From: a virus
IMG/VR virus record: IMGVR_UViG_3300009788_000096
Span: 31,403 to 95,402 of that record
Reading direction: 5' to 3' (one strand)
Length of the DNA: 64,000 nucleotides
The stretch's first letter is position 1; the number at the start of each line of letters is the position of its first letter. Both the position numbers and the translations under genes were made by a program. Positions 1-64,000 of the stretch are shown here, piece after piece. The notes beneath the pieces were generated by a model. That model was not told where the DNA came from. It searched no databases and was given only the letters and a program-made list of their open reading frames with translations.

Positions 1-2
1 AT

Positions 3-2507
3 GCCGGTTTAAAACAATTGAAAGCTGGGCTCACCGGTATTCGTGGAGGTTTAAACTATGCTGTAAGAGGATTGTTCTCTTTAAAGGCTGCATTGGCTGG
101 CGCTGGTGTGGGTCTGCTCGCAAGAAGCTTTATTCAAGCTGCAAGTACTGCTGAGCAATACCGCACAAGATTGACTGTTTTACTCGGTTCGGTAAAAGAA
201 GGTAACCGTTTATTTGCGGAAATGACGGAATTTGCTTCAGGCGTAGCCTTTGAATACGAAGAAATCATGGGCGCTGCAACCGCGTTATCTGGTGTTATGA
301 AGGGTGGCGTTGATGAAGTAAAAGAATGGATGCCTTTAATATCCGACCTTGCTGCTGCTTCAGGTTTGGGAATACAGGAATCAACTACACAAGTTATCCG
401 AATGTATTCCTCTGGAGCTGCGGCAGCCGATATGTTTAGGGAAAGAGGCATATTGGCTATGCTCGGTTTTCAAGCTGGTGTTTCTGTTTCTGCAGAAGAA
501 ACCAGAAAAAGATTAATGGAAGCATTTGAAGATCCAGCTTCACGATTCCGTGGAGCAGCCGAATTGTTGTCCAGAACCTGGGGTGGTATGATGTCCATGA
601 TGTCAGATGCCTGGTTCCAATTCCGAAATACTGTTATGGAAGCTGGTGTGTTTGACTATATCAAAGCTGCCATCCAAATGATGCTTGACTTCTTTAAAAG
701 GTTAAAGACCGAAGGCAATATGGAAAAATGGGCAAAGAGTCTTTCTGATAATGTTATCGGTGCATTTGAAGTCATTATCAAAGGAGCTGCCCTTGTTGGT
801 GATGTATTCCGCGGATGGAAAATGATTTGGCTTAGCTTGAAAGTTGCCTTCGCTGCATTCGCACAATATCTCAATACTGGCCTTGCCTTCATTGCAGATA
901 TAATTGATTCTATCCGTGCGAAGATAAATGAACTTGGAGCGGACGCAGCAAAGATCGGGAAGATATTAAAATTTACTCCCGGTATGCAGGGCCTCGGTCT
1001 GTTGCTTGAACAATTGGAATCCAATAATGTTGAAATCGGAAAGATGGGTGACCAGTTAAGAGACAACGCAAAATTCTGGGAAGACATTGGCGATGAGTCC
1101 GGTGAAGCATTACTTGCAGTGGCCGGTCAGGAATCTTATTATAGTAAAGTGGATGGTTTGCTATCGAAGATTCGGTTAAAGGCCGAAGACTATCGCAAAG
1201 AAGTAGAGAAGGCAGGGACTGCACGACCAGCAACTGCTCTTGTTCCGGAAGCAAGTCTAAAAGCTTTAAGTGCATCTGCGGTGGCTCGCTTAAAAGCTAC
1301 GACCGCCCTCGCTTTAGCGGAGTTGAATGCCTTTTATAAACAAGGTGAGGTTGGGCTGGCAGAATACTTCAATAAAAGGGAATCACTTCTCACGGATCAA
1401 TACGAAAAGGAACTTGCTTTACTTCGGAAAAGAGAGTCATTAGTCTCTGCGGAAAAGCCTGAAGAGAAGTTAAAGATCCAAGATCAAATCTTCGCTCTTG
1501 AGAAGAAGTATAATATAGATCGTATTAAGTTACAAGACGATCGGGTCAGTGCGGAGAAAAAGGCGGCATCCGATATACTCGCGATTGATAGGGCATTAGC
1601 GGATATGCGGAAAAATATACTTATGGGGCCGGCTGCTTCGATGCAGGCAATGTTTGATCTGGAAGCAGAAGAGCTCGATCGCAGGCAACAAGAAGAGATT
1701 CAAAAACTTACTGACTTAAAAGCGCAAGAAGCAGATATCGAGGAAGCGTACAGATTGCAACAACTCGAGAGGGATAAGGTTCTGGCCAATCAGCGCTTGC
1801 GTGTGCAAGAAGCAACAATGGAAGGAATCAAAACAACTCTCGGTTTTATGGAGAGTGCGTTTGCTGATGCCTACGAAGCTTCTGGAGAATCCATCAAGGA
1901 ATTCTTTCTACTTCAAAAAGCTGCAGCAATCGCAACGACTATTATATCTACCTACGAAGCTGCACAAAAAGCATATTCTTCAATGGTTGGAATTCCCTAT
2001 GTTGGCCCTGCCCTTGGTATTGCTGCCGCCGCTGCCGCTGTCGCTGGAGGCATGGCGAGAGTCGGAGTTATTCTGGCTCAGAAAATGGCAAAAGGTGGTA
2101 TGGTTGAAGGGCATAGTCCAACTGCCACTTCTGATAATATTCCAATCAGCGCAACCGCCGGAGAGTTTATGCAGCCTGTTAGTGCGGTGAAGTATTATAG
2201 TAAAAGAGGAATGGAAGCGATTAAAAGTAAAATAATTCCTCGTGAAGTCATTGCTGCCTATGCTTCTAACATCCGTCCGCCTGCCCCGAATTATTCTCGT
2301 GGATTCCAAGCTGGCGGTCCAATTGGAAGCGCAGGTGGTGGCGATCAGGAAGCCGGAAAGACTCCGGGTGAAGCAATCAATGTTATCAATGTCCTTGATC
2401 CAAACTTGATGGATCAATACGTATCAACGGCTCACGGACAGAAGAATATCGTAAACGTAATCAGTCAAAATGCTTTTGCAGTAAAACAAATAATCGAAGC
2501 GGAGTAA
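3..2507 (+). CDS. Tail tape measure protein (5'-truncated by window edge)
   Basis: Frame is open from position 3. Tape-measure-type segment (EQYRTRLTVLLGS...FASGVAFEYEEI), long helical Ala/Lys/Glu-rich body, typical TMP C-terminus (AKGGMV...SDNIP...GEF). Lies upstream of tail-tip genes. Confidence 0.9.
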   Translation, partial: AGLKQLKAGLTGIRGGLNYAVRGLFSLKAALAGAGVGLLARSFIQAASTAEQYRTRLTVLLGSVKEGNRLFAEMTEFASGVAFEYEEIMGAATALSGVMKGGVDEVKEWMPLISDLAAASGLGIQESTTQVIRMYSSGAAAADMFRERGILAMLGFQAGVSVSAEETRKRLMEAFEDPASRFRGAAELLSRTWGGMMSMMSDAWFQFRNTVMEAGVFDYIKAAIQMMLDFFKRLKTEGNMEKWAKSLSDNVIGAFEVIIKGAALVGDVFRGWKMIWLSLKVAFAAFAQYLNTGLAFIADIIDSIRAKINELGADAAKIGKILKFTPGMQGLGLLLEQLESNNVEIGKMGDQLRDNAKFWEDIGDESGEALLAVAGQESYYSKVDGLLSKIRLKAEDYRKEVEKAGTARPATALVPEASLKALSASAVARLKATTALALAELNAFYKQGEVGLAEYFNKRESLLTDQYEKELALLRKRESLVSAEKPEEKLKIQDQIFALEKKYNIDRIKLQDDRVSAEKKAASDILAIDRALADMRKNILMGPAASMQAMFDLEAEELDRRQQEEIQKLTDLKAQEADIEEAYRLQQLERDKVLANQRLRVQEATMEGIKTTLGFMESAFADAYEASGESIKEFFLLQKAAAIATTIISTYEAAQKAYSSMVGIPYVGPALGIAAAAAAVAGGMARVGVILAQKMAKGGMVEGHSPTATSDNIPISATAGEFMQPVSAVKYYSKRGMEAIKSKIIPREVIAAYASNIRPPAPNYSRGFQAGGPIGSAGGGDQEAGKTPGEAINVINVLDPNLMDQYVSTAHGQKNIVNVISQNAFAVKQIIEAE

Positions 2508-2511
2508 AATC

Positions 2512-3786
2512 ATGCCATACCAAACAGGCGTAGTAACACAATTTTTAGGAGCAAACGGATTACTTCAGAAACTTTTAGATTTTATATCAGGAACGGAAGT
2601 AACTGGAGAAACTTTATCTAGCAGCGGAGTCTCATGGTCTGGGAGTTTAGCGAGCTCTCCTGTTGGACTTGGAAGGCTTGTTATTACCTATGAATTTTCT
2701 TCAGTTGAATATGAGGCTACAGATGATGGTTCCGGAAATATCACTGGAACAAATATTTCTGCCGGTACTATCAACTATACCAATGGAGCTTACAGCATTA
2801 CTTTTACTGGCACACCGGACGCAGCGCCAACTGCCGATTATATCCACGGAGTTCCCGGACAGGATTGGCGTGTAGAATTAAACCGAACCACCAGAGATGA
2901 TGGTGGTGATGGATATACGGAACCATGTCCGGGAGCAAAGGAAGTAGTGCTTTCAAATACAGGTCTATCAGGAGCGGAAGCAGTTATTGTTGGAATCAGG
3001 GAATGCTTCTATGTGACGGAAGACTTTTATAACTGGGACTTAAACGGTTATCTGAATTTTAACGCAGCGGGTGAATGGGATCAAAACGCAATCACTCATG
3101 GGATGCCTACGTATAGTTCTACATTCGAAAGTTTTTATCGCCATCCCGGGATGGCACTTCGTAATGATACAATGAACTATTGGTTCTATTCGAATCAGCA
3201 GCGTTTTATAGTTATAGTAAAGGTTGCATCTAACTATGAATCATGTTATCTCGGCTTTGGCAGGCGATTTGGTAATCCCGGCGATTATCCTTATCCATTG
3301 TTTATCGGTGGTTGTATTAGTGGAAACAGAATATCATCTGATACTACATTGTTTCATCAATTTTTTATTCAAATAAATCGTGCAGATAATAACTGCCAAG
3401 TTTGGACTGTGACTCCGGGAACGGATTATATGACTTGGATAGGACAATCAAGCGCAAACGCGGGTCAAAGAATACTGCCTTACGGTACATGGGGAGATCT
3501 GGGTGCGCTTAACCCAACAAAGAATGGCGAACGAATAATGACTCCCGTTTATATATGCCCATATAGTTCGTTACTCGGTTCGCTATATTATGATCTGGAT
3601 GAAGTATATCATATTGCGGGCATTGGCTTACAAAGTGAAGACTTGGTTAATTATGCTGGCAGTAGGTATCGGGTATTTCAAAATATATTCCGAACAACTT
3701 ATTTTGACTATATGGCAGTAAAGGAAGGTGCCGCAGTTTCAACAACGACAACCACGACAACCACGACAACTACGACTTCAACTTAA
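2512..3786 (+). CDS. Virion structural (minor tail) protein with C-terminal poly-Thr tag
   Basis: Directly after TMP; Gly/Thr/aromatic beta-rich; ends ...AAVSTTTTTTTTTTTTST*. Confidence 0.7.
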   Translation: MPYQTGVVTQFLGANGLLQKLLDFISGTEVTGETLSSSGVSWSGSLASSPVGLGRLVITYEFSSVEYEATDDGSGNITGTNISAGTINYTNGAYSITFTGTPDAAPTADYIHGVPGQDWRVELNRTTRDDGGDGYTEPCPGAKEVVLSNTGLSGAEAVIVGIRECFYVTEDFYNWDLNGYLNFNAAGEWDQNAITHGMPTYSSTFESFYRHPGMALRNDTMNYWFYSNQQRFIVIVKVASNYESCYLGFGRRFGNPGDYPYPLFIGGCISGNRISSDTTLFHQFFIQINRADNNCQVWTVTPGTDYMTWIGQSSANAGQRILPYGTWGDLGALNPTKNGERIMTPVYICPYSSLLGSLYYDLDEVYHIAGIGLQSEDLVNYAGSRYRVFQNIFRTTYFDYMAVKEGAAVSTTTTTTTTTTTTST

Positions 3787-3796
3787 GGAAAAGATT

Positions 3797-4765
3797 ATGA
3801 CTCTTTTAAATTATGCGTATTATGCAAATCCAACAAGTCATCACGATGTATTGACTAAGTTGAGGACTTTCGCTTTAGCACAAGGATGGACATCGGATTA
3901 TTATCATAGTGAAAGTGTCGAATGGGCCGCAACCGGTGGTTCTCCAGCTTATGACTTCATTGGTGGGGCCGAGTCTGCGTTGGGTCTTTGGTCTAATGGT
4001 CATGGTTTACAAGATTTAATTGTACGTTTTCGATGTACACAAAGTGGTGTGGATCCACAAAACGAAACGATGTATTGTGCTGGCATTCAGCCGGGAACGA
4101 GTCGAGTTCCCGATGGAGGTCAGTCTGCACAGCCGCATGCCCAAACAGGTTATTATACTCATTCAAGATATGCTACTCATTCAATGTCTCCCGGAACGAT
4201 GCATGGAGTTTGGTTCTTTGGCAATGCACACTTTATCTATATGGTTCTTGCTCCCGATTCTTCGTTTTGCACATTTCTTTTATTTGGAACCCCAAGCCTT
4301 TTTAAACCAACGGATAAGGGAGTTTATCTCGTTACGGGCGGCACTTACTTTGATTACTATGTCTATTGGTACGATGCATGGGGAGCTCAATCCAAGTACG
4401 CGCTTGCTCATGAAAGAACTGCAAACACAAGTTACTATAATAGTTGGGATGCGAATTATGATCGAAGGTTACCTACATGGCGTAATAGTACTTATGTTAA
4501 TGCCACAACTGTAATTTATAATACTTTATATTATGCCATTCAATTAAATTCATGGACTGGCAAACGAACCATGATTCAACCAATGGTTTATATGATGCGA
4601 TATCCTGATTCTGTTTACTATCCTCTTGGAACTTGGCCAGTTTTCTTAATCCCCTTTACTGGCCTTGGAATGGGAGACATATTGACTTATGGAGCAGAAC
4701 AATATATGGTTTTTCCAGATTCTTTTAATGTGAGACAAAACGGCATCGCATTTAGGATTGTATAA
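3797..4765 (+). CDS. Virion structural (minor tail) protein
   Basis: ATG at 3797 after AAGGA. The ORF-track extension from 3728 is only the +1 frame of the upstream Thr tract. Tail-module context. Confidence 0.65.
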   Translation: MTLLNYAYYANPTSHHDVLTKLRTFALAQGWTSDYYHSESVEWAATGGSPAYDFIGGAESALGLWSNGHGLQDLIVRFRCTQSGVDPQNETMYCAGIQPGTSRVPDGGQSAQPHAQTGYYTHSRYATHSMSPGTMHGVWFFGNAHFIYMVLAPDSSFCTFLLFGTPSLFKPTDKGVYLVTGGTYFDYYVYWYDAWGAQSKYALAHERTANTSYYNSWDANYDRRLPTWRNSTYVNATTVIYNTLYYAIQLNSWTGKRTMIQPMVYMMRYPDSVYYPLGTWPVFLIPFTGLGMGDILTYGAEQYMVFPDSFNVRQNGIAFRIV

Positions 4766-5850
4766 TGGGAGTCTCAAACGCATTACTCACACAATTTGAT
4801 CCGCAATTGTATGCAACCGATGCTTACAATAAAACCAAAACTGGAAGTAGAGTTTTAATAACGGATCCTTCAACTGCTTATAAGCAAACTGACTTTGGTC
4901 TGGGGATACGTGTAGGGCAGGGGTATGCGGATATTGCCAGGGTTCATAGTGCAATACTTCCTTTTTCTTTTGGCGATGATGTTATGTTTTGGAGAGTCTG
5001 GTTTGAACCTGTTCTTATAGATGCTGGTTTTATTGTTGAAGATAAAGAATATTATGTGAAAGTTTGGAATGCGCATCTCGATGTGACAGCTTCTATTACA
5101 GCAGTATCGTCAGTCAGTCCAGTGGGAACAACTATAACTCATGATCCGCTTCCTATAACGATTGGAAAGTTTGGAGATGAATGGATAACTATAAAGGTTC
5201 TTGAAGAAGGGCCTCCGGTACAAAATACTGTTTACGAATTCACAATCAATGCTGTTGACTATGAAACGGAAATAGATGGGATACGTGTTTCGCCATTTAT
5301 GTGGGAACCAAATTGGAATAAAAAAGTCAATGTCGAAATGCACTTTGATACGGCATTGGATAGAAATAAATACTTTGTCGAACAGCGTAGGCCATTGAGA
5401 CACAAGCCATATTATAAGTTTTCTTTTAGTGTTAATCCAAGTGGTGTAGATGCACAGAAGTTAAAACAGTTATTAGCTTATGCCCATGATAAGGTTTTGG
5501 GCCTTCCTTTGTTTAATGAGCAAGCACATCCAAGTCAAAGTTTTAATGGTTCGGCCACTATAGTATGTTCGAATGATTTAAGTAAATTTTGGAATCTTAA
5601 TAACCAAGCGACCTTTGTTGTAGTTGTAGATCATCAAGCATTGCAAGCGGAAATAAAAGAAATTGAATCCGTTGCTGCTGGCCAAATCGTTTGTACACTC
5701 CCAGTTTCGGATACTTTTACTTGGCAGTCAAGTGTCGTCTATCCGGTGGTTATGGTCATTGGAGAAAGCTTTGACTTCCGTCCGGAAAGTGATGATGTAA
5801 TTAACAGCAACCTAAGTTTCTCAGAATATGAAAGGTCAAGTGCTACATAA
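4765..5850 (+). CDS. Tail assembly/virion structural protein
   Basis: Coupled by TAATG overlap. EPNW...EQRRPLR motif resembles distal-tail-type proteins. Confidence 0.6.
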   Translation: MGVSNALLTQFDPQLYATDAYNKTKTGSRVLITDPSTAYKQTDFGLGIRVGQGYADIARVHSAILPFSFGDDVMFWRVWFEPVLIDAGFIVEDKEYYVKVWNAHLDVTASITAVSSVSPVGTTITHDPLPITIGKFGDEWITIKVLEEGPPVQNTVYEFTINAVDYETEIDGIRVSPFMWEPNWNKKVNVEMHFDTALDRNKYFVEQRRPLRHKPYYKFSFSVNPSGVDAQKLKQLLAYAHDKVLGLPLFNEQAHPSQSFNGSATIVCSNDLSKFWNLNNQATFVVVVDHQALQAEIKEIESVAAGQIVCTLPVSDTFTWQSSVVYPVVMVIGESFDFRPESDDVINSNLSFSEYERSSAT

Positions 5851-6464
5851 TGGCTGATAGTTTAGAAGACTTAGGAGGTTATAGTATTTTTCCAGTTGAA
5901 CCCAATTGGCTTCATAAACCCAGTATGAATCTTGAGCTTGCAAGAATACTGATGAAGTATACTGGTACTGCCGCGAAGTTATCTTCCTTTACGGATCATG
6001 TGCCAGAAGCATGGAAGTTGGGTTTTACTCCAAGTAAAGAAGATGAACATGACTTAATCGTTTTTTTCATTGCAAGGTATGGAAAGCATGGTGGTTTCTG
6101 GATAAAGATTCCAGCGCGGGAGTTTACACTTTACTCTAATTCCCTTAGTGGTTCAACGGAAATAAGGGTTGAAAATAATGGTGCTGAGCAACAGTATCAG
6201 GGATACGAAAGAATTTGGATAGACATGCACAGCAATGATATTTTAACCCGCAAGGTATTGACTACCACCAAGGAAGATGATTATCTTTCGTTGGGACTTA
6301 GTGTCTCTTTGGATAGGGACGTTACACCATCCACTCATTTTAAAATTTGTCGATTGCTCTTTTGTAGATTTGATGAAGATATGTTGAAGATGAGTTTTGG
6401 TCAGAACCAGTACCCCGACATAACACTTGCGGTACGCGAATTAGTTAGGGAATATCCAGCATGA
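5850..6464 (+). CDS. Distal tail protein-like (DUF2460-like)
   Basis: EPNW, FFIARYGKHGGFW and CRFDED motifs; position before the hub gene as in GTA/YuA-like tail tips. Confidence 0.55.
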   Translation: MADSLEDLGGYSIFPVEPNWLHKPSMNLELARILMKYTGTAAKLSSFTDHVPEAWKLGFTPSKEDEHDLIVFFIARYGKHGGFWIKIPAREFTLYSNSLSGSTEIRVENNGAEQQYQGYERIWIDMHSNDILTRKVLTTTKEDDYLSLGLSVSLDRDVTPSTHFKICRLLFCRFDEDMLKMSFGQNQYPDITLAVRELVREYPA

Positions 6465-7252
6465 CTTTAGCAACTGAATATCCTAAAGCAGAAATGGAGG
6501 CCATGCCGGAGATGTATGACTTCGAGTATGGAGGCACTCACGAAAGATTTACTTCTTGGTCACAGGATCTAACTTTCCTTGGATATACTTTCCATAATGC
6601 ACCAATTAAAAGAAGTGGTTTTTCTTTTGATAAAGAATTTACGAATGTTCGAGTAAACATAAACGCACCAGTAACCACTGGTTTCGAGCGATGGATTTCA
6701 AATGCTCCGTTGGAACCAACAGTGGTAACCATTTATCGCGGATTAAAATCTGATCTAACTGAATACACAATACTTTTTTCTGGGTGGATATTAAATGTTG
6801 GCTTTAAAGATCAGGTTGCATCTGCTACATGTGAGAGTAATTCGGGGATTTTAAATCACGTTGCCCCGCGAATCGTTTATCAGAGTTTCTGTAACCATGA
6901 GTTATTTGATTCATATTGCAAACTTGATGATTCTTTATATGAAGTCCCAGCAGTAGTAACAGTAAGCGGAGCGGTTTTATCAAGTGCTACGTTTGATAGT
7001 TTCGATGATGATTACTTCAAAATGGGAAGATGCAGATTTGGTCAAGATGAAAGATTAATAACAGATCATACGGGAGCGGACATAGCTCTTCATATGCCAT
7101 TTGATGCATCGCTCGTAAACGGCTCAAGTGTTATAGGTCTTCCGGGATGTGATGGAAGTCCTGACGTTTGTAAAGCATTTGATAATTTCGATGATAACTT
7201 TTTAGGCTTCGCTTATATACCGAGTAAGAATCCAGTAATTTGGGGTGTGTAA
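6461..7252 (+). CDS. Baseplate hub protein, BR0599/DUF2163 family
   Basis: YQSFCNHELFDSYC ... PGCDGSPDVC..FDN...FLGFAYIP, the Cys pattern typical of BR0599/GTA gp13-type hubs. Confidence 0.85.
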   Translation: MTLATEYPKAEMEAMPEMYDFEYGGTHERFTSWSQDLTFLGYTFHNAPIKRSGFSFDKEFTNVRVNINAPVTTGFERWISNAPLEPTVVTIYRGLKSDLTEYTILFSGWILNVGFKDQVASATCESNSGILNHVAPRIVYQSFCNHELFDSYCKLDDSLYEVPAVVTVSGAVLSSATFDSFDDDYFKMGRCRFGQDERLITDHTGADIALHMPFDASLVNGSSVIGLPGCDGSPDVCKAFDNFDDNFLGFAYIPSKNPVIWGV

Positions 7253-7755
7253 TGATTCCGGTTTTTGAAAATGAAAAACTGTGGGAGCATATGGAAAGTA
7301 TTCTTGCTTCGTGGCATAATACTCCTTACAAGCATATGGGGATGACGAAGCAAAGAGGTGCTGATTGCACAATGTTTTTGGCTTGCTGTTATAACGAAGC
7401 TGGAGTAATGGCAAATCTCTATCCGCCAGAATACTACCCGAGAGATTGGAACATTCATACCGGAGAAGAACTGGTGCGAAACAGTTTAATATACCATCTG
7501 CAAACAGGCTTGGCTAAAGGCTTTACTGCAGATATTTTTGAAAAGAAAGAAATTGAAAGAGAAGACTTTATTCGCGGCGATCTGCTTGGGTTCAAAACGC
7601 CAAGAAGTAAATGCACTAATCATACAGCCATGTGGTTGGGCAGAGATGATTGGATGGTGAATTGTATTCAAGGTGGGGGAGTTTGCGAATTAGAATGGAC
7701 ACGTGTTTGGAATAGACTTTTTACTACCGCATTTAGAATAATGGTTAAGGAGTAA
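7252..7755 (+). CDS. NlpC/P60-family tail-associated peptidase
   Basis: SWHNTPYKH...GADC catalytic Cys motif, GDLL, NHTAM His; lies between hub and central tail protein. Confidence 0.85.
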   Translation: MIPVFENEKLWEHMESILASWHNTPYKHMGMTKQRGADCTMFLACCYNEAGVMANLYPPEYYPRDWNIHTGEELVRNSLIYHLQTGLAKGFTADIFEKKEIEREDFIRGDLLGFKTPRSKCTNHTAMWLGRDDWMVNCIQGGGVCELEWTRVWNRLFTTAFRIMVKE

Positions 7756-7757
7756 TT

Positions 7758-10052
7758 ATGGGATTAGTACTCGCTGCTGTTGCTGTCGCTGTTATTATCG
7801 GAGGCGCAGCTCTCGCTTATATGTTCGCAGGCAAGGGCGGAGGGCAGCAACCCGATATGTCTCCTTCAACGATGGATGACATGGATATCACTCAGGCAGC
7901 GGAAGGTTCCGTTGTTCCTGTTGTATACGGTCGTGTCCGTTTGGCTGGAAATATTATATGGTATGAAAATTTAAACACTGTCGCAGAAACACAAGAAGTC
8001 GAAACAGGGAAAGGTGGTAGCGATGAAGAGGATGTGATAACAGGTTATCATTACTACCTTGATGTTTGGCAAGCGGTCTGTCGTGGGAAGATTTCTTGGA
8101 TTGCAACCTATGTCCAAGATGAACTTAAGAATGTCAACGCAACTTTGACTTTGAAAAATGATGGAACGCAGAATACTTTTCCTTCTGCTTTACAAATAAG
8201 TTTTGGTGATGATACTCCACCGGGAGAAAACGCAAATAAACTTCCGGGCATTGCTCACGTTTTTTATAGAAAACTATATCTCGGCTTAAATGCAACCAAT
8301 GCGCCAACGATCCATTTTATTGTTGAAAAAGATTTGACTGGCATCGGAGTGACTGATCCCGAGATTGCGAATGGTTCAAATCCACATGCCATTATTTATG
8401 ATATACTTCTTGAAGCTGGAGCTCTTTCTTCCCAAATAGATATAGATTCATTTAATGCAGCTGGTCAATATTGGAAAGATAAAGGTTATGGATTAAATCT
8501 AAAATTCACGAGGCAAAGTAAAGCGAAAGAGAAGATTGCTTTTATCTTGAAGATGCTTGGTGGTGCATTCGGTGTAAATCATGAAAACAAGTTTATTCTA
8601 AAAGCATTTGATGAAAACGATACTTCTTCTGCGACTATTAATACCGAAGATTGGTTGGAGTTTCAGTTCGCCAGAAGAACTTGGTTTGATACCTTTAATG
8701 AATTCCGTTGTAACTATGTAGACCAGAATCAACACTATAGTCAAAGGACTTTGATTGCGCGGAACCCTGCTAACACTGCATTGCAGGGAAAGAAGTCTTC
8801 GGTGTCAATTGACTTGTCTGGTTTCCGTTCGAAACTTACTGCTGCTAAACGCCTATGGGAGATAATGAAAAAGGAGAGTTATCCCTATGCGAAGATAAAG
8901 GGTTCAACATCTTTAAAGCTTTATGAAACCAATGTAGGCGACATTGTAACAATAAACAATAGCGAATACAATATTGCCGATGCTGAATTTCGTGTTGTCG
9001 TAAAAGATATTTCTGAAATTGATCAAAATAAAATCGGCTGGGAACTGGAGCAATTTAGCGAAACTCTTTTCGATGACTATTATGGCTCTGGTGGGTTTCC
9101 GGGCGGAGTTCGTCCTGTTACGGTTCCAGAGAAGCTTATCCATCAAGGCGTCTATGAAATTCCTTATAATCCAGCGACGGAATATCATAGAGTTTATTTA
9201 CTCTTCGCTGCAAGGGAGAATAACTTCGAGGCAGGGTTTGAAGTGCTCTTTTCTGCGACAGGAGTTGACTATACGAGTAAAGGTATTTTCAATGCATGGT
9301 CGCAGTACGGGACTTTAGATGAAGCATACACAATAAACACTTATACTATCGATGATGAAATAGGAATTTTATATACTCCATATCGGGATGATCCGCAATT
9401 CGCAACGGGAAGCAGAACCGATTTGTTTGTGATTGATCGATATCTTTTAATTGATGATGAGATTATGAAGTTCCAAACGGTTACGGCAGAAGGGCCAGGC
9501 AGTTATCGCTTGACTGGTGTGATTCGGGGTATGTTTAATACGATTCCCGCTACGCATGGTTCTGGTTCTTCAATTTGGTTATTCAATTTAAGTGCGAGTA
9601 GTATGTTACGCAATATCTCATCATCGGATTTCTATTTGAAATTTTTACCTTATTATAAGAGCAAGAAAGTCGATCCCGGTGATGCGACGGCGATTCATGT
9701 TACGACCGTTTATAATAGGGCAAAGCAACCTTGGATTCCAACTGCTATAAAGGCGGTCAGGAGTGGGTCTGATGTAACCCTCACTATTTATACTACAACA
9801 CAAACACGCGACGGCGCTGGTAAAGCTGGGGCTGCCTCACAAACTGATTATGTACCGACAAGTGTTGACGATAAGCTGGAAGTGTATGATAGTGACGAGG
9901 GATCCGGTGCCAGTCAACTATTAACAAGTGGCGCGGATTCAAGAAGTAATGCTGGAGCATTTACTTATTACGCAAGGCAAAAGAATGGAACCTTTACTTC
10001 AAGTTGGGTTTCGGTTTATGTTGATACTGCCGATGGAATATATTGGAGCTAA
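7758..10052 (+). CDS. Central tail tip / host-specificity protein (Phage-tail_3-like)
   Basis: EGSVVPVVYGRVRLAGNIIW, NPHAIIYDIL and LTGVIRGMFNT motifs. Confidence 0.85.
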   Translation: MGLVLAAVAVAVIIGGAALAYMFAGKGGGQQPDMSPSTMDDMDITQAAEGSVVPVVYGRVRLAGNIIWYENLNTVAETQEVETGKGGSDEEDVITGYHYYLDVWQAVCRGKISWIATYVQDELKNVNATLTLKNDGTQNTFPSALQISFGDDTPPGENANKLPGIAHVFYRKLYLGLNATNAPTIHFIVEKDLTGIGVTDPEIANGSNPHAIIYDILLEAGALSSQIDIDSFNAAGQYWKDKGYGLNLKFTRQSKAKEKIAFILKMLGGAFGVNHENKFILKAFDENDTSSATINTEDWLEFQFARRTWFDTFNEFRCNYVDQNQHYSQRTLIARNPANTALQGKKSSVSIDLSGFRSKLTAAKRLWEIMKKESYPYAKIKGSTSLKLYETNVGDIVTINNSEYNIADAEFRVVVKDISEIDQNKIGWELEQFSETLFDDYYGSGGFPGGVRPVTVPEKLIHQGVYEIPYNPATEYHRVYLLFAARENNFEAGFEVLFSATGVDYTSKGIFNAWSQYGTLDEAYTINTYTIDDEIGILYTPYRDDPQFATGSRTDLFVIDRYLLIDDEIMKFQTVTAEGPGSYRLTGVIRGMFNTIPATHGSGSSIWLFNLSASSMLRNISSSDFYLKFLPYYKSKKVDPGDATAIHVTTVYNRAKQPWIPTAIKAVRSGSDVTLTIYTTTQTRDGAGKAGAASQTDYVPTSVDDKLEVYDSDEGSGASQLLTSGADSRSNAGAFTYYARQKNGTFTSSWVSVYVDTADGIYWS

Positions 10053-10056
10053 TTAA

Positions 10057-12327
10057 ATGGCAAAGCTTTCACCGACACAATTACAGAAGTTAAAATATGC
10101 CACGCAGGGCTGGAATGAAATAATGGAGCGAAATGCTCGACTGCTGGATGAAACACTTCTGAAAGTATCCGGAATGGTCGATGTCAATTTGACTTCATTG
10201 TCGAATGATGATATGCTTGTATGGGATGTACCGACCCAGAAGTTTATCAACGTTCCTTGGAGTACGATAATTGCACCTACTACTACCACAACCACTTCGA
10301 CATCAACGACGACTGCGACTTCAACGACGACTGCGACTTCAGCGTTGCTCCTGCTGATTTATTACAACATGGAATCATTGCTGAATACAACTACAACAAC
10401 GACAACCACTACAACGACTACTGTTACAACGACGAGTTTTACTTGTGCCATCGGATATTCTGGGAACTTGTGTGGGGTTCCTACAAATGCGTTCTGTTAT
10501 CAAAACTACGGCGGTTATACATGCAGTCAGGCATTTACGGATCATACTGATCCATGGGCAAGTGGTCCTGCTGATCAACAATATAGTGGTTACACTTTTG
10601 GGGTTCCTCAAATTGTTAATAAGATTGATATCCAAGCCCATACCTCTCCATACAATCGCCATCCGGTCGCTTTCCAATTCCGTGCTTCTAATGGTTCTGC
10701 ACCAACTAATCTATCAGAAGCAGAAGGTGGTACGCAGATATTGCAAGTAAAGATGGCAGGGACGTTTGACTATCCAACCCACCATAGTGTTGGTGATCTT
10801 GGCCATTGGTCTTCTGAAGAAGTCAAAACTTGGACATTTTCAAATATCACCGCATATAAACACTATTGGATATTGATGTGGGATAAGGATGAAGCTAATT
10901 TTAGTAGAGGTGCTGATTTTCATATTGGCGAAATGAATATGTATAGTTGTGGGGCAAGGCTAAGTACTACCACAACAACGACTTCTACAACAACGACAAC
11001 TATGACTGTTTGTACGACAACAACTGTTACGGTACCATTTTATAAGTGTGCTTTAGATCCAGTCGATCTGGGTGCTAATATTACTTTGCAGCATTATAAC
11101 ATGAGGGCAATCCATTCTGCTGCCAGTGCTTGGAATTCCGCTATAAGTAAATATTATACAAGAAAGAATGCTTTCGGACAGAATAAGTTTTACTTTGAAA
11201 TTGAATGTCGACCTTCTACTGATGATCAATGGATTCTCGGTCTTGCCAATGAAAGTTTCAATGTTGATGGATATCCTGGCGATAGTACAGCCGGTTGGGG
11301 TTATCGTGGAAATGGGAACAAGTATTACAATGGGAGTGCTGGAGGTTATGGAGATGCATTTGGCGATGGCGACGTTATCGGTGTAGCCTTTAACTTGCTT
11401 ACAAATAAAGTTTGGTTCTCCAAGAATGGCGCATGGCAAGCCGGTGGTGATCCTGCTGCGGGTACGGGTGAAGCATATAGTAATTTGACTGGATCACAAT
11501 TCTATGCGGCAATCGGACTTTATCAAGAAACTCATGGTCAATTAAGATTGTCTTCAGATGATTGGGACTCTGTGGCACCTTCAGGATTTGTTGAATTTGC
11601 TTGTGATGAGATTACAACAACGACTTCAACAACGACAACCTCAACGACAACCACAACAAGTTCAGTAAGCACAACAACTGTTACGGTGCCATTATATAAG
11701 TGTGCTTTTGACCCGGCTAATAAAGGTGCTTTTATTACTTTGGAATATTACAATAAACGGGCTCGGTCAACCGGTTCTAATTGGGACTCTGCGGCAAGTA
11801 AATATTATACAAGAAAGAGTGCATTCGGACAAAATAAATTTTACTTTGAATCATATCTACATTCTGGAAATAATATGATTCATGGTATTGGAAATGAAAA
11901 CCTTGTCACTACAAATTATCCGGGCAGTGATGCAAATGGTTGGGGTTATAATACTGCCAATGGTAGAAAGTATCACAGTGGCGCTTGGACACTTATTGGT
12001 AGTGCAATGAGTCAAGGCGAAACTGTTGGTATCGCAATTGACTTAACTGATTTGGATATAGGCCAAGGCAAGATTTGGTTTGCCGATCAAGGTTCATGGA
12101 TAGAAGGCGATCCTGCAGCTGGCACCGGAGCAAGTTATAGTAATTTGACTGGAGCGCAGATTTATGCGCTGATCGCTGCCTATAGTAATGGTGTAACGGC
12201 CGAACTTAGATTATCTTCTGACGATTGGGTCCAGTCCGCTCCGTCGGGATTTGTTGAATTTGCTTGTGTTGAGATTACCACCACAACGACAACAACGACA
12301 ACCACTACAACGACAACTACAACATAG
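10057..12327 (+). CDS. Tail fibre/adhesin: anchor + discoidin-like domain + two SPRY domains, joined by Thr tracts
   Basis: Two SPRY-like repeats (KFYFE...YPG.D..GWGY...G[DE].[IV]G.A...K.WF); five Thr-rich tracts including 16 terminal Thr. Confidence 0.75.
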   Translation: MAKLSPTQLQKLKYATQGWNEIMERNARLLDETLLKVSGMVDVNLTSLSNDDMLVWDVPTQKFINVPWSTIIAPTTTTTTSTSTTTATSTTTATSALLLLIYYNMESLLNTTTTTTTTTTTTVTTTSFTCAIGYSGNLCGVPTNAFCYQNYGGYTCSQAFTDHTDPWASGPADQQYSGYTFGVPQIVNKIDIQAHTSPYNRHPVAFQFRASNGSAPTNLSEAEGGTQILQVKMAGTFDYPTHHSVGDLGHWSSEEVKTWTFSNITAYKHYWILMWDKDEANFSRGADFHIGEMNMYSCGARLSTTTTTTSTTTTTMTVCTTTTVTVPFYKCALDPVDLGANITLQHYNMRAIHSAASAWNSAISKYYTRKNAFGQNKFYFEIECRPSTDDQWILGLANESFNVDGYPGDSTAGWGYRGNGNKYYNGSAGGYGDAFGDGDVIGVAFNLLTNKVWFSKNGAWQAGGDPAAGTGEAYSNLTGSQFYAAIGLYQETHGQLRLSSDDWDSVAPSGFVEFACDEITTTTSTTTTSTTTTTSSVSTTTVTVPLYKCAFDPANKGAFITLEYYNKRARSTGSNWDSAASKYYTRKSAFGQNKFYFESYLHSGNNMIHGIGNENLVTTNYPGSDANGWGYNTANGRKYHSGAWTLIGSAMSQGETVGIAIDLTDLDIGQGKIWFADQGSWIEGDPAAGTGASYSNLTGAQIYALIAAYSNGVTAELRLSSDDWVQSAPSGFVEFACVEITTTTTTTTTTTTTTTT

Positions 12328-12335
12328 AGTATATA

Positions 12336-13610
12336 ATGAAAAAGTTTCCTGACATTCAAGCGAATTATCCGGGTCGAGCATTTGGCGTCGTTCAAACGAC
12401 TACCAGACCTCTGCTCGGTACTTATAGCTTTGACTTCGACGGCACGGACTTTATAAGAACTGTAGTCCATCCCGGAACCGATATCAATATTGCGATTTCA
12501 TTATGGATTCGTTTTGATACGGTTCCAACGGATGCAGTCAATAGACCTGTTGCTATAATGAGTAATAGTGATGGAACTAATTCTGGTCTTGGATTAGTCA
12601 AAGTCACCGGAGCCGCAAGAGTTCATATGGTTCGTTCTGCAAATGGAGCTGCCGGAGCTTATGAAGTAGACGATCAAGCAACTCCCGGTTCTGGCTTTGC
12701 GGTTTCTCCTAATACTTGGTATCACATGGTTGTGCAGAAGACAACTACGAATTTTGAACTTTGGGTCAATGCTGTTAAGGTTCTTGATCGAGCCGGCTCC
12801 TTTGGCAATGCCGATGCGACCGGATTTGATGGATTACTTCTTGGCTCTAAAACAGATAATTCAAATGGAATCGACGGGAAGATTGATCAAGTCAAAGTAT
12901 TTGATCTTGGTACCAGCGGCGGTTTAGCTCAAAGTCAAATTCGTGAGTTATATTTTGAAGGTGCAACAACGACAACTACTTCAACGACAACCACGACAAC
13001 CACGACAACTACTTCAACAACGATTGATCTTTGTCCTGGTGGATATTCCTCTGAATTATGTACTGATGGGGTAAACAGGGCATTTTGTCGTCAGACCTAT
13101 GGTGGTTATCAATGTTCCTGGGCTTTTGATGGTAACTATAATAACCCGTGGGTGGGTGGTACATTAGATCAGCAATACGTTGGTTACAGTTTCGTCGTTC
13201 CACAAATTGTCAATAAATTTTCTATTCTTGCATATAATGGTTCGACATTTCCGAGGACGCCGGATGCTTTCCAACTCCGTGCTTCTAATACTGCTGCCCC
13301 AACTAATTTAACAGAAGCTGAGGGCGGTACATTAATCCATCAAGTAAAGATGCCGGGAACGTTTGACTACCCAACCCATCATACTGTTGGTAACCTCGGG
13401 CATTGGAGTCAAGGCGAACTTAAATCTTGGGAATTCGATAATGGCATTGCATATAAACATTATTGGATGCTGTTCTGGGACAAAGATGAAAACGACTTTG
13501 GTCGGAGTGGGGATTATAATTTTGGTGACCTCAGTATGTATAGCTGCGGCCCACGTTTAACAACGACAACCACGACAACCACGACTTCAACGACAACTAC
13601 TTCATCATAA
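12336..13610 (+). CDS. LamG/ConA-like lectin + discoidin-like domain virion protein with Thr tracts
   Basis: FDFDGTD, ISLWIR, NTWYHMVV, LWVNAV and DGKIDQVKVF LamG motifs. Second domain is paralogous to that in 10057..12327. Confidence 0.75.
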   Translation: MKKFPDIQANYPGRAFGVVQTTTRPLLGTYSFDFDGTDFIRTVVHPGTDINIAISLWIRFDTVPTDAVNRPVAIMSNSDGTNSGLGLVKVTGAARVHMVRSANGAAGAYEVDDQATPGSGFAVSPNTWYHMVVQKTTTNFELWVNAVKVLDRAGSFGNADATGFDGLLLGSKTDNSNGIDGKIDQVKVFDLGTSGGLAQSQIRELYFEGATTTTTSTTTTTTTTTTSTTIDLCPGGYSSELCTDGVNRAFCRQTYGGYQCSWAFDGNYNNPWVGGTLDQQYVGYSFVVPQIVNKFSILAYNGSTFPRTPDAFQLRASNTAAPTNLTEAEGGTLIHQVKMPGTFDYPTHHTVGNLGHWSQGELKSWEFDNGIAYKHYWMLFWDKDENDFGRSGDYNFGDLSMYSCGPRLTTTTTTTTTSTTTTSS

Positions 13611-13618
13611 GGTGACTA

Positions 13619-13828
13619 ATGACTATACTATCACCCAGCGGTTTGGAAACGGACGATTATAGCCAAGCAAATTGGTGGGCAATCTATAACAGAAATGTGG
13701 AACTGTTGAATGCTGTTTTGATAAAGTTGCAGGGATTGGGAGACGTAAAGGTAGACAAGTTAAAAGATGACAGTTTTCTTTTCTGGGATGATGCTAATTC
13801 GAAATGGAAAGTGGGGATTTATCCATAA
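13619..13828 (+). CDS. Small virion protein, paralog of the fibre N-terminal anchor
   Basis: LSPSGL...W..IYNRN.ELL...L.KLQGLGDV...L.DD.FL.WD....KW aligns with the N-terminus of 10057..12327. Confidence 0.65.
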   Translation: MTILSPSGLETDDYSQANWWAIYNRNVELLNAVLIKLQGLGDVKVDKLKDDSFLFWDDANSKWKVGIYP

Positions 13829-14109
13829 TGGCAACCTATTATACATTGACTAACACTGGTTTGCGTTATTCTGATATTGGTTATTCTGCATGGAATGTCA
13901 ATGTCAATAACTATAACTGGAGCGCGCTCAATAATACTCTCTTGAAGTATTCGGCTTTGTTAGACGTTGATCCCACTGGCTTAGTTCAAGGCGACGTTTT
14001 AATATATAACTCATCTTCTGAAAAATGGGAAAGGAAAGCTTTAAACCCTGGCTATCACGTGATCAGTACAACGACAACTACGACTTCTACTACTACGACT
14101 TCGACATAA
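13828..14109 (+). CDS. Small virion protein: fibre-anchor paralog plus C-terminal poly-Thr tag
   Basis: TAATG coupling at 13828; LNNTLLKYSALLDVD...GDVLIYN....KW; ends STTTTTTSTTTTST*. Confidence 0.65.
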   Translation: MATYYTLTNTGLRYSDIGYSAWNVNVNNYNWSALNNTLLKYSALLDVDPTGLVQGDVLIYNSSSEKWERKALNPGYHVISTTTTTTSTTTTST

Positions 14110-14117
14110 GGAGCGGC

Positions 14118-14651
14118 ATGGATATTAAATTCTTCGTAAAAGACTACTGGTCAATTGTTTTAAGTTGCATTGCATTAGTTACTTCCGTCATAATTGTTTG
14201 GAGATATAAGATTCCAGATATTGAGAAGCGACTGACAAAGGTTGAATTAACTTCACATTCGCAAGAAGTAACCCGACTTGACTTAACCGATCGAGTTTCA
14301 AAACATGAAATTTATCGTAAGGATGGAAGCTATATATATCAACAATCTGAGGGTTGCAAGAAGATGCAGGACACATGCCAGACAAAGATCTGCATGAAAA
14401 TTGATGGAGTAACTAAAATTATGAATAAACGAATGGTTTCAATCGAAGACAAGATGGAAGAAATGGATCTTTCAAGAGAAAGCACCAGAAGCGAATTTAA
14501 AGAAGTATTAGAAAAATTGCACAAGCAACAAGTTGAGATGGTAAGGGTCGCTACGCAAGTGAAGACATTGCTGGCAAATGGTCAAGCGCAGCAGACCGCA
14601 ATTATAGTTAGAGAAGTACTCAAAGAGATCAAACAGAACCGCTTGGTTTAG
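14118..14651 (+). CDS. Membrane-anchored coiled-coil protein (possibly lysis-associated)
   Basis: AAGGAG then ATG at 14118; N-terminal hydrophobic helix followed by a helical region. Confidence 0.5.
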   Translation: MDIKFFVKDYWSIVLSCIALVTSVIIVWRYKIPDIEKRLTKVELTSHSQEVTRLDLTDRVSKHEIYRKDGSYIYQQSEGCKKMQDTCQTKICMKIDGVTKIMNKRMVSIEDKMEEMDLSRESTRSEFKEVLEKLHKQQVEMVRVATQVKTLLANGQAQQTAIIVREVLKEIKQNRLV

Positions 14652-14659
14652 GCAAGGAG

Positions 14660-14947
14660 GTGTTATATATGGAAGAAGTTAGTTTTGGGGCTTATGCGGC
14701 TCCGGTGTTGCTAACAGTCATTTTAGGTATTGTCTACAAGTTCGTCGATGCCACTGGTAAATGGAAAGTGTTAATAGCAGTACTCTGCGGAATCGGTCTG
14801 GGAGTGCTTGCTATCGCTTACCAAGGGAAGGAATGGTCCATCGTGAACATTGTGGACTTCGCGATCTACGGATTGATGCTTGGTGCCAGTGCCATTGGTT
14901 TGCATCAAATGCAGAAGCAGGCAAGAAAGCCGAAGAAAAAAGTTTAA
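14660..14947 (+). CDS. Putative holin (three TM segments, basic C-tail)
   Basis: 95 aa, three hydrophobic segments, KQARKPKKKV tail, strong AAGGAGG SD. Confidence 0.6.
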   Translation: MLYMEEVSFGAYAAPVLLTVILGIVYKFVDATGKWKVLIAVLCGIGLGVLAIAYQGKEWSIVNIVDFAIYGLMLGASAIGLHQMQKQARKPKKKV

Positions 14948-14979
14948 TAAAAAATTCAATAAGAAGGAGGTGAAGTTAA

Positions 14980-15387
14980 ATGAGGAAAATGCGTAATTCT
15001 TTAATCTGCTTGGTTATCTTTTTTGCAATGGTAACGATGGCATGTCAAAGCGGTATCGGTGGGATGAGCGTAAAGCAGCAAGCGGCATGGACGAACAATG
15101 TCTATGCGAGGCAGTATGACTTGTATCTCGACCAGATTTTACTACCGTCGATTTCAGGAAGTGAACGTCAGACCTTGAAGGATAATCCAAGGCTAATCAC
15201 GCAAGACATGCTGCGTACAAACTTTAGCAAGAATGAAGCCGAAGTCCTTAAGGCGAAGAAGCAAGTCTTTACGGAGCTGCATCCGCTGCTGGTAACGTAT
15301 AACGAATATATCACCGGCGGCATGGCGGTACCGGCGAACCTTGAGTACCAGATTGTCTCGCTAATCAACCGGCTTCTGGCTGATTAG
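14980..15387 (+). CDS. Lipoprotein (possibly spanin-like)
   Basis: Basic N-terminus, hydrophobic core and TMAC lipobox-like Cys; SD AGGAGGTG. Confidence 0.55.
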   Translation: MRKMRNSLICLVIFFAMVTMACQSGIGGMSVKQQAAWTNNVYARQYDLYLDQILLPSISGSERQTLKDNPRLITQDMLRTNFSKNEAEVLKAKKQVFTELHPLLVTYNEYITGGMAVPANLEYQIVSLINRLLAD

Positions 15388-15428
15388 CCTCAACCGAAAT
15401 TTAATTTCTGAAAAAGGAGCAATTTAAA

Positions 15429-15623
15429 ATGAGTCAAGAAGCAACTGTTAATATGGTTGCCGGTCTGGTCAGCTTGGCTGTGGAGTTCGCTGCGGCTTCC
15501 AATATCGCAAAGGAAGACGTTGATCGCATTTATGCGGAGTCCTATGAAAAAGTCAAAGCGAAAGATCCGGCGACTCATGCCCATCCAGATTTTGATGAGG
15601 CAACGGAAGGCGGTGGCGAATGA
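15429..15623 (+). CDS. Hypothetical protein
   Basis: SD AAGGAG; ATGA overlap with the next gene. Confidence 0.55.
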   Translation: MSQEATVNMVAGLVSLAVEFAAASNIAKEDVDRIYAESYEKVKAKDPATHAHPDFDEATEGGGE

Positions 15624-16063
15624 GAAAGTTCAAATTTTTAATCTTCATTATGTTTATGGTGTTCGCCTTTTCATTTCCAGCTCTGGCCGATATTAATAAG
15701 GAATTTACTTTCGCTTGGGAACAGAATGTGGATGATCTTCCCCAAATGAAAGAGTGGAGAATGTATTGGTCGGATGCGGCAGGCGGTCCGTACACTGCGG
15801 TTCTTGATACGGACGGGAATCCAATTATTATTCCTTATGATCCTTTGGATCCCGACGGAATTTATGATTCGACACAAATAATGATAGTGCCCGGAACACC
15901 CGGAACAACTGTAACGAAGTACTTCGTCTTGACTGCGGTCGATCAGTCGGATAATGAATCCGATTATAGCGCCGAAGCAATTGACGATAGCACTGGAAAC
16001 GGTTGGGTTGAAATTAGAATTCCCTTGGGTAGACCTTTTAGCTTGCATATCATTATGCAATAA
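15620..16063 (+). CDS. Secreted fibronectin type III-like protein
   Basis: Sec signal (…AFSFPALA); TFAWEQN, MYWS...GGPY and YFVLTAVD...NESDYS FN3-like motifs. Confidence 0.7.
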   Translation: MRKFKFLIFIMFMVFAFSFPALADINKEFTFAWEQNVDDLPQMKEWRMYWSDAAGGPYTAVLDTDGNPIIIPYDPLDPDGIYDSTQIMIVPGTPGTTVTKYFVLTAVDQSDNESDYSAEAIDDSTGNGWVEIRIPLGRPFSLHIIMQ

Positions 16064-16085
16064 CTAAAAGGGTAAGGTAAAACTT

Positions 16086-16155
16086 TGGCTCCCGTCCTTA
16101 GGTTCCTCCCTTTGCCGTTGAAGCATTTACTTGCCAATACGGGGACGGGAAGCCA
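16086..16155 (+). other. Intergenic long stem-loop
   Basis: TGGCTCCCGTCC (16086-97) pairs with GGACGGGAAGCCA (16143-55). Confidence 0.5.
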
Positions 16156-16205
16156 TTTAACTCCGCATTTGGGCTGATGAAGAATTGGGCTGGAAGGAAT
16201 TTGAA

Positions 16206-16598
16206 ATGGCACTGTCATGGAAGCGGAATGGAGACTGCGTTCGCTGCGGCTGGTGTTGTGAGAGAACACTTTATTATGACTATGAAGTAGAGGTTGGTAA
16301 TAATGAAGCGATTATACTCTCACTTAAAAAATGCAATACAAACGACTCTTTTATTAAGAAGGTTAATACATGGATCGAAGCGCATGAAATGGTTTATGAA
16401 GATCGAAGAGTAGTCAAGATAGAGGTTGGTTGTGAATTTTTTAAGTGGAAGTATAATGACGGAATGAGGAAGGGATTCTGTACCGTTTATAAAGACAAAG
16501 AGAAAGGATGTCAATACGATAAAAGAAAATCTTTTCCAGAATCAGTCAATGATTTATCCGTAGAAAATACCTGCGGGTATACATTCGAAAAGAAGTAA
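16206..16598 (+). CDS. CxxCxxCC (YkgJ-like) Zn/Fe-S protein
   Basis: CVRCGWCC, later C.F...CTVY...C...FP. Confidence 0.65.
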   Translation: MALSWKRNGDCVRCGWCCERTLYYDYEVEVGNNEAIILSLKKCNTNDSFIKKVNTWIEAHEMVYEDRRVVKIEVGCEFFKWKYNDGMRKGFCTVYKDKEKGCQYDKRKSFPESVNDLSVENTCGYTFEKK

Positions 16599-16616
16599 TT
16601 CGAAAGGAATTGAGAA

Positions 16617-19367
16617 ATGACAATCCAAGAATTAGATATGGAAAATGGCGATTATGATTTGACTTCATTAATTACCGTGTTAACTCATATTCCCGATGCC
16701 GATAATGCTATGGAATGTCGAGCTCTCGTATTTTTTGGTGATGGCACTAAGAATCTTGATGGCACAGGTGGAAACTTCAATGTTGTCATAACTATTGGGA
16801 GTCAAACATTACAGCCCAGTCCGAAGGTTTATACCTTTGGAACGGAAGTACGATCTGCTCTCCGCACTGATCCATTTACTGTCCCCGCAAACGAACAAGT
16901 TATAGTCAAAGTTCTATCTCCAAATGGTGCTGATACAGATGTTGATGTCACAGCATATCTTCATAGTGACAATGTTGCAAACGACGTTTGGGATGAATTA
17001 CTTACAGGCGGAACTCATAATATTGCGACAAGCGCAGGACGCCGGCTCCGGACTTTACAAGATTTCGGTCTTTATGAAGGCGGAGCGGTATGGGTTGATA
17101 CGGTGAATGGTGTCGCCGGAACAGTCAATTTTGAAAACGGGGTAGTAAACAATCCTGTGGATAGCATTGCAGATGCGAAGACAATAGCAGACAGCATCGG
17201 GCTCAAAACAATCCATTTCCTTGCGGGATCGTCTGTAACTCTTGCAGAAGCATTTGACAGCTTTGTTTTTGAAGGAATGGCATATACGGTTGATTTAAAC
17301 GGACAGTCTGTTAATGGGACATGGTTTCAAAGAGCGACTATTGTTGGAAATGACGATGGTTCAAATACGATTCCGACACGTTATCTTCGTTGCATAATGG
17401 GAAACAATACTCTCGGGTTATCATACCTTGGAGATTGTGCGTTTGAAGGGGATTTGGTGTTGGCGCAAGAGGGCACCTATATTACAGATCGTTGTTTGTC
17501 AGCAGTTGCCGGAACAGAAACTCCGTCCATTGATTTTCAAAACGAGAACGAAAATAAATATTTGAACATGCGCCATTATTCTGGAGGGATTGAAATTAAA
17601 AACTTTGGTCATGGGACAGCAGATCACCATATGTCACTTGAGGGTGATGGTCAGCTTGTCTTTAATTCGAATTGTTCAAATGCCAATGCCGGTGATGAAC
17701 TCGCTATTCGTGGAAATTTTACTATCACTGATAATGTAGGTGGTGGATGGGCTGGCACATTATCTGATGATGCCAGATTTGACTCTGTGGAATTAGTGGA
17801 TAACGTTTGGGATGAATTACTTACGGGTGGAGCGCATAATATTCCGACTTCTGCGGGAAGAAGATTGCGCGAAATTGCAGGCACTGTTATTGCTTCTGAT
17901 ATTGCGCAAGGTCCGGGCACTGGAAACAATCAAATTCAATTGGCTGCCGCCGCTTCCGCAGTTGACGGCGCTTATGATCCAGCGATGGTTGTAATAATGT
18001 TAGGGACAGGAGCAGGACAAAGCCGATTAATTTATGAGTATGACGGCGCAACCAAAATTGCAACTGTAGATCGAAATTGGAAAGTAAATCCAAGTACCGA
18101 TAGTGAATATGTTCTCTTCGGCCATCCAGGAAGAGAACACGTTAACGAAGGACTTGCTCAAGCCGGATCAACGAGCAGCACGATTAAGTTAAATTCACTG
18201 GCAAGTGATCAAGATAATATTTACAATGGGCAGATGGTTTTTATCCGGTCAGGTACTGGAGAAGATCAGGTTGGGCTTGTGAAGTCATACGTTGGAGGTA
18301 CTAAAGTTGCAACGATGTGGGATAACTGGGGCGTAACACCTGACGGTACAAGCGGTTACGTAATGATGCCGATGGATATGCGACCAGAAACCATAGCAAG
18401 AGGAGTTTGGGATAGATTAGTTGCGAGTCATTTAACTTCTGGAAGCGCAGGTTTGGCTCTGATGCATACCACTTATGGTAGTGTAGTTCATATTGATACG
18501 GTTGGCGGCAGTGCAGGTACAACGTATCCAAAAGGCACAGTTGAAGATCCAGTGGATAATTATGCCGATGCAAAGATAATAGCGACAACGTATGGTTTAG
18601 AAGAGTTTCACTTGCTCAGCAATTTGACTCTTGGAGCTTCTGATAATGCAGATAATTTTAAATTTTCCGCTCCGACTGGTATTAATATTATATTAACAGT
18701 AACTTCAGGTTGCAGTACAATCAATACAACTTTTGAACGATTGGTTCTAACAGGCACATTAGATGGTGGTGTTTGGATAGAACGATGTAGTATTGCGGGA
18801 CTGAATGACATTCAAGGATTTGTACTTGAATGTATATTTTTGGCAAATAGTTCTCTTACTGGTCCTTCTTCTACAGTAATGTATAATTGTGGCACCGCAG
18901 TAGTAGCCCCACCGATTACATTGGGTTTAAACAGTTCACCACTAACTATGGCAGGTTGGAAAGGCGGACTAAAAATAGGAAGCAAAATTGGTTCTCAAAA
19001 TATTATAATAGATTTATTGTCCGGCACTTTGGAAATTGCTTCAACTTGCACTGCTGGAAAAATAATTGTCAAAGGCATTGGGCATATAACAGCAGATAAC
19101 TCAGGTGCTAACTGCATTATAGACACCACCGATTTAATAAAGGCAAGTCATATTGACTTCATGAAAAATATAGAAGGCGGACGTTGGAGAATTAATCATA
19201 TAACTCATCAAATGTTATTCTACAAAGAAGATAATGTTACGGAAGTTGCGCGGTTTAATTTATTTGATCATGCTGGAATCCCAGCGTCTGAAAACGTATA
19301 CGAAAGAGTTCGAGTGACAACCACAACAACTACAACAACCACTACTACTACCACAACATCAAGTTAG
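16617..19367 (+). CDS. Large repeat-containing putative virion protein with C-terminal poly-Thr tag
   Basis: Repeats VWDELLTGG.HNI.TSAGRRLR x2 (plus a degenerate third) and duplicated GTG.GQ/DQ and V.[IV]DTV.G.AGT modules; ends in T14-SS*. Confidence 0.65.
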   Translation: MTIQELDMENGDYDLTSLITVLTHIPDADNAMECRALVFFGDGTKNLDGTGGNFNVVITIGSQTLQPSPKVYTFGTEVRSALRTDPFTVPANEQVIVKVLSPNGADTDVDVTAYLHSDNVANDVWDELLTGGTHNIATSAGRRLRTLQDFGLYEGGAVWVDTVNGVAGTVNFENGVVNNPVDSIADAKTIADSIGLKTIHFLAGSSVTLAEAFDSFVFEGMAYTVDLNGQSVNGTWFQRATIVGNDDGSNTIPTRYLRCIMGNNTLGLSYLGDCAFEGDLVLAQEGTYITDRCLSAVAGTETPSIDFQNENENKYLNMRHYSGGIEIKNFGHGTADHHMSLEGDGQLVFNSNCSNANAGDELAIRGNFTITDNVGGGWAGTLSDDARFDSVELVDNVWDELLTGGAHNIPTSAGRRLREIAGTVIASDIAQGPGTGNNQIQLAAAASAVDGAYDPAMVVIMLGTGAGQSRLIYEYDGATKIATVDRNWKVNPSTDSEYVLFGHPGREHVNEGLAQAGSTSSTIKLNSLASDQDNIYNGQMVFIRSGTGEDQVGLVKSYVGGTKVATMWDNWGVTPDGTSGYVMMPMDMRPETIARGVWDRLVASHLTSGSAGLALMHTTYGSVVHIDTVGGSAGTTYPKGTVEDPVDNYADAKIIATTYGLEEFHLLSNLTLGASDNADNFKFSAPTGINIILTVTSGCSTINTTFERLVLTGTLDGGVWIERCSIAGLNDIQGFVLECIFLANSSLTGPSSTVMYNCGTAVVAPPITLGLNSSPLTMAGWKGGLKIGSKIGSQNIIIDLLSGTLEIASTCTAGKIIVKGIGHITADNSGANCIIDTTDLIKASHIDFMKNIEGGRWRINHITHQMLFYKEDNVTEVARFNLFDHAGIPASENVYERVRVTTTTTTTTTTTTTTSS

Positions 19368-19372
19368 GAGAT

Positions 19373-20002
19373 ATGATGGCAGTTAAAAGACAAAGTTTAA
19401 AAGGAATTGGAAAGAAGAAGAAAGCTCGCAAAGCGGCAGCTGCACAAGGGCAAATGACGCGATGGTTGAAGCCGACTGGGAATTGGAGCATGGCATGGGA
19501 TGTATCAATTACTACAGGCACAGATATTACTCCCAGCGAAAGATTAAAGGAAAAATACACTTGGTGGGATGATAAGTATAGCATCGTTGCGCAGGAAGTC
19601 GCTGCTCCTCCGGGATTCGGGATTTCCTTTAAGTTTAAACCTGTTCCCAAAACACATGACTTTTATGTTGACTTCGTTGGTCATTATACTGGTACGCATT
19701 CCGGCCCACATTTCCCGCGTGTTGAAATTTGGGATTATAATACGACTGCATGGGTTGATACAGGTATAGAACTGGATCTCACCATGAGCGAAGATCAAAG
19801 TCTTACTTCTAACCTTATAGATAAAACCGGAGATTGGTGGGAAGCAGTAACCGATAATGTCTGGTTACAACTTGCGCATCCTAATGTTGCTGGTAATGCA
19901 GCTCATGAGATTCATGTAACCAAAATGGGCTTGAGGCAAAAAATAGTAATAACAACCACAACCACTACAACGACTACGACAACCACAACGACATCGAGTT
20001 AA
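19373..20002 (+). CDS. Hypothetical (putative virion) protein with C-terminal poly-Thr tag
   Basis: SD AGGAG; beta-rich; ends in a long Thr run then SS*. Confidence 0.6.
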   Translation: MMAVKRQSLKGIGKKKKARKAAAAQGQMTRWLKPTGNWSMAWDVSITTGTDITPSERLKEKYTWWDDKYSIVAQEVAAPPGFGISFKFKPVPKTHDFYVDFVGHYTGTHSGPHFPRVEIWDYNTTAWVDTGIELDLTMSEDQSLTSNLIDKTGDWWEAVTDNVWLQLAHPNVAGNAAHEIHVTKMGLRQKIVITTTTTTTTTTTTTTSS

Positions 20003-20011
20003 GGAGCCATT

Positions 20012-20686
20012 ATGAAAAAGAGAAAAATATTTGTCGCTGCAATGGGCGGGCATGGGACAACCTATATTCAAAAGCATATAGGCCGTTGTGCTAAACGACC
20101 GGATGTATGTTGGGGTGAAGGGTTGAATATTAAAAAATATCCAGAAGTAATGAAGGATATGCCGGTCGTCGTGAAAGCGAATATCTGGAGGCGACGGACA
20201 AGAGGCCACGAGTTAAATCCAGAATACACAATAGAAGAAAACTTTGTCAGGATGATTGATTGGACAAAAGAAGATTGGATCTTATTTTCCGGTTGGTGTT
20301 CGATGAAGTCAATGTTTTTAACGGATAATGATATCGCTGCGTTCTGTCTGGTTCGCCATCCTCTTCACGCCTATGTTTCTTACTTCGGCCATCAACACCC
20401 CAACCATTGTAGAACGCTTGGCGGCTTCAATACTGCCGCTGCGGTTCGCAAGTGGACGGGTCAATGGAATTCCATTATCTCAGATTTCTTGGCCTCGCCT
20501 GGCAAGATAGTCAGATATGAATACTTCTATAAAGACCTTCGTTATTACAAATATATTCGCGATCGGCTTTATCGTTTTGATACAACCAAAAGAAATTACA
20601 GGGAGTTAAAGAAACCATTAGTCAAGGAACTTAAAGAGCAGGTGTCTGATAACTTCTTCCAAATATATAAGGAGTGGAAGATATGA
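20012..20686 (+). CDS. Sulfotransferase-like protein
   Basis: 5'-PSB-like loop AMGGHGTTYI, 3'-PB motif LVRHPLHAYVS, and IVRYE. Confidence 0.65.
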   Translation: MKKRKIFVAAMGGHGTTYIQKHIGRCAKRPDVCWGEGLNIKKYPEVMKDMPVVVKANIWRRRTRGHELNPEYTIEENFVRMIDWTKEDWILFSGWCSMKSMFLTDNDIAAFCLVRHPLHAYVSYFGHQHPNHCRTLGGFNTAAAVRKWTGQWNSIISDFLASPGKIVRYEYFYKDLRYYKYIRDRLYRFDTTKRNYRELKKPLVKELKEQVSDNFFQIYKEWKI

Positions 20687-20832
20687 GTAAAGTTTTAATT
20701 ATTACAAAAGGTTTCGGAAAGGAACAGACCCTTGTTGTAAAAGGGTTCGGCGAGATGGGCATTATTTATGCCCGCAAGGCGATCCACATTTTCAGAAAAA
20801 TCATACGGAAGGGGATAAGACATGGCAATTGA
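20683..20832 (+). CDS. Small hypothetical protein, 49 aa (not in ORF track)
   Basis: ATGA overlap with upstream stop; SD AAGGAG; MSKVLIITKGFGKEQTLVVKGFG... with internal KGFG repeat. Confidence 0.5.
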   Translation: MSKVLIITKGFGKEQTLVVKGFGEMGIIYARKAIHIFRKIIRKGIRHGN

Positions 20833-21160
20833 AAGTTTTAGAAAGCAGTCATGGGAAGAGTGGGTTATTGCCGGCTCTATCGAAGATGTTGTAGATGCGG
20901 GAGAAACGATTGATTTGGCAAATAGCACCATCAAAGCATGGCAATGGGATGATCTTGTAACGGAGGTTACAACAACTGTAGTTGAAATCCTTACAAAAGC
21001 GAAAGATGATGTTAAGCATTATCTTAAAGTCCGAGTCAAAGGAGGCAGCGCTATCGCAGGCACAGCTAATCCGGGTGTTTATAAGATTACGTTTTATATT
21101 ATTACGAGTCTTTTAAACAAATATGAAATTGACGTTAAAATGAAAATATGGGAAACTTAA
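20822..21160 (+). CDS. Putative virion adaptor protein
   Basis: FRKQ...GETI...VRVKGG...YKITF.I.TS...YE pattern seen in small phage Ig-like adaptor proteins. Confidence 0.5.
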   Translation: MAIESFRKQSWEEWVIAGSIEDVVDAGETIDLANSTIKAWQWDDLVTEVTTTVVEILTKAKDDVKHYLKVRVKGGSAIAGTANPGVYKITFYIITSLLNKYEIDVKMKIWET

Positions 21161-21161
21161 A

Positions 21162-21296
21162 ATGGCAACTACTACCACTACAACAACAACGACCACTTCT
21201 ACGACGACGACAACAATAATTCCGTCTGGCGATCCTAAATTGATTTTTATACATGATGAAGTCAAAAAAGTTTTCAAATATCAAAAGAAAGAATAA
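21162..21296 (+). CDS. 44-aa peptide with N-terminal poly-Thr (not in ORF track)
   Basis: MA-T10-S-T5-IIPSGDPKLIFIHDEVKKVFKYQKKE*; ATG follows the upstream stop after 1 nt; mixed ACN codons. Confidence 0.6.
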   Translation: MATTTTTTTTTTSTTTTTIIPSGDPKLIFIHDEVKKVFKYQKKE

Positions 21297-21322
21297 GTTT
21301 TTAAATTTAAAACGAAACAGTT

Positions 21323-21339
21323 ATAAAATGAGTTATAAT
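21323..21339 (+). promoter_or_regulatory. Phage promoter motif ATAAAAYG-N3-TATAAT upstream of the glycosyltransferase cluster
   Basis: ATAAAATGAGTTATAAT; same motif at 41258-41274 and 57666-57682 on the - strand. Confidence 0.6.
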
Positions 21340-21429
21340 ATATTATAGAAATGTCTTCAATAATGAAGACAAACCGCCACTCATAACCGTGACCCCATAG
21401 GGGAATCACAAATGAAAAGGAGAAGTCAA

Positions 21430-22755
21430 ATGTTTAAACCTCAGAACGTAGCCATCCTCACCAACTTCCAAGATTTCAATCCCGGCTATTCCCTGTCAGG
21501 AATCGTAGCGGACCAATGTATAATGCTTGATCGCTACGGCCACAAAGTTCATCTTTATACTTGTGATAGTTATAATGATGAATTCGATGATGTTGACCTG
21601 CCATGTGAAGTACACCGAAAAATTCCGTTTTGTCACCTTACCGATTACAAAGAGGAAAAGGATTTTTCCAAGGAACACGAGATGTATGGCAAAACGTTGA
21701 AGAATGTTTTGGTGGAAGAATTCAAGACGAAGAAAATCGAGATTGCTTTTACTCATGATTGGATTTTCACCGGATGGAATCTTCCGTTTTCTTATGGTAT
21801 CCGCCTTGCCAACCCACATCTGGGTGGAGTCAATTGGATGCATTGGGTTCATAGCGTTCCTTCTGATCTTGAATATCCGCAAGGTAGGGATTGGTGGGAT
21901 ATTAGGAGATATGGCCCGAATCATAAAATTATTTTCCCCAATGCCATCGAAAGAACCCGGGTGGCCGAACAGTTTAAAGGACAAATTGATGATGTCCGTA
22001 TAATCCCGCATATCAAGGATCTGCGAACATGGTATGACTTTGATGAGGAAACATGGGAATTCATAGATGACTTCCCCGGCGTAATGCAAGCGGACATTGT
22101 GCAAATCTATCCGGCTTCCACTGATCGTCTTCGTGCGAAACAGATCGACATGGTTGCAAATCTTTTTGCTCGCTTTAAAGAAAAAGGTTTTACTGTTTGT
22201 CTTGTCGTTGCAAACCAATGGGCAACCGAAAAAGAGCAGGAAAAAGATATCCAAAACTTTTTGGATCTTGCACCTAAACTGGGATTGAAGCCAAATGAAG
22301 AATTGATCTTTACTTCGGCATGGAAAGATGGCAAGTATAATACCGGTCTACCGAAGAAGATATTGAGGGAGCTGCAATTATGTTCCAATATTTTCGTCTT
22401 CCCAACGGTAGAGGAATCATTTGGTCTGGTTGGACCGGAGGCTGCGCTTGGTGGTAACTTCATGGTTCTAAACAAAAGTCTTTATATGATGTTCGAGATA
22501 TTTGGGAACTCTGGACTTTACTGTGATTTCGGTTCCTACCATAACATCTTCGATCCTAAAAATATTGGAATTACTATGGATCAATATCTGGCAGGGGTTT
22601 GTAATCTGATTCTGGGGAGGTTTTCACAGAATGAAGTATTTCAAACCCGGACTTGGTGTCGAAGAGTTTATAATATGGATAACCTATATAATCAAGTCTA
22701 CCAACCGTTGATGGCAGAGTCCCGTCTGTGGGGCTTCCCCACCAAAGCATTATAA
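21430..22755 (+). CDS. Glycosyltransferase, GT-B fold (GT4-like)
   Basis: SD AAGGAG; NIFVFPTVEESFGLVGPEAA is the GT4 EX7E motif. Confidence 0.85.
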   Translation: MFKPQNVAILTNFQDFNPGYSLSGIVADQCIMLDRYGHKVHLYTCDSYNDEFDDVDLPCEVHRKIPFCHLTDYKEEKDFSKEHEMYGKTLKNVLVEEFKTKKIEIAFTHDWIFTGWNLPFSYGIRLANPHLGGVNWMHWVHSVPSDLEYPQGRDWWDIRRYGPNHKIIFPNAIERTRVAEQFKGQIDDVRIIPHIKDLRTWYDFDEETWEFIDDFPGVMQADIVQIYPASTDRLRAKQIDMVANLFARFKEKGFTVCLVVANQWATEKEQEKDIQNFLDLAPKLGLKPNEELIFTSAWKDGKYNTGLPKKILRELQLCSNIFVFPTVEESFGLVGPEAALGGNFMVLNKSLYMMFEIFGNSGLYCDFGSYHNIFDPKNIGITMDQYLAGVCNLILGRFSQNEVFQTRTWCRRVYNMDNLYNQVYQPLMAESRLWGFPTKAL

Positions 22756-22765
22756 GGAGGCAAAG

Positions 22766-23986
22766 ATGGAGATAACCATTAAGTCATTTAACGGCATTGG
22801 TGATTTACTTTTTGTAACTCCAACGCTGAAAGTAATTAAGGAGGCCTATCCTGATTGTCATATAACAGTCAATACTAATTATCCGGACTTGTTGGAGGAC
22901 AATCCAAACGTTGACGTGATTGGATCTGAGAACGTAGGAACGTTTCTGGGGTACGATGATCCAATTCACCAGAAATGGCCGACAGCGCATCATATATTAA
23001 AGGACTGGCATATAATCTGTGAAGAATATGGCCTGCATACTGATAAGCCAGCGCTGCAACCAGAACTTTATCTTAATTTTATGACGGCACTGGATGTGCT
23101 TGAAAAACATCGATCCCCAATAGGAGTGCAAATTATACACAAGGGGCATTGGCATGCAAAAAAGATTTGGCCTAAATTTGATTATCTTTCGCGGCTCCCT
23201 AAGTTTGTGCCAATTCCAAAGGTGCCTTCGATTAAGGATTTGATTTACTTCATTGCTTGTTGCAAGGCGGTAGTATGCGCTGAAGGTGGAATCTCACATA
23301 TCGCAAAGGCAGTAGGAACACCAGCGATAGTCATTTACGGAGGCTTTGCCAAACCGGAATGGAATGGTTATGAAGATCAAATAAATGTTTGCAATGAAAA
23401 ATGGTGTTCCTATTGTTACAACCCGAAACCATGCGAAAATGAAATTGAAAGAATTTGCATGAAAGAAATTTCAATCGAACACGTTTGCCGGCTGGCTGAA
23501 GGTTTGGAAAAGATTCCAGAGCTTGAACAACACAATGCAATGAAGTTTATAAAAGAAGATGCTTTATGTTGGTCAAGAACCTGCTCTTCCCATAGACCCG
23601 ACATGTTAGATATCGGTGCTGGCAATAATCCCTTGCGTGGCGCGAGAGGGATAGATACAGGTAAAGATGAAGATGCTTATAACATCTACACAGCGGATCG
23701 TTCGCAAGATTTTATCTTCTCTTCCCATTGCATCGAGCATTTGGATTATCCTTCTAAAGCTTTGAGAGAATGGAGCAGAGTGCTTCGTACCGGCGGTCTG
23801 CTTTATCTTTATTTCCCGTCGCCGGATTATATACCTTGGAGACAGAAGTCAATGCCGAAATGGCATAAGCATGATTTTCGCATTGAAAGTATTTTGGCAA
23901 TGCTCCCCGACGATTTATACCCAATTGAAATCGCCCATACAGATTGGTTCTTCGGTCAAAAAATTATAGCGAGAAAGGAAAAGTAA
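22766..23986 (+). CDS. GT9 (heptosyltransferase-like) glycosyltransferase fused to a class I SAM methyltransferase
   Basis: GIGDLLFVTP, EGGISHIAKAVGTPAIVIYGG and CSYC..CMKEIS (GT9); LDIGAG, DFIFSSHCIEH and RVLRTGG (MTase). Confidence 0.85.
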   Translation: MEITIKSFNGIGDLLFVTPTLKVIKEAYPDCHITVNTNYPDLLEDNPNVDVIGSENVGTFLGYDDPIHQKWPTAHHILKDWHIICEEYGLHTDKPALQPELYLNFMTALDVLEKHRSPIGVQIIHKGHWHAKKIWPKFDYLSRLPKFVPIPKVPSIKDLIYFIACCKAVVCAEGGISHIAKAVGTPAIVIYGGFAKPEWNGYEDQINVCNEKWCSYCYNPKPCENEIERICMKEISIEHVCRLAEGLEKIPELEQHNAMKFIKEDALCWSRTCSSHRPDMLDIGAGNNPLRGARGIDTGKDEDAYNIYTADRSQDFIFSSHCIEHLDYPSKALREWSRVLRTGGLLYLYFPSPDYIPWRQKSMPKWHKHDFRIESILAMLPDDLYPIEIAHTDWFFGQKIIARKEK

Positions 23987-23987
23987 A

Positions 23988-24770
23988 ATGGCTAAAAAAA
24001 TGATCAAGAAGCAAAAACTTAAATGCACGGCGGAGGGTTACAAAGAAGCATTGAACCGGGTGAGGGCTGCGGAAGATCCTGTTGATGCGCTTTGCAAATT
24101 TTATAATGAAACAGTCGGGATGAAAAAAGGCCGGACGGTTTTCGATACGCAATTTGTTCCGTTCATCGAGAAGTATGGATGTGACAGGGAAATAAGTTTG
24201 GAGATTGGCTATGGCCCCGGTTCTCTTGTGGCCGAAGCAGGGAAGCATTTCCGTGAGACATGGGGGATAGATGCTCATGAGGCACGGAATCTGGTTGGCC
24301 ATTTGTTGGAAGCAAATGAATGCTATAACTATAAACTCCTTATCAGTCCTGATGGAAGAAGTATTCCCACGAAGAAAAATAACATTGACTTCATTTATTC
24401 ATGGACTGTTTTTATGCACTTCGGGAAAATCGGTATCGCCAGTGATTATCTTCGTGATGCCTATGCGGTTTTGAAACCGGGAGGTCTGGCGCTCATTTAC
24501 TTCTCCAGAATGTATCGAAGTCGAAAGCATGAAACAAAAGAGGAATGGCTGGCTGCAATTGAGCACGAAGAGGAAATGGAACGGTATCGAGAGATTAGTG
24601 GCAGTACAATCCAAAAGATTAATCTTCAAATCTCCATGCAGCAAATGGTTGATATGTGCGAATGTGTCGGTTTTGAAGTCTTGGAACGAACGGCATCGAC
24701 CAGAAGAATCGACGGAATACTTTGCCACCACGGTCAACATGGGGTAGTACTTCGAAAAGAAAAGGAGTAA
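23988..24770 (+). CDS. Class I SAM-dependent methyltransferase
   Basis: LEIGYGPG, WGID, DFIYSWTVFMH, VLKPGG. Confidence 0.85.
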   Translation: MAKKMIKKQKLKCTAEGYKEALNRVRAAEDPVDALCKFYNETVGMKKGRTVFDTQFVPFIEKYGCDREISLEIGYGPGSLVAEAGKHFRETWGIDAHEARNLVGHLLEANECYNYKLLISPDGRSIPTKKNNIDFIYSWTVFMHFGKIGIASDYLRDAYAVLKPGGLALIYFSRMYRSRKHETKEEWLAAIEHEEEMERYREISGSTIQKINLQISMQQMVDMCECVGFEVLERTASTRRIDGILCHHGQHGVVLRKEKE

Positions 24771-24773
24771 AAC

Positions 24774-25496
24774 ATGAGAGAAAAAGAAGTTGCAGTTGTG
24801 GCAATGCCAAGGACAGGCTCCACATATCTTTTTAGATGCTTGGCTGGTCTCAAGCATGCAGGTGGAAGTCCGAAAGGCGCCAACCTTGCAAAGCTTCCAA
24901 TAATGAAGTGCCACAGTTTAGCTCCACCCGAAACTTTCGGTGATCCGTGGTCAAGCCAAATAAGTGAGCATTGTCTTAAAGGAAGAAAAGTCATTTGGCT
25001 TTTCGGTGATCCAATAGCTTCTGTCGTTTCCACAATGAAGAAAAGGTTTGACCATGTTCATGCGAAGAATTGTGGCTGCTTTAAACCGCTGGGGATGGTG
25101 GATCTGATAGATAGAGATGACTTTAACTATGAGTGGATGTTTGACTCATGGACATCTATCCGACATGACTTTCCCGTTTTATGTGTAAGGTATGAAACCT
25201 TATGGAAAAACCGTTTTGTGATCGAATGGTTTCTGGGAAGAAAAGTCAAATGGAATGAGTGGAGTCCTCGGTCTAACAGGTGGACCACAGAAGAACTTCC
25301 AAACTTTCTTTCGAAAGCCTTAAATAAAACCTATTCAAGTTTGGTTGAAAAAGTTCAAATGCATCCGGATGTAACTTTAAATGGTGGAGATACATTGAGA
25401 ATATCCGGGGATTTGGTAAGGATAGAAAAAGGCGTTGGATTTGGCAAAAACTATTTTTATGACTTAGTAAAAAAAGGAGAAACGGAAAATGGCTGA
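24774..25496 (+). CDS. Sulfotransferase-like protein
   Basis: AMPRTGSTYL (5'-PSB), KCH, GDPIASVVS, VRYETL. Confidence 0.75.
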   Translation: MREKEVAVVAMPRTGSTYLFRCLAGLKHAGGSPKGANLAKLPIMKCHSLAPPETFGDPWSSQISEHCLKGRKVIWLFGDPIASVVSTMKKRFDHVHAKNCGCFKPLGMVDLIDRDDFNYEWMFDSWTSIRHDFPVLCVRYETLWKNRFVIEWFLGRKVKWNEWSPRSNRWTTEELPNFLSKALNKTYSSLVEKVQMHPDVTLNGGDTLRISGDLVRIEKGVGFGKNYFYDLVKKGETENG

Positions 25497-26541
25497 GCTG
25501 TCAATTATTGTACCGTATGTGAACGAGTATCCACAAATCCTTTTTACACTTCAAAGTATTGCGCAAGACCTACGAGGTCGCGTTGACTTTGAAGTCATTG
25601 CTGTAAACAACTATTGCGATGAAGTCATTGCTCAAGATCGCGATAGCACAAGACGAATCATTCGAAGATTAAAAGCATTTTACAATATCGAGGCTTCAGA
25701 TGAAGAAATTGTTGAAACATTGGTCGGTGAAGAAATTGGACTCATTGGGCCAGAAGATAAAGGTGGCAAGGCAGTAGAAGCATGTGCTAAAGGGAACGAC
25801 TGGCTTACGGCGATTTCATACACGGACAAGTTAAGTCATTGGAATGCGAAGCGTTTCGGCATTGAAAATAGCAGTGGTGATTATTTTCAATTCATTGATT
25901 CCCATTGCATCGTCGGCCGGAATTTGCTGTATGATATGTTTGACTTTTATAAAGATAACGCTTGGAGCATGGATGGCACGCTCCATCCGCCCTTGACATA
26001 TCTCATTTTGGAATGGCGAAGATTAATATATGGATTAAGATTTGTCCATACCGAAAAACAAGCGCAACTTGACTATAAGTTTTCGAGTTACCAACATCCC
26101 GAGAGTGGCTTGCCATACGAGGTTCCGTGTATGTCGACTTGTGGTATGCTAATGACTCGGGAGCTATACGAAGAAACTGGTGGCTGGCCTAAAGAACTGG
26201 GAATTTATAGTGGAGGCGAGCACTTCATGAATTTCACCCTTGCTGTTCTTGGAAAGAAGAAGTATATCTTTCCAACTAAATTTGCGTTGTATCATCATGC
26301 CGAAAAAAGAGGATATGCTTTTAACTCCGGTGATACTCTTCGCAATCGCTTAATAGCAGCATATCTATACGGTGGCCTTGATTGGTTTTATGAAAATATA
26401 AAGAAGTGTAAAGGTCGGCCAAATGTGATTAAGAAGTTTCAAGCGGAGATTCCATTATTGTGCAAAGATCAGCGGCAATGGATTAAAGATCGACAAGAGA
26501 TGACTATATTCGAATGGCTGGAAAAGTGGGGAAAGATATGA
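25489..26541 (+). CDS. GT-A glycosyltransferase (GT2 superfamily) with polypeptide GalNAc-transferase (GT27)-like motifs
   Basis: SIIVPYVNE...TLQSI, FIDSHC (DxH), PCM...GGWPKELGIYSGGEHFMNF...YHHAEKRGYAF. Confidence 0.8.
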   Translation: MAELSIIVPYVNEYPQILFTLQSIAQDLRGRVDFEVIAVNNYCDEVIAQDRDSTRRIIRRLKAFYNIEASDEEIVETLVGEEIGLIGPEDKGGKAVEACAKGNDWLTAISYTDKLSHWNAKRFGIENSSGDYFQFIDSHCIVGRNLLYDMFDFYKDNAWSMDGTLHPPLTYLILEWRRLIYGLRFVHTEKQAQLDYKFSSYQHPESGLPYEVPCMSTCGMLMTRELYEETGGWPKELGIYSGGEHFMNFTLAVLGKKKYIFPTKFALYHHAEKRGYAFNSGDTLRNRLIAAYLYGGLDWFYENIKKCKGRPNVIKKFQAEIPLLCKDQRQWIKDRQEMTIFEWLEKWGKI

Positions 26542-26942
26542 AAAAAGAAACGGATTATAAAAGCTACCTTGACTCTCTTGAAGAAAAAGTAATTATCCCT
26601 GGAATCGTTTCTGGTGAACTGTGCAAGAAAAGAAAAGTTCCCGCAAGAAAAGGCAAGCTGTATAAAAGCGATTTCGGAAAATTTGTAGGCGAGTCATTCG
26701 ATTGTAAGGATGCAGCTGCCATAGATTATTACGGGTACTTTAAAAAATCGAGTGGCTTCAAGCCTCTAATTACTTCGTACGAAGACATTGAAGTCAAGTC
26801 AATAAAGATAAAGGTTTGCCATTTCGCTTCTATCAAAATCGAATACGTATCAAAGATGGCACCGGAGTTGATGGAGGAGTTCTTTAACTTCAAAGGCTAT
26901 TTACTTCTCTTGAGGGGATTTAAGAGCGGGAACTTTGACTAA
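26538..26942 (+). CDS. Hypothetical protein (last gene of + arm)
   Basis: ATGA overlap with the GT stop. Confidence 0.55.
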   Translation: MKKETDYKSYLDSLEEKVIIPGIVSGELCKKRKVPARKGKLYKSDFGKFVGESFDCKDAAAIDYYGYFKKSSGFKPLITSYEDIEVKSIKIKVCHFASIKIEYVSKMAPELMEEFFNFKGYLLLLRGFKSGNFD

Positions 26943-26964
26943 GTGGATCCAAGAGTAGCGGTGG

Positions 26965-27147
26965 TTAAGCCTCCGCTGCTCTTTGAAATACTTCTTCAAG
27001 CTTGTCATACTGTTTTTCTGTTAAGTAATTATTATCTTCATAAAACGTTTCCACATTGGCCACGAAGTTAGTCTCCCAATCGTCCAATGGATCATGTTCC
27101 ATGAACTGGAAGATATGTTCGATTCGGCTATGTTTTCTTATCTTCAT
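26965..27147 (-). CDS. Hypothetical protein
   Basis: SD and overlap with upstream stop; L..WE.NFV...LTEKQ motif. Confidence 0.6.
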   Translation of the reverse strand: MKIRKHSRIEHIFQFMEHDPLDDWETNFVANVETFYEDNNYLTEKQYDKLEEVFQRAAEA

Positions 27148-27503
27148 TTGCTTCTCCTTTTAATGACTCGCTTTTTCTTTCTCCTTTTAATAATTCGTTT
27201 TCCTTGTTGAAATTTAAACGCAACTGACAGTTCGTTAATTCTGGATTGTATCCCTCGTATTCTTGATTTTAAACTTCTGATATATTCATAATACTGGTCT
27301 TCGTTTTTGATATAGAAGTATCCGCTGCCACGACTTCCTATTGGATGCCTCCTTGAGATAAGTTCACGGATAATCTTCCGGACTCCCGGCTGAGACAAGT
27401 CCCATTTGTCTTTAGTATTTAATATACGTCCGATTTGTTGGGCTGTTATTGGATTAGTCCAGCTTGCATTTTTAATTAATTCAAGAATTTCGCGAGCGTT
27501 CAT
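27144..27503 (-). CDS. Winged-HTH DNA-binding protein with tandem IKRR C-tail
   Basis: PITAQQI...VRKIIREL...PIGS..SGYF; start MNARE after GAGGAG. Confidence 0.65.
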   Translation of the reverse strand: MNAREILELIKNASWTNPITAQQIGRILNTKDKWDLSQPGVRKIIRELISRRHPIGSRGSGYFYIKNEDQYYEYIRSLKSRIRGIQSRINELSVAFKFQQGKRIIKRRKKKRVIKRRSK

Positions 27504-27724
27504 CTTCTTTTTCTCCTCTTGATAATCCGTTTTTGCTTCACGATTTTTAACCTGTTTAACTTCTTGAAGTGGCGTGGACATAAGGCCAGCCTTAATCCGC
27601 GTGGATCTCCAGCCTCACGATTGCCGATAACAACTCCAATAATATCATCACGCCATTTACAGTCGGGGTCTAAGTCAAAGCACTCCCAACAGACACGACT
27701 TCCCTGTAATCTAACAAGTCTCAT
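27500..27724 (-). CDS. Small Zn-finger-like protein with IKRR C-tail
   Basis: CWEC...CPRH; coupled on both sides. Confidence 0.55.
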   Translation of the reverse strand: MRLVRLQGSRVCWECFDLDPDCKWRDDIIGVVIGNREAGDPRGLRLALCPRHFKKLNRLKIVKQKRIIKRRKRR

Positions 27725-27942
27725 CTTATCACGATCCTCGCCGTTTTGGGATTAACAAATACTTCAGGTTTGACATTCTCAGGCTGATCATTGAGTTGAG
27801 TCAAGGGATCAGCAGTAGGTATGTGAAGCATAGTGTCAAAGTCAACCTCAATAGTTATGCTGGCGCCAGTTTTGAATACATGATCAAAAAGATGTTGAAG
27901 TGTTTCCGCTGTATTTTGACTTATCTCAACTTTTAGTTTCAT
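27721..27942 (-). CDS. Hypothetical protein
   Basis: SD AAGGAG; coupled. Confidence 0.55.
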   Translation of the reverse strand: MKLKVEISQNTAETLQHLFDHVFKTGASITIEVDFDTMLHIPTADPLTQLNDQPENVKPEVFVNPKTARIVIR

Positions 27943-28268
27943 TATACTCTCCTTCGTAGATTCTTTGCTGTCGTTGATTTCCCATAGAAGATATTAACAA
28001 GTAAAGAATTTTCACCATATAATATCCTCGCCTCCTTGTAAAGCCTATATCCAAAGCATTCCTTATATTGAATAACCACATCGGTTCTAACGACCTCTCC
28101 CCATTTCCCAAAAAGATAAGTCAATGGCAAACGAAGTAAATCAATACGAGATTTGATTCTCCAAGGTTTCATCCAGATGTGAGGGTACATTGTTGAAGTG
28201 GTTGTTGCTTGGAATCTTATTAACGTAGTGGTTGTCGTGTTATTTCCAAATTGCGCCGGCTCAAGCAT
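27942..28268 (-). CDS. Hypothetical protein with short Thr runs
   Basis: GGAGG SD then ATG at 28268; NNTTTTTLIRFQATTTST. Confidence 0.5.
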   Translation of the reverse strand: MLEPAQFGNNTTTTTLIRFQATTTSTMYPHIWMKPWRIKSRIDLLRLPLTYLFGKWGEVVRTDVVIQYKECFGYRLYKEARILYGENSLLVNIFYGKSTTAKNLRRRV

Positions 28269-28283
28269 TTTTACCTCCAAGTT

Positions 28284-28359
28284 AAAATGGGGTGCCCCGA
28301 TTGATTTCTATTCACAAGCACATTCCCCAACATGCTTGACCCTTTGATCGGGCACCCCA
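28284..28359 (-). terminator. Long stem-loop followed by UUUU (terminator or processing site)
   Basis: Minus strand GGGGTGCCCGAT...ATCGGGGCACCCC, inner CAAGCA/TGCTTG stem, then TTTT. Confidence 0.5.
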
Positions 28360-28364
28360 AATTG

Positions 28365-28613
28365 TTAAGCTAAAAAACCAGTTTTGTGTGCTGGATCTAT
28401 TTGACTAATATATGTAATCCCAGCTTTACTTATGGTTGCTGGAAACTCAACGGACAACAAGCTCGGGTGCCTTATTCGAATTTTAACATTGTATGCTTCT
28501 TTGGCATCCCATGTCCAGCTTTCAAATTCTTTTGCTGTTCCAGCAAACATTTCCACTCCGTCAAAGCAAGAGTAAACTCCAATAACACATTGATCTGGTA
28601 GTAAAACTCGCAT
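28365..28613 (-). CDS. Hypothetical protein
   Basis: ORF with upstream AAGGGGG. Confidence 0.45.
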   Translation of the reverse strand: MRVLLPDQCVIGVYSCFDGVEMFAGTAKEFESWTWDAKEAYNVKIRIRHPSLLSVEFPATISKAGITYISQIDPAHKTGFLA

Positions 28614-28683
28614 AATATAATTTCCCCCTTATAAGTTATAAACGCCTTATAGACGCCGGCTGGCGCGTCACAGTGAGTCAATT

Positions 28684-29430
28684 TTACTTAAGTTTCAAAC
28701 CAAAATTAATATCCAGAGAACCGCTGACAACTATGTTTATTGTTTCGGCGTCACTGGGTTTTAATTCCAAATCATGAAGACATTCATAAAGGTGGCTTAT
28801 TTGTTTTCTGAATTCTTCAAGCTCGTCTTTTAATATTTTCTTAACGATTTTAGCCCAGTCAGGAACGCCTTGCGCTTCAGGGTCGGAAGGTTGTTGATAC
28901 GATGGAAGATCCCGTGAGTATTTTATTGCCTGATTCAGTTTGAGTTTGGTGCCTTCTTCGGTGCACCGATATTGATGCAGACTGCTGCCATCGGCAACGA
29001 CTTTCTGTGTTTCGATGAAAGCTCCAAACGCAGTCTTCACCATTTTGGCCATGCAGTTTTGGATTTGTTTTTTATCGTGGTGTCTCCTTAATTGGGGCAA
29101 TATATCATTCACGGTAAATACTTTCCCACCGATCAGATGGCAAATGATTGCCCCTTTTAATGAATCGGTATTGTCAATGTGTTTTTCCAAATATTCTCTG
29201 TTTATTTGCGCTTGATCCAGAATAGTCATTTTTCCTGCCCTCCTTTCAGGCGTGCTACTCGTATATTTCGGTTTTTTGTAAATCAATTTCTTTTTTTGTT
29301 TTTGTTTTTTGAATTCCTCTTCGGTTGCGGTTGCTGCTTCTTGTTCATATTCCTGCTTGAAGTAATCTTCGAGAGATTTCCCGTCAACCATTATCCCTTC
29401 CCAGTTTTTTTTATCCTCGGCCGGTGCCAT
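28684..29430 (-). CDS. Hypothetical protein (possible central wHTH)
   Basis: 248-aa ORF with SD GAGGT. Confidence 0.6.
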   Translation of the reverse strand: MAPAEDKKNWEGIMVDGKSLEDYFKQEYEQEAATATEEEFKKQKQKKKLIYKKPKYTSSTPERRAGKMTILDQAQINREYLEKHIDNTDSLKGAIICHLIGGKVFTVNDILPQLRRHHDKKQIQNCMAKMVKTAFGAFIETQKVVADGSSLHQYRCTEEGTKLKLNQAIKYSRDLPSYQQPSDPEAQGVPDWAKIVKKILKDELEEFRKQISHLYECLHDLELKPSDAETINIVVSGSLDINFGLKLK

Positions 29431-29797
29431 GACTACCTCTCATTGTTAAGATGTCCGTTTGGAGCAATCTTAATTCGTCGGCGAAAGACTGCCGTACTTT
29501 CAATCCGAATGTTGTCTGCCACCATTCCTCAGGATACTTGTCTGTTGTAACATTCTGCAACGAAGTATTCGCTTGAGTTATGATACTTAATATGTTGGTG
29601 ACAGTGAATTCAGTCTGAAACTCAACCGACGTTTTTATGAGTTTGACTAATTCGGAAAAATTAAAAGTAATCATTCTTCCAAAGTCTTCGTTCCACCAAT
29701 CAGCACCATGTTTATCATCTGTAATCGTTGGACGATTCACTTGGTCTATGCGCGTTAGAACAGTGCCTTTAGTAAAAGTTAAACCGCGTACCGCCAT
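29411..29797 (-). CDS. Hypothetical protein
   Basis: SD GGAGGTG; TAATG coupling. Confidence 0.55.
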   Translation of the reverse strand: MAVRGLTFTKGTVLTRIDQVNRPTITDDKHGADWWNEDFGRMITFNFSELVKLIKTSVEFQTEFTVTNILSIITQANTSLQNVTTDKYPEEWWQTTFGLKVRQSFADELRLLQTDILTMRGSHGTGRG

Positions 29798-30114
29798 TAG
29801 ACTTCACCTCCTTTCTTTTTAGAGATTGCTTCGCACAATGATAATGCAGTTTGAATAATATGCATCCACCTATTGTCGAAGTCATGTGCGTCCCAGTTTT
29901 CAGTATAAGTTAAACCGCGAAGGAAATTTCGGACATGCATTCCTTCACGAAAATGGACAGAATGAGGAATACCGTCTTCGGTCCAAATGGATTGAACTAA
30001 ACTACCATATTCGTCAACGCACATTTGGAAGAAAGCAATTCCGTCGTAGCCAAGCCAAACTAATATTCTGGCAAACATATCTTTTTCAATCTCGCTGATT
30101 TCATTCGGTTTCAT
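29797..30114 (-). CDS. Hypothetical phage protein
   Basis: Start MKPNE by ATGA overlap; PHSVHFREGMHVRNFLR. Confidence 0.6.
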   Translation of the reverse strand: MKPNEISEIEKDMFARILVWLGYDGIAFFQMCVDEYGSLVQSIWTEDGIPHSVHFREGMHVRNFLRGLTYTENWDAHDFDNRWMHIIQTALSLCEAISKKKGGEV

Positions 30115-30749
30115 ATCTTCCTCCTTTTGATAATTCGCTTTTTCTTTCTTCTCTTGATAAATCGTTGACCACCAAAGGTCCGCTGCGGGTGACACCACTT
30201 TAGAAAGTCATCAAGACGAAGAATAACGATGTTATAGTTATTTACAAAAACATGAAACCGCGACTTACCACCAAGCGGTCCGTTTTGTCTTTCTATAAAT
30301 TTGAAAGTATAATCATCCATTACGATGCATTTATCTTTACGATCACGTTTGAAGATAAGGAAAGAATATCTTCGTGCATGCTCGGCTTTTTCTTTTGAAA
30401 GTTTCCTCCACCACTTTAATAATAAGGCATCATGTTTCGCAGTCAAAGGATTATCGAGGATAGACAATGGATCGACAGAAGAACTTGGCGCCCTCTTCTT
30501 TTTCTTTCCACCTCCGCCATATCCTCTTTTAAATTCCCAAATTGCGAGTGTAGTATATGGTTTACTATATATTGCAGTTGACATCATGTCGCCGGCTGCA
30601 TCCATAGTTTCCCTCATTTGTTTCATGCGAGTCGTAGCGCGAGCACCAGATCCGGGAGTCCGCCAGAAGACATCGTCTCGCATTTGACTTGTAACCCACA
30701 GCGATAACTCTTTGCACATTTCCCTTTCGAACCCGCTTCCTTTAGCCAT
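30111..30749 (-). CDS. Holliday junction resolvase (Hjc-like PD-(D/E)xK)
   Basis: KGSGFERE...FWRTPGSGA...GD...EFKRGY. Confidence 0.75.
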   Translation of the reverse strand: MAKGSGFEREMCKELSLWVTSQMRDDVFWRTPGSGARATTRMKQMRETMDAAGDMMSTAIYSKPYTTLAIWEFKRGYGGGGKKKKRAPSSSVDPLSILDNPLTAKHDALLLKWWRKLSKEKAEHARRYSFLIFKRDRKDKCIVMDDYTFKFIERQNGPLGGKSRFHVFVNNYNIVILRLDDFLKWCHPQRTFGGQRFIKRRKKKRIIKRRKI

Positions 30750-30967
30750 TAGTTTACCCTTATTAACTTTATGTTCATGATAGTCGGCTTGCCAAAAATT
30801 TCAGATGGAATGCTTAAGTTTTCTTCATCTTCGAAAAAATTAAATCTTAGATGTTTATGCTCTTCACAGACATGAATACCTATACGCATGTTTAGATTAT
30901 TGTTTGAACACCAAACAGTTTCCACCCATAGTTCATTGCAATTTTCTACAGCACAATCCATAGCCAT
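30749..30967 (-). CDS. Small Cys/His protein (paralog of 31583..31798)
   Basis: CxxExC ... CEEHK...FxFF. Confidence 0.55.
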   Translation of the reverse strand: MAMDCAVENCNELWVETVWCSNNNLNMRIGIHVCEEHKHLRFNFFEDEENLSIPSEIFGKPTIMNIKLIRVN

Positions 30968-30972
30968 TTTAT

Positions 30973-31254
30973 TTATCCTCCTCGGCCAACCATATCGGCT
31001 AATGATGTTTCACATATTTCCATCGCAGTTTTGCTTACTTCAGCTTTACTTTTGGAAGTAACGTAAACAGCTTTCGTAAACATTTCCTCACTGCAAGAGG
31101 TGCAGTACTTATGGCTTATCCCCCAGCCGGGAGCCAAGGTTCTACAAGTTGTTAAACACCAAGGGCATTTGACGCTGATGATAAGGCGTTCTTGGATTCT
31201 CTTGGGAAGCATTTTGTATATTATATTATACATTATTATTTTTAGTTTAGCCAT
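30973..31254 (-). CDS. Small Zn-ribbon protein
   Basis: CPWC ... CTSC. Confidence 0.5.
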   Translation of the reverse strand: MAKLKIIMYNIIYKMLPKRIQERLIISVKCPWCLTTCRTLAPGWGISHKYCTSCSEEMFTKAVYVTSKSKAEVSKTAMEICETSLADMVGRGG

Positions 31255-31364
31255 TTTACTTTTCCTTTTTCCTCACTTTTTTCATTGCTTCAAATAAAGT
31301 AGTCTTGCCATACATCCGTGCATATAGCATCATGAACTTTTTGTCTTTTTTCTTCAGCAGACTT

Positions 31365-31583
31365 TCAACTAACTTTATTTGAGTTTCCATTATCTTCGTC
31401 GTCATTTTCAATCTTATGTTCCTTTTCAATATCGTCAACTAAATTTGCAATCAATCCCATGATATGTTTGCACTCTCCTGTTTGGCGCGGATAGTTTAGC
31501 TCTCTTGGATAAGCGATATCGTAAAGTATTAACGACAGTGCCCGCAAGACAAGAAGTGCAAATCTGATTCTAAACTTTTTCAT
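31365..31583 (-). CDS. Hypothetical protein
   Basis: TAATG coupling with upstream ORF. Confidence 0.45.
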   Translation of the reverse strand: MKKFRIRFALLVLRALSLILYDIAYPRELNYPRQTGECKHIMGLIANLVDDIEKEHKIENDDEDNGNSNKVS

Positions 31584-31798
31584 TAGTATATCCTTATTGC
31601 TTTAAGAATTATTTTTACTGGACCGGTTACATCCGGCGCCGATATTTGATCTTCAAGTTCCTTAAAAAAAGTAAACTCGTAATTCTTATGCTCTTCGCAA
31701 AGTGCAAAGCTTACATGGATTGTATTCTTTTTATTTGTCTCAACCCTAAGAAGTGTTGACAAATTTGGGCAATGTTCTATAACGCAAGTGCCACACAT
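31583..31798 (-). CDS. Small Cys/His protein (paralog of 30749..30967)
   Basis: CxxExC ... CEEHK...FxFF. Confidence 0.55.
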   Translation of the reverse strand: MCGTCVIEHCPNLSTLLRVETNKKNTIHVSFALCEEHKNYEFTFFKELEDQISAPDVTGPVKIILKAIRIY

Positions 31799-32154
31799 GA
31801 CTACATCCTTTTTAACTTGTTTTTAGGAACCTTCCCTTCTATTTTACGCCAGTTGTTATCACTATCTTTGAAATATAAGGTTACGAATATTTGATGTTTC
31901 GTTTCCCTCCTTATCTTGACTCTTGTCGCTCCGTCCTTGTTCAACATGAAAAAGGGTTTTTCTGACATATCCTCTTGGATTTTTTTTGACATCTTTTTGC
32001 CTCCGGGTTCTTCCATTATGTCTATAGATTCTGAAGTATCTGCAACATTTCGAATTGCAATAACCAAGTGTGAATCCGGACTCCGCCAGCATTGATTCCG
32101 TCGACCAGTCAAGAGTATAGTCATCGCCGCAATTTGGACAGTGTTCTGGGAATA

Positions 32155-32433
32155 TCATGGTGGTGTCCTCTGTCCTCCGAGAATTGAGTTTTGGGTATTC
32201 ATCGTTTCAATAATAAGTTGCAGGCAGCCGAGTAGCATTGGAAGCGTCTTGTGGCCAAGTAGTAAAAGGCCAACGAAGATTTCACCGCCGCAATGAATAC
32301 ATTTATCGCCCATGATCTTCGTGATGTCCTCTTTAAACGGATCAAGATCGATAAGCATTTCCTGTTTGCAATGCATACAAACAATGCGAGGCCTGAGTTC
32401 TTCCTTTTGAATTTTAATTAATTCACCAGTCAT
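32155..32433 (-). CDS. Small Zn-ribbon protein
   Basis: CMHC ... CIHC; SD AAGGAG. Confidence 0.55.
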   Translation of the reverse strand: MTGELIKIQKEELRPRIVCMHCKQEMLIDLDPFKEDITKIMGDKCIHCGGEIFVGLLLLGHKTLPMLLGCLQLIIETMNTQNSILGGQRTPP

Positions 32434-32436
32434 TGT

Positions 32437-32754
32437 TTATTCTCCTTTATCTTCTTTTGCTTCTTCTTTTAGTCGGCGTTCCTTCCTATCGAACATATCA
32501 TGAGGAAGCGAATACCAACCGTCGCGTTTGTTGACTGCCAGTTCAAATGCTTCTAAACATCCCATCAAAAATTCTGCCAGAAGATAATCCGGGGTATCCG
32601 AATCACCTTCTCTGAGATGACTGTGGATTAAGGCTTTCAGTCCTTCTTTTAATCCTTTCTTTTTATGATCGGTGATTCGGTCTTTCAGTCCTTTCATTTT
32701 TTTCTTTCCCTTGTCAATGTCTTCGCTTGGGCCTTGCCCTGCTACAAATACCAT
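32437..32754 (-). CDS. Hypothetical phage protein
   Basis: SDTPDYLLAEFL..CL.AF...V.KRD.WY motif; SD AAGGAG. Confidence 0.6.
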   Translation of the reverse strand: MVFVAGQGPSEDIDKGKKKMKGLKDRITDHKKKGLKEGLKALIHSHLREGDSDTPDYLLAEFLMGCLEAFELAVNKRDGWYSLPHDMFDRKERRLKEEAKEDKGE

Positions 32755-32774
32755 GATAATCTCCTTTCAAAGTT

Positions 32775-32849
32775 TGGTAGGGGCGAAAGGGATTGAACCT
32801 TAAGTCACTCCCTTATAAAGAGAGCGCTCTACCATTGAGCTACACCCCC
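32775..32849 (-). tRNA. tRNA-Ile (anticodon UAU), CCA encoded
   Basis: GGGGGTG-TA-GCTC AATGGTA GAGC-G-CTCTC TTTATAA GGGAG-...-TAAGG TTCAATC CCTTT-CGCCCCT-A-CCA folds into a cloverleaf; anticodon loop TT-TAT-AA. Confidence 0.9.
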
Positions 32850-32853
32850 ACGG

Positions 32854-33111
32854 TTATTTGTCGTTATAGAAATCGTAAGTTCCGTCCGCGACTTCTTTTA
32901 TTAAAGGGTTGTCCGGGCACAGTTTAAATTCATCAGAAGTATAAGTACGAGCGAAAGTATTCGCTTTCATGCCGCACCATTCGCAAGTTTGCATTTGCTG
33001 ATTATCCGGAATTCCCCAACAATGACTTTCAATAACCCAACCGCCGAGTTGAGCTATAAGTACTTTATCCCTATCCTTTTTTTTCTTCAACGTTTCTTTA
33101 TTAATCAGCAT
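32854..33111 (-). CDS. Hypothetical Cys-containing protein
   Basis: SD AGGAGG; HCW...CEWCG...CPDNP. Confidence 0.55.
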   Translation of the reverse strand: MLINKETLKKKKDRDKVLIAQLGGWVIESHCWGIPDNQQMQTCEWCGMKANTFARTYTSDEFKLCPDNPLIKEVADGTYDFYNDK

Positions 33112-33736
33112 TTCGCCTCCTTTTGATTTTTCGTCCTTTGACTAACTTCACAATTGACTGTTTTCCATTATGTCTAACTCGCCAGACTTTATCGCAGAAT
33201 TCAATTAGTTTATCCAAATGACTAATGATAATGACTTGGAACTTGAGCTCTCGACTCAACGTTTGGAGCATCGTCCCTGCCATTTCGATAAGATCGCCTG
33301 TACGAAGGAACGGCTCATCGAGGATAAATAGGTTCCGAGTACGCGGAGAAGATATAGTCCAAAGAACCACGCGAAAAGCAAAACTAATGACATCAATAAT
33401 ACTACGCCCCATTTCATCCTTCGGAACAAACTCACTATCGCCTTCCTTTATAACAGGTACGAATTTAGTTTTATTTTTCTCAGGACTTTGCAATTCAAAA
33501 GTAAAATTCCGCTCCGTGAAAACAGAACGGATAGCCATGGACAGAAGCGACTCGACCCTTGTTTTGACTTTGATCTGGACTATCTTTGCAACAGTGGTTA
33601 TAACATCCAATGCCTCTGAATAATCCAATAACTCAATAGTCAATTTTTTTGTCTTCTTCTTCTTTTTCCTTTTGTCTAAAAGGAGAGTCGCTTTTTTAGC
33701 GATCAGAAGATTATAGTCTTGCCTAAGAGAGTGCAT
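33101..33736 (-). CDS. sbcC: SbcC/Rad50-like ATPase, C-terminal half
   Basis: Coiled coil, then variant signature (DEMGRSIIDVISFAFR), Walker B LFILDEPF and IIISH; probable start MHSLRQ. Confidence 0.75.
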   Translation of the reverse strand: MHSLRQDYNLLIAKKATLLLDKRKKKKKTKKLTIELLDYSEALDVITTVAKIVQIKVKTRVESLLSMAIRSVFTERNFTFELQSPEKNKTKFVPVIKEGDSEFVPKDEMGRSIIDVISFAFRVVLWTISSPRTRNLFILDEPFLRTGDLIEMAGTMLQTLSRELKFQVIIISHLDKLIEFCDKVWRVRHNGKQSIVKLVKGRKIKRRRNAD

Positions 33737-33968
33737 TTTTAATATCCCTAATAAGTTCCTTTGCTTCAAATTCCATTTTCTTTTTCTTCTTCTTTTTCTT
33801 GGAAACTTTCCCATCTATATCTTCAAGAAACTCTTCCACTTCTTCCGGATCAATACCATAGTTATCTTTTAGATCCTTAAGGAATTTGTCAAGTTCTCTT
33901 TTGTAGATTTTAAGATTCGTAATTAAGGAATCAATATCTTTTTTTAAGTCCTCAAGATTCGTCTTCAA
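33723..33968 (-). CDS. Small coiled-coil protein within the SbcCD locus
   Basis: Helical, overlapping both neighbours. Confidence 0.55.
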   Translation of the reverse strand: MKTNLEDLKKDIDSLITNLKIYKRELDKFLKDLKDNYGIDPEEVEEFLEDIDGKVSKKKKKKKKMEFEAKELIRDIKNALS

Positions 33969-34869
33969 TGATCACCTCCGATAAAATATTCTTCACCCTT
34001 TTATTTGACTTCCTTCGATTTAACTCTTTTTCAATTTCATCGTATAAGTCAATGTGCGTAGAATCATCATCCTTAAGGGCAATAGTGAAGTCTTCCAAAC
34101 CTGTATCAATAATTAAGTTATCTTGTAAATGCAATCTATCAATTACTTTCTCCGCTGGCTTGTGTCTTAGAATTTTTCTTTTTATTTCGTTTGTTTTTAA
34201 ATTGTATAAATAACAACAAGGTCTATGAGTCAAGTTATATTCATCGGCTTTTAACCGCATCATTGGACCGGTATTGATTATATGAGATTCGCCTCTTTTA
34301 TAATAGAAATGTTTATGAACATCGCCGGCCAGAACGAGATTCCATCCCTTATACTTTCGCAGGAAATACTTCGCCCCAATATACTTGTGATCTGGAAATA
34401 AAGCCTTATCGCTTATACTCTTGTGGATAACAAGAATGTTTTGTTTTCCTTCTGGTTTCGGTATTTCTTCGCCATGGGCGCAACCATATATATAGAGAGG
34501 ACCATCGCCATCCTCATGAATGGACGGCTGTTCATTACCAAGTATTTCAACAAGCCCAGCTTTATATAAGACTCCAAAAGAAGTTGGAGTTTTAGTTACA
34601 TCCGTTCGCATATACTTATCATGTTGTCCGGGCACAGTATAAATTTTTACATCAGGAAATTTTTTAAGTAAAGTCATTAAATTAAATAATAAATGCCAGT
34701 CCCGTGCGGATTCCAAGAAGTCCCCAGCTTGAAGTATATCCGCATTGTGTTTGTCTGCGTACTTTAATACTTCCTTAAACTTTCTAAGGAACGTCCGTAG
34801 AACGTTATCCCTCCTACCGATAGGGCTACGACTGGTTCCGTGGACGTCGCTTAATAGTACGAAGTTCAT
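33952..34869 (-). CDS. sbcD: SbcD/Mre11-like metallophosphoesterase nuclease
   Basis: SDVH, AGDF, PGQHD, GDVH and NTGPMMR motifs. Confidence 0.85.
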   Translation of the reverse strand: MNFVLLSDVHGTSRSPIGRRDNVLRTFLRKFKEVLKYADKHNADILQAGDFLESARDWHLLFNLMTLLKKFPDVKIYTVPGQHDKYMRTDVTKTPTSFGVLYKAGLVEILGNEQPSIHEDGDGPLYIYGCAHGEEIPKPEGKQNILVIHKSISDKALFPDHKYIGAKYFLRKYKGWNLVLAGDVHKHFYYKRGESHIINTGPMMRLKADEYNLTHRPCCYLYNLKTNEIKRKILRHKPAEKVIDRLHLQDNLIIDTGLEDFTIALKDDDSTHIDLYDEIEKELNRRKSNKRVKNILSEVIIEDES

Positions 34870-35800
34870 TAGTTATCCTTTTTACATCTTTCATTGTTAT
34901 CGGGTGGAAACACGTTGGACATTTCTTTTTCTTTTTCAACGCTGACCCGTATTTTTTGATAGTCCTTGCTAACTCTTTCTTCGCAAGAGCTATTTGATTT
35001 CTATGAAGGTGAATACTCATTAGTAATTCTTTTTGATCTTTTAACGACTGTATTTCGCTGTTACACTTTTCGATCCATTTGATATACTTCAATGCTTTCT
35101 TCGCATCTTTAGCCCACACAAGGGTCTGTTGCGTATCTTCTATCTTTGCTGCCAAGTCTTGGACCTTGAAGTATTGATTTGAAAGACTATCGATCGAGTT
35201 ATCAAGCTTTTCGATTTTAGATATTTTTTCATCAATATCTTCAAGGGTTTTAAACTTTCCAAGTTCATCATTGATATCTCTAACATCTTCATTTAAAACT
35301 TGAATCCATTTTTTTAAACCGAGGACTTTACTTCTTATTTTCTTTTTCCACTTGTCAATATTTTGCATCCTCGTGGCACGGTTAATAGCCTTCGATATTT
35401 CTGCTGAAGATGAAGTAATTAAAAAAGGTTGAGAATATTCGTCGTGAATATTTAACGAGCCCATATTAATGGCACTAACTACTTCATCAGGAACGTCGCG
35501 ATTTAAGGTACTGAAAGGCTTACCGTTTAACTTGTACATCGCACTTTTAGAACTTTGACCTCTTTCAAAATAAATATCCGCATCATCGAAAAGTGCGTGG
35601 ACAGAAGTTTTATCACCCTCCGCAAAGTCGCTGTGATAGCGGAATCCCAGCGGTCTATAATTCTTCAACAGGAAAATAGCCCGAAGTAAATTTGTCTTCC
35701 CACTCTGGCCAGTTCCAATAATGCCATTGAGGCCGGGACTAAATTCGAGTTCCGTATCTTCGTGAGAACGGAAGAATTTAACTTTGAGTTTTTTTAGCAT
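34826..35800 (-). CDS. sbcC: SbcC/Rad50-like ATPase, N-terminal half ending at the Zn hook
   Basis: FFRSH...GLNGIIGTGQSGKTNLLRAI Walker A; coiled coil; CPTC near C-terminus. Confidence 0.85.
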   Translation of the reverse strand: MLKKLKVKFFRSHEDTELEFSPGLNGIIGTGQSGKTNLLRAIFLLKNYRPLGFRYHSDFAEGDKTSVHALFDDADIYFERGQSSKSAMYKLNGKPFSTLNRDVPDEVVSAINMGSLNIHDEYSQPFLITSSSAEISKAINRATRMQNIDKWKKKIRSKVLGLKKWIQVLNEDVRDINDELGKFKTLEDIDEKISKIEKLDNSIDSLSNQYFKVQDLAAKIEDTQQTLVWAKDAKKALKYIKWIEKCNSEIQSLKDQKELLMSIHLHRNQIALAKKELARTIKKYGSALKKKKKCPTCFHPITMKDVKRITNELRTIKRRPRNQS

Positions 35801-36008
35801 GATCTTTTTGTGCTTTCCTCATCCTTTTAATACTTTGAATTTCGGCTCTGATTTCCTTTGCTATTTTGCGAACCTCTTGCATAAAGGATCTTGTGCGTTT
35901 CCCGGCTTGTATGTTTCCCTTGTCGAATTTGATGGTATCAGTTTTAGCTCCCAAAACAACTTCCATCAAATCGGCAAGCATGCCCTCAATTTTCTTTGGT
36001 CTTCCCAT
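35778..36008 (-). CDS. Histone H1-like (Hc1-family) small protein
   Basis: KFDKGNIQAGKRTRSFMQEVRKIAKEIR matches the KGNxxAGxRxR Hc1-type motif. Confidence 0.7.
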   Translation of the reverse strand: MGRPKKIEGMLADLMEVVLGAKTDTIKFDKGNIQAGKRTRSFMQEVRKIAKEIRAEIQSIKRMRKAQKDHAKKTQS

Positions 36009-36017
36009 GCTATCTCC

Positions 36018-36998
36018 TTATAGATTAAAAGCCTTTATCCATCGTCTTATATATTTTTTACCCAGAAATGATCTGAAATTATTTTCGCGGAATAGGCGGA
36101 CAAAACGAAACTTGCTAAAGGTATTTCTTCTAAGTAACATGCGTGGAATCTTTTGTCCGGGGAATGGTAATTTGATTAACTTATAATTTCGCTCGATTGT
36201 GGTCTGGCCTTTCGCTGAAACTATACGGTCATAAACTTTGCCTTTTGTTAATTGGCCTATATGATATTTTAAAGCGTTTGACTTAGGGTTTTTAGGATCA
36301 GAAACACCTTCAACTCCGGGAACCTCGTCAGAACTGCATCCGCCGATTGCTTTCACCTTTGCCCATTCGTTTGGGTTGATACCATATTTATCTCTGAACA
36401 TTTCTTTGGTGAAGTATTTCTTGTCCTTATAATTCCATATCTTGCAATAATTCAGAAGCTGAAACATATCATTATCATTGCTGATAAGAATTACTTCATT
36501 TCCTTCCCGATGTAAACGCTTTGTCCAATAGGCAATTAAATCATCTGCTTCCCACAATTTAAAAACCCATGTGTTATGAAATCCAAGGTAAGGAAGAGTA
36601 TTATAATTTAGATTTATCCGCTGGATCAGCATGGCATCGCGGTCAATTTTTTCTTCAAAAGTCAATTCATTATAAAAGGCTCCGCGTTTTTTCTTATAGT
36701 CGGGAAACATATTGTGCCTGTGAGTCAAACCGGCATCCCAACAGAAAAACATTCTTGTAGTATTAAACTTTTCTGCGTAGCCCAAGACATAACGGAGAAA
36801 GCCATAGGTTACCCCTGTAGGATAACCGTTATAGGAAAGCGCACCGACAGTATGAAAGGCAGCGTATGACAGAGCCGGACCGTCGATGACTAATACTTTA
36901 GAATCTTGCTTTCCTCTTAGTGACTTCATCCTCAAAGAGTTTTTCAATTTTGTTCCACTTCTTTTCCGTCTTTTCAGCAAGCGCTTCTTCACGATCAT
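36018..36998 (-). CDS. 5'-3' exonuclease / flap endonuclease (T4 RNase H-like)
   Basis: LVIDG, CWD, R...FPDYKKKR, WEADDLI, ISNDNDMFQL, GCSSDEVPGV. Start uncertain (may be downstream of 36998). Confidence 0.9.
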   Translation of the reverse strand: MIVKKRLLKRRKRSGTKLKNSLRMKSLRGKQDSKVLVIDGPALSYAAFHTVGALSYNGYPTGVTYGFLRYVLGYAEKFNTTRMFFCWDAGLTHRHNMFPDYKKKRGAFYNELTFEEKIDRDAMLIQRINLNYNTLPYLGFHNTWVFKLWEADDLIAYWTKRLHREGNEVILISNDNDMFQLLNYCKIWNYKDKKYFTKEMFRDKYGINPNEWAKVKAIGGCSSDEVPGVEGVSDPKNPKSNALKYHIGQLTKGKVYDRIVSAKGQTTIERNYKLIKLPFPGQKIPRMLLRRNTFSKFRFVRLFRENNFRSFLGKKYIRRWIKAFNL

Positions 36999-38049
36999 TC
37001 TCCTCTACATATTTAACGAAGTTTGCTCGTTTCTTGAATTTCTTCTTGTCGAATCTTATGACATTTTTACCCCAGAGAAAATCTGCCATGGAATTAATAT
37101 CGTCAAGGCCATAGTCATATAATATAGTAAAACGACTGTCTCTAAAGGGTTTGGAGACCTTAGAGCGTTCAACTTTTACTTCACTAATGATTCCAAAGAC
37201 TCGCTTGGATTTCTTTTTGGTTTTTCTCAGCTTTTCCACTTCTCTGATCCATGCGACCTGGTGTGTATAAAAGTCAAGTGCCTTTCCACCGGCTCGATAT
37301 GTTTTCTTTCCAAACGTGGCGCCGATCTTTACCCTGACTTGTGAGATAATCATCAAGGTGGCATCGTATTTATTACTTTCAAGTTGACTGGCAACAGCAG
37401 CGAAAAAGGAACTTGAGTATTTTTGCTTTTCCAAATTATAGGAACCTTTTTCTTCTGTATCATTTTCTACTGCTTGTTCAAAACGCTCAATATCTTTAAA
37501 TGACTTAATGGCATCCCAGCTATCGAGGATATACAGAAGGAACTCTCCTCTTTTTAAAGCCTTGACTCTCCTATAATAATCCCTCCCAAATGCTTCAACG
37601 TTTTTTGTGGTTATCCATTCTACTTCATCAACGAACGGACATTCCCACTTTCCAGTTTTTGGATTCTTTCTCCCATACATTTTTTCCAATGGGAAATCCA
37701 TAACGCCTTCACAGTTATTATAAACGATGATAAGCTTTTTGACTTTAGGAAATATTTTACTTTTAATTTTTTTGATATACTTCCAAGCCCAAAAACAACA
37801 TTCCAAAGCAAGAAGTGTTTTCCCACTACTACCATCACCGACGATATTACAAATACGCGATCTGGCCCAACCGCCTTTAGGACCTTTGCCGGATAAAGCT
37901 AAATTCAAACGAGTAGAACCTGAATGGATAAACTCAACACGATCATTTGGATCCATGGATCTACCTTTTCGCCTTAGGATTTTTCTCACGCTCGCAACGT
38001 CGGCTTGTTTGTTATGCCGAACTTTTCGCCGTTTGATTTTCCGCATCAC
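36898..38049 (-). CDS. uvsX: RecA/UvsX-like recombinase
   Basis: SGSTRLNLALSG, GDGSSGKT, ILDSWD, ISQVRVKIG, GGKALDFY. Confidence 0.9.
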   Translation of the reverse strand: MMRKIKRRKVRHNKQADVASVRKILRRKGRSMDPNDRVEFIHSGSTRLNLALSGKGPKGGWARSRICNIVGDGSSGKTLLALECCFWAWKYIKKIKSKIFPKVKKLIIVYNNCEGVMDFPLEKMYGRKNPKTGKWECPFVDEVEWITTKNVEAFGRDYYRRVKALKRGEFLLYILDSWDAIKSFKDIERFEQAVENDTEEKGSYNLEKQKYSSSFFAAVASQLESNKYDATLMIISQVRVKIGATFGKKTYRAGGKALDFYTHQVAWIREVEKLRKTKKKSKRVFGIISEVKVERSKVSKPFRDSRFTILYDYGLDDINSMADFLWGKNVIRFDKKKFKKRANFVKYVEENDREEALAEKTEKKWNKIEKLFEDEVTKRKARF

Positions 38050-38058
38050 ATCTCCTTG

Positions 38059-38151
38059 TGGAGGGTGGCAGGGCGAATGGCCAGTATAAAGGGATCGGAT
38101 GGATATGGGTGAGGGTTAGACCCATAAACCCTTTACTTTCCGCCCTGCCAC
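38059..38151 (-). ncRNA. Structured RNA candidate (long interrupted hairpin) in the recA 5' region
   Basis: 11-bp stem GTGGCAGGGCG/CGCCCTGCCAC with inner TAAAGGG/CCCTTTA and ATGGGT/ACCCAT stems. Confidence 0.45.
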
Positions 38152-38164
38152 GATCGGTTATAAA

Positions 38165-38253
38165 TGGAGGCAGGAGAGGCTGAGTCCCATCGACGCCAGA
38201 GCCTTTTCAGGCTGCGCTCAGCACCGTCGCTGTCCCTTTCGGGCTCTCTTGCC
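38165..38253 (-). ncRNA. Structured RNA candidate with two GAAA tetraloops and a pseudoknot
   Basis: Closing stem GGCAAGAGAG/CTCTCCTGCC; CCC-GAAA-GGG; AGCCT-GAAA-AGGCT; crossed pairs CGACG/CGTCG and GCTGAG/CTCAGC. Confidence 0.55.
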
Positions 38254-38260
38254 AAGACCG

Positions 38261-39532
38261 TTATAGATCGAGTTCGTCAATGACCTCTTCGTGCAAATCA
38301 TCAAGATCATCTTTATCGAAATCGTCCAAGTCAATATCGAGGTCTTCGTCTTTAATGACTCTTTTCAATTTCTTGTAATTCATCTTTTTGATTTGCTTCT
38401 TGGTGAACTTAGGTTCATCGTCATCATCATCATCGTCATCATCGTCATCGTCATCGTCATCGTCATCATCGTCATCGTCGTCATCGTCGTCATCATCATT
38501 GTCGGCATCGTCATCATCGTCATCATCGTCATCGTCATCATCGTCATCGTCGTCGGCATCTTCCAGTGCCTCCGCGATTTTTTGTTTGACGTCGTCGACA
38601 TCGTCCTTTTTCTTGATTTTGACTTCAAGATCATTTTCGTCGATGAACTCTTTTAGCTCATCCATATCTTCGCAGTCATCGAGCTGTTCAATCAGATCAT
38701 CGTCGTCATCATCGTCATCATCATCACGATCACGAGCTTTTTTCGACTTCTTGTCGTATCCGTAGTATGCCTTGTAGATTTCATCGTAACTGGGATGGAT
38801 GACGATTCCATCAAGAATTTGAGCTTCATCCAGAATGTCTTGATCGATTTCATAATCCCGATCATCGAAAGCATGACCTTCGAAACTGGGATAGTCATTT
38901 TTCGATTTGGCCGGCTCAATTTTAAAGGTGACGGATTTCCCGTTTTTAATATCCACGAAGTTGACGTCCTTCTTCTTCTTTCCCTTCCTTGAAGGACGCT
39001 GGCTTAGTGCCACCAACTTCTTTTCCATATAATGCCAGCTAACATCCCAGACCTGTACACCTTTATCCTTTTCGCCACGATCATAGCAAAGGACATTATA
39101 AAGGTTGCGACGTTTCGGCCAGAGTTTGTTGGCCTTTTTATCTCTGCCCTTTTCAAACAGTGCCTGTTGATGTTCGCAGACAGGACACTTTTTGTCATAA
39201 GTTTTTTCCGGGCAAAGCATAACCTGATTCTGGGCGCCGAGGTTTGTATGGCAATAGAACTCGAAAGTGTATTGCTCTTCGCCCCGAGCGTCGGGATCCG
39301 GGTCTTTCTTGCCTGCGAAGTAAGGAACAATATCTACGATGTGATCACCATCTTTAGGTCTCCAAATCTGGAGATCAAGACTTTCGTCGATAATGGTTTT
39401 AAATCTTCCTTTACTTCTCTCTTGACTCTTTTTAATCCGTTTTTGGAGAGCGCCACTCTTCATCTTTCTGCGTTTGCGGCTACTCTTCAAACTCTTTTTC
39501 TTTTTCTTTTTGGACTTTTTCGACCTCGCCAT
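38261..39532 (-). CDS. gp32-like single-stranded DNA-binding protein with basic N-tail and poly-Asp tract
   Basis: WRPKDG..IV.IVPY, H...CP.....CPVCE (Zn), RNLYNV, GVQVW; acidic C-terminal region; lies between UvsY and UvsX. Confidence 0.75.
   Translation of the reverse strand: MARSKKSKKKKKKSLKSSRKRRKMKSGALQKRIKKSQERSKGRFKTIIDESLDLQIWRPKDGDHIVDIVPYFAGKKDPDPDARGEEQYTFEFYCHTNLGAQNQVMLCPEKTYDKKCPVCEHQQALFEKGRDKKANKLWPKRRNLYNVLCYDRGEKDKGVQVWDVSWHYMEKKLVALSQRPSRKGKKKKDVNFVDIKNGKSVTFKIEPAKSKNDYPSFEGHAFDDRDYEIDQDILDEAQILDGIVIHPSYDEIYKAYYGYDKKSKKARDRDDDDDDDDDDLIEQLDDCEDMDELKEFIDENDLEVKIKKKDDVDDVKQKIAEALEDADDDDDDDDDDDDDDDDADNDDDDDDDDDDDDDDDDDDDDDDDDDDDEPKFTKKQIKKMNYKKLKRVIKDEDLDIDLDDFDKDDLDDLHEEVIDELDL
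38415..38560 (-). repeat. GAY (poly-Asp) trinucleotide tract
   Basis: Long run of mixed GAT/GAC codons in the SSB gene. Confidence 0.9.
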
Positions 39533-39700
39533 AGCAAGCCTCCTTGTCCCTGCAAAACATACAGGGAATTTTATAGTTAATCAAACCTTCCACGACACTT
39601 TTCATTACAGCCAATGTTCCAATTCTACAAGCTATGTAGATAAACACCACATAAATAAAAATATCGACTATCCTATTAAATAATTCCGAGAATGTTATAG

Positions 39701-40198
39701 TCATTTTTGTCTCCTACTAATCTTCCTTCTTTTTAATCCCGTGCTACGACGGATTGCGTCTTTGACTCTCCTTTCTGCTTCTTCTTTGTGAGCCATTGGA
39801 ACCTTTGGATCAGCAAAGTGGAGTTGCACGTTTAAAGATGTAAGTGATTCTAACATATTCTTCCGTTGCTGGAAAGACTTCTTAGCTTCGTCAAGAGTTT
39901 TCTCATCTCTCAATGCATCCATATAACGGCGAAAGTATTTTTTGACTCGTTTTTGTTTAGATGCAATTGCCTTGGCGATAAAATCAGAAACCTTTTCTCC
40001 AGCATCATATACTTCGGGATCACGTTTAATTTTATTAACCATTAAGCCGAGGACTATTTCGTATTTATTCTTTGCTTCTTTAGAATCGACTTCCGCGAAT
40101 ACCGCCTTTATAGCCCAGTCATAGTAGAGCTGCGGTTGTTGAACGAGTTCTTCATCCAGATTATACCGGTCAATTTTTAGGTCTTTTATATAAGTCAT
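39701..40198 (-). CDS. uvsY: UvsY-like recombination mediator
   Basis: KDLKIDRYNLDEE...QPQLYYDW resembles the UvsY N-terminus; F.QRK.ML; next to SSB and RecA. Confidence 0.65.
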   Translation of the reverse strand: MTYIKDLKIDRYNLDEELVQQPQLYYDWAIKAVFAEVDSKEAKNKYEIVLGLMVNKIKRDPEVYDAGEKVSDFIAKAIASKQKRVKKYFRRYMDALRDEKTLDEAKKSFQQRKNMLESLTSLNVQLHFADPKVPMAHKEEAERRVKDAIRRSTGLKRRKISRRQK

Positions 40199-40424
40199 GA
40201 ATAGGTACCATTTCTAAGTATATAACATTTGAAGCAGAGGGAATTATTTTAATGCAATTCATAATATTCCCGGCTGCCATGATTCGTAAAGTGTTACCTT
40301 CCATTTGGAGGTGTAGCAATTCGGTTTTACTGATTATTAAGTCAAAGCGATTCTTCCACCTGTTTTCAATATACGGATATTTTTTTCTTCGTTTGATTTT
40401 TCTCCTTTTAATTTTTCTCATCAT
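40170..40424 (-). CDS. Hypothetical protein with N-terminal RKIKRR x2
   Basis: SD GGAGG; ATGA coupling. Confidence 0.55.
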   Translation of the reverse strand: MMRKIKRRKIKRRKKYPYIENRWKNRFDLIISKTELLHLQMEGNTLRIMAAGNIMNCIKIIPSASNVIYLEMVPIHDLYKRPKN

Positions 40425-40648
40425 TGATCCTCCATTATTATATGTCGCAATAAAAGACTTTGCGTTTTTAACTCATGTAGCATTTCAAATAGCAGTAAGT
40501 CAGTAACAGTACTTGACTTCAACCAAGCCCCATCTTTAAATCGGACAAAAATTTGATCATGGTGTCTCGATATGTGCATGTCAATTTCTTCTTGTTGTTG
40601 ATTTTTGCTTCCGTGTTCTCCGCCTCCGTTGCCTCCTCGATTCGCCAT

Positions 40649-40927
40649 TTACTTCTCCTCCTTTTGACTATACCAATTTCGTAACATAGGAAGATTTTCG
40701 ATATCGTCAGAGTTTCCTGGCATAGCCTTCAAAGGTTCCATTCCACATAGCCAAACCGGGACATTTTTGTATTTCTTTTTTGCAAGCCTTTTTGAAATAC
40801 AATTAATACAAAGTAGTCCGCCTCCATTACCTGTTGGTGAAATATCATTCCATACTTTATCTGGAATAATTGCTTCAATCCAACCTTCACCTCCATATTT
40901 TAACCCGCAATCATAACATTTAGCCAT
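40649..40927 (-). CDS. Small Zn-binding hypothetical protein
   Basis: CYDC...WNDISP..GGGLLCINC. Confidence 0.6.
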   Translation of the reverse strand: MAKCYDCGLKYGGEGWIEAIIPDKVWNDISPTGNGGGLLCINCISKRLAKKKYKNVPVWLCGMEPLKAMPGNSDDIENLPMLRNWYSQKEEK

Positions 40928-40936
40928 TTCATCCTC

Positions 40937-41236
40937 CTAAAATAATTCATCCCCATCACCCGCAGCCCAAAAATCAATATAGCCACATATAGGACATTCG
41001 ATAGTTGTCCAAATCCCGTTCTCGTTGACTTTCATGTCAACCATACCTGTTTCACCAGAAGGACATTCCGGAAACTCCCGGTTTGCTTTTGCCTCATATC
41101 TGCTTGGGTCTGCCCATTGGTGTTTTGGTTTAAGCTTCCACCTATTGGGGCAGGGCATTCTTCGAGTATAGTTTGACTTGTGATAAACATTATTTCTTGA
41201 TTCCATTAGTAATTGATCTGCATAATCTTTGCTCAT
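40937..41236 (-). CDS. Small Zn-ribbon hypothetical protein
   Basis: SD AGGAG; CPICG; promoter motif directly upstream. Confidence 0.55.
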   Translation of the reverse strand: MSKDYADQLLMESRNNVYHKSNYTRRMPCPNRWKLKPKHQWADPSRYEAKANREFPECPSGETGMVDMKVNENGIWTTIECPICGYIDFWAAGDGDELF

Positions 41237-41257
41237 TTTTTAATCTCCTATAACTAT

Positions 41258-41274
41258 ATTATAACACGTTTTAT
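41258..41274 (-). promoter_or_regulatory. Phage promoter motif ATAAAAYG-N3-TATAAT
   Basis: Minus strand ATAAAACGTGTTATAAT. Confidence 0.6.
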
Positions 41275-44200
41275 GCTTTCATATCCGGTCCCATTATCCG
41301 CAACAGCTTCACAAAATTTTTCATCCCTGCTAAGAAATGCATCTCATTATCTCGGTTGTGAAGTACTGCTGAGGGATGTATACACCACGCGATCCACGCA
41401 CCATACTCTTCTGACCAAGTTGTCTTCCCGGACATACTAATGATTCCACTTGATCGTTTTAAGAAGTACTGCAGATTAGTATTTCCATAAGCAAGAATTA
41501 ATCTTGGCTTAATTTCTTTTAACTCGTGGTGAAGGAACTTATCTCCACAAATTTGAATTTGCTTCTTATTAGGTTTCCCGCTATTTGACGGATAGCATTT
41601 CCCCATATTTGTAACATGAAACATCTTCCGTTTATAGCCTTTCCGTTTTAAGTACTTCCAAACCTTTTTTCCAGACGCCCCAACGAAACCTTCTCCATCC
41701 CGATCTTCTTCAAATCCGGGCGCTTCACCATCTATAGGTACGTTCCAAATCCCCGGACTGGGCCCGACGGGTGCATCGCATTCATCTCGTAATTCGCAAC
41801 CATCACATCTTTTTAAATCCAGATCAGATCTGAATCTTTTCTTCCTAATAAGCTTCCTCTTCTTTGCGAGTTTTCTTAACTCATTATGATCGCCTTGCAG
41901 GATGGCGTCTAAGCGGTCCAATCTTATCTTCCCATGAAATAGCTTATAAAGTTTTGGATAATTTTCTTTCGGATTAGTCACAACCCGAAATTCAAATTTA
42001 CTTTTGACTTCGTCTGTAATTTGCACTGGATCATTATAGTTATATGCACCGATGGAATCAAGTAATTTTCCAAGGCTTCCTTTATGCTTTATGACTTCAT
42101 CAGATTCTTGTTTATTAAAAAACTTTTTTATTCCTACGTTTTTATCATTTGTTTGTGAAGCCTTAATAGCTTTGACAGGACCGATAGTTTTTACTTCAAC
42201 AAATGGAATATATAATTTTTTCTCCCTCGCAATCCAAGTTGTCGGATCGCTAATACCTACCTTGGGCAGAACGAGAGTTAAGCCAAGTCTATAAGCTTCC
42301 TCGATCATTTCCGCTTTTTTCTCTTTGGAGCCGTAAGTCAAACTTGCGCATATAAATTCGGTTGGAAAGTATTTCTTCAACCATGCGCACCAATAAGCAA
42401 TGATTGCATACTCAACACTGTGCGCTCTATTGAAACCATAGTGTGCCCACTTTTGTAAACCTTCCCAAAATGTTTCTGCTTCATCTTTATCGAATATCTT
42501 TTTCTTTATGCAACCTTTAATGAACTGGCGCTCGTATTTTTTAAATTCTCTTTTGTCTCTCTTTTTACCAATTACTTTCCTTATGTTATCCGCAGTACTA
42601 TAAGGCAAGCCGGCGATCTTATGAATTACTTCCATGACTTGTTCTTGATAAACTAACATTCCATAAGTATCGCCTGTAATTTTTTTATAGGTCTTATGTG
42701 CAGACCATCGCTTGCCATGTTTCCGTTTTACATATTCAGAAGTCATACCACTTTGAAAAGGCCCAGGTCTGACGAGGGCCACAGCATCTGAGATATGCTT
42801 AAATTTTTCGATTCCCATTTCTTTAATAAGGTTGGAGGTAGCATAAGTATTTAACTGGAAAAGACCGACAGTATTCCCATCGTTAATTTCGCTAAGCACC
42901 TTCTCGTCTTCGATGTTTATTTTCGTTAAGTCAATATTTTTGTTATAGTTGATTTTAATAATCCGCATCGCTTCTGCAAGAATGGAAAGTAATTTTAGAG
43001 CCAAGGCGTCCAACTTCATTAAGCCGACATATTCTGTATCTTCCTTTTCCCAGTTGATAAGTAAAGTTCCGTCTTTATCCATTAATACGCAACGGCCGGA
43101 TTTACCTATATCTTCATTGGACACGACAAGCGCAGCGGCATGTTGTCCATAGCCACGTATCTGCCCTTCGATTTTCTTGGCATACTTAATAACGATAGGA
43201 TAACGATCTGCAAAATCCTGTGCCTCTTCATAATTGTCAATGGCTTCCTGTATTTTATCTGGATCTTCGCCGCCATCGTCAATTAATTTATTAAAACTAT
43301 TTACTTCACCATGTGGAACCTTAAATATTCTGGAAACATCTTTTATAACCGACCTTGCTTTCATCCGATTATAACTACTTACTCCCGCGACTTTTCCACT
43401 TCCGTATTTTTCTTCAAGATATTCTCTAACAAGGTGTCGCTTGTTATGTTCAAAGTCAACGTCAATATCTGGATAGTCAACACGATCTTCACTGATAAAA
43501 CGGCTGAAAGGAAGGTTGTGTTTTATGGGATCGACCGCAGTGATTCCAATGAGATAACAAATTAAACTGCCGCCAACAGAGCCACGACCTGGGCCAACAA
43601 GAATATCATTTTCTTTACACCAATGTACTAAATCCCATACGATCAGAAAATACCTGACAAATTTCTTTTTGACTATAAGCCGATATTCCTCTTCAAATCG
43701 ACTATGATATTTGTGGCTGTTCTTGATCTTTTTTTCAAATTTATTTCGGTATCCTTTGTAGACAAGTTTTCTAAGGAAAACATTTTCTTCACCCGGATTG
43801 ACTTCCTTAAGGCGAGGCAAATTGACTTCCTGTTTTGGGATTCTAAAATCAGAACACTTCTCACCAATCTCCAATGTATTATAAAGGTATTCCTTTTTAT
43901 AGAATCCCAAATTCCGCAATGCCCTTTTCATTTCTAAGGCAGTGCGAAGATGAAGATTTCTAATTGCAAACTTCCATCTTTTAGGATCATCCCATGTGGC
44001 TTTAGTTTGGAGGGCAAGTAAAACTTCTTGCGCTTTATAGTCTCCGCGACTTATGTAATGACAGTCGTTTGTGGCAATTATTTTTGAGCCGGAATCCCTT
44101 GCTAAATAAATGACATCATTATTGACTTCAACTTGCCTCTTCATTTTATGTGGCATGACTTCGCAATATATGTCGTCAGGAATGCTGCTATGCAGGGCTC

Positions 44201-44648
44201 GCCATAAATCAATACCACCATCCATTTCCACAAACGTACTTGTGCAAGCTGTGCCAATACAGAGTCCTTTGAAGTGGTTGAGCAACCAGTCATATTGGAT
44301 TCTCGGCCTATAATAAAAACCGTCAAGATTGGCCATAGTCATTAACTTACAAAGGTTTTTAAACCCTCGTTTATTCTTAATCCAAAGGGTCACATGTCCA
44401 TTTTTTCTTTTCTTTGCTTCAACGTCTTCAACCATATATGCTTCACAGCCGAGAATCGGTTTTATTCCATGGGCATCACATGCATTTTGGAATTTAATCA
44501 ATCCATCCATTTTTGCATGGTCAGTAATTGCCAAATACTTATAACCGAGCAAAGCAGCTTTACGAGCATAGTTATCTACCGTGCCGAATCCATCTAAGTG
44601 GCTATACTCGGTGTGGACATGCAAGTGAGCGAAGTCAGCGTTTATCAT
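41271..44648 (-). CDS. dnaE: DNA polymerase III alpha (family C) with C-terminal family-4 uracil-DNA glycosylase domain
   Basis: PHP domain HLHVHTEYS/TDH; GRGS, PDIDVDF, HAAA, KLD, YGFNRAHS; then CxxC, GEAPG, FVGASG, TN..KC.P, HPSAVL. Confidence 0.95.
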   Translation of the reverse strand: MINADFAHLHVHTEYSHLDGFGTVDNYARKAALLGYKYLAITDHAKMDGLIKFQNACDAHGIKPILGCEAYMVEDVEAKKRKNGHVTLWIKNKRGFKNLCKLMTMANLDGFYYRPRIQYDWLLNHFKGLCIGTACTSTFVEMDGGIDLWRALHSSIPDDIYCEVMPHKMKRQVEVNNDVIYLARDSGSKIIATNDCHYISRGDYKAQEVLLALQTKATWDDPKRWKFAIRNLHLRTALEMKRALRNLGFYKKEYLYNTLEIGEKCSDFRIPKQEVNLPRLKEVNPGEENVFLRKLVYKGYRNKFEKKIKNSHKYHSRFEEEYRLIVKKKFVRYFLIVWDLVHWCKENDILVGPGRGSVGGSLICYLIGITAVDPIKHNLPFSRFISEDRVDYPDIDVDFEHNKRHLVREYLEEKYGSGKVAGVSSYNRMKARSVIKDVSRIFKVPHGEVNSFNKLIDDGGEDPDKIQEAIDNYEEAQDFADRYPIVIKYAKKIEGQIRGYGQHAAALVVSNEDIGKSGRCVLMDKDGTLLINWEKEDTEYVGLMKLDALALKLLSILAEAMRIIKINYNKNIDLTKINIEDEKVLSEINDGNTVGLFQLNTYATSNLIKEMGIEKFKHISDAVALVRPGPFQSGMTSEYVKRKHGKRWSAHKTYKKITGDTYGMLVYQEQVMEVIHKIAGLPYSTADNIRKVIGKKRDKREFKKYERQFIKGCIKKKIFDKDEAETFWEGLQKWAHYGFNRAHSVEYAIIAYWCAWLKKYFPTEFICASLTYGSKEKKAEMIEEAYRLGLTLVLPKVGISDPTTWIAREKKLYIPFVEVKTIGPVKAIKASQTNDKNVGIKKFFNKQESDEVIKHKGSLGKLLDSIGAYNYNDPVQITDEVKSKFEFRVVTNPKENYPKLYKLFHGKIRLDRLDAILQGDHNELRKLAKKRKLIRKKRFRSDLDLKRCDGCELRDECDAPVGPSPGIWNVPIDGEAPGFEEDRDGEGFVGASGKKVWKYLKRKGYKRKMFHVTNMGKCYPSNSGKPNKKQIQICGDKFLHHELKEIKPRLILAYGNTNLQYFLKRSSGIISMSGKTTWSEEYGAWIAWCIHPSAVLHNRDNEMHFLAGMKNFVKLLRIMGPDMKA

Positions 44649-44863
44649 GCTGCTGCCTCCTCCATCTTTTTAAGCTTTTTGAGATGGAAGTTAATGTACT
44701 TCATTTGAGCCGATGGCGCTGCCTTTTTGATTTTAGCAGCAAGTTTCATCTTGGAAGCAAGATAGTTATAACGTCTTGTCAATCTTATAATTGACTTCCC
44801 CAATCCATCTTCCTCTTCCAAATCAATTAAGCTCCTGATGTTTCCCTTCATGTGCTTTTTCAT
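44645..44863 (-). CDS. Hypothetical protein
   Basis: SD AAGGAG; ATGA coupling on both sides. Confidence 0.55.
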   Translation of the reverse strand: MKKHMKGNIRSLIDLEEEDGLGKSIIRLTRRYNYLASKMKLAAKIKKAAPSAQMKYINFHLKKLKKMEEAAA

Positions 44864-45048
44864 TTTTTCTCCTTTGCTAATGTAGACATTTGCCAAATTG
44901 ATCTTCCGCCCCAATCAGAATGTGATTCATACGTTCCGCATTCTGGGCACCAGTTATGGTAGGTGCTAATATCTCCCGGTATGCCAGTACTTGATGAAGC
45001 TATTGGCAGCATTTTTTTACATTTGCATTTTGGATTTGGACATTCCAT
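44860..45048 (-). CDS. Small Zn-ribbon protein
   Basis: CPNPKC ... WCPECG; SD GGAGGAG. Confidence 0.55.
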   Translation of the reverse strand: MECPNPKCKCKKMLPIASSSTGIPGDISTYHNWCPECGTYESHSDWGGRSIWQMSTLAKEKK

Positions 45049-45051
45049 CTT

Positions 45052-46044
45052 TTACTCCTCCTTTAAATCAAACCAAGTTAAAAGGCCAGAATTACTTTGC
45101 GGTTCAAAGAATTCCCGGTGAACAGGCATAGCCAGAGGCTCTCCAGCCGTCGCTCGCTGGGCAATACTATAGGTTGCCCGTGATGGTTCTGGAAGTGACT
45201 TCTTTCCCATCTTATCAGGAAGAAAGCCAACCCTATAACTAATGGCATCACACCACTTACAGGGAGTAAAGTCTCTACTATTATTATACAGTATTTTACG
45301 GCATGCGTTGAAGTAGCGGTTGTTCCAGATTTTTTGAAGTGGTTCTTCCAAAGCATTGCCACACTTGTACCACCCAACAAAGTCATTGCAGCATATAGCT
45401 ATATTGCCATCCCATCTAATACTTAACTCTCTAAATGGTTTGGCACATCTTTTCATCATTGGAGCTCTTCTTGGAAGAGAAGCACAACCGCAATGGTTGT
45501 TCAGTTTTGCATGTGTGCCTTTCTTCGCTTTGGAAATATCTTCAACAAATATAATATGGTGATCGTTTATCTCATATCGGTTGTGCGGTGAATACTTCTT
45601 CTCCCTTGGATAATGGTGATAGGCCAAGTCTTCCCGCGAAAGCTGGTCAAGAATTTTCTTGCTAAAGGGATTGTGTTGATAGTCATCTATAGCGATGACA
45701 TTAATACCAAGGCCAAACAGAAGAAATTCCATTTTTTTCTTTGCGTTCCTCACAAGTTTAAAACCGTTTGTGGTTATCATCAACTGATTTTTAACATTTG
45801 CGAAAGCTGCAAATATTTCACGATGTAAAGGATTCGCTGTTGGCTCGCCGTGCATAGCAAATTCAATTTTACTATTCCATCCGGTCTGTTCAATGTTCGC
45901 TGCGATTGTCTTCGCATTGTCAAGAGAGAGGAACTTGTAACACCCTGCCTTCTCTCTTATACCTTTGATCCCACAAAAGTCACACATTAGATTGCAGCCC
46001 TCAGTCAATTCGATTTGGATAGTAAATGGAGATTGCTGTTTCAT
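45052..46044 (-). CDS. Radical SAM/SPASM(Twitch)-domain protein
   Basis: ELTEGCNLMCDFC, HGEP, TTNG; CAKPFRELSIRWDG..ICCND...PCKWCD. Confidence 0.9.
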   Translation of the reverse strand: MKQQSPFTIQIELTEGCNLMCDFCGIKGIREKAGCYKFLSLDNAKTIAANIEQTGWNSKIEFAMHGEPTANPLHREIFAAFANVKNQLMITTNGFKLVRNAKKKMEFLLFGLGINVIAIDDYQHNPFSKKILDQLSREDLAYHHYPREKKYSPHNRYEINDHHIIFVEDISKAKKGTHAKLNNHCGCASLPRRAPMMKRCAKPFRELSIRWDGNIAICCNDFVGWYKCGNALEEPLQKIWNNRYFNACRKILYNNSRDFTPCKWCDAISYRVGFLPDKMGKKSLPEPSRATYSIAQRATAGEPLAMPVHREFFEPQSNSGLLTWFDLKEE

Positions 46045-46865
46045 AGTATTCCTTTAAACCTTTCCTTTCTGGTTCGCATAGAAAACGCATCAAGATATGC
46101 TTTCTTCCATGCGACTTTTAAGTCATATTTTCTCCAACCCTCATTTGACTTTTTATCCGAAGCTTTTCTTTCAATAAGCCTTGTATGCTTCGGAAATAAC
46201 TTGTGAACCGTTTTAATACTTTCCAATTGATTCTTATCGGTTCTATAAGTGGCACAGCCACCTTTAGTCCCGGGAGTTTGGTGCACTGCATATTTATAAG
46301 TGATTCTATTCTTGTATCCGGCGGAAAGTAAACCGAGAGTTATTTGCATATCCGTTAAAAAGACAGAATGATCACAGCGAAGCCCCAGATGATAGAATAG
46401 CCAACGATTAAAACCGAAAACACTATAAACGTTTTGGACTTCCTTATAGTCAAGATCAGGTTGAGTAAAGTTAAGTCCACGAAAACTCATTCCAACCTGT
46501 CCAAGATTATCGTGCTTGAGCCAATCTGTTAATAAGAGGAACATATCTTTCACATCTGATCTTTTAGCTGGCCTGAGTTTTTTATCCAAATCTCGCCGGG
46601 AGAAAGTACAATCATCATCCAGCATAAAGATATATTCTTCCGGAGAAGATTCGATGATATACTGACGCTTATAGGCTATGCCTTTCTTGCCTACATGGAC
46701 AATAACGTTTCGCCCTGCTTCCCGGAATTCTTGCTCCTCTTCTGGGTAGACAACGAAGCGAACCATGTTTCTGATTATAAGTGGAAGGGATTCATAAGTC
46801 TTCTGTTTGTGAATCCCACGATTATAAGTAAACAAATAAAAGCCAACATCTTTATAGGAATCCAT
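46041..46865 (-). CDS. TET/JBP-associated glycosyltransferase (TAGT/GREB1-like), paralog 2
   Basis: TYNR, KGIAYKRQYI, MLDDD, D.QITL.LL..GYKN, GGC..YRT; TAATG coupling. Confidence 0.75.
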   Translation of the reverse strand: MDSYKDVGFYLFTYNRGIHKQKTYESLPLIIRNMVRFVVYPEEEQEFREAGRNVIVHVGKKGIAYKRQYIIESSPEEYIFMLDDDCTFSRRDLDKKLRPAKRSDVKDMFLLLTDWLKHDNLGQVGMSFRGLNFTQPDLDYKEVQNVYSVFGFNRWLFYHLGLRCDHSVFLTDMQITLGLLSAGYKNRITYKYAVHQTPGTKGGCATYRTDKNQLESIKTVHKLFPKHTRLIERKASDKKSNEGWRKYDLKVAWKKAYLDAFSMRTRKERFKGIL

Positions 46866-47692
46866 TAGAAATACTCCGTGATTTTTTTCTTCCGCCCAGT
46901 TTTGAAAATCTTCTTCCACTGGATCTGAAGATCGGTTCTTGTTTTACTATCAAACCCTTTCCACTGAACTTTACTTTCCTTTTGAACAGGTTTGGCATAG
47001 CCCGGAAATTCTTTAGCTATAAGATGTGCGCTGATATGCTGCATTTCGCTTGTCCTATAGAGTGAGCATCCGCCCTCGTCCCCGGATTGCTTTTGACTCC
47101 AACAATACTGGTAAGTCACGCGGTTGGCATAGCCAAGTTGAAGTAAAGATAAGGTCACTTGAAAATCTTCCATAACAAGGCGTCGTTTATGCTTGCGCTC
47201 AAGATAGTCAAAGGCAATACCGTATTTCCTTTTTAACTCTTTCATTTTCCTGACATTATAACCGTAAGCATTATTCATCCGGGTGACATCAATAAAATCT
47301 TCATCGATCCGATTATTGCCAAATCTTTGACTGATGCCGACATGCACAAATCCGTCTTCGAGCCAGTTTAGAAGAAGATCAAACATCCGCTTCAAATCTT
47401 TACTACCGCAGCGGACAAGCTTTCCGTTTGCACGGACATCGAACTGCATATCGTCGTCGAGCATAAGAGCATAAGGATAAATGGAGTTTTCCAGAATCCA
47501 TTGTCTCGTTTTACTTATGCCTTTTAGTGGACACTTTAAAACATTCTGTTTTCCATAGCGACGTCGGTAAGCGACTGCATCCCTTTGATCGACAACAATG
47601 AAAGTGTTTTTCTTCCATGACTTAGGAATACTTTCAAACGTGGGCTGATTGTCTTTCCTCCTAAAGCTTGGAATAAAAATCCCTAATCCCAT
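46865..47692 (-). CDS. TET/JBP-associated glycosyltransferase (TAGT/GREB1-like), paralog 1
   Basis: IFIPSFRR, GISKTRQWI, MLDDD, MEDFQVTLSLL..GY.N, GGCSLYRT, I.WKK. Confidence 0.8.
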   Translation of the reverse strand: MGLGIFIPSFRRKDNQPTFESIPKSWKKNTFIVVDQRDAVAYRRRYGKQNVLKCPLKGISKTRQWILENSIYPYALMLDDDMQFDVRANGKLVRCGSKDLKRMFDLLLNWLEDGFVHVGISQRFGNNRIDEDFIDVTRMNNAYGYNVRKMKELKRKYGIAFDYLERKHKRRLVMEDFQVTLSLLQLGYANRVTYQYCWSQKQSGDEGGCSLYRTSEMQHISAHLIAKEFPGYAKPVQKESKVQWKGFDSKTRTDLQIQWKKIFKTGRKKKITEYF

Positions 47693-48620
47693 TCGATTGC
47701 CTCCTCTCATTTTTTATTTTGACTTCGATCCTGTCAATTGTTTTCCAATCAAGAAACGATGGTTTATGGAGAGTAAATTTTCCCATACGATCTGGCAACA
47801 GACCTATTCTATATAAGCGATTGTCGCAACCATAACAAATAGTGAAGTTCCTTCCTTCATGATGAAGTATTCTTCGGGCAGCTTTGAATTTTCTATGCTG
47901 CCAAATATTTTCAAGCGGCATATCATGTATATTGACTATGGCATGTTCGTGTACCCAGTCATAACAACACAGTAAAACCATACCATCATTTGCTATATTC
48001 AATTCTCTAAATGGTCGATGGCAGGTCTTCTTTGCATATTTATAATTAGGTGGCCCTGCGTTGCATGCAGTATTGCTTAAACATCGCTCCTTGATCTGAG
48101 CTTTACTTATATCAGGATACACAACTACATAATGATCCTTTGTGGATGGCTTCGTATACGTAGGCATTTCAGGGTACACGAATACTTTATACTTCCCTTT
48201 ATACTTCTTCAAAATTTTAGGAACGAAGCCGGAATGCTCGTAGTTATCTAAAGCAATAACATTTACATACTTCAAAATACGATCTATCCTCTTCGTTGGA
48301 TCCTTTAATAACGGGCCACCATTTGAAGTAGTAAAGATATATGACTTAGGAAAAGCTTGTCTCAATTTCCTAAAATACTTCACATGATTTTTATTTAATA
48401 AAGGTTCACCATGCCCCGTACATTCAATCTTATTAGTCCAGCCGGTGATAGTCAACTGTTCTATTATAACATTAAATGTTGCCTCCGTCATAAACTTCAA
48501 ATTCCCCGGTTGTTTGCGAATACTGTGGATAGGACAGAAGTCGCAATATAAATTACATCCCTCCGTGAACTCAAGTTTGACATGGGTTGGCGGCAATTGT
48601 ATTTTAAGAATGGGCTTCAT
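47661..48620 (-). CDS. Radical SAM/SPASM(Twitch)-domain protein (paralog of 45052..46044)
   Basis: EFTEGCNLYCDFC, GHGEPLLN; CHRPFREL.I..DG...CCYD...CYGCD; shared R.G.LPD.MGK. Confidence 0.9.
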   Translation of the reverse strand: MKPILKIQLPPTHVKLEFTEGCNLYCDFCPIHSIRKQPGNLKFMTEATFNVIIEQLTITGWTNKIECTGHGEPLLNKNHVKYFRKLRQAFPKSYIFTTSNGGPLLKDPTKRIDRILKYVNVIALDNYEHSGFVPKILKKYKGKYKVFVYPEMPTYTKPSTKDHYVVVYPDISKAQIKERCLSNTACNAGPPNYKYAKKTCHRPFRELNIANDGMVLLCCYDWVHEHAIVNIHDMPLENIWQHRKFKAARRILHHEGRNFTICYGCDNRLYRIGLLPDRMGKFTLHKPSFLDWKTIDRIEVKIKNERRQSNGIRDFYSKL

Positions 48621-48807
48621 GAATTTTTGCTTTCCATTTTCTGATTAATCCTATGATTGTGCAAACAGGACACCAAGTCAAAAGCTGATGGTTTTTCTTC
48701 CATAGTTTTAATACTGGTTCCTTTACAATGTAATCGACCCATCCATTGTTTCGGCCAGTATGTATCAACGGATGAAAAACAGCATGAGCAAAATTTAATA
48801 CTTTCAT
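48604..48807 (-). CDS. Hypothetical protein
   Basis: SD GGAGG; coupled. Confidence 0.45.
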   Translation of the reverse strand: MKVLNFAHAVFHPLIHTGRNNGWVDYIVKEPVLKLWKKNHQLLTWCPVCTIIGLIRKWKAKIHEAHS

Positions 48808-50414
48808 AATTTTAACCCCTCCTTTTTTAATACATTATTTAGTCTCACATAGACTTTACTTTCTTTCACACCTTTATAAACCAGTTTGTCTTTTTCATCA
48901 AAAGTAATAACAGGCCTACCGCGAAAGTTTTTATATCTCATAAGTAAAACTGCTGCACAATGATTTTGACTTCTCCTCCAACCGAAAGAACCTTCGGCCA
49001 CTACGTCGCCCACCCTCTCCGGCACTTTAAAATTCTTAAATGACTTAGGTATAAAGTCTTCATCAGCGAAGACATTGCATTTGTCTCGCTCAATACCAAA
49101 CTTTACTCCCCTTGCAAGCGACATAATTTCTTTCAAATCTTTCAACTTGAATTCATGTGTTTTGATATAGAAATTCTGAGTGTTAATTGGATCATAGTCA
49201 TCGTGCACATAACCCGCTTTCTTGCATTCGTCAAATATAGGTGTCCCGTGGTATAAACGGAAGTACTGCGGGGAAACCCACGAAAATTCCTGTGTCACGT
49301 CGATGATAGTTTTTAATACTTTGGAAATGGTATCAACAAACGGATAGCCAAGTATAATAGTGGTCGGCCGGAACTTCTCATACCTACTCCAATTCTCCAT
49401 TGCTGCTTTCCAGTTTTCCAAAGTAAAGTCTTTCCCCATGTGAGCTAATACTTCTTTATTCGAACTTTCCAACGGATAGCACATGTTCCTAAAACCAGCT
49501 AACCACATCAATCTGCTCACCATTTTATCAGCAGTAACATACATGGGAACTCCGTGGATTATTTCAAATCTTAGCTTCTCTGGAATAGTGTTGATAACAT
49601 CTTTACAAATTCTTCTAAGATATTTAATTCCTTTACTGCCGGGACAGAGATTATCATCTTCGATAAGGAAATGTTTAGCACCCCATTCCAAGCGATACCA
49701 ATTAATTTCAGCAATGACTCGTGGCACACTTTTTGCTCTCCACTTTTTTCCGGACTGTTTATGAACGACACAGAAGGAACACCGATGCGGACAGCCACGA
49801 CTAAAAGTCACATACATTTGCTTTGTCTTCCGATAATAACTTTCGTCAAGAAGTAATTTCTTTCTCGGGAAGGGCAGTGAATCCATATCCTGAACAAGGT
49901 CAAACAAGACTATACGAGGCGTTGATTTCTTTTTACCGGAAATATACTTGTAAAAAGATAACTCACTTTCACCCATAAACACATGACTTACATCGGCATG
50001 CTTCAAAACATGCTCTGGATAAAAAGTGGCGTGGATGCCTCCCATTACAACATCCGCATCCGGCTTTATCTTCTTGATAAGCTTGACTAACTTATAAGCT
50101 CCAGTATAATTCGAAGACATCATGGATGAAACCCCGATAGTATTATGGTATCTATCAAGATTGAGTCTTAACCATAATCTCATTTGAAGATCGGTATATC
50201 CCCAGCGAAGATAAGTTGGCTGTCCAGTATCCAGCTTTTCCGGCCGAACCGTTTTATGTTTTTCTGGCGGATAGTGAAAATCTTTGACTGCTGCCTCGAT
50301 CCCTTTACTTTCTAAGTATGCAGCCATGTAAAGCGGACCGAGAGGAAAAGGCGGTCGTGGATTCCAGTACAACTTACCTTCGTACGGCGGATAAAGTAGT
50401 AGCACGGGTTTCAT
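48804..50414 (-). CDS. Cobalamin-dependent radical SAM enzyme (class B methylase-like)
   Basis: LLLYPP, PLGPLYMAAYL, GGIHAT, GESE (B12 domain); SRGCPHRCSFC; EDDN. Confidence 0.9.
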   Translation of the reverse strand: MKPVLLLYPPYEGKLYWNPRPPFPLGPLYMAAYLESKGIEAAVKDFHYPPEKHKTVRPEKLDTGQPTYLRWGYTDLQMRLWLRLNLDRYHNTIGVSSMMSSNYTGAYKLVKLIKKIKPDADVVMGGIHATFYPEHVLKHADVSHVFMGESELSFYKYISGKKKSTPRIVLFDLVQDMDSLPFPRKKLLLDESYYRKTKQMYVTFSRGCPHRCSFCVVHKQSGKKWRAKSVPRVIAEINWYRLEWGAKHFLIEDDNLCPGSKGIKYLRRICKDVINTIPEKLRFEIIHGVPMYVTADKMVSRLMWLAGFRNMCYPLESSNKEVLAHMGKDFTLENWKAAMENWSRYEKFRPTTIILGYPFVDTISKVLKTIIDVTQEFSWVSPQYFRLYHGTPIFDECKKAGYVHDDYDPINTQNFYIKTHEFKLKDLKEIMSLARGVKFGIERDKCNVFADEDFIPKSFKNFKVPERVGDVVAEGSFGWRRSQNHCAAVLLMRYKNFRGRPVITFDEKDKLVYKGVKESKVYVRLNNVLKKEGLKL

Positions 50415-50423
50415 CGGTTTCTC

Positions 50424-50642
50424 CTATTCTTCTATTAGGGTTATCTGTATTTGTGGATCGTTTAATATTTTAAACTGCATGTTTTTAATTGACTGATTGA
50501 CTTTCTCCTTTGCCCCAGCTTTAGCTTGTTTTAGTACCTGCCATATTTCAGTATCGGCGCTCCAAGTATCAGGCAATTCAAGTTCCACCAATACTTGCGC
50601 CACTGCTATTGCTCTTACTTTCTTCGGTTCGTCAGACTTCAT
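50424..50642 (-). CDS. Hypothetical protein
   Basis: SD AAGGAG. Confidence 0.5.
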   Translation of the reverse strand: MKSDEPKKVRAIAVAQVLVELELPDTWSADTEIWQVLKQAKAGAKEKVNQSIKNMQFKILNDPQIQITLIEE

Positions 50643-50653
50643 TTTTTTCTCCT

Positions 50654-50878
50654 TTACATTTCCTTTATATTTTTTAGTTTTTCATCTCCCCATTTAATAT
50701 CAAGAATATATGTTTTTATAATTTTGCCAAAAGGTGCTCCGGTTTCTGTTCCAATTGTAACTTCATAAATAGGATAACCAGTTTGTTTTAAAAAAGTATC
50801 CATTGCCTCTTGTAAGTCATTTTTGAAATTGCTTAATGACTCTTCAATTAAATCTTTTGGTGTCTGGTCTTCCATCAT
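50654..50878 (-). CDS. Hypothetical protein
   Basis: SD GAGGAGG. Confidence 0.5.
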   Translation of the reverse strand: MMEDQTPKDLIEESLSNFKNDLQEAMDTFLKQTGYPIYEVTIGTETGAPFGKIIKTYILDIKWGDEKLKNIKEM

Positions 50879-50887
50879 TCCTCCTCT

Positions 50888-52312
50888 CTAAGTTGTTAAG
50901 TCAATCCCTTCATCGCTCCAACGATCCTCGTATTCGCTTGGTATATACTTGTATACGAGGTTCTCATCTTCGTCAGTAGTAAATGGAAGAATCTTTCCGT
51001 TGAAGTAATTCCTGGGATTCCCAGGACTTCTCAGATTATTCCAGACCGTCCGTGCTATGTTTATATAACCTATTTTATATCTTTCACTGGCGGTCTTATC
51101 AGAAACGCTTACATGATCTTGGCCAAGTATAACTGATTTTAAATAGGTATCTTCATCAGGTTTAAATACGTGCTTAAAGCGGAACTTATAAATCCTTCCA
51201 CTTGTTTGGTATACTCTTCGTGCTTCCTTTAAATGATAAGTCAATTGGTTCTTCGTCCAGTTCTGCATTTCCTTATTTTCAGGATACTTGTCTGGCATGC
51301 CGCAGCAGGAACCAGTCATATTTAACTCTTTGAAGTCAGGGTCACTGCAAGCGAAGATAATATCATTTTCCAAACAAAACTTATAAATGGTCTTAACGAA
51401 TCTTTCCTTAACAAGTCGATTCAAACGGAGATAGCCACCTCGCTCGCTGGGACTAAGCGCCTTAAAGTACTTCATAACATCTTTGACACCGATTAATTCA
51501 CCAAGCCATTTATATCTTTTCATCAATGCTTCATTTGACCGAGAGTCAATAGCGGTAAACTCCATTGAGATAGCTTGTATTCCAGCTTCCAAAGATTTCT
51601 CCAATAACTCGTCTATACCTTTGTCTGTGACGCCTATGATATAAGGTCTAAGGCGAAGTATAGTAAAATAACCCATGTCACCTAATAACTTCATTGCCTT
51701 TAACCGCCGGCTGGGGACAGGCACACCGATTTCTACTTGTCTCGCCATATCATCATTGCCAGTAACCATGCTGATTTGAAATGCGAAATTCTTCTGGTCA
51801 GCATACTTTTCAAAAAGCTTTGTAAACTTAGGACGGAAAACGGCTGACCCTTTAAAGCTAAATAAAGTAGGATATGACTCTTCGGCCAAAGCTTGAATTA
51901 TCTTATACCCTACATCGTTTGCCTTTTCAAAGTTGCAAAACGGATCAGCCATTCCACCCCAGTGAAACAGAAACCGCTTCTTGATGAAGTGTTTATAAAT
52001 ACTTCGCTGACGGGAATCTCCGGGGTTTCCATGGATTGTGTCAATAGTCTTTTCCCAATTAACAGAGTGGAGCTTTTCGTTAAAGCTGGTGTTAGTTGTT
52101 TTAAACATATATGCAAAACAATAGGTGCAGCCAAGCGAGCAATGACTATAGTGATCGAAAGTCATAGGCATGCTGCAGTCCATATATTCCGAAGATATAC
52201 GTGGGCTGATGTAATGCCGCATCGCTTTTTCATCTCCCATAACCAAGCCTTTGTTTTGCTTCACAAATGCTTGACTTTCCCTAATGATTTCTGTTCTAAT
52301 TTTGTCTTTCAT
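50888..52312 (-). CDS. Radical SAM protein, SPL (spore photoproduct lyase)-like family
   Basis: DHYSHCSLGCTYCFA, GGMADPF, E.GVP.PSRRL.AM..L...G, LRLRPYIIG; C-terminal CCG. Confidence 0.85.
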   Translation of the reverse strand: MKDKIRTEIIRESQAFVKQNKGLVMGDEKAMRHYISPRISSEYMDCSMPMTFDHYSHCSLGCTYCFAYMFKTTNTSFNEKLHSVNWEKTIDTIHGNPGDSRQRSIYKHFIKKRFLFHWGGMADPFCNFEKANDVGYKIIQALAEESYPTLFSFKGSAVFRPKFTKLFEKYADQKNFAFQISMVTGNDDMARQVEIGVPVPSRRLKAMKLLGDMGYFTILRLRPYIIGVTDKGIDELLEKSLEAGIQAISMEFTAIDSRSNEALMKRYKWLGELIGVKDVMKYFKALSPSERGGYLRLNRLVKERFVKTIYKFCLENDIIFACSDPDFKELNMTGSCCGMPDKYPENKEMQNWTKNQLTYHLKEARRVYQTSGRIYKFRFKHVFKPDEDTYLKSVILGQDHVSVSDKTASERYKIGYINIARTVWNNLRSPGNPRNYFNGKILPFTTDEDENLVYKYIPSEYEDRWSDEGIDLTT

Positions 52313-52698
52313 AATACAATCACCTTTCTTATGGTTTTAACAGAAAACCGTTTTTCATGCTTATCCCAAATGAGTCTGCCCTTATCGAACAGGCGAAGTA
52401 CTTCCATAAGGAACTCGATATCGTATGAGTTATTATCAAGGTACTTATTGACTTTGAAGTAATCCGCAAACTTGTCGATCCATTCTTCCTCTGGGAATGT
52501 GAGAGTTATACTTCTCTTTTTGAACATGGACCGGCCCACTTTAGACCCTTTATAAACAGGAAGTGGAACAGGTTTTAAAAGTGCCTCTTCGATTTTCCGG
52601 ACTTCCGCTTCGGATTTATCCTTAATTAAATCCGAAAACCTTTGCACAATAGTTGACTCCCGCGTTTTTCCAGAAACAACTTCAGTAAGGTCTTCCAT
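52309..52698 (-). CDS. Hypothetical protein coupled to the radical SAM gene
   Basis: TAATG and ATGA overlaps. Confidence 0.6.
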   Translation of the reverse strand: MEDLTEVVSGKTRESTIVQRFSDLIKDKSEAEVRKIEEALLKPVPLPVYKGSKVGRSMFKKRSITLTFPEEEWIDKFADYFKVNKYLDNNSYDIEFLMEVLRLFDKGRLIWDKHEKRFSVKTIRKVIVL

Positions 52699-53072
52699 TA
52701 TTCTCCTTCCCTAAGTCCAAAATATACTTCTGGACTTTTACCTGATTTTTTTAATAGTTCAATCGTTTGCCTGGCATGTGCTTCCGAGCAACATAAATGA
52801 CTCGAAAGTTTTTCTATCAGCTTTGCATTATACTTCTTGTTTCCTTTATTGAAAGCATACTTAATATAAGGTGCACTTCTCCTCGGTTTGACTCCATGTT
52901 TTAATAGGCTTTCTATTGCCCAGTTTGGAATCTTACCTTGATAGCGGTTTGCATTAACCGATAGAAGATAAGTTTCACGGAGGAAACTTAGAAATCTAAT
53001 TAACATATAGATATTTTTAATTTCAATATCTCGTCCCTCCAATACTGCTTTTGCTTCATCCCATGGTTTCAT
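52698..53072 (-). CDS. Putative clamp-loader small subunit (gp62-like)
   Basis: KPWD...YMLIRFLS...N...YIKY...LSSHLCCS..A.....LL pattern; near the clamp-loader gene. Confidence 0.45.
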   Translation of the reverse strand: MKPWDEAKAVLEGRDIEIKNIYMLIRFLSFLRETYLLSVNANRYQGKIPNWAIESLLKHGVKPRRSAPYIKYAFNKGNKKYNAKLIEKLSSHLCCSEAHARQTIELLKKSGKSPEVYFGLREGE

Positions 53073-53392
53073 TTTGGAACCCGACCGCAATCAAGATGGT
53101 TTGATGGTTTGTCGAAAGGCTTTCCGCAGTGATGGCAATCGGTGGACAAAGAACCGTTTGAAACTTGTACTTCTCTTATCATTGCCATTTTCATTTTTCT
53201 CAATTGTTCATCTATACTGCGGAGAAACTCCTTTTTTGCAGATTCAAAGTTAAGTGTAAATCCCGGGTGCAGTGGATCAAAGTCTGCAACTGTGACTTGT
53301 ACTTCTTGTGCTTGATCCACTTCTCCTTTTTGTTCTCCATCGTCTTCTGCCCATAGTTTGCCGATATAGATAGTTGCCCATATATCACTCAT
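53069..53392 (-). CDS. Hypothetical protein
   Basis: SD GGAGGTG. Confidence 0.5.
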   Translation of the reverse strand: MSDIWATIYIGKLWAEDDGEQKGEVDQAQEVQVTVADFDPLHPGFTLNFESAKKEFLRSIDEQLRKMKMAMIREVQVSNGSLSTDCHHCGKPFDKPSNHLDCGRVPK

Positions 53393-53528
53393 AACTCACC
53401 TCCAAAGTTTATAGGTTTTCTCCCAAAGATAAAAAGGAGTAGCTGCTATATAGGCCACAGCTATTATTGAAAAATAAAGAAGAACAAATACCAATACTAA
53501 TATTATGAACATTATCTTCTTCAAAATA

Positions 53529-53774
53529 TTACCTCATAAATGACTTGTCAATAATTTCTTTTGAAACTAACTGAAATTCAAACAAGGCTTGAGCTAATTT
53601 TTTTACTTTCTTCATTTGGTTTTGACCCTGTATCCATAGAGTTGGGTCAATCAGTGGCCCCAAAGTATCCGCTTGGTCAATTGCGGAAATAAATTTTTGT
53701 AAAGGTAATTCACTGACAATTTGAGACATTGTAATTATTTTAGTTTGTGTATCAATATAATCTTTTTTGTCCAT
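53529..53774 (-). CDS. Hypothetical protein
   Basis: SD AGGAGG; TAATG coupling. Confidence 0.55.
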   Translation of the reverse strand: MDKKDYIDTQTKIITMSQIVSELPLQKFISAIDQADTLGPLIDPTLWIQGQNQMKKVKKLAQALFEFQLVSKEIIDKSFMR

Positions 53775-54697
53775 TAGAATATAACCTCCTTTTCCAAGGC
53801 GTCCATTATTTCGAGACAACAAGCACTGGCATTGATCTCACGGTCGGCAATGGTCTTGTCACGCCAAAGATATTCCGCAATAACAAGCGCGACCTGGGCC
53901 CTTTGTTCATTGTCTTTCAATTGGCCAAGGAAGTCATTACTGAATAAACCCTTATAAACCCAAGTGAAGTCAGTCAAGCCAACAAACGTTTCCCGCAGTT
54001 CTCCGATGTGGCCTTTTTTAATTAACTGGTATGTTTTGTCAATGTTAAACGAAGACAGAATATCTTCAAGCTTTAGAGTCCCGCTTATACTCGCTGCTTG
54101 CATGTTATTCATTATAGTCCTAACATCGGGGGCAAACCGTTTAACAAGTATGCGAAGAGTATCCTTGTTGAATTCGATATCTTCTTCTTCAAGGATACCT
54201 GCCATTAACTTATTTATCCGCTTAAACTTGAGCGAGTCAAATTTGAAAAGCATGCACCGGCTATAAATAGGTTCGATTATTTTATCAAACTCATTTGCCG
54301 TGAAGATAAAGCGACAGTTTTTATGGTATCGTTCAATGGTTCCTTTTAGTGCCATCTGGGCTTCTGGAGTCAATCCATCCGCCTCATCCAGAAGCACGAT
54401 GTTTAACTTATTTTTTTTGGCACGTTGTGATCTGGCAAAGTGTTTGACTTTAGTTTTAATTGTCGCAATCCCACGATCAGAGGAACTCGCATTTAATATA
54501 AGCGAGGCAGATGCACATAGCCTGATAAGGATCATTCCCAAAGTAGTCTTTCCACTTCCAGCAGGTCCATGAAATAAAAGGTGTGGAATCTGCTTCTCTT
54601 TTATATACGTTTTAAAAGCTTTTTTATAAGATACAGGAAGCGAGAGCTGGCTTAACTTTGTTGCCCGATGCTTTTCATACCATATTAACTCTTTCAT
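53774..54697 (-). CDS. Clamp loader AAA+ subunit (RFC small / T4 gp44-like)
   Basis: WYEKHR, IPHLLFHGPAGSGKTT, LNASS.RGI, LDEAD, AQ.AL, CRFIFTAN, SRC. Confidence 0.9.
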   Translation of the reverse strand: MKELIWYEKHRATKLSQLSLPVSYKKAFKTYIKEKQIPHLLFHGPAGSGKTTLGMILIRLCASASLILNASSSDRGIATIKTKVKHFARSQRAKKNKLNIVLLDEADGLTPEAQMALKGTIERYHKNCRFIFTANEFDKIIEPIYSRCMLFKFDSLKFKRINKLMAGILEEEDIEFNKDTLRILVKRFAPDVRTIMNNMQAASISGTLKLEDILSSFNIDKTYQLIKKGHIGELRETFVGLTDFTWVYKGLFSNDFLGQLKDNEQRAQVALVIAEYLWRDKTIADREINASACCLEIMDALEKEVIF

Positions 54698-54912
54698 TTT
54701 TTCCTCCCTAATTCAATTTGATCGATAAAAAGCATCACTACCTTACGCACTCTCAACTCCAGCCATACTCCCATTTCATTTTTGGCTTTTTCGTTGGCTG
54801 CTTGAAATGCTGTTTTGCCATCGTATGTTTCGCCGACGACGTATATTTGACTGCTCCATATATTCCACTCGCTAAATGGATCTTTCTGTTCTAATACATA
54901 TACGTCTTTCAT
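54694..54912 (-). CDS. Hypothetical protein
   Basis: SD GGAGG; coupled. Confidence 0.5.
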   Translation of the reverse strand: MKDVYVLEQKDPFSEWNIWSSQIYVVGETYDGKTAFQAANEKAKNEMGVWLELRVRKVVMLFIDQIELGRKK

Positions 54913-55445
54913 TTTTTCCTCCGTTTAATAACTCGCTTTCCATGAGAGCGAAGCAGTTTATCGGATCGCAGTGCATATTTATAGATTTTAAAAATGGTCG
55001 CTACTTCATCCTTAGTTGGACCGAACTCTACCAACTCATCGAAAAAGGTTTTAAGAACTATATCATGTTTTTGCAAGCGGATAGAGATACGGTTTTCCTT
55101 ATCTTTAATTGGTTCATTTGTTTCATCCCCCATATCATCTAATTCGAATCTCACACGGCAATGATAAAGTTCATGCCAGCACAATCGCTTCCTTTGCTTT
55201 TTCGTATACTTGCTCCAAGTGGGATGGTAGATGCAGATTTCGAAGTCATAGTTATAAAGATCACGTTCACGGACCGAGAGTTTCCGGGCTTCGCCGGCTA
55301 CAACATATCCCTCATCATCGTGTTTAATCTTCGTCCTAAAAGTATAGAGGAATTTGGCGATCTCCAACTCGGGGAAGTAATTTTCCTTTACTTCTTCCAT
55401 TACTTCGTCGAGTTTACCTGTTTTATCCCTATAGTATTCGGACAT
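54909..55445 (-). CDS. Putative phage metallopeptidase with IKRR C-tail
   Basis: YDF.I.I...W......L..HELYH...KHD. Confidence 0.7.
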   Translation of the reverse strand: MSEYYRDKTGKLDEVMEEVKENYFPELEIAKFLYTFRTKIKHDDEGYVVAGEARKLSVRERDLYNYDFEICIYHPTWSKYTKKQRKRLCWHELYHCRVRFELDDMGDETNEPIKDKENRISIRLQKHDIVLKTFFDELVEFGPTKDEVATIFKIYKYALRSDKLLRSHGKRVIKRRKK

Positions 55446-55449
55446 GACT

Positions 55450-55755
55450 TTACTCCTTTTTACTTATACTTATTCTTGTTGATTTCAATTGTTCTGTTAC
55501 TTTTAATTCCCGGCAGTGGATGCAGAGTTCTTGTCTATCGACCTTAGTACAAGTACACTTTTGATACCATAGCAAACATGGACCCTGACCACATCCCATA
55601 ATGAACCAACCGAGGGTTTCATTCTTTCCTATGCCTAATGATTCCCGTGGCCCAGTAACTACTTGTTGACATTCTTTTGGCATTGTTGGATAAAGTGTCT
55701 GCCAATTATTAGGAGGAATTAAATCATCCTCAAGTTTGCAAACTATTCCCATGGT
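55450..55755 (-). CDS. Hypothetical protein
   Basis: ORF with upstream GAGGAGG; start MGIVC approximate. Confidence 0.4.
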   Translation of the reverse strand, partial: TMGIVCKLEDDLIPPNNWQTLYPTMPKECQQVVTGPRESLGIGKNETLGWFIMGCGQGPCLLWYQKCTCTKVDRQELCIHCRELKVTEQLKSTRISISKKE

Positions 55756-55756
55756 T

Positions 55757-56554
55757 TTACCGATCCTCCTCTTCCACCCCAACTACAGGCATCAGTGCCC
55801 ATGCAGTTGACTTACGAGTTATCATGGTTGGTTTCTTTTTAGCGAAGCGCATGACCGGCGGATCTTCGGCGTCATATTCAATAACATTGAAGATATGGGC
55901 TAAATGCTCGCCATTGAGTTTAAAGCCAAAAGCCTTTTTGGATTTACCCTTGACTTTAGCTTTACTTTTTAATCGGAGCTGGTGATCGTTCTCCCCTCCG
56001 CATACAACGGTGATGTATTTTTTTCCGTCGAATTCGATCGTGATATCCTTGTCTTTAAGCATACCGATGTAGCTGAGAAAGTCTTTGATAATTTTCTCCG
56101 AGATGATAACCTTATACTTCATAAGGCCAGATAACTTTTTCAGGGGATCGACGGGCTTATCAACATCATCATCGTCTATCAGACGGGTGGCTATGAGCTC
56201 CGGGTCTGTGAGAAGATAGTTCAACTTCCGTTGTCCATCTATCCGCTTGATGTTCATCTGGCGGGAAGTATTTTTCACATTCATCTTTTTATCATTGTTC
56301 ATGGACAAGAATTTGATAAGCAATTCCAGATTGCCAAGTCCAAAAGATCCACTAATTGATTTACTTGTGATCTTGGATTTGGTTATAACCATTAAGCTAT
56401 TGGTAATATCGACGGCCTCAATACTGCCCTGGCCGGCCGAAATATCCAATACGCACTCTTCCATAACCCCTGCAAGGTGACAATCTTTTAACATCCCTAA
56501 CAGGAGGGAAGTAAAGATAACGGAGTCACTGGATTTCTTTTTTTTCTTGGACAT
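55757..56554 (-). CDS. Putative sliding clamp (gp45/PCNA/beta-like)
   Basis: About 265 aa, two-domain alpha/beta pattern, FGLGNL..LIKFL and C-terminal ALMPV; upstream of the clamp loader. Confidence 0.55.
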   Translation of the reverse strand: MSKKKKKSSDSVIFTSLLLGMLKDCHLAGVMEECVLDISAGQGSIEAVDITNSLMVITKSKITSKSISGSFGLGNLELLIKFLSMNNDKKMNVKNTSRQMNIKRIDGQRKLNYLLTDPELIATRLIDDDDVDKPVDPLKKLSGLMKYKVIISEKIIKDFLSYIGMLKDKDITIEFDGKKYITVVCGGENDHQLRLKSKAKVKGKSKKAFGFKLNGEHLAHIFNVIEYDAEDPPVMRFAKKKPTMITRKSTAWALMPVVGVEEEDR

Positions 56555-56576
56555 ATTGGCACCTCTTTTTAGAGTC

Positions 56577-56631
56577 AAAAAAAAAGCGACAGCGAGCAAT
56601 CCCAATGAAGGGAAAGATCGCTGTCACTTTT
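56577..56631 (-). terminator. Intrinsic terminator
   Basis: Minus strand GTGACAGCGA...TCGCTGTCGC followed by 9 U. Confidence 0.65.
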
Positions 56632-56680
56632 ATGATTAAGGCTTAATCATCCTCGATTTCCTTTTTACCGTTAAAGGGTT

Positions 56681-57577
56681 TTAATCGTCATCATCTTCTT
56701 CGGCAACAAAGGATATTTCGCCAGTGGCTTCCTCGCCGGTAAACGCGATGTTGATGGGGACGGCCTTGCTGACTTTACGAATCAAAGTTCGGAGGGACAG
56801 GTTGACCATTTTGTCCCACTTTTTGCCCTTTTTCTTTCCGATCTTTTTGGCAATGTCTTTCACCGTGGCTTCGCCGTCGCCGGCTTCAACGATGTCGTAG
56901 ATGTCAGCAGAGACAGAACCAGAGCGGATGCCGGAAGGATATTTTTTCTTTTCATCCTTGGCCTTTTTGGCCTTGGCTTTTTTGGCTTTGGCCTTTTTCG
57001 CTTTGGCCTTTTTCGCTTTGGCCTTTTTCTTCGCCGATGCCGAATCATCTTCATCGTCGTCATCATCGTCGTCATCATCATCGTCGTCATCATCGTCGTC
57101 ATCATCATCGTCATCGTCGTCATCGTCGTCGTCGTCTTCGTCGTCGTCGTCCGAATCATCGTCATCATCGTCATCATCCGAATCATCGTCGTCGTCTTCG
57201 TCGTCGTCGTCGGCATCATCATCATCGTCGTCGTCCTCATCGTCCTTCTTCTTCTTCTTGGACTTTTTGGACTTCTTCGACTTTTTGGCGACCTTTTTCT
57301 TTTTCTTTTTCTTCTTCTTTTTATCGTCGCCGTCGTCGATGAGTGACTCGTAGAAGTCAACGGTTGCTTCCGGCACGTTGTCGATGTTGCCGTCGTCGTC
57401 GATCTCTTCGATGGCCTGGATAAAGTCTTCCTGAATGGCCTTGACTTTGCCCTTGGTTTCGATGTCGTCTTCCGTTAAGTCCAGTTTATTCACTGCCTTG
57501 CAGTGTTTCACCAGAACTTTTTTGTCGACAACAACTTTGCTCTTACCAGCTTTCTTTTTCGACTTCTTTTTCGCCAT
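56681..57577 (-). CDS. Block-charged (poly-Lys / poly-Asp / AKKAK) protein with C-terminal wHTH-like domain
   Basis: Own promoter and terminator; GAY tract at about 57045-57245; 15-bp AKKAK repeats. Confidence 0.75.
   Translation of the reverse strand: MAKKKSKKKAGKSKVVVDKKVLVKHCKAVNKLDLTEDDIETKGKVKAIQEDFIQAIEEIDDDGNIDNVPEATVDFYESLIDDGDDKKKKKKKKKKVAKKSKKSKKSKKKKKDDEDDDDDDDADDDDEDDDDDSDDDDDDDDSDDDDEDDDDDDDDDDDDDDDDDDDDDDDDDDDDEDDSASAKKKAKAKKAKAKKAKAKKAKAKKAKDEKKKYPSGIRSGSVSADIYDIVEAGDGEATVKDIAKKIGKKKGKKWDKMVNLSLRTLIRKVSKAVPINIAFTGEEATGEISFVAEEDDDD
57045..57245 (-). repeat. GAY (poly-Asp) trinucleotide tract
   Basis: About 200 nt of mostly mixed GAT/GAC codons. Confidence 0.9.
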
Positions 57578-57665
57578 GATACAGTTCCTCCTATTAAATA
57601 GGTTGGGATATTAAGGCGCTTCCACGCCAGTTAAAGGCAATCAAAATGATTACCAAGCTATATTC

Positions 57666-57694
57666 ATTATACATCGTTTTATAGTTGTTTCCAA
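57666..57694 (-). promoter_or_regulatory. Promoter TTGGAA-17-TATAAT containing the ATAAAACG motif
   Basis: Minus strand TTGGAA-acaactataaaacgatg-TATAAT. Confidence 0.65.
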
Positions 57695-57698
57695 TTTT

Positions 57699-59369
57699 TT
57701 ATTTAATATCTTCATCATCAATACTTTCATGTTTTTCGAGTTGATAACATCGTGGCCAATCAAGACCGTATGGCCACCATGCCGCGTCCAGCACGGGTTC
57801 AGCAGTCGCTAAACGTTGAGTTACCATAACTTGACGCATGGGAGCGAAATCAGCATGTCTATGATATAATGTGGAAAGTCGTATTAAGCCGAGATTCATT
57901 TCTGCTTCGGTCTGATTAATAGCGATTCTTACATCTAAATGACTGTCTTTTGTTTTACTCTCACTCGTGGACATTTGATCTAACTTATATGATGTTCTAC
58001 CGCCTTTGGTGGCTTGATCGGCATTTAGCACAAGACAATCTAACTCACCGGCTAAACGACTGGCATTACGCCATTTGCGGTCAATGTCGATGCGAGTTTG
58101 TAAGTCACCTCTTTCTTCAAGTAAAATATCAAGATAATCGAAAATAATCATATCGGGCATCCATTTATACTTTTCGATATATCTCATTATAAAGGCATAC
58201 GAATCTTCAAACGAAACGCTGCCACGCGGAAAACACTTTACTCGTAAGTTTTTTATCTTTAGGAATCTGTTTTCTTTTAATGATCGTTTGACACTCGTTC
58301 TGGTGATCTTGCGAAACCGCTCGTTCTCAAACCAGATCGCAGGAACCCACTTCTTGTCCAATCTCCGGTACTTCATCCGTTTCATGTTATTCCTACATTC
58401 AGTGCAGGGAGTCCACTTCTTCGCATACTTGTTATATGATACAGTATCCGGCTGCGCCTGTTGAACTTTCCCTTTTGCAATTAAAGGCTTTTTGTTAAGG
58501 GGTTTTCTAACAGCACAGGTTCCACACTGGTTGTTTCCACAATCGAAAATAGGATAGATAACATTTTTAGGAGCATTTGGATTTCGGGTTTGACTTATAC
58601 CTCTGTATAAACGATTATCAACAAGCTTTCTATTTAGCTCGTAGTTAAGCCATAAAACTTTTTTCTTATGAATCATTGCTGTTTGGATAGCTATTTCTTC
58701 AAGTACATGTGACTTGCCACTTTTCTCAACACCTGAGATAGCAACAAGCCAAGTCCGTTCAAGGGGTTGAACCAAGGCATTTAATTCAGGTTGGATAAAG
58801 CGAAACACTTCTTCGTTTTTCTTGCGCTTTACAAAATGTTCCTTAACTTCTTCAACGGTGAAGGGTTTAAAAACTCCCATTTCCTCTTCTTCAACTTCTG
58901 TATGCATTCTCTCATGCTTGCTAATTAAATCTTCTGCTTTCTCTGGATCATCTTCATCGAGAGAATCTTGTGCTTTATCCACAAGTATCTGGATTTCACG
59001 CTGTCGTATGAAGTTAAGTATGATTTCATTTTTTATGTATTCAGTTGAAAAAGAGGCATCTTCCTGATAAGCGGAAAACTCTTCTGCGAGGCGATCTAAG
59101 TATTCTTCAATTAAGTCAGCAGACTTTCCAAGCATTTTCTTTTTCTTTTGGAAAATCCTTTGGATAGTCCACTTAGGAGCTTTTTGATAATCAGCATAAT
59201 ATTTGATAAGCCAGCGGACGACCGGACGATAAGAGTCCGCGAAATGTCTTGTTTTAAGTTTGCCTTTTTTATATTGGGAATAACCGTATGATAGGATATC
59301 GGTATCCATTATCATATAGCCCAATACCAAATACTCGTCACCAACTTTAACGCTTTCCCGCTTAATCAT
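57699..59369 (-). CDS. dnaB: DnaB-like replicative helicase with Cys-rich insertion
   Basis: ISGVEKSGKS, LNYEL, PDMIIFDYLDIL, NADQA, SESKTK..H.D. Confidence 0.8.
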   Translation of the reverse strand: MIKRESVKVGDEYLVLGYMIMDTDILSYGYSQYKKGKLKTRHFADSYRPVVRWLIKYYADYQKAPKWTIQRIFQKKKKMLGKSADLIEEYLDRLAEEFSAYQEDASFSTEYIKNEIILNFIRQREIQILVDKAQDSLDEDDPEKAEDLISKHERMHTEVEEEEMGVFKPFTVEEVKEHFVKRKKNEEVFRFIQPELNALVQPLERTWLVAISGVEKSGKSHVLEEIAIQTAMIHKKKVLWLNYELNRKLVDNRLYRGISQTRNPNAPKNVIYPIFDCGNNQCGTCAVRKPLNKKPLIAKGKVQQAQPDTVSYNKYAKKWTPCTECRNNMKRMKYRRLDKKWVPAIWFENERFRKITRTSVKRSLKENRFLKIKNLRVKCFPRGSVSFEDSYAFIMRYIEKYKWMPDMIIFDYLDILLEERGDLQTRIDIDRKWRNASRLAGELDCLVLNADQATKGGRTSYKLDQMSTSESKTKDSHLDVRIAINQTEAEMNLGLIRLSTLYHRHADFAPMRQVMVTQRLATAEPVLDAAWWPYGLDWPRCYQLEKHESIDDEDIK

Positions 59370-59391
59370 TCTCAGCTCCGTCTCAGGTCAA

Positions 59392-60279
59392 CTAAATTTT
59401 GGTTATGTAATTTGTACTTGATATGACATTTTCTTTTACTAACTGATTTGGAATGTCGTGATTCCAAAATTTTTTATTCCCAATGTATGAAGCACTCGGA
59501 TTAAATCTTTTGTTATTTTTCCAATCTTTCAAAATGTCCTCTACCGTGCCCATCAAAGGAGCCGGTCCACAATACTTCTCATTTTTCTTACAAAGCTTAA
59601 GTAAATTTTTAGTTGCTTCACGGAATGCTTGCATATCCCTGCCATCCGGCTCTTCGCCAGAATATTGGATCCAAGCTTCCTGAAATAGTTTTGTTAATTT
59701 CGGGTCTTTGTCTACAAGTGAAAAATTCCTGCGAACCCAATCTTCGCCAGCAACAAATTCTTTAAACCAGCTATCAACCTTGGCTTTGGCAACAAAGGCA
59801 TCGTGCTTTTTATCCCTGTCCGTATATTCCAAAAAAGATGAAAGTGAAATATTGTTTGAACGGAAATGATAGTAATGTCGAAACCATTTAGAAGTAAAGA
59901 CTTCATGTCCTAATTCTATCGCTGCTCGAATTTCAAGCGATTTAAAACCTTCACTCATAAATCTTTCAAGTTTGGATAAAGCTGAAATAACTGTTTTGGA
60001 TTTGACTTGTTTGTGAGTTGTAAATGGATGGCCGAAAGTATTCCACTTGGCAAGTAGTTTTTTTGAAAAATCAGAAAAACCGCTTTCCTTAATTGGAGTA
60101 TGACTTCTTGAAGAGCGAATGGTTTCCTTGTGGCGATAAAGTGTTATTCGCCGGGATATTGTAAGAGAAGCATTTGGTAAGTATGTATCAACCTCAATTT
60201 GAGATAATGTTTTTAATTGTTTTGGTGAATAAACTTTTTTGACTTCAACGTGTTGATAATACGATTTGCTTCTTTTCAT
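59392..60279 (-). CDS. Hypothetical replication-associated protein
   Basis: Between primase and helicase; GGAG SD. Confidence 0.55.
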   Translation of the reverse strand: MKRSKSYYQHVEVKKVYSPKQLKTLSQIEVDTYLPNASLTISRRITLYRHKETIRSSRSHTPIKESGFSDFSKKLLAKWNTFGHPFTTHKQVKSKTVISALSKLERFMSEGFKSLEIRAAIELGHEVFTSKWFRHYYHFRSNNISLSSFLEYTDRDKKHDAFVAKAKVDSWFKEFVAGEDWVRRNFSLVDKDPKLTKLFQEAWIQYSGEEPDGRDMQAFREATKNLLKLCKKNEKYCGPAPLMGTVEDILKDWKNNKRFNPSASYIGNKKFWNHDIPNQLVKENVISSTNYITKI

Positions 60280-60458
60280 TCCAATCTCCAAGATTAAAGA
60301 AAAAGTTTTTCAGACTTTTCAAAAAGAATATATTCTATTATCTCTTATCTCTATACTTCGTAAGATATATCGTCCCGTTTTCAAAGGCTAAAACGGTACG
60401 CTTTATACATCCGTTGGTTGAGGAGTAAAGATAAAAATAAAAGGCTTTAGATAGAGTC

Positions 60459-60630
60459 AAAAAAAACCCTTGTGAACTTAGGGAAGACCAACCGACGATT
60501 GCCAGTTGATCTTCAATTGGAGGCCAGGATTACTTCGGGGGAAATCCTGTTTGAAGACTCTCGCCTTCCCTAAATTCACAAAGGTAAAATGTTTTACTTC
60601 CCGAAGTAACGCCTTCAATTTTAAAAACAA
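60459..60630 (-). ncRNA. Structured leader / attenuator-like RNA
   Basis: About 22-bp closing stem (60467-88 with 60563-84), two internal hairpins, 8-U tract and alternative pairings with the 5' segment. Confidence 0.55.
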
Positions 60631-60636
60631 AGCTGA

Positions 60637-60665
60637 AGTATAGTTTAAATAAATCTAAAAAACAA
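60637..60665 (-). promoter_or_regulatory. Sigma70-type promoter TTGTTT-17-TATACT
   Basis: Minus strand TTGTTT-tttagatttatttaaac-TATACT, AT-rich upstream. Confidence 0.55.
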
Positions 60666-60703
60666 GCTTTTTTATCTTTAATAAAAACAGGGGTTTATAT
60701 AAA

Positions 60704-61633
60704 TCACAAGCAGAACCTAAGATCCCTTTTTATCGAATTGACCTGTGACAAAGTCAATTCACCGGGATCGTCTTTTGAAGTCAAAGTCAAAACTTCGACC
60801 CGTTTAACTACTGGTGCCACTACGCGCGCAAACTTCTTTGCTGCCCTTCGCCCTGCTTTGTCAGGCTTGCCATCTTTAAAACTATCAAACATTATATATA
60901 GTTTTCTAATATTCTTTTTCATAATAAGCCGAATTTGTTCTTCCGTGTATTCAATACCAGTCAACCCCATAGCACCATCTCCCATTTTCCAAACATCCAC
61001 AGGACCCTCTAATGCAAAGGCATCTAAGCCAGAAGTAACACTATCATAATTGTAGATAAGTTGTTTGGGAGATATTGGTGCTTCCTCAGGATCGCCGTGG
61101 AGATACGGAGGGTCTTGTTCTCCTGTAATGTCACGCGAAGAAAAACTTATTAAACGGCCACCCTGATAAAACGGGATTATAATTCGAAATTTATATTTTC
61201 CAATTGTATGGACAGATCTTAACTTGTATTTTTGGATTAATTTTTTTGGATTGAAACCTCGCTTTTTTAAATACTTTATATGGAGCTTTGTAAAATTTTT
61301 AGATGACTCTTGAGGCAGGTGGACTTTTAACGTAGATCGCCTGATGAGGGTTTTTTCTACCGTTAACGGAGGTTCGCCCAGGTCTGCCTCAAGAGCCAAA
61401 CTTAATTTTTTGGCATCACGAAAAGAGCATTGAAGTAATTCAATAATGAGAGTAACTATCGGGTGGTATCCGCACTTCCAGCAATTGACTCTCAAATCAT
61501 TATACCTTATTCCATGGTGATTTGAATAGTCTTCGCAAAAAGGACACTGGACATTTATCCAACCCTTACTTACATTTTTTCCAGAAGTCCAATACTCGAT
61601 TCCATACTCGTCGAAAAATTCTTTCAATTCCAT
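60704..61633 (-). CDS. dnaG: DNA primase (Zn finger + TOPRIM)
   Basis: CPFC...CWKC, YLKKRG, RIIIP, SRDIT, EGPVD, MFD..D, DDPG. Confidence 0.9.
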   Translation of the reverse strand: MELKEFFDEYGIEYWTSGKNVSKGWINVQCPFCEDYSNHHGIRYNDLRVNCWKCGYHPIVTLIIELLQCSFRDAKKLSLALEADLGEPPLTVEKTLIRRSTLKVHLPQESSKNFTKLHIKYLKKRGFNPKKLIQKYKLRSVHTIGKYKFRIIIPFYQGGRLISFSSRDITGEQDPPYLHGDPEEAPISPKQLIYNYDSVTSGLDAFALEGPVDVWKMGDGAMGLTGIEYTEEQIRLIMKKNIRKLYIMFDSFKDGKPDKAGRRAAKKFARVVAPVVKRVEVLTLTSKDDPGELTLSQVNSIKRDLRFCL

Positions 61634-61868
61634 TTGCGAAATACCTTTTAACTTTTTGTTTCCAAGTCAACATAGGTTCCACTTCATATTTATCGAAACC
61701 CAGCGGATCCTTGACCACCTTAACATTGAGGGATAATGGTTCATCTGGACTGATATTGTTATTGGCTTTACTTGCAATTATTTCTTTATAAAGCCCTTCC
61801 GGTACCATCCAAATTTTTGTTTGTTTATCTGCATAGTCATAAATTGTAACTGGAATTTGCTTTCCCAT
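61566..61868 (-). CDS. Hypothetical protein
   Basis: SD AAGGTG; overlaps the primase start. Confidence 0.45.
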   Translation of the reverse strand: MGKQIPVTIYDYADKQTKIWMVPEGLYKEIIASKANNNISPDEPLSLNVKVVKDPLGFDKYEVEPMLTWKQKVKRYFANGIERIFRRVWNRVLDFWKKCK

Positions 61869-61869
61869 T

Positions 61870-62148
61870 TTAGTCACCTTTTATAATCTTTTGCACAGTA
61901 TGGTCTAAATTGTTTTTAAACCAATGTTCCTTGTCTCCATAGTAAACATCGCCTGAGTCAAAATTGACTGCGATCTTGATCACATCGCCCAAGGTATTTG
62001 CCGTAATTTTTGCAGGCTTGCCATCTATGATTTCCATTTCGTAGTAAAACTTGCCTGGCATTCTTACCAGTTCCTTTGGAATCAAAGGTGAAAGCGCAGC
62101 AACAGCAATACCACCAAAAACTAATTTGAAAAAATTACGACGATTCAT
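61870..62148 (-). CDS. Small protein with twin-arginine (Tat)-like signal
   Basis: MNRRNFFKLVFGGIAVAAL. Confidence 0.6.
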   Translation of the reverse strand: MNRRNFFKLVFGGIAVAALSPLIPKELVRMPGKFYYEMEIIDGKPAKITANTLGDVIKIAVNFDSGDVYYGDKEHWFKNNLDHTVQKIIKGD

Positions 62149-62359
62149 TCTTCTTCTTCTCCCTATAATAAAATTTACATTCGTGAGCCTTGACTATATG
62201 TTCACGGAATTCACCTAACTCACCGTTATTGCTCATTTCCCATCTTTGTTTATGGCAACCGACGGAGGCACCATATCCGGGAGTTTCGTCGCTATATCCT
62301 TCTTCGCCCATATCAAAATAGAACTGTATGCAAAAAACACAAAGCTTCATTTCATTCAC
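62135..62359 (-). CDS. Small Cys-rich hypothetical protein
   Basis: CVFC...C...C. Confidence 0.5.
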   Translation of the reverse strand: MNEMKLCVFCIQFYFDMGEEGYSDETPGYGASVGCHKQRWEMSNNGELGEFREHIVKAHECKFYYREKKKNESS

Positions 62360-62540
62360 CTTTTAGTTTATTGACTTCAGCGATTATTCTTTTCAACTGT
62401 GTGCTAATTGAGTAATGAATTTCATTTCCCATCGCTGTTGCCCACCAACCGGCCGGATGATTTTTATCGGTGACGATTGGTAATTGAAAAGTTTTAATGA
62501 TTTTGATTACTTCTTCTTTTTCCACTTTCATGTCGTCTCC

Positions 62541-62729
62541 TTACATCCATAATTCTACGAACTCGCCATCGTTGTCTCCGTGTTCTCTTCTCTCTAATTC
62601 ATTTTGAAGAGTATTGCTAACCACGGAGTCAAGAGGAATTTTTTCTAAGAAATGGCGAATTGTTTTCTCTTCCAAATCTTCAAGAGGAAATGAAAGATAT
62701 TTGACTTCATCTTCTATTATTATTTTCAT
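62541..62729 (-). CDS. Hypothetical protein
   Basis: ATGA overlap with the helicase stop. Confidence 0.45.
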   Translation of the reverse strand: MKIIIEDEVKYLSFPLEDLEEKTIRHFLEKIPLDSVVSNTLQNELERREHGDNDGEFVELWM

Positions 62730-64000
62730 TTTAACCATCCTTGTTTTGAATATACTTGGATTCGCATAATGCTGTGTTGTGCAAGAAAGCGATAAGGGTC
62801 AAGGAAGTCAGTCAAACGTATAGTGTCCTTATCTGCTGTCATGCGGAGACCTCTCCCGATAGTCTGGATAACGCCTTTTTCGTCTTTCATTCCGGCAGCG
62901 GCGATAATGTGATTTAACGATGGAATATTAATTCCCTCTTTCCAAACACGCGAACAGATTGCAATATGTAATTTTCCGGACTTCAACCTGTTTTTGACTT
63001 TACTGCGCTTATCGCTTTTAGTACCACCATGAATAAAAGGAGCACTTATCTTTTCCCATTTTAACATCTTTTTAAGTATCTTACCGTGCTTTATCTTCTC
63101 AACAATAATAAGAGTGATATGGCCGAAAGCTAAACTTAGTTTTACTTCTTCTATAATCAATTTGTTTCGGCTTTTATTTCTTACAATACCTCGGTCATAA
63201 AAGCTTGCATAAGTACTGCAATTTTGATTAACCTTGATCTCGTAGGGCACGCCCACAAGGTTTATTTTTGGTTTAGCGATGATTCCAAGCTTGATTCCTT
63301 TTTGAACAGTTAACTCAGCTATGTCCGGTCCAAGTAATCCTTCGTTCACAAGAACCTTTTTCTGAGTGGTTGGCTTAGTCGCTGTAAGGCCATACCTCCG
63401 CGGAGACAAGTTTAATTGAAGTACTTTCCCATATTGACTCTTCAAAGAATTAGCATGGTGCAATTCATCTATAATAGTCACTTCAAAAAAATCAATTAAC
63501 AAGTGATGCCATTTAACATAACTTTGGATCGTGGAAATAAGTATAACCTCATCTTGTTTTAACATTGACTTATGAAACTTATGTCCACCACCCATGGCAT
63601 AAACGTTTTTGAATTTATACTCTTTCAATGTCTCAAGCCATTGCTTAACAAGTTCTGTGGTATGACATAAAATTAAATGTCTACAATCTGGAAACATAGA
63701 AATAATACCACAACCGATAATTGTTTTACCAGAACCTGTAGGGAAGACAATCCGCCCACGATGTTTCCTTTTAACCTTATTTAATACTTCAAGTTGGTCA
63801 GGACGGAAAGTGATTCCTTTTAAATTTGGCTTAGCAATAGGTTCTATCTTTTCCAATTCGCCTTGTATGATTAATCTTCCATTTCCATTTTGTCTAAAAT
63901 ACTTCTTGACTCGTGGTAACAGACCTGTTAAGAATTTTCCGCTTGAGCCTGTGTAGCCAGTTATAAGCGACTGCTCTACGAGTGTCTGCTGCATACCATA
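62726..64000 (-). CDS. SF2 DNA helicase (UvsW-like), 5'-truncated by window edge
   Basis: RPDQ, PTGSGKT, IIDELHH, GLTAT, EGINIP, QTIGRGLR. Confidence 0.9.
   Translation of the reverse strand, partial: YGMQQTLVEQSLITGYTGSSGKFLTGLLPRVKKYFRQNGNGRLIIQGELEKIEPIAKPNLKGITFRPDQLEVLNKVKRKHRGRIVFPTGSGKTIIGCGIISMFPDCRHLILCHTTELVKQWLETLKEYKFKNVYAMGGGHKFHKSMLKQDEVILISTIQSYVKWHHLLIDFFEVTIIDELHHANSLKSQYGKVLQLNLSPRRYGLTATKPTTQKKVLVNEGLLGPDIAELTVQKGIKLGIIAKPKINLVGVPYEIKVNQNCSTYASFYDRGIVRNKSRNKLIIEEVKLSLAFGHITLIIVEKIKHGKILKKMLKWEKISAPFIHGGTKSDKRSKVKNRLKSGKLHIAICSRVWKEGINIPSLNHIIAAAGMKDEKGVIQTIGRGLRMTADKDTIRLTDFLDPYRFLAQHSIMRIQVYSKQGWLK

Follow-up and report, generated by a model that had tools for sequence, protein, structure and literature searches.

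The phage described here probably forms a particle with a sugar coat, since at least eight of its particle proteins end in poly-threonine (poly-Thr) and it encodes a soluble GT27-like enzyme shaped like the initiators of animal mucins. The genome, 95,402 bp in length (~95 kb), is that of an uncultured subsurface phage which probably infects an anaerobic Gram-negative bacterium. The window is the whole stretch of 64,000 nucleotides analysed (IMGVR_UViG_3300009788_000096:31403-95402). C-terminal poly-Thr tails were found on at least eight particle proteins (six in the window and two upstream of it), and nine or more proteins carry a Thr tag. This study establishes by computation where the tags lie, which folds and motifs the enzymes have, and that tags and enzyme co-occur. 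The initial annotation had read poly-Thr as a glycosylation tag served by an adjoining sugar cassette; this reading is supported, and all parts of it that can be tested in silico held, with the amendments given below.

Threonine tracts and tagged proteins

All 12 Thr tracts previously noted in seven late open reading frames (ORFs) were recovered in place: six C-terminal, one N-terminal and five internal, four of the latter within the SPRY protein and one within the laminin G-like protein (Table 1). Each of the six C-terminal tracts is followed immediately by TAA or TAG, then by a Shine-Dalgarno-like GGAG or AAGG and then by ATG, which shows that these are true stops, some TAA and some TAG, and rules out that the tracts are linkers within read-through fusions. 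When all 95,402 bp of the genome were scanned in six frames, runs of Thr and Ser were confined to the + strand of the late region, and two extra C-terminal tags were found upstream of the window, on the 51-aa ORF and the major tail protein. The major capsid protein, adjacent to this 51-aa ORF, is without a tag.

The tracts mix all four ACN codons. Adjacent identical Thr codons account for 29 of 154 (19%), compared with 27% expected from the codon frequencies of the tracts (one-sided binomial p 0.013 for the deficit). Codon mixing is thus above chance, as the earlier claim of selection on the peptide would have it, and the tags are judged genuine and selected at the peptide level.

Table 1. Features of the tagged genes and the sugar cassette (positions in the window).
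Feature	Position	Strand	Evidence and remarks
51-aa ORF directly after major capsid gene	upstream of window	+	C-terminal Thr tag
Major tail (tail tube) protein	upstream of window	+	ends in T11S
424-aa structural protein, first gene after tape measure	2512..3786	+	phrog_687, E 3e-32; C-terminal tag 3739-3783, STTTTTTTTTTTTST
756-aa fibre-like protein, two SPRY modules	10057..12327	+	Pfam SPRY, E 3.7e-22, two stretches; internal poly-Thr linkers 10279-10314, 10387-10422, 10963-11001, 11614-11664; C-terminal T16 12277-12324
424-aa protein, ConA-like/LamG domain	12336..13610	+	Pfam Laminin_G_3, E 1.6e-11; internal poly-Thr linker 12966-13022; C-terminal tag 13560-13607
101-aa protein	13804..14109	+	C-terminal tag 14065-14106; homologs in relatives G004, G005
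916-aa protein of unknown fold, after lysis genes	16617..19367	+	C-terminal T14SS, 19317-19364
209-aa protein, unknown function	19373..20002	+	C-terminal T14SS, 19952-19999
Sulfotransferase-like protein 1, 224 aa	20012..20686	+	no Pfam match; nearest ESM-Atlas clusters are sulfotransferase families
44-aa ORF, MA + 16-residue Thr tract, directly 5' of GT4-like gene	21162..21296	+	N-terminal tract 21168-21215
GT4-like GT-B glycosyltransferase, 447 aa, soluble	21412..22755	+	Pfam Glyco_transf_4 E 0.0017, under cut-off
GT9-type glycosyltransferase + SAM methyltransferase fusion, 406 aa	22766..23986	+	Glyco_transf_9 E 2.9e-11; Methyltransf_11 E 6.5e-10
SAM-dependent methyltransferase, 260 aa	23988..24770	+	Pfam Methyltransf_23/11/25, E 5e-8 to 3e-7
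Sulfotransferase-like protein 2, 240 aa	24774..25496	+	Pfam Sulfotransfer_1 E 2.8e-4, under cut-off
Soluble GT-A glycosyltransferase, 350 aa, like GT27 catalytic domain	25489..26541	+	GT2-type, PF00535 E 2e-8
142-aa protein, unknown function, overlaps GT-A gene end	26514..26942	+	homologs beside GT-A gene in ~25 of 70 loci

The tagged set is proposed to consist of outward-facing particle proteins, i.e., the post-capsid ORF, the tail tube, the post-tape-measure protein (whose homologs in relatives are likewise Thr-tailed), the fibres with SPRY and lectin folds and three further late proteins. In the 916-aa protein neither a transmembrane segment nor a signal peptide was found. ORFs made nearly only of Thr and Ser precede the GT4-like gene in the unrelated loci L200, L204 and L235, as the 44-aa ORF does here. 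The description of the tagged proteins as mostly unrelated needs amendment for 10057-12327 and 12336-13610, which have a duplicated domain-plus-tract module in common (13260-13559 is 72% identical to 10663-10962); the module is also duplicated inside 10057-12327. Similarly, core tail-tip proteins had been described as untagged, which is true of the hub here but not of the hub of relative G004, where a tag of 33 residues is present. The tag thus relocates between proteins among relatives.

The sugar cassette and its GT27-like enzyme

Directly 3' of the tagged genes, the late strand carries the cassette, whose genes are tightly coupled. The enzyme annotations given previously (sulfotransferases, GT4, GT9-methyltransferase, methyltransferase and GT-A) hold, some of them weakly. 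Both sulfotransferase assignments are sub-threshold in Pfam and are based on language-model and predicted-structure look-alikes. Against the sulfotransferase clusters of the ESM Atlas, protein 1 scored 0.95-0.96 for features and TM 0.6-0.7 for structure, and protein 2 scored 0.95-0.97 and TM 0.65; the former has an N-terminal P-loop-like GGHGTTY and a homolog in the cassette of locus L002, and the latter an N-terminal PRTGSTY motif. The GT4-like protein has 567 homologs, many of them with PF00534/PF13439, where the family assignment is clear. Its AF2 model (pLDDT 94) is nearest in fold to the retaining GT4 enzymes BshA and MshA, and most GT-A loci have its gene as well. The GT9 fusion protein matched the GT9 sequences 3tov and 1psw in the PDB, and the 142-aa protein had no match in Pfam or PHROG. 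No membrane segment was found in the cassette proteins, all of which are soluble, and the cassette contains no flippase, polymerase or oligosaccharyltransferase.

The GT-A enzyme had been called ppGalNAc-T-like, and its likeness proved to be GT27-specific by sequence profile, motifs and two structure aligners. In the profile search against PDB sequences the best match was GalNAc-T10 (E 2e-5), and six of the eight matches were ppGalNAc-Ts. With the AF2 model (pLDDT 94.8), the best 50 Foldseek matches were all ppGalNAc-Ts (E 2e-15, TM 0.67-0.69), and VIA-align gave Z scores of 26.6 (rmsd 3.0, 284 aligned) and 25.1 for GT27, compared with 19.3 for the next family. D137 and H139 of the DxH motif are invariant in 45 homologs, and DAHC is aligned to DSHC of T10 and DAHC of TgGalNAc-T3; in mouse GalNAc-T1 this metal-binding motif is Asp209 and His211 (PMC4202792). 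G242, G243 and E244 of the Gal/GalNAc-T motif are also invariant, aligned to WGGE of T10 and TgT3. For the distal His, a metal ligand which is His344 in mouse GalNAc-T1 (PMC4202792), H269 is invariant and H270 nearly so, and they are aligned to GH of VGHVFR in TgGalNAc-T3, in a domain alignment of just 10.7 bits; the offset is consistent with the ranges of the structural alignment. The resemblance covers the fold and the metal site, not the acceptor. No ricin-type lectin domain was indicated, as no ricin Pfam match was obtained and residues 280-350 are helical, nor was a type II membrane anchor, as the maximum 19-residue hydropathy is 0.82 and the protein starts at the first strand of the fold. 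Other GT-A enzymes with a similar core use lipids and polysaccharides as acceptors.

Most likely it is the GT-A enzyme that initiates the glycan. The GT4-like enzyme is a further candidate, since its association with the tags is no narrower than that of the GT-A enzyme.

Co-occurrence of tags and enzyme

The initial annotation had proposed a test of whether terminal poly-Thr ORFs co-occur with homologs of 25489..26541, and the outcome was strongly positive across unrelated phage lineages. Tracts of (ACN)8 were present in 25 of 49 viral records with the GT-A enzyme but in none of the 50 related records that lack it (p 3e-10). About half of the GT-A records are thus without a strict Thr tract, and the majority of those are fragments; among the near-complete ones, 9 of 12 were positive by the strict pattern and two more by a relaxed pattern, while G041 was no better than its own control. 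Thr tracts also lay within 10 kb in 40 of 70 GT-A loci, compared with 3 of 54 distant hub-relative loci, where they were short and doubtful (Fisher p 4e-10). A capsid search with a positive control found the capsid type of this phage in none of the 49 GT-A records, which indicates that the pairing of tag and enzyme recurs across unrelated lineages.

Close relatives bear Ser-rich or acidic-Thr tails in place of poly-Thr, beside differently composed sugar cassettes, and tract length among relatives ranges from 10 to >80 residues. For example, the provirus G017 encodes GT4, GT9 and GT-A enzymes, and its (EEETTTT)n tails are found on the post-capsid ORF, the likely tail tube ORF, the post-tape-measure ORF and a 79-aa ORF (matched by gene order and size); the last, which corresponds by position to 13804..14109, ends in EEETTTT. 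The tag-bearing relative G009 is without this GT-A but has a GT-rich cassette of ten genes at the same site, including another small GT-A with a Gal-T-type motif. A divergent copy of the GT4-like enzyme (26% identity) occurs in G009 and in G006, also tag-bearing, and this GT-A was not found in either. Thr-tagged relatives without any sugar cassette were looked for among these phages and none was found. Because every close relative has a hydroxy-amino-acid tail of some kind along with some cassette, the contrast within the family is weaker than that between lineages.

Alternative explanations

The Thr tags could be glycosylated with the first sugar coming from the GT4-like enzyme or the GT9 domain, and with the GT27-like enzyme acting in extension only. 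Such initiation has precedents in GtfA of the serine-rich-repeat adhesins and in the autotransporter heptosyltransferases, and the distribution of the GT4-like gene fits as well: most loci have it along with the GT-A gene, in several it is immediately downstream of small Thr/Ser-only ORFs, and G009 and G006 have the divergent copy. Its model, however, is nearest to generic GT4 enzymes for small molecules or lipids (Z 15-16.5), with GtfA (4pqg) only at rank 22 (Z 12.9), and the Gal-T-type GT-A of G009 could fill the GT-A role there. To our knowledge, GT27 is the sole family in the cassette with known action on Thr-rich peptides and a preference for Thr. Initiation by the GT4-like or the GT9 activity is therefore considered unlikely, and the GT27-like enzyme is preferred as the initiator.

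It is less probable still that the tracts carry no modification and serve as flexible spacers or entropic bristles, and that the cassette is directed at host envelope polysaccharide, lipopolysaccharide or phage DNA. Phage glycosyltransferases are indeed known best from DNA glucosylation and serotype conversion (PMC12619734), and Thr-rich linkers are common in secreted proteins, but tails abutting a stop codon have nothing to link, and the membrane protein, flippase and polymerase required for envelope glycans are missing from a cassette that sits within the late structural operon. Nor would spacers explain why tag and enzyme are found jointly in phages whose capsids are unrelated and why enzyme-less relatives show none (0 of 50). 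That the tracts are a by-product at the DNA level without peptide function, produced by slippage-prone ACN repeats or at recombination junctions of module shuffling, seems very improbable. An identical 24-nt stretch in three tags, the duplicated domain-plus-tract modules and the variable tract length would fit such an origin. On the other hand, the codon mixing speaks against slippage, the tracts are invariably Thr/Ser in the gene's own frame and strand, and relatives place Ser-rich or acidic-Thr tails on the same protein ends, so it is the chemistry that is conserved and not the DNA. Glycosylation of the tags is accordingly the reading retained here.

Comparison with known systems

The sole published precedent found for a virion sugar coating established by experiment is that of the mycobacteriophages Che8, Corndog and Myrna (Freeman et al. 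2023, Cell Host Microbe 31:1216, via PMC12619734 and PMC13313380). There, phage-encoded glycosyltransferases with methyltransferases nearby work in the cytoplasm, as is proposed here, and the surface subunits, the tail tube protein among them, bear O-glycans at their C-termini; the tail tube protein is also tagged in the present phage. Those O-glycans have been shown by experiment, and those of the present phage are predicted from sequence. The present system further differs in the homopolymeric Thr tail on at least nine proteins, in the untagged capsid subunit beside a tagged ORF, in the sulfotransferase-like genes and in the probable host, which is not an actinobacterium. No tblastn match to the GT-A or GT4-like enzyme was obtained in 50,697 cultured-phage records, mycobacteriophages included.

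Eukaryotic mucin-type O-glycosylation was compared through the GT27 ppGalNAc-Ts (mouse GalNAc-T1 8v9q, human T2, T10 and T12, and Toxoplasma T3). These and the phage enzyme have in common the fold of the catalytic domain (Z 25-27, 281-284 aligned residues), DxH, GGE and the distal His, and both systems have dense Thr-rich acceptors and, as predicted here, a first sugar followed by extension and sulfation enzymes. However, the phage enzyme is encoded by a bacterial virus, has 13-17% sequence identity and is without the lectin domain, the membrane anchor and the secretory-pathway location; its likeness to GT27 is one of fold and motifs.

The serine-rich-repeat adhesins of Gram-positive bacteria (GtfA/GtfB and extending glycosyltransferases) are similar in the cytoplasmic O-glycosylation of low-complexity hydroxy-amino-acid tracts by a cassette with GT4, but differ in the Ser-rich acceptor and the accessory Sec export. 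Neither a GtfB partner nor accessory Sec genes were found in the cluster by Pfam families and a membrane-segment scan. Chloroviruses and other giant viruses likewise encode soluble glycosyltransferases and methyltransferases, with which they decorate structural proteins independently of the secretory pathway of the host. They are eukaryotic viruses, and chlorovirus-type capsid glycans are mostly atypical N-linked ones on the major capsid protein; we know of no homopolymeric tag or GT27-like enzyme in these systems.

Proposed mechanism and implications

Based on the results of this study, cytoplasmic O-glycosylation of virion proteins by phage-encoded enzymes, with portable Thr tails and linkers as acceptor tags, is considered likely. 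We infer sugar attachment, the order in which the enzymes act, the kinds of sugar and the gain for the phage as follows. The soluble GT27-like GT-A enzyme would most likely add the first sugar to the Thr hydroxyls, by analogy HexNAc donated by a UDP-sugar, with DxH and the distal His coordinating Mn2+. The chain would then be extended by the GT4-like enzyme and the GT9 domain, O-methylated by the two methyltransferase domains and perhaps sulfated from PAPS by the two sulfotransferase-like proteins. Since membrane segments, flippase, polymerase and oligosaccharyltransferase are all missing, the glycan would grow directly on the protein, either ahead of particle assembly or while it is under way. 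Such a coat may serve in shielding, adhesion or stiffening.

More tentatively, tailed phages could possess a modular tag-and-writer system, in which tail chemistry (poly-Thr, Ser-rich or acidic-Thr) co-varies with swappable glycan cassettes; this is possible rather than probable. If true, related phages would wear different sugar coats, akin to the variation of O-antigen loci, and the phage studied here would have a methylated and sulfated mucin-like brush on its head, tail tube and fibres. Prokaryotic viruses would then commonly carry soluble, lectin-less GT27-type writers of poly-Thr, and this would have a bearing on the origin of the mucin-initiating enzymes of eukaryotes.

Poly-Thr tags in the late genes

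The initial annotation had described poly-Thr tags on late virion proteins together with a set of glycosylation enzymes in this phage, and this observation was confirmed. All 12 Thr tracts reported in the window were found at their positions, and scanning the complete genome in all six frames showed such tracts only in frame and on the late strand. Two further C-terminally tagged genes lie upstream of the window (see table). One is a short ORF that immediately follows the major capsid gene; its counterparts in relatives carry Thr tracts of up to ~80 residues. The other encodes the major tail protein, for which phrog_807 ("major tail protein with Ig-like domain") was the matching family, with the best-matching stretch near the N-terminus. 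In total, the genome holds eight tags at C-termini, one tract at an N-terminus and five linkers inside proteins. Transmembrane segments and signal peptides are absent from all tagged proteins and from all proteins of the cassette.

The origin of the tracts could possibly be replication slippage, selection on the peptide or copying of DNA. As claimed previously, the codons are mixed: all four ACN codons occur, and identical neighbours (29/154 vs. 27% expected) are rarer than chance (p 0.013), which fits selection at the peptide level and speaks against slippage. On the other hand, an identical 24-nt stretch is common to three tags (at 3739, 12966 and 13560), and the two fibre-like genes contain duplicated modules of a domain plus a Thr tract, both within and between genes, with 72-86% DNA identity; DNA copying has therefore also contributed to the spread of the tags. 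The terminal tracts might alternatively be linkers of giant fusions made by read-through or recoding of the stop codons. This was excluded because each of the six C-terminal tracts in the window is followed immediately by TAA or TAG, the two stops being mixed, and then by a ribosome-binding site and ATG.

Features of the window phage and its relatives (window positions unless a locus or the genome is named)
Feature	Position	Strand	Remarks
ORF after major capsid gene	L001:16065-16217 (genome 28064-28216)		51 aa, C-terminal tag; upstream of window
Major tail protein	L001:18084-18644 (genome 30083-30643)		186 aa, ends T11S; upstream of window
Tape measure	18-2507	+
Tail-tip module, after tape measure			GTA/Rhodobacter type: phrog_1082, phrog_778, NlpC/P60, hub with Phage-tail_3 and Rcc01698_C
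Duplicated modules, first pair	10663-10962 vs. 13260-13559
Duplicated modules, second pair	11017-11660 vs. 11671-12322
Lysis block	14118-16063		between fibre-like genes and two large ORFs
44-aa ORF	21162-21296		upstream of GT4-like gene
GT4-like gene	21412-22755	+	447 aa
GT-A gene	25489-26541	+	350 aa
142-aa ORF	26514-26942		overlaps end of GT-A gene
Poly-Asp tracts, up to 28 residues	38414-38725	-	in early-strand ORF 38261-39580
Poly-Asp tracts, up to 36 residues	57044-57244	-	in early-strand ORF 56681-57610
Tagged hub of relative G004	L099:7970-10537		33-residue Thr/Ser tail at end
Thr/Ser small ORFs in unrelated phages	L200:2672-3013; L204:2587-2772; L235:1885-2229		near-pure Thr/Ser, directly upstream of GT4-like gene
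Cassette of relative G009			same site: 756-aa GT, acyltransferase, two GT2 enzymes, GT4-like enzyme, epimerase, sulfotransferase
Ser/Glu-rich tails and cassette of relative G001	L108/L109, e.g., L108:6184-8541 and L109:2112-2693	- (L108)	cassette at same site: 785-aa GT, radical-SAM/SPASM enzyme, two hexapeptide acyltransferases, weak GT2

Genome setting and host

The window is the final 64 kb of one 95,402-bp viral contig, which is contained in a single sequencing run, a subsurface metagenome from which this DNA may derive; no RNA run was listed as containing it. The end of the late operon occupies the + strand from 1 to ~27,000, beyond which the sign of the GC skew changes. After the tail-tip module the late order is fibre-like genes, lysis block, two large ORFs and enzyme cluster, and a scan for promoters and terminators in 13500-28000 yielded nothing informative on operon structure. 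The lysis block stands between two groups of tagged genes. In it, two holin-like genes precede those of two small proteins whose N-termini are signal- or lipoprotein-like; the latter are possibly spanins and as such would fit a Gram-negative host. Very long poly-Asp tracts were observed in two ORFs of the early strand.

Seven GT-A homologs were located on labelled MAG contigs, of which 4/7 were assigned to Desulfobacteraceae/Deltaproteobacteria, 1/7 to Proteobacteria and 2/7 to archaea, and one GT4 homolog was on a contig labelled Chloroflexi. Since labelled contigs may be mis-binned phage, these labels give only a hint, namely of an anaerobic host.

Enzymes of the cassette

Among the cassette enzymes, the strongest result was the resemblance of the GT-A enzyme to ppGalNAc-Ts. 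Pfam backed its annotation as a GT2-type GT-A enzyme, and the proposed likeness to ppGalNAc-Ts held when a profile of 45 homologs was compared with all PDB sequences: GalNAc-T10 was the best match and 6/8 matches were ppGalNAc-Ts. In the profile alignment DAHC fell on DSHC/DAHC, GGE on WGGE and an invariant HH on the GH of VGHVFR. The AF2 model (pLDDT 94.8) had only ppGalNAc-Ts among its top 50 Foldseek matches, and with an independent aligner run against 48,161 representative chains, mouse GalNAc-T1 (Z 26.6) and Toxoplasma GalNAc-T3 (Z 25.1) stood ahead of the next family (19.3). As the enzyme has neither a lectin domain nor a membrane anchor, it is a soluble catalytic-domain homolog rather than a canonical GT27 member. 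The last part of the GT-A gene overlaps with the gene of a 142-aa protein that has no family match and is conserved beside GT-A in ~25/70 loci; because it is kept there, this protein may be a partner or specificity factor.

Pfam also supported both the GT9-methyltransferase fusion and the separate methyltransferase. The GT4 assignment was below the Pfam cut-off in the window protein itself but clear in its 567 homologs and in the AF2 model (pLDDT 94); the closest relative has 83% GT4 identity. The nearest folds of that model were retaining GT4 enzymes of a generic kind, with nothing specific to peptide acceptors, and the profile of this protein had no match among PDB sequences. For the two sulfotransferases claimed, Pfam was sub-threshold or blank and no meaningful match was present among PDB sequences, but the nearest ESM Atlas clusters, by features and predicted structure, were sulfotransferase families, a lead that both may be sulfotransferases. 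No flippase, polymerase or oligosaccharyltransferase was found in the enzyme cluster.

In several unrelated phages the GT4-like gene is immediately preceded by a small ORF consisting almost purely of Thr and Ser, the position held by the 44-aa ORF in the window; such ORFs may be free mini-mucins or enzyme primers.

Co-occurrence of tags and enzymes

The postulated link between terminal Thr tracts and the GT-A enzyme was borne out across viral records. GT-A homologs were present in 70 viral loci, most of which also had a GT4-like gene, with GT9, methyltransferase and sulfotransferase genes variably present. Thr tracts or tails lay within 10 kb in 40/70 of these loci and in 3/54 loci of distant hub homologs (Fisher p 4e-10), where the three positives were short and doubtful tracts. 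A search of viral contigs with the hub as single query had returned no relatives, whereas an alignment of four hubs did find them. Counted per whole record, (ACN)8 occurred in 25/49 GT-A records, always on one strand, as against 0/50 records of relatives by hub or capsid that lack the enzymes (p 3e-10). Nine of the 12 GT-A records that were at least 90% complete had (ACN)8, and two of the three near-complete negatives showed Thr/Ser-mixed tracts under a relaxed pattern; in the third, G041, that pattern did not exceed its control. The capsid type of the window phage was found in 0/49 GT-A records, with a working positive control, and the pairing of tag and enzyme thus recurs in unrelated lineages. 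These include contigs of 142-277 kb, in which giant poly-Thr proteins adjoin the cassette.

Tags and cassettes in close relatives

All full-length tail tube homologs recovered among 80 capsid relatives end in a tail of hydroxy amino acids, either poly-Thr or Ser-rich. Thr tails occurred together with GT4 and GT-A genes in three relatives (G003, G004 and G005). The claim that the hub lacks the tag was correct for the window phage but not for G004, so the set of tagged proteins varies among relatives. The provirus G017 (57% GC; L190/L191) has GT4, GT9 and GT-A genes and a variant tag, (EEETTTT)n, in which TTTT blocks are split by acidic residues; it stands at the ends of several structural-module ORFs, i.e., a small post-capsid ORF, the tail tube, a post-tape-measure protein and a 79-aa protein, as matched by gene order and size.

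In these close relatives the cassette is hypervariable in content at a fixed genomic site. G009 has Thr tails without the GT-A enzyme of the window phage, and its small GT2 aligned to the GT-A profile with an hhalign probability of 24%. In G001, the closest capsid relative (88% identity), the corresponding proteins carry Ser/Glu-rich tails instead of poly-Thr and the cassette is again different, an observation from one lineage which may mean that the tag is matched to the enzymes. No Ser-rich tails were found within 10 kb at the four other relatives of the 785-aa GT, so a link of Ser tags to that GT is only tentative. Tails in relatives lacking a sugar cassette, the case named previously as contrary to the proposal, were looked for among close relatives and not found. 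These cases suggest that the chemistry of the tail may go with the make-up of the cassette.

Meaning of the tag-enzyme pairing

Within the reach of sequence analysis and structure prediction, the results support candidate O-glycosylation of the Thr tags on the virion by the cassette. To our knowledge, mycobacteriophages are the only phages in which experiments support the glycosylation of virions by phage enzymes; for these, Freeman and co-workers reportedly published a precedent in 2023. Full-text literature searches returned no paper that deals with phage enzymes of the GT27-like kind or with poly-Thr tags in phages, and tblastn searches of cultured-phage records with the GT-A and GT4-like proteins gave no match.

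If the proposal is true, sugar-coated particles would be widespread among environmental phages whose hosts are quite different, a simple peptide tag that can be transferred would specify the coat, and the enzyme that writes it would be small, soluble and related to those that initiate mucins. The tag and enzyme would then form a directly testable pair for glyco-engineering in bacteria, and the GT-A enzyme would add to what is known of where GT27-like enzymes occur outside eukaryotes. The system would also offer a handle on the protease resistance of phage particles or their sticking to surfaces in sediments.

Follow-up and report, generated by a model that had tools for sequence, protein, structure and literature searches.

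A GT27-like glycosyltransferase encoded beside poly-threonine late proteins in an uncultured tailed phage

GT27 enzymes initiate mucin-type O-glycosylation, which is regarded as a process of the eukaryotic Golgi in animals and some protists. The phage DNA analyzed here, a stretch of 64,000 nucleotides from the IMG/VR record IMGVR_UViG_3300009788_000096 (positions 31,403 to 95,402; hereafter the window), encodes a GT-A glycosyltransferase in which an earlier note, made from the sequence alone, had recognized the motifs of these enzymes. This raises the question whether the phage enzyme is indeed closer to GT27 than to generic GT2 glycosyltransferases and, if so, whether it attaches the first sugar to threonine-rich proteins of the phage itself. 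For such a pairing of a phage GT27-like enzyme with poly-Thr proteins we found no published description.

Relation of the window enzyme to GT27

The gene in question is the following:

25489..26541, + strand: GT27-like soluble GT-A glycosyltransferase, 350 aa (profile, fold and motif evidence)

Its reading frame is open and preceded by a Shine-Dalgarno-like AAAGGAG. All four motif blocks quoted in the earlier note are present in the 350-aa translation: SIIVPYVNE/ILFTLQSI at residues 5-24, NAKRFG...SSGDYFQFIDSHC at residues 119-140, PCMSTCGMLMTRELY..GGW..ELGIYSGGEHFMNF at residues 213-249 and HHAEKRGYAF at residues 269-278. Key residues are D137-x-H139, E244 of SGGEH, H269 and K273-R274-G-Y276. 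A helical insertion at approximately residues 44-90 is specific to the clade. Neither a membrane anchor nor a signal peptide was detected in the protein, which starts at strand beta1 and reaches a maximum 19-residue hydropathy of 0.82. There is also no ricin lectin domain, as had been noted before: the catalytic domain uses the whole 350 aa (aligned to residues 115-425 of GalNAc-T1).

When the single sequence was searched against the PDB, ppGalNAc-T10 was the sole match (E 0.06). A profile built from 38 family members found T10 at 1.9e-5, and its six best matches were all GT27; the first GT2, TarP, came after these six chains at 1.5e-3, a modest margin. The predicted fold (pLDDT 94) gave the same ranking. 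The best 50 of at least 498 significant Foldseek matches were all GT27 entries (E 1e-15 to 5e-12), and in VIA-align GT27 scored Z 26.2 and 25.0 over 284 and 280 aligned residues, while the next family among the matches listed reached 19.4 over about 220 residues. On mouse GalNAc-T1 (8v9q) the whole phage protein superposes on the catalytic domain with Z 26, 284 residues and an rmsd of 3.0 A; human T2, T4, T10 and T12, Drosophila PGANT9 and Toxoplasma GalNAc-T3 are further examples of GT27. With GT27 ranked first by both family profile and fold searches, the resemblance exceeds chance. The structure comparison of GT27 against generic GT2 that the earlier note had proposed thus places GT27 nearest. 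Clustering with polysaccharide or LPS GT2 enzymes, which it had named as speaking against its reading, was not seen, since TarP, TarS, SpsA, K4CP and heparosan synthase all lie about 7 Z units below GT27. Together these results support the assignment of the window enzyme as a phage GT-A that is specifically GT27-like and not a generic polysaccharide or LPS GT2.

Domain models are less informative. PF00535 matches 38/38 members and is the sole Pfam family above cut-off for the window enzyme; because chordate ppGalNAc-T clusters also carry it (100% of their members), this match does not discriminate for GT2. The Gal/GalNAc-T motif model PF02709 matches weakly in 2 of the 38 members and lies above cut-off in one fused member (P0121; 27.0 versus 23 bits). 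We found no matching model for the window enzyme in PHROGs and NCBIfam, and tblastn against 50,697 deposited phage genomes gave no match. Nearly all members have a length of 300-410 aa (150 representatives listed), and a search for longer proteins found only two longer forms, both tandem GT-A fusions.

HMM alignments place D137/H139 on the DSHC of T10, GalNAc-T4 and PGANT9 and the GGE of the window enzyme on the WGGEN of GT27, and HMMER aligned H269-K273-R274-Y276 to GH(V/I)F(P/R)KR.PY of GalNAc-T4 and PGANT9. The DxH residues D137 and H139 as well as E244, H269, R274 and Y276 are invariant in 38/38 family members, and DxH is retained even by the most divergent ones. A GT2-type DxD motif with an acidic catalytic base at the xED position is absent from the family, which has DxH instead. 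Among GT-A families DxH occurs only in GT27 and GT60, the pair that O-glycosylates Ser/Thr of polypeptides (Taujale 2020, PMC7185993). The family motif around GGE reads Y-[GS]-G-G-E-[NH]-F-x-N-[FY]. That the W of WGGEN is not conserved, as claimed before, holds true, as it is replaced by an invariant Tyr. The same claim for the N does not: Asn is kept in 24/38 members and at 58/76 loci. GGE is followed by Asn or His in 36/38 members and by Asp in 1/38. In GT27 this position holds Asn, and in the inverting GT7 enzymes the catalytic Asp; following the GT7 precedent we take it to be the position of the catalytic base. The window enzyme is probably retaining. The suggestion that its donor sugar may differ from that of GT27 rested on a His that is specific to the window's own clade (12/38), and the majority of the family keeps GGEN.

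The family is best explained as a compact phage counterpart, in structure, of the GT27 catalytic domain, without lectin domain and anchor. It has in common with GT27 the DxH, the C-terminal His, a GGEN-type motif with Asn and not Asp, and a catalytic loop that starts with K-R-x-Y. Unlike GT27 it has no ricin-type lectin, stem or membrane anchor, the WGGEN Trp is Tyr, and the uracil-binding DD is [D/N]-N. Its members are located on phage contigs, with seven MAG contigs as the only cellular occurrences; hits in MAGs suggest Desulfobacteraceae as hosts. For the window enzyme itself a soluble, cytoplasmic, metal-dependent enzyme is the best explanation of the predicted features, in contrast to the Golgi location of GT27.

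The cassette and the poly-Thr proteins upstream of it

The window enzyme is the last enzyme of an operon that is located directly after the late structural genes in the same orientation. Its neighbors are:

21412..22755, + strand: GT4-like GT-B glycosyltransferase, 447 aa, first cassette gene (profile matches BshA, 1e-6; generic GT4 fold)
22766..23986, + strand: fusion of a GT9 (heptosyltransferase-like) domain and a SAM methyltransferase (PF01075 2.9e-11, PF08241 6.5e-10)
23988..24770, + strand: SAM-dependent methyltransferase (PF13489 and PF08241, about 5e-8)
24774..25496, + strand: sulfotransferase-like protein, weak (PF00685 2.8e-4, below the Pfam cut-off)
26514..26942, + strand: orf142, conserved small protein (in 23/77 loci)

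Gaps between the cassette genes range from -28 to +10 nt, and the 3' end of the sulfotransferase-like ORF overlaps the start of the window enzyme by 8 nt. All encoded enzymes are soluble, without a TM segment or signal peptide. Searches of the cassette with Pfam and NCBIfam detected no flippase, polyprenol-phosphate glycosyltransferase or membrane partner. The GT9/methyltransferase fusion, which matches the NCBIfam heptosyltransferase models only below cut-off, and the separate methyltransferase are each present in 9/77 related loci. A counterpart of the sulfotransferase-like protein in a complete phage (L081/G002) passes PF13469. orf142 often directly adjoins the GT27-like gene on either side and has no Pfam, PHROG, NCBIfam or Atlas match. 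The only sequencing run listed for the cassette is a subsurface metagenome, probably the source of the phage; no RNA run is listed.

Upstream of the cassette seven late ORFs carry 12 poly-Thr tracts, written in mixed ACN codons:

2512..3786, + strand: structural protein, 424 aa, with a C-terminal S-T12-S-T at residues 410-424 (phrog_687)
10057..12327, + strand: fibre-like protein, 756 aa, five poly-Thr tracts including a C-terminal T16
12336..13610, + strand: 424-aa protein with one internal and one C-terminal poly-Thr tract
13804..14109, + strand: small protein with a conserved N-terminal module of about 65 aa and a C-terminal poly-Thr tail
16617..19367, + strand: late protein, 916 aa, C-terminal T14-SS
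19373..20002, + strand: late protein, 209 aa, C-terminal T14-SS
21162..21296, + strand: 44-aa ORF of uncertain coding status with N-terminal poly-Thr, in the 725-nt gap before the GT4-like gene

The N-terminal module of the fibre-like protein is also found in the small protein, which is 53% identical to a protein of the complete phage mentioned above (L081:10421-10690). Across the complete genome of about 95 kb we counted 45 (ACN)x8 runs, all on the + strand between 30.6 and 52.6 kb and ending at the cassette start; the opposite strand and a control pattern gave 0 runs each.

Poly-Thr ORFs are statistically linked to the GT27-like gene on other contigs as well. Perfect T9 runs occur in 22/38 contigs bearing the gene versus 2/38 for the control pattern. 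T-rich ORFs were found within 10 kb at 41/77 related loci, and 59 of 60 such ORFs lie on the strand of the GT27-like gene. However, poly-Thr is not an obligatory partner, because 16/38 of the contigs with the gene have no perfect T9 run, including 8 of the 17 near-complete ones. Viral contigs picked solely for a T12 run hold the family in 4 of 26 cases and have no profile match in 20; as they come from among the matches listed in an (ACN)x12 scan, any enrichment estimate is rough. When the loci were cross-tabulated around the GT4-like gene, poly-Thr was present in 27/37 loci with and 3/7 loci without the GT27-like gene, which does not discriminate. For the tail protein encoded at 7758..10049 a locus search with the single protein found nothing, while a search with a 4-sequence alignment worked; the 2x2 test of GT27-like gene against poly-Thr based on it was uninformative, because most contigs are fragments.

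Which enzyme would act first, and on which acceptor

Given the GT27-like fold and metal motifs and the position just downstream of seven poly-Thr particle proteins, this phage is predicted very probably to coat its own tail with sugar, although the first sugar could also come from a partner enzyme. The reading that we prefer, to which we give about even confidence, is that the soluble GT27-like enzyme initiates glycosylation of the phage's own poly-Thr late proteins and that the other cassette enzymes extend the glycan. A divalent metal, probably Mn2+, would be bound by D137, H139 and H269 at the diphosphate of a UDP-sugar that the host supplies; this donor would likely be a UDP-HexNAc. An SDR epimerase/dehydratase (PF01370) was not found in the whole phage genome. 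The sugar pocket may be lined by E244 of GGE[N/H] and the PCMSTCGM segment, while the HH-x-E-K-R-G-Y loop after H269 would close over the donor and form a groove for an extended peptide. Sugar would be accepted by hydroxyls in the poly-Thr tails and linkers of tail, fibre and structural proteins, Thr-rich, mucin-like tracts comparable to the substrates of GT27. Modification would take place in the cytoplasm of the host, while the virion is being assembled or earlier. The glycan could then be extended and decorated by the GT4-like enzyme and by variable cargo (GT9-like/methyltransferase, methyltransferase, sulfotransferase-like), leading to a mucin-like brush on the virion.

That the window enzyme is the peptide-O-Thr initiating transferase, as the earlier note had it, is plausible. 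In favor of this role it is GT27-like, lectin-less and encoded beside candidate poly-Thr acceptors. A GT4-like gene is missing from two near-complete phages (G053, G071) that possess poly-Thr and the GT27-like gene, and at another locus (L067) only GT-A genes come after the poly-Thr proteins. The weak sequence similarity to GT27 (the above profile E-value, at 13-17% identity) counts against the preferred reading, as do the few and weak PF02709 matches and the bacterial GT2+PF02709 families described below, whose predicted structures are no more distant than those of the chordate enzymes; and the GT4-like enzyme is a rival initiator.

According to this alternative, poly-Thr receives its first sugar from the GT4-like GT-B enzyme, in the manner of GtfA and SdgB on Ser-rich repeats, and the GT27-like enzyme extends or caps the sugar-peptide. 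We regard this as possible, but rather unlikely. O-glycosylation of low-complexity Ser repeats by GT4 enzymes is established in bacteria (GtfA, SdgB). We found the GT4-like gene at 60/77 loci and in 36/38 whole contigs carrying the GT27-like gene, always as the first gene of the cassette, and both GtfA and SdgB (4pqg and 7ec1, as we take these entries to be) are among its fold matches. This list is flat and generic, however, with GtfA at rank 25 and SdgB at rank 31 (Z about 12), and the GT4-like protein has no DUF1975-type acceptor domain or other protein-acceptor add-on. The complete phage L081/G002 retains rich poly-Thr fibres and a GT4-like gene and has no member of the GT27-like family; its small GT-A genes were considered as members and rejected (hhalign probability below 3%). 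Yet its GT4-like protein is only 24% identical to that of the window and travels with these other GT-A genes. Furthermore, poly-Thr and the GT27-like gene occur without GT4 in the two phages named above, and the GT-A enzyme specifically resembles the peptide-directed GT27 and not sugar-extending GT-A families.

Alternatively, the cassette could remodel a glycan of the host envelope or some other acceptor that is not a protein (LPS, teichoic acid, capsule or a small molecule), for example in superinfection exclusion, with poly-Thr serving as flexible linkers. The public annotation of relatives, "glycosyltransferase involved in cell wall biosynthesis", fits this view, as do the sole Pfam match to PF00535, the contigs bearing the gene without a perfect T9 run and the many poly-Thr viral contigs without the family. 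We nevertheless consider it improbable: the cassette proteins are all soluble and have no membrane partner, the cassette directly follows the late structural genes in the same orientation, T-rich ORFs almost always share the strand of the GT27-like gene, and polysaccharide and teichoic-acid GT2 enzymes rank well below GT27 in the fold comparison. Glycosylation of modified bases in phage DNA, suggested by a single locus (L024) at which the gene adjoins RecA, exonuclease and nuclease genes, is highly improbable, as the gene lies inside a glycosyltransferase/methyltransferase cassette after tail genes at 60/77 loci and the 50 fold matches listed include peptide-directed GT27 as nearest folds and no DNA glucosyltransferase.

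Comparison with known systems and implications

Initiation by the GT27-like enzyme on poly-Thr, the reading that we prefer, has several partial parallels. GT60 enzymes O-glycosylate Ser/Thr-rich polypeptides, are lectin-less and neighbor GT27 within clade 5 of the GT-A phylogeny (PMC7185993). These polypeptide or hydroxyproline alpha-GlcNAc-transferases of Dictyostelium, Trypanosoma cruzi and some prokaryotes have DxH in common with the phage family. PF11397, which we take to be the GT60 Pfam domain, had no match in the 38 members at E up to 1, a search in which HMMER filters can drop very weak matches. We know of no solved GT60 structure. Bacterial GT2+PF02709 families of about 300 aa (Bacillota, Actinomycetota; ESM Atlas) are similar in length and also lectin-less; they are cellular, unlike the viral family of the window. 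An automatic look-alike search gave them TM 0.74-0.76 versus 0.72-0.74 for chordate ppGalNAc-Ts, values to be read as leads.

Dense O-glycosylation of serine-rich-repeat adhesins by GtfA/GtfB and of SD repeats by SdgA/SdgB is initiated in the cytoplasm and extended by other glycosyltransferases. The conserved GT4 partner of the phage cassettes resembles these systems. GtfA and SdgB, however, are GT-B enzymes that act on Ser and possess an extra acceptor-binding domain, and they do not stand out among the fold matches of the phage GT4-like protein.

To our knowledge, mycobacteriophages are the only phages whose particles have been shown to carry glycans, and their enzymes are unrelated to the GT27-like family. 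Virion O-glycosylation is described for Che8, Corndog and Myrna (Freeman et al. 2023, in the passages of PMC11256854 and PMC12363180 that cite it). There, as proposed for the window phage, phage-encoded glycosyltransferases and methyltransferases modify the phage's own capsid or tail proteins in the host cytoplasm. Unlike the window phage, the mycobacteriophage system has no pair of GT27-like and GT4 enzymes. By Pfam, Che8 gp108 is a GT2-methyltransferase fusion, gp109 a small GT2 and gp110 GT25-like, and hhalign detected no similarity of gp109 or gp110 to the phage GT27-like family (probability below 1%). Homopolymeric Thr tags are, as far as we know, not part of glycosylation in mycobacteriophages.

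In its widest form, which we put forward tentatively and think unlikely, a large group of uncultured tailed phages would perform true mucin-type O-glycosylation in the bacterial cytoplasm. The GT27-like enzyme would load alpha-HexNAc at high density on poly-Thr tags of tail, fibre and head proteins, the glycan would be extended, methylated and perhaps sulfated to a brush, and the family would be sister or ancestral to eukaryotic GT27, so that eukaryotes would not have invented the first step of mucin glycosylation. Apart from this widest form, small, soluble GT27-like enzymes in phages that also encode their poly-Thr acceptor tags would amount to a second, widespread phage route to sugar-coated particles, which would affect adsorption and stability and the way in which particles stick to environmental surfaces or are shielded from them. 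Such enzymes would also provide a lectin-free scaffold of 300-350 aa to study peptide O-glycosylation or to use it in bacteria and make the identity of the enzyme that reads a homopolymeric Thr tag directly testable, and they would be relevant to the question of where GT27 and GT60 come from.

Gene neighbourhood and fold of the GT27-like enzyme

The source record of the window is a complete tailed-phage genome of 95.4 kb. Over the first 20 kb or so of the window the + strand carries the tail and tape-measure genes; at about 27 kb both the GC-skew and the direction of the genes change. The gene for the GT27-like enzyme closes a tightly packed, co-oriented operon, the cassette, and is followed by orf142:

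21412..22755, +: GT4-like GT-B enzyme, first cassette gene
22766-23986, +: GT9 heptosyltransferase-like domain fused to a SAM methyltransferase, found in 9 of 77 loci
between this fusion and the next gene, co-oriented: methyltransferase
24774-25496, +: sulfotransferase-like protein (weak match)
25489..26541, +: GT27-like enzyme, open reading frame of 350 aa with AAAGGAG before the start
26514-26942, +: orf142, a small protein without recognisable fold or family

The GT27-like ORF shares its first 8 nt with the end of the preceding gene, and each motif string quoted in the earlier note was found in the ORF where the note had placed it. The sole sequencing run holding the cassette is labelled as a subsurface metagenome, which is probably the origin of the window DNA.

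Pfam recognised only the generic GT2 model PF00535 in the enzyme, and a single-sequence search of the PDB gave one match, ppGalNAc-T10 (E 0.06). When a profile of 38 family members was used, six GT27 polypeptide GalNAc-transferases (T10 at 1.9e-5, TgGalNAc-T3, T7, T4 and PGANT9A/B) ranked above the first bacterial GT2, TarP (1.5e-3). Confidence in the AlphaFold model is high (pLDDT 94, pTM 0.91), and the best 50 of at least 498 Foldseek matches were GT27 entries throughout (E 1e-15 to 5e-12). A second fold scan, independent of Foldseek and covering 48,161 chain representatives, gave GalNAc-T1 at Z 26.2 (284 residues, 3.0 Å) and TgGalNAc-T3 at Z 25.0, followed after a gap by WrtF (19.4), heparosan synthase (19.2), K4CP (18.8), SpsA (18.3), TarS (17.4) and TarP (17.0). 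Clustering with polysaccharide or LPS GT2 enzymes, which the earlier note had named as speaking against its reading, was not seen (26.2 and 25.0 for GT27 versus at most 19.4). The case for a GT27-like identity is strong.

The match to GalNAc-T1 (its residues 115-425) takes up all 350 aa, in agreement with the reported lack of a ricin lectin domain, and neither a membrane anchor nor a signal peptide was found in the enzyme. A search for longer relatives gave two forms only, both tandem GT-A fusions. Rare metagenomic proteins of 600-740 aa are matched as well: P0121 and P0122 consist of two fused GT-A domains, the partner half joined to the family domain in P0121 likewise having DxH (IDSH), and P0124 (601 aa) contains two stretches matched by the family. 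PF02709, the Pfam Gal/GalNAc-T model, matches 2 of the 38 members weakly and passes in P0121, where the motif reads IWGGGENF; the GT60 Pfam domain matched none of the 38.

Metagenomic relatives (689 at E ≤ 0.001, the best 120 being 44–78% identical) carry no functional names. An exhaustive profile search over 1.84 billion entries showed a compact family with 123 representatives at E ≤ 1e-30 and 235 at ≤ 1e-10, nearly all 300-410 aa long. In the ESM Atlas, uncharacterised bacterial GT2+PF02709 families of about 300 aa are structurally as near as the chordate enzymes, so a wider prokaryotic clade probably exists.

Catalytic positions

D137, H139, G242-G243-E244, H269, H270, R274 and Y276 are invariant in all 38 members. 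The HMMER alignment places D137-x-H139 on DSHC, GGE on WGGEN, and H269-H-G-E-K273-R274-G-Y276 on the GH(V/I)F(P/R)KR.PY of GalNAc-T4, PGANT9 and TgGalNAc-T3. Replacement of DxD by DxH is found in GT27 and GT60 alone, and the C-terminal His of GT27 is a metal ligand (Taujale et al. 2020, PMC7185993). Even the most divergent members keep both DxH and the C-terminal His, as does a PF02709-bearing paralogue. The position after GGE is Asn in GT27 and the catalytic Asp in inverting GT7 enzymes; the phage family has Asn here in 24/38 members (58/76 in loci), His in the window's clade (12/38) and Asp once, and a retaining mechanism is therefore likely, judging from these residues. W and N of WGGEN had been described as not conserved: the W is indeed replaced, by an invariant Tyr, while the N turned out to be the majority state of the family.

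Association with poly-threonine proteins

Directly upstream of the cassette lie seven late ORFs with 12 Thr-dominated tracts between them; six of the tracts are at the very C-terminus, and all 12 use mixed ACN codons. The complete genome contains 45 (ACN)x8 runs, every one of them on the + strand from 30.6 to 52.6 kb, the cassette starting at 52.8 kb; the other strand and a reversed control pattern gave none. One short candidate lies in the 725-nt gap, otherwise empty, that precedes the GT4-like gene:

21162-21296, +: putative 44-aa ORF beginning M-A-T10-S-T5

In two proteins of this phage, a 101-aa protein (13804-14109) and a 756-aa fibre (within it at 10057-10260), poly-Thr directly follows a conserved N-terminal module of about 65 aa (..NW..LNNTLLK.SALLDVD..GL..GDVL.YNS...). 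The module also occurs in two proteins of the distant phage L081 (6682-6900, 10421-10693; 53% identity), and together with poly-Thr it may form an attachment domain with a glycosylated stalk.

For comparison we used 77 IMG/VR loci with the family and 38 whole contigs no shorter than 50 kb. No other homopolymer in the 77 loci comes near poly-Thr in frequency. A T-rich ORF lies within 10 kb in 41 loci, and 59 of 60 such ORFs share the strand of the GT27-like gene. Perfect T9 runs occur in 22/38 whole contigs, always on one strand (control pattern 2/38). In the reverse direction, 4 of 26 searchable contigs picked solely for a T12 run carried a strong family member. Since the family was found on fewer than about a hundred contigs out of 2.9 million, this is a very large enrichment, though a rough estimate, the number of T12 contigs being a lower bound. 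The link is not absolute: 16 of the 38 contigs have no perfect T9 run, some of these having less perfect T-rich tracts. On these sequence patterns, a role in protein-O-Thr glycosylation is probable.

In an 80-kb phage (L024, 1091-10942) the genes upstream of the GT27-like gene encode RecA, a 5'-3' exonuclease, a PDDEXK nuclease and a Mre11-like phosphoesterase instead of tail proteins. Seven MAG contigs (L185-L191), probably of phage or provirus origin, also carry the family; their binning (Desulfobacteraceae or Deltaproteobacteria four, Thermoplasmatota, Thorarchaeota and Proteobacteria one each) may hint at host range, as a host lead only.

Cassette partners and the initiating step

A GT4-like gene accompanies the GT27-like gene in 60/77 loci and 36/38 whole contigs. 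It is a near-obligate partner and lies upstream in every case, separated from the GT27-like gene by variable tailoring genes, so that the two bracket a variable glycan-diversity island. The GT4-like profile matches BshA-type GT4 enzymes, and its model gave a flat, generic GT-B match list with the protein-O-GlcNAc transferases GtfA 25th and SdgB 31st.

The earlier note had proposed a peptide-O-Thr initiating transferase. This is partly supported: the case for GT27-like identity is strong and the protein-O-Thr role is probable. On the initiating step natural "deletions" point both ways, and we therefore consider it about an even chance that the GT27-like enzyme starts the glycan on poly-Thr. That it extends a glycan begun by the GT4-like enzyme is rather unlikely. 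This would fit the complete phage G002/L081 (83 kb), which has a distant GT4-like gene and a 1167-aa fibre in which long poly-Thr linkers connect repeated domains, without any GT27-like family member, but G053 (93% complete) and G071/L067 (100% complete) combine the GT27-like gene and poly-Thr runs without a GT4-like gene. In G071 (55 kb), three consecutive GT-A genes but no GT-B come after its poly-Thr lectin-fold proteins (L067 7252-10906): a GT2+PF02709 gene with DxH, a GT2-methyltransferase fusion and the family member. In L081 (fibre and cassette within 6682-15775) the cassette is different: besides the distant GT4-like gene it has a PF03407-like transferase, an SDR epimerase/dehydratase, a methyltransferase, a DxD mini-GT2 and a sulfotransferase.

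All products of the window's cassette lack hydrophobic segments, and the cassette encodes neither a flippase nor a polyprenol-phosphate transferase. The phage genome gave no match to SDR epimerases (PF01370), so sugar donors must be host-supplied. GT9-like enzymes include autotransporter protein O-heptosyltransferases, and by this analogy the GT9-like/methyltransferase fusion could be a third protein-directed transferase. Sulfotransferase-like genes accompany the cassette here (24774-25496, +, weak) and in L081 (15101-15775, -, passing PF13469), which suggests sulfated glycans, although a UDP-sulfoquinovose-synthase-type SDR is lacking in the window's phage genome (no PF01370 match). The small orf142 is kept in 23/77 loci, mostly directly adjoining the GT27-like gene on either side, and could be an accessory or specificity subunit.

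Phage virion glycosylation is known from experiment in mycobacteriophages only (Freeman et al. 2023, as cited in PMC11256854 and PMC12363180). Mycobacteriophage Che8 has other enzymes than the GT27-like family: a fusion of GT2 and methyltransferase, a small GT2 and a protein resembling GT25. Profile comparison of gp109 and gp110 with the GT27-like family gave no similarity; the L067 fusion has the same architecture as Che8 gp108. Our literature searches returned nothing relevant on phage or prokaryotic GT27-like enzymes or poly-Thr-tagged phage proteins. The analysis adds a quantified gap between GT27 and other GT-A folds, a residue map onto the GT27 catalytic positions, the GT4 partnership with its natural exceptions, the reverse enrichment test and the negative comparison with Che8.

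Follow-up and report, generated by a model that had tools for sequence, protein, structure and literature searches.

The block at 45052-52312 in the genome of an uncultured phage of subsurface origin (95,402 bp, CheckV completeness 100%) is most likely a DNA hypermodification island set within the replication module, with thymine as its target. It encodes four radical SAM enzymes and two glycosyltransferases of the TET-associated family (TAGT), and no known base-preparing enzyme accompanies them, which makes a new oxygen-independent route to decorated thymine probable. We found no published description of this radical-SAM/TAGT island.

Gene content of the island

ORF calling in the window (the whole stretch of DNA analyzed, 64,000 nucleotides) placed the island genes on the minus strand throughout and in close packing. 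From the clamp-loader side they run R474, B12-rSAM, rSAM-A (here TwA), TAGT-1, TAGT-2 and rSAM-B (here TwB), followed by a DnaE-UDG polymerase (Table 1). ORF calls and Pfam matches bear out the layout described in the first-pass annotation, namely four radical SAM and two TAGT genes between the clamp loader and DnaE, and a motif scan found one CxxxCxxC motif in each of the four radical SAM proteins. The mirror-ordered block rSAM/TAGT/TAGT/rSAM indeed comprises two paralogue pairs, TAGT-1 and TAGT-2 being 31% identical (E 2e-33) and TwA and TwB 37% (E 2e-62), with TwA and TwB placed in separate clades of a tree. The polymerase also matched the PHP and finger families of Pfam, and the GEAPG and HPS motifs of DnaE-UDG are kept among its relatives. 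A PCNA-like clamp, orf282 (profile E 0.003 to archaeal PCNA), is a neighbour of R474 in the replisome block.

Table 1. Positions of the island genes and their neighbours in the window
Feature	Position	Strand	Remarks
Clamp loader	53774-54697	-	upstream island boundary; AAA 4.7e-12, DNA_pol3_delta2 6.5e-11
orf129 + orf130	52309-53090 (orf129 = 52309-52698)	-	small conserved proteins between clamp loader and R474
R474 (photoproduct-lyase-branch radical SAM, 474 aa)	50888-52312	-	proposed entry enzyme; Radical_SAM 25.9 bits
orf72 + orf74	50424-50878	-	small ORFs between B12 enzyme and R474
B12-rSAM (B12-binding, class B radical SAM, 536 aa)	48804-50414	-	B12-binding 50.0 bits, Radical_SAM 46.4 bits
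orf67	48604-48807	-	small ORF between TwA and B12 enzyme
rSAM-A = TwA (BtrN-like Twitch radical SAM, 319 aa)	47661-48620	-	SPASM 44.1 bits, Radical_SAM 36.0
TAGT-1 (GT-A glycosyltransferase, TET-associated family, 281 aa)	46865-47710	-	PF20691 62.1 bits
TAGT-2 (TAGT-1 paralogue, 292 aa as listed)	46041-46919	-	PF20691 34.9 bits
rSAM-B = TwB (BtrN-like Twitch radical SAM, 330 aa)	45052-46044	-	SPASM 39.7 bits, Radical_SAM 37.1
orf89	44645-44914	-	small ORF; orf89 + orf62 span 44645-45048
orf62	44860-45048	-	small ORF; one of the orf89/orf62 pair, noted as Cys-rich
DnaE polymerase + C-terminal family-4-like UDG domain	41271-44648	-	downstream island boundary; DNA_pol3_alpha 3e-78, UDG 2.3e-20

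TAGT-1 matched PF20691 (9e-17) and phrog_842 (4.4e-45) and carries an LDDD motif, and TAGT-2 matched the same two families (1.9e-8, with a PF20691 cut-off of 27.5 bits, and 2e-31, respectively). Codon 7 of TAGT-1 (47692), preceded by a Shine-Dalgarno-like GAGGAGG, is probably its start. Codon 19 of TAGT-2 is an ATG (46865) that shares one base with the stop codon of TAGT-1, and is probably where TAGT-2 begins. The closest cultured relative of these enzymes is gp22 of PhiJL001, which is 31% identical to TAGT-1 and has an SPO1-like dUMP hydroxymethylase encoded two genes away. The first-pass annotation referred to hydroxymethyl-pyrimidines in general; this neighbour and the missing cytosine methyltransferase favour thymine.

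R474 belongs to a phage family of 402 homologues, some with inteins, that are 53-91% identical among the 120 matches listed and 64-91% viral by Atlas cluster labels. Its SAM-cluster motif is C58-C62-C65, and an alignment of 63 sequences revealed four more invariant cysteines (C46, C313, C336 and C337); a C-terminal extension of ~220 aa contains invariant Cys. JGI names its relatives 'DNA repair photolyase', and its NCBIfam neighbourhood is that of SPL, the cellular SplB-like enzymes, PA0069 (1.5e-14) and Rv2578c (4e-12). However, these scores are far under the family cut-offs, the Pfam Radical_SAM match is also under threshold (29.5 bits), and searches of solved structures, SPL included, yielded no match by sequence, so that the earlier label 'SPL-like' holds at the level of the branch only. 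R474 also matched phrog_13321 (3.6e-12), and hhalign aligned it with gp53 of phage M6 (91.4%, E 9e-7) over the radical SAM core only.

TwA and TwB had been described as rSAM/SPASM enzymes. They are radical SAM proteins with Pfam SPASM matches, but a full SPASM identity was dropped in favour of a BtrN-like Twitch type with one auxiliary cluster, based on the invariant cysteines of the family, which beyond the SAM cluster are only C200, C218, C219, C262 and C265, and on the match of the family profile to BtrN (4m7t, E 1.5e-24), which spans both the radical SAM and the Twitch domain. BtrN (PDB 4m7t/4m7s), the 2-deoxy-scyllo-inosamine dehydrogenase of butirosin biosynthesis, with a free cyclitol as its substrate, is the best solved relative and has the identical four-Cys spacing for the single cluster. 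TwA and TwB differ from it in sequence (~25% identity or less), in an additional invariant Cys beside a cluster ligand (the C218-C219 pair) and in the genomic partners of their family, which are DNA-type glycosyltransferases and not aminoglycoside genes. The SAM-cluster motif of TwA lies at residue 22 of the 319-aa frame, 87% of which (276 aa) is covered by the public gene call P0001. The B12-dependent enzyme carries the motif CPHRCSFC at residue 208, and its top NCBIfam matches, all far under cut-off, were a P-methyltransferase family (5.7e-23), ladderane lipid (7.4e-20), BchE (8.9e-20) and HpnJ (1e-18).

Pfam and NCBIfam searches with orf129 and orf130, both small and without Cys or metal motifs, gave zero matches, as did a search of solved structures with an orf129 profile. 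The block has five further small ORFs of 62-89 aa, for none of which a homologue was found in 53 related viral loci (orf89 and orf62 at E 1e-5): orf72 matched phrog_15409 (6.2e-6), and family searches with orf67 were without match.

Entry enzymes and comparative genomics

No TET/JBP or hydroxymethylase had been recognised in the window, and this absence extends to the whole genome. Six-frame searches of all 95,402 bp for PF12851, PF00303 and PF18723 gave zero matches, and a Pfam hmmscan of 126 called ORFs (every ORF of 70 aa or more, and two below that length) detected no TET/JBP, thymidylate-synthase homologue, 5-hmdU kinase or DNA methyltransferase; an amino-acid transferase was likewise not found in this genome.

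In 53 viral loci that carry R474, its position is constant: after the clamp loader where one is upstream, and before the polymerase gene, in the order (clamp loader)-orf130-orf129-R474-[variable cassette]-polymerase. Within flanks of 10 kb on each side, 42 of the 53 loci have a clamp loader homologue, while orf129 and orf130 have homologues in 22 and 20 loci, respectively. The cassettes include TAGT (24 loci), Twitch (15) and an amino acid:DNA transferase (7; PF18724 9.4e-22, with homologues in 376 phage records of GenBank), as well as P-loop kinase-like, amidotransferase-like and FkbM methyltransferase genes and, in loci L089 and L112, a B12-rSAM homologue after R474 (2/53). Seventeen loci have R474 but no member of the other five families modelled. 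PF12851 was found in none of 50 R474 records, although the same search matched 3 of 49 Twitch records and is thus able to detect the TET/JBP family. PF00303 was present in 4 of the 50, a co-occurrence that speaks against R474 as the entry enzyme, and in 0 of the 8 with a completeness of 90% or more, a distribution confounded by lineage, with thymidylate-synthase homologues accompanying PolA phages and R474 occurring mostly in DnaE or UDG-PolA phages. Two complete records (G036 and G050) combine R474 with the amino acid:DNA transferase and have neither known source of 5-hmdU. That R474 heads variable cassettes, in some cases in complete genomes devoid of both sources, lends partial support to the earlier proposal that a base is activated by radical chemistry.

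The Twitch enzyme was found in 199 viral stretches, many of the analyzed viral records being fragments; 80 were analyzed, and 74 of these have a Twitch ORF. A thymidylate-synthase homologue is present in 64 of the 80 loci (representative PF00303 1.3e-19), a protein with the helical domain of 5-hmdU kinase (HMUDK) in 55 (PF18723 2e-52) and a TAGT in 50. In one locus (L016), a 579-aa ORF fuses TAGT (residues 1-256) to Twitch (268-579), flanked by an HMUDK-helical gene and a thymidylate-synthase homologue. In other phages the TAGT/Twitch pair is therefore a component of thymidine hypermodification clusters, in keeping with the DNA hypermodification reading of the first-pass annotation. In this set the thymidylate-synthase homologue (64 loci), R474 (5) and TET/JBP (3 of 49 records, in a search that covered 50 of the 80 loci) do not overlap as partners of Twitch. 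The closest relatives of TwB are in R474-bearing loci (L138, L057 and L085), and the Twitch genes linked to R474 form at least three clades that interleave with those linked to thymidylate-synthase homologues; the tree needs six label changes, five of them forced by well-supported branches. This interleaving indicates exchange of cassettes, with the same tailoring enzymes in use in both contexts.

Known systems and alternative explanations

In the synthesis of base J in kinetoplastids, the JBP hydroxylase converts thymine to 5-hmU and the glucosyltransferase JGT yields glucosyl-hmU, with O2 and 2-oxoglutarate required. The course proposed here is alike (thymine to 5-hmU to glycosylated hmU), and the TAGT family owes its name to association with TET/JBP (Pfam description), but in place of the absent hydroxylase we propose a radical SAM enzyme. 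Phage DNA glycosylation dependent on TET/JBP (5mYOX) and the T-dioxygenase systems also have GT-A enzymes beside replication genes and a predicted hydroxymethyl-pyrimidine acceptor (PMC8256090; 10.1101/2023.12.21.572611; PMC13229309), and their secondary transferases, which yield di- or tri-saccharides, are akin to the two-TAGT step proposed here; dioxygenase and cytosine methyltransferase, by contrast, are both missing from our phage. Radical SAM partners are not described in the available text of PMC8256090 ('radical' 0 times), Pyle et al. (10.1101/2023.12.21.572611) or PMC13229309 ('radical SAM' 0 times). Pyle et al. (2023, 10.1101/2023.12.21.572611) state that ~65% of glycosyltransferase contigs lack any entry enzyme of known type and that the annotations of neighbouring genes include viperins.

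The clusters of phages M6, PaMx11, ViI and their relatives resemble the proposed system in post-replicative decoration of the thymine C5-methyl by modular, combinatorial genes of the replication region (PMC8989533), and their amino acid:DNA transferase family, PF18724, also occurs among related R474 loci. Unlike them, this genome is without a dUMP hydroxymethylase, TET/JBP, 5-hmdU DNA kinase or amino-acid transferase, and the predicted additions to the base are sugars. In M6 an SPL-like radical SAM enzyme, gp53, takes part, as proposed for R474, and it is the sole published precedent for such an enzyme in DNA hypermodification as far as the available text of PMC8989533 extends. There gp53 acts on modified thymine in DNA as an isomerase and not as the entry enzyme (PMC8989533). 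R474 could thus act downstream too, rearranging or tailoring thymine that is already modified, given that its sole characterised relative is this glycinyl-thymine isomerase. We consider such a role improbable: R474 is constant and first in its block, whereas the cassettes that would supply its substrates differ (sugar, amino-acid and other types), the similarity to gp53 is confined to the radical SAM core, and the origin of the first handle would be left unexplained.

A somewhat unlikely alternative, which we nevertheless take seriously, is that R474, in the manner of the cellular SplB-like proteins, is a replication-linked enzyme of DNA repair or processing and plays no part in base decoration, that the gap between R474 and the polymerase gene is an insertion hot spot for cassettes, and that the TAGTs use a handle from an unrecognised enzyme or another acceptor. 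Cellular SplB-like enzymes are tied to repair and to PCNA-binding proteins and, in the accessible text of the two reports, are without a known substrate (PMC4929162; PMC3765255); in archaea their genes adjoin that of a PCNA-binding protein (PMC4929162). R474 likewise sits in a replisome block beside the PCNA-like clamp and the clamp loader, and inteins occur in some of its relatives. Its higher conservation than that of the tailoring genes (53-91% identity among the 120 matches listed versus 35-41% for cassette genes) and its occurrence without the other modelled families in 17 of the 53 loci are equally compatible with a housekeeping or repair role. Against this, complete genomes pair R474 with the amino acid:DNA transferase or TAGT in the absence of a thymidylate-synthase homologue or TET/JBP, which calls for some other origin of the handle, and we saw no further conserved gene that could supply it: orf282 encodes a clamp, and orf129 and orf130, small and lacking Cys or metal motifs, are poor candidates. 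In addition, at least one ORF of at least 100 aa separates R474 from the polymerase gene wherever a locus reaches the polymerase.

It is slightly less probable than a downstream role of R474 that the products of the transferases and radical SAM enzymes are glycans, built or tailored for virion proteins or for a host surface polymer and not for DNA. GT2, GT9 and class I methyltransferase matches elsewhere in the genome indicate a late-gene glycosylation set, and BtrN itself acts on a free cyclitol, but the island is part of the replication module and runs on the strand opposite to the late genes, in most of the 80 loci the Twitch and TAGT relatives have HMUDK-helical genes and thymidylate-synthase homologues as neighbours, and the cultured TAGT-1 relative in PhiJL001 is found within an hmU cluster. 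Maturation of a small ribosomal peptide (glycocin- or sactipeptide-like), encoded by one of the five small ORFs, by the Twitch enzymes and glycosyltransferases appears very remote. Peptides are frequent SPASM/Twitch substrates and NCBIfam gave weak matches to peptide maturases, but among solved relatives the best peptide maturase, YydG, matched the Twitch profile at 1e-6 as against 1.5e-24 for sugar-type BtrN, the small ORFs lack homologues in the 53 related loci, and the partner genes encode nucleotide and DNA enzymes.

A proposed route to decorated thymine

Taken as a whole, we are fairly confident that the island serves DNA modification, whereas we give about even odds to our preferred, more specific reading, in which radical activation of the thymine methyl by R474 is the entry step and sugars are added and reworked by the other enzymes. 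We infer every chemical step, and the order of the steps, from the gene content, the protein families, the missing entry enzymes and the comparative associations. A thymine-methyl radical is an intermediate in SPL chemistry (PMC8989533), and the 5'-deoxyadenosyl radical of R474 would similarly abstract a hydrogen from the thymine C5-methyl, the substrate being DNA or possibly a nucleotide. C46, C313, C336 and C337 may hold a second iron-sulfur cluster as the acceptor of the second electron, and capture of the resulting allylic cation by water would give 5-hydroxymethyluracil, or an equivalent handle, without O2. TAGT-1 and TAGT-2 would then transfer one or two sugars to this handle, the BtrN-like Twitch enzymes, one per transferase, would oxidise or epimerise a sugar carbon, and the B12-dependent radical SAM enzyme would make a further change, perhaps adding a C-methyl group. 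The phage would thus probably decorate its thymine by a new route that does not depend on oxygen.

Gene content of the island and family assignments

The viral record is 95,402 bp long and complete by CheckV, and the window is its right-hand 64 kb. ORF calling placed the genes of the island in a single tightly packed run on the minus strand, and searches against Pfam, PHROG and NCBIfam bore out the first-pass annotation in both content and coordinates: the stretch from the clamp loader to the DnaE polymerase encodes four radical SAM enzymes as well as two TAGT glycosyltransferases. Among the loci that we compared, this is the fullest version, in which a single operon-like block combines the two transferases with four radical SAMs and the genome is complete. 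Identity within the paralogous pairs is 31% for TAGT-1 and TAGT-2 and 37% for TwA and TwB, the two Twitch radical SAMs.

Genes of the island in their order on the minus strand (window positions)
Gene	Position	Strand	Remark
Clamp loader	53774-54697	minus	first in order, then three small ORFs
R474	50888-52312	minus	then two small ORFs
B12-binding radical SAM	48804-50414	minus	then one small ORF
TwA, Twitch radical SAM A	47661-48620	minus	
TAGT-1	46865-47710	minus	
TAGT-2	46041-46919	minus	
TwB, Twitch radical SAM B	45052-46044	minus	then two small ORFs
DnaE polymerase with C-terminal UDG domain	41271-44648	minus	last in order

A recombination set consisting of an Mre11-like phosphoesterase, a Rad50-like ATPase, a 5'-3' exonuclease, a RecA-like protein and a gp32-like ssDNA-binding protein was observed upstream of DnaE (window 33952-39532). 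In a Pfam search of 85 further ORFs of the genome, one ORF matched the PARP (4.9e-7), ART-PolyVal (2.2e-5) and anthrax lethal factor N/C-terminal domain (5.9e-5) families. GT9 and GT2 matches and two class I methyltransferases were also detected and are probably part of a virion glycosylation set.

Each of the radical SAM proteins carries the CxxxCxxC motif once, at residue 17 in TwB, 22 in TwA, 208 in the B12-binding enzyme and 58 in R474, a 474-residue protein of the photoproduct-lyase branch. The gathering score of PF04055 (29.5 bits) was exceeded by TwA (36.0), TwB (37.1) and the B12-binding enzyme (46.4), while R474 (25.9) fell short of it. Full SPASM proteins have a seven-cysteine motif and two auxiliary clusters. 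This motif is absent from the TwA/TwB family, in which an alignment of 14 sequences showed five invariant cysteines outside the SAM motif (C200, C218/C219, C262 and C265), with the spacing of BtrN and one auxiliary cluster; Pfam SPASM (PF13186) nonetheless matches TwA and TwB at 44.1 and 39.7 bits. A profile of the 14 sequences retrieved BtrN with an E-value of 1.5e-24 in two stretches spanning both domains, the next solved protein following at 3e-7. The two proteins, originally described as SPASM enzymes, are BtrN-like Twitch enzymes rather than full SPASM proteins. From these resemblances we infer that TwA and TwB would oxidise a sugar or cyclitol C-H bond as BtrN does. The public gene call for TwA (P0001) has 276 residues, 87% of the 319-residue frame, and homologues of 320-332 residues share the longer frame. 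Since the call is shorter than the frame that carries the residue-22 motif, the deposited protein may lack its SAM cluster.

Both transferases exceeded the gathering score of PF20691 (27.5 bits), TAGT-1 with 62.1 and TAGT-2 with 34.9, and matched phrog_842 (4.4e-45 and 2e-31); the TAGT name is said to go back to Iyer et al. in 2013. An LDDD motif, which we take to be the GT-A DxD metal-binding motif, is aligned in the two. The B12-binding enzyme joins an N-terminal B12-binding domain (PF02310, 50.0 bits, cut-off 32.1) to its radical SAM domain and falls outside the characterised subfamilies (BchE, HpnJ, PhpK, TokK, CysS and others), its best NCBIfam score being 81.3 bits against a cut-off of 575. 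Its PDB matches were at 2.6e-5 or weaker, and GenBank phages gave weak matches only.

R474 had been called SPL-like. Its best NCBIfam matches, PA0069 (1.5e-14, 53.8 bits against a cut-off of 360) and Rv2578c (4e-12, 45.8 against 430), and an hhalign probability of 91.4% with the SPL-like phage radical SAM M6 gp53, confined to the radical SAM core, are consistent with a loose kinship at the level of the branch. Membership of the family itself does not hold, as the scores lie far under the cut-offs and neither sequence nor profile searches of the PDB found a solved SPL or other match. A large protein collection yielded 402 homologues of R474, the 120 listed being 53-91% identical over the full length, and according to Atlas cluster labels the family is 64-91% viral. 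Among 50,697 GenBank phage records, a single weak and partial match was obtained, and no cultured phage was found to have R474. Four cysteines (C46, C313, C336 and C337) are invariant in R474. Inteins (Pfam Hint and intein-splicing domains) were seen in the homologues P0059, P0070 and P0078, the R474 ORFs of loci L120, L131 and L132 are 779-1121 residues long, and in L124 a second intein-bearing radical SAM follows R474 (11281-13083).

Association of the TAGT/Twitch pair with thymidine hypermodification

TAGT-1 alone found no relative among viral contigs, and family alignments were used instead. With the Twitch alignment, 199 relatives were retrieved from IMG/VR, and 80 of them were studied together with their flanks; ORFs in all related loci were called by a simple longest-ORF script with table 11. 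Using our own HMMs, we detected a thymidylate-synthase homologue in 64 of the 80 loci, a protein with the helical domain of HMUDK (5-hmdU DNA kinase) in 55, a TAGT in 50, R474 in 5 and the Twitch ORF itself in 74, the seed-family ORF thus being missing in 6 of these loci, as it is in 1 of the 53 R474 loci described below. Pfam matches of representatives agreed with these models (PF00303, 1.3e-19; PF18723, 2e-52). The usual order in phages with PolA is HMUDK-helical protein, TAGT, Twitch, thymidylate-synthase homologue, PolA and HD hydrolase. Five contigs occur in both the Twitch and the R474 sets (L003/L130, L057/L102, L058/L090, L059/L093 and L061/L092), and counts are given per set. In PolA phages, the HMUDK partner (55 loci, for example L019:1440-2336) is about 298 residues long and matches PF18723 from end to end, and a P-loop domain was not detected in it. 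It may bind hmU-DNA instead of phosphorylating it.

In one locus (L016:3324-5063), TAGT (residues 1-256) and Twitch (268-579) are fused in a single protein of 579 residues, flanked by the genes for the HMUDK-helical protein and the thymidylate-synthase homologue. Another fusion, P0017, joins a SPASM radical SAM to a GT92 domain. The mirror order TAGT, Twitch, Twitch, TAGT in L069 is likened to that of the window; L069 and L145 are apparently one sequence from two collections, with identical ORF coordinates and scores. Among cultured phages, TAGT-1 has its closest relative in gp22 of PhiJL001, and the gene two places away is annotated as SPO1 dUMP hydroxymethylase-like. On the strength of the partners in the Twitch loci, the L016 fusion and the PhiJL001 neighbour, we place the TAGT/Twitch pair in thymidine hypermodification. 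These associations argue against two other readings of the pair, namely that it serves a virion glycan or the maturation of a peptide.

In a tree of 57 Twitch sequences, TwA and TwB fell into separate well-supported clades, and both types occur together in L138, in the order R474, TwA, TAGT, TwB, DnaE. Twitch proteins linked to R474 were found in at least three clades, interleaved with those linked to the thymidylate-synthase homologue, with six label changes, five of them forced by well-supported branches. The tailoring enzymes have thus moved between both contexts several times, which suggests that the thymidylate-synthase and R474 contexts offer the same kind of substrate.

Entry enzymes and the genomic context of R474

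To our knowledge, every characterised route to a hypermodified pyrimidine in phage DNA begins with one of two enzymes, either a thymidylate-synthase homologue, whose substrate is the nucleotide, or a TET/JBP dioxygenase, which depends on O2 and acts on DNA. None of Tet_JBP, Thymidylat_synt and HMUDK_hel (PF18723) turned up when the whole genome was searched in six frames. As the built-in controls were silent for two families, PF18723 included, a Pfam hmmscan of 126 ORFs was added (our own call of all ORFs of at least 70 residues plus two shorter ones; 41 + 85), which likewise gave none of the three, and no DNA methyltransferase. The genome also gave no match to our own HMMs, derived from related loci, of the thymidylate-synthase homologue, the helical domain of HMUDK and ADDT (amino acid:DNA transferase). 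The lack of a TET/JBP gene that the first-pass annotation had noted in the window thus extends to the whole 95-kb genome, and the check suggested there, a search of the rest of the genome for TET/JBP, thymidylate-synthase-like and DNA methyltransferase genes, returned none. One candidate for a hidden dioxygenase, orf282 (window 55757-56605), has no Pfam match and was ruled out as a PCNA-like sliding clamp, its 24-sequence profile matching archaeal PCNA over the full length (E 0.003).

For ADDTs and TAGTs to act, the base would have to bear a hydroxymethyl group, either free or phosphorylated, as set out by Lee et al. (PMC8989533). The genomic link of TAGT-type enzymes to TET/JBP or a hydroxymethylase is absent here. 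The present genome also differs from clusters of the M6/ViI type in having neither a source of 5-hmdU (dUMP hydroxymethylase or TET/JBP) nor HMUDK and ADDT. Among records with R474, Tet_JBP was found in 0 of 50 and a thymidylate-synthase match in 4 of 50 (0 of 8 among those at least 90% complete). The same Tet_JBP search was positive in 3 of 49 Twitch records and hence works on viral records. Those three loci (L071, L073 and L075) are classed as proviruses and carry Twitch together with Tet_JBP at E-values of 1e-20 to 8e-19, the two lying within about 3 kb of each other in L073 (contig 9258-9740). In the Twitch set, which involved no selection for an entry enzyme, the thymidylate-synthase homologue (64), R474 (5) and TET/JBP (3) did not overlap; eight loci had none of the three, of which four end shortly behind the Twitch gene and three were covered by the TET/JBP search.

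R474 keeps a fixed place in 53 IMG/VR loci. Where a clamp loader and two small conserved ORFs lie upstream, R474 comes after them, and it precedes a polymerase gene, which encodes DnaE, a UDG-PolA fusion or PolB. A profile of orf129, one of the two small ORFs, gave nothing usable against the PDB. A clamp-loader alignment searched against viral contigs returned 80 generic RFC-like loci (L170-L249) at 31-37% identity, the known close relatives being absent. From R474 to the polymerase gene there extends a cassette of variable content, with TAGT in 24 of the 53, Twitch in 15, ADDT in 7 and a B12-binding radical SAM in 2. Weaker cassette matches included a P-loop kinase, an amidotransferase, an FkbM methyltransferase, a DUF2284 metal-binding protein and a myo-inositol-phosphate synthase. 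The ADDT matched PF18724 (9.4e-22); an alignment of five ADDTs was too divergent to search, and a single ADDT query matched a gene in 376 GenBank phage records, 164 of them Salmonella phages. In L089 and L112, the B12 enzyme follows R474 without a TAGT and is followed by an unassigned protein of about 460 residues. Profiles of the cassette proteins d44 (about 460 residues) and c29 (about 350 residues) gave nothing usable against the PDB; judging by motif resemblance, both may be GT-B transferases. The cassette of L105, with a myo-inositol-1-phosphate synthase (11998-13095; PF01658, 3.9e-35), an FkbM methyltransferase, an ADDT and a P-loop protein, hints at a cyclitol-bearing base. Combinatorial tailoring genes after one constant enzyme correspond to the layout that Lee et al. 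(PMC8989533) describe for thymidine hypermodification.

The UDG part of DnaE (about 41330-41740) is family-4-like (PF03167, 2.3e-20) and has the motifs GEAPG and HPS as well as an N-terminal cysteine cluster. The observation extends to loci L096, L099, L106, L109, L117 and L130, and in relatives with PolA the UDG domain lies at the N-terminus of the polymerase. Placed at the C-terminus of DnaE or the N-terminus of PolA, UDG thus accompanies R474 in phages with different kinds of polymerase. For bacteria, Aravind's group noted that SplB-like radical SAMs are linked with UDG (PMC3765255). Because the GEAPG and HPS motifs of the polymerase-fused UDG are intact, dU-containing DNA was ruled out.

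Proposed role of R474 and its implications

Our proposal is that R474 opens a third, O2-independent route from thymine, in which a radical SAM C5-methyl oxidase would replace dUMP hydroxymethylase and TET/JBP and feed modular tailoring cassettes in anaerobic phages. R474 would take hydrogen from the thymine methyl group; a thymine-methyl radical is also passed through in SPL chemistry (PMC8989533). A second cluster, possibly on C46, C313, C336 and C337, would accept the second electron, and the allylic cation would be captured by water or another nucleophile. The TAGTs would then glycosylate the product, and oxidation or epimerisation at a sugar carbon would fall to the BtrN-like enzymes, in which the C218-C219 pair speculatively leaves room for a hydrogen-donor cysteine. 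In the present genome, the outcome would be a doubly glycosylated thymine with sugars oxidised or epimerised by the two BtrN-like enzymes and altered by the B12 radical SAM, a base new to DNA. We put forward this complete scheme tentatively and rate it at somewhat under an even chance.

The main rival is that R474 is a repair-linked or replisome enzyme rather than the entry enzyme. Conservation is much stronger in R474 than in the cassette genes, and R474 sits among replisome genes, with the PCNA-like orf282 as a neighbour; 17 of the 53 R474 loci are without any of the five other modelled families, and the few records in which R474 occurs together with a thymidylate-synthase match also count against an entry role. 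Two studies (PMC4929162, PMC3765255) connect the SplB-like proteins of cells with repair and with a protein that binds PCNA, and M6 gp53, the sole relative that has been characterised, works downstream as an isomerase. The association is also confounded by phage lineage, and many of the records are fragments. In view of this evidence and of the main rival, we consider the block to be, with good confidence, a DNA hypermodification island, and the chances that R474 is its entry enzyme to be about evenly balanced.

In the main texts of the literature searched, we found no description of a thymine entry enzyme of the radical SAM type or of a TAGT/Twitch pair, and cluster lists in supplements may include such loci. 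According to Lee et al. (2021; PMC8989533), no radical SAM had been found to install a modification in DNA before gp53, and Pyle et al. (2023; 10.1101/2023.12.21.572611) report that about 65% of viral glycosyltransferase contigs have no known entry enzyme and that there are viperin-annotated neighbours. If the proposal is true, a radical SAM entry enzyme would fill part of that gap and represent a new type of radical SAM reaction, the C-H functionalisation of a DNA base. It would also supply tools for DNA labelling, in the form of an anaerobic, cofactor-simple thymine functionaliser and sugar-tailoring radical SAMs that act on DNA. For the phages themselves, it would explain how those of strict anaerobes make hypermodified bases, and would bear on the prediction of phage resistance to restriction and CRISPR cleavage.
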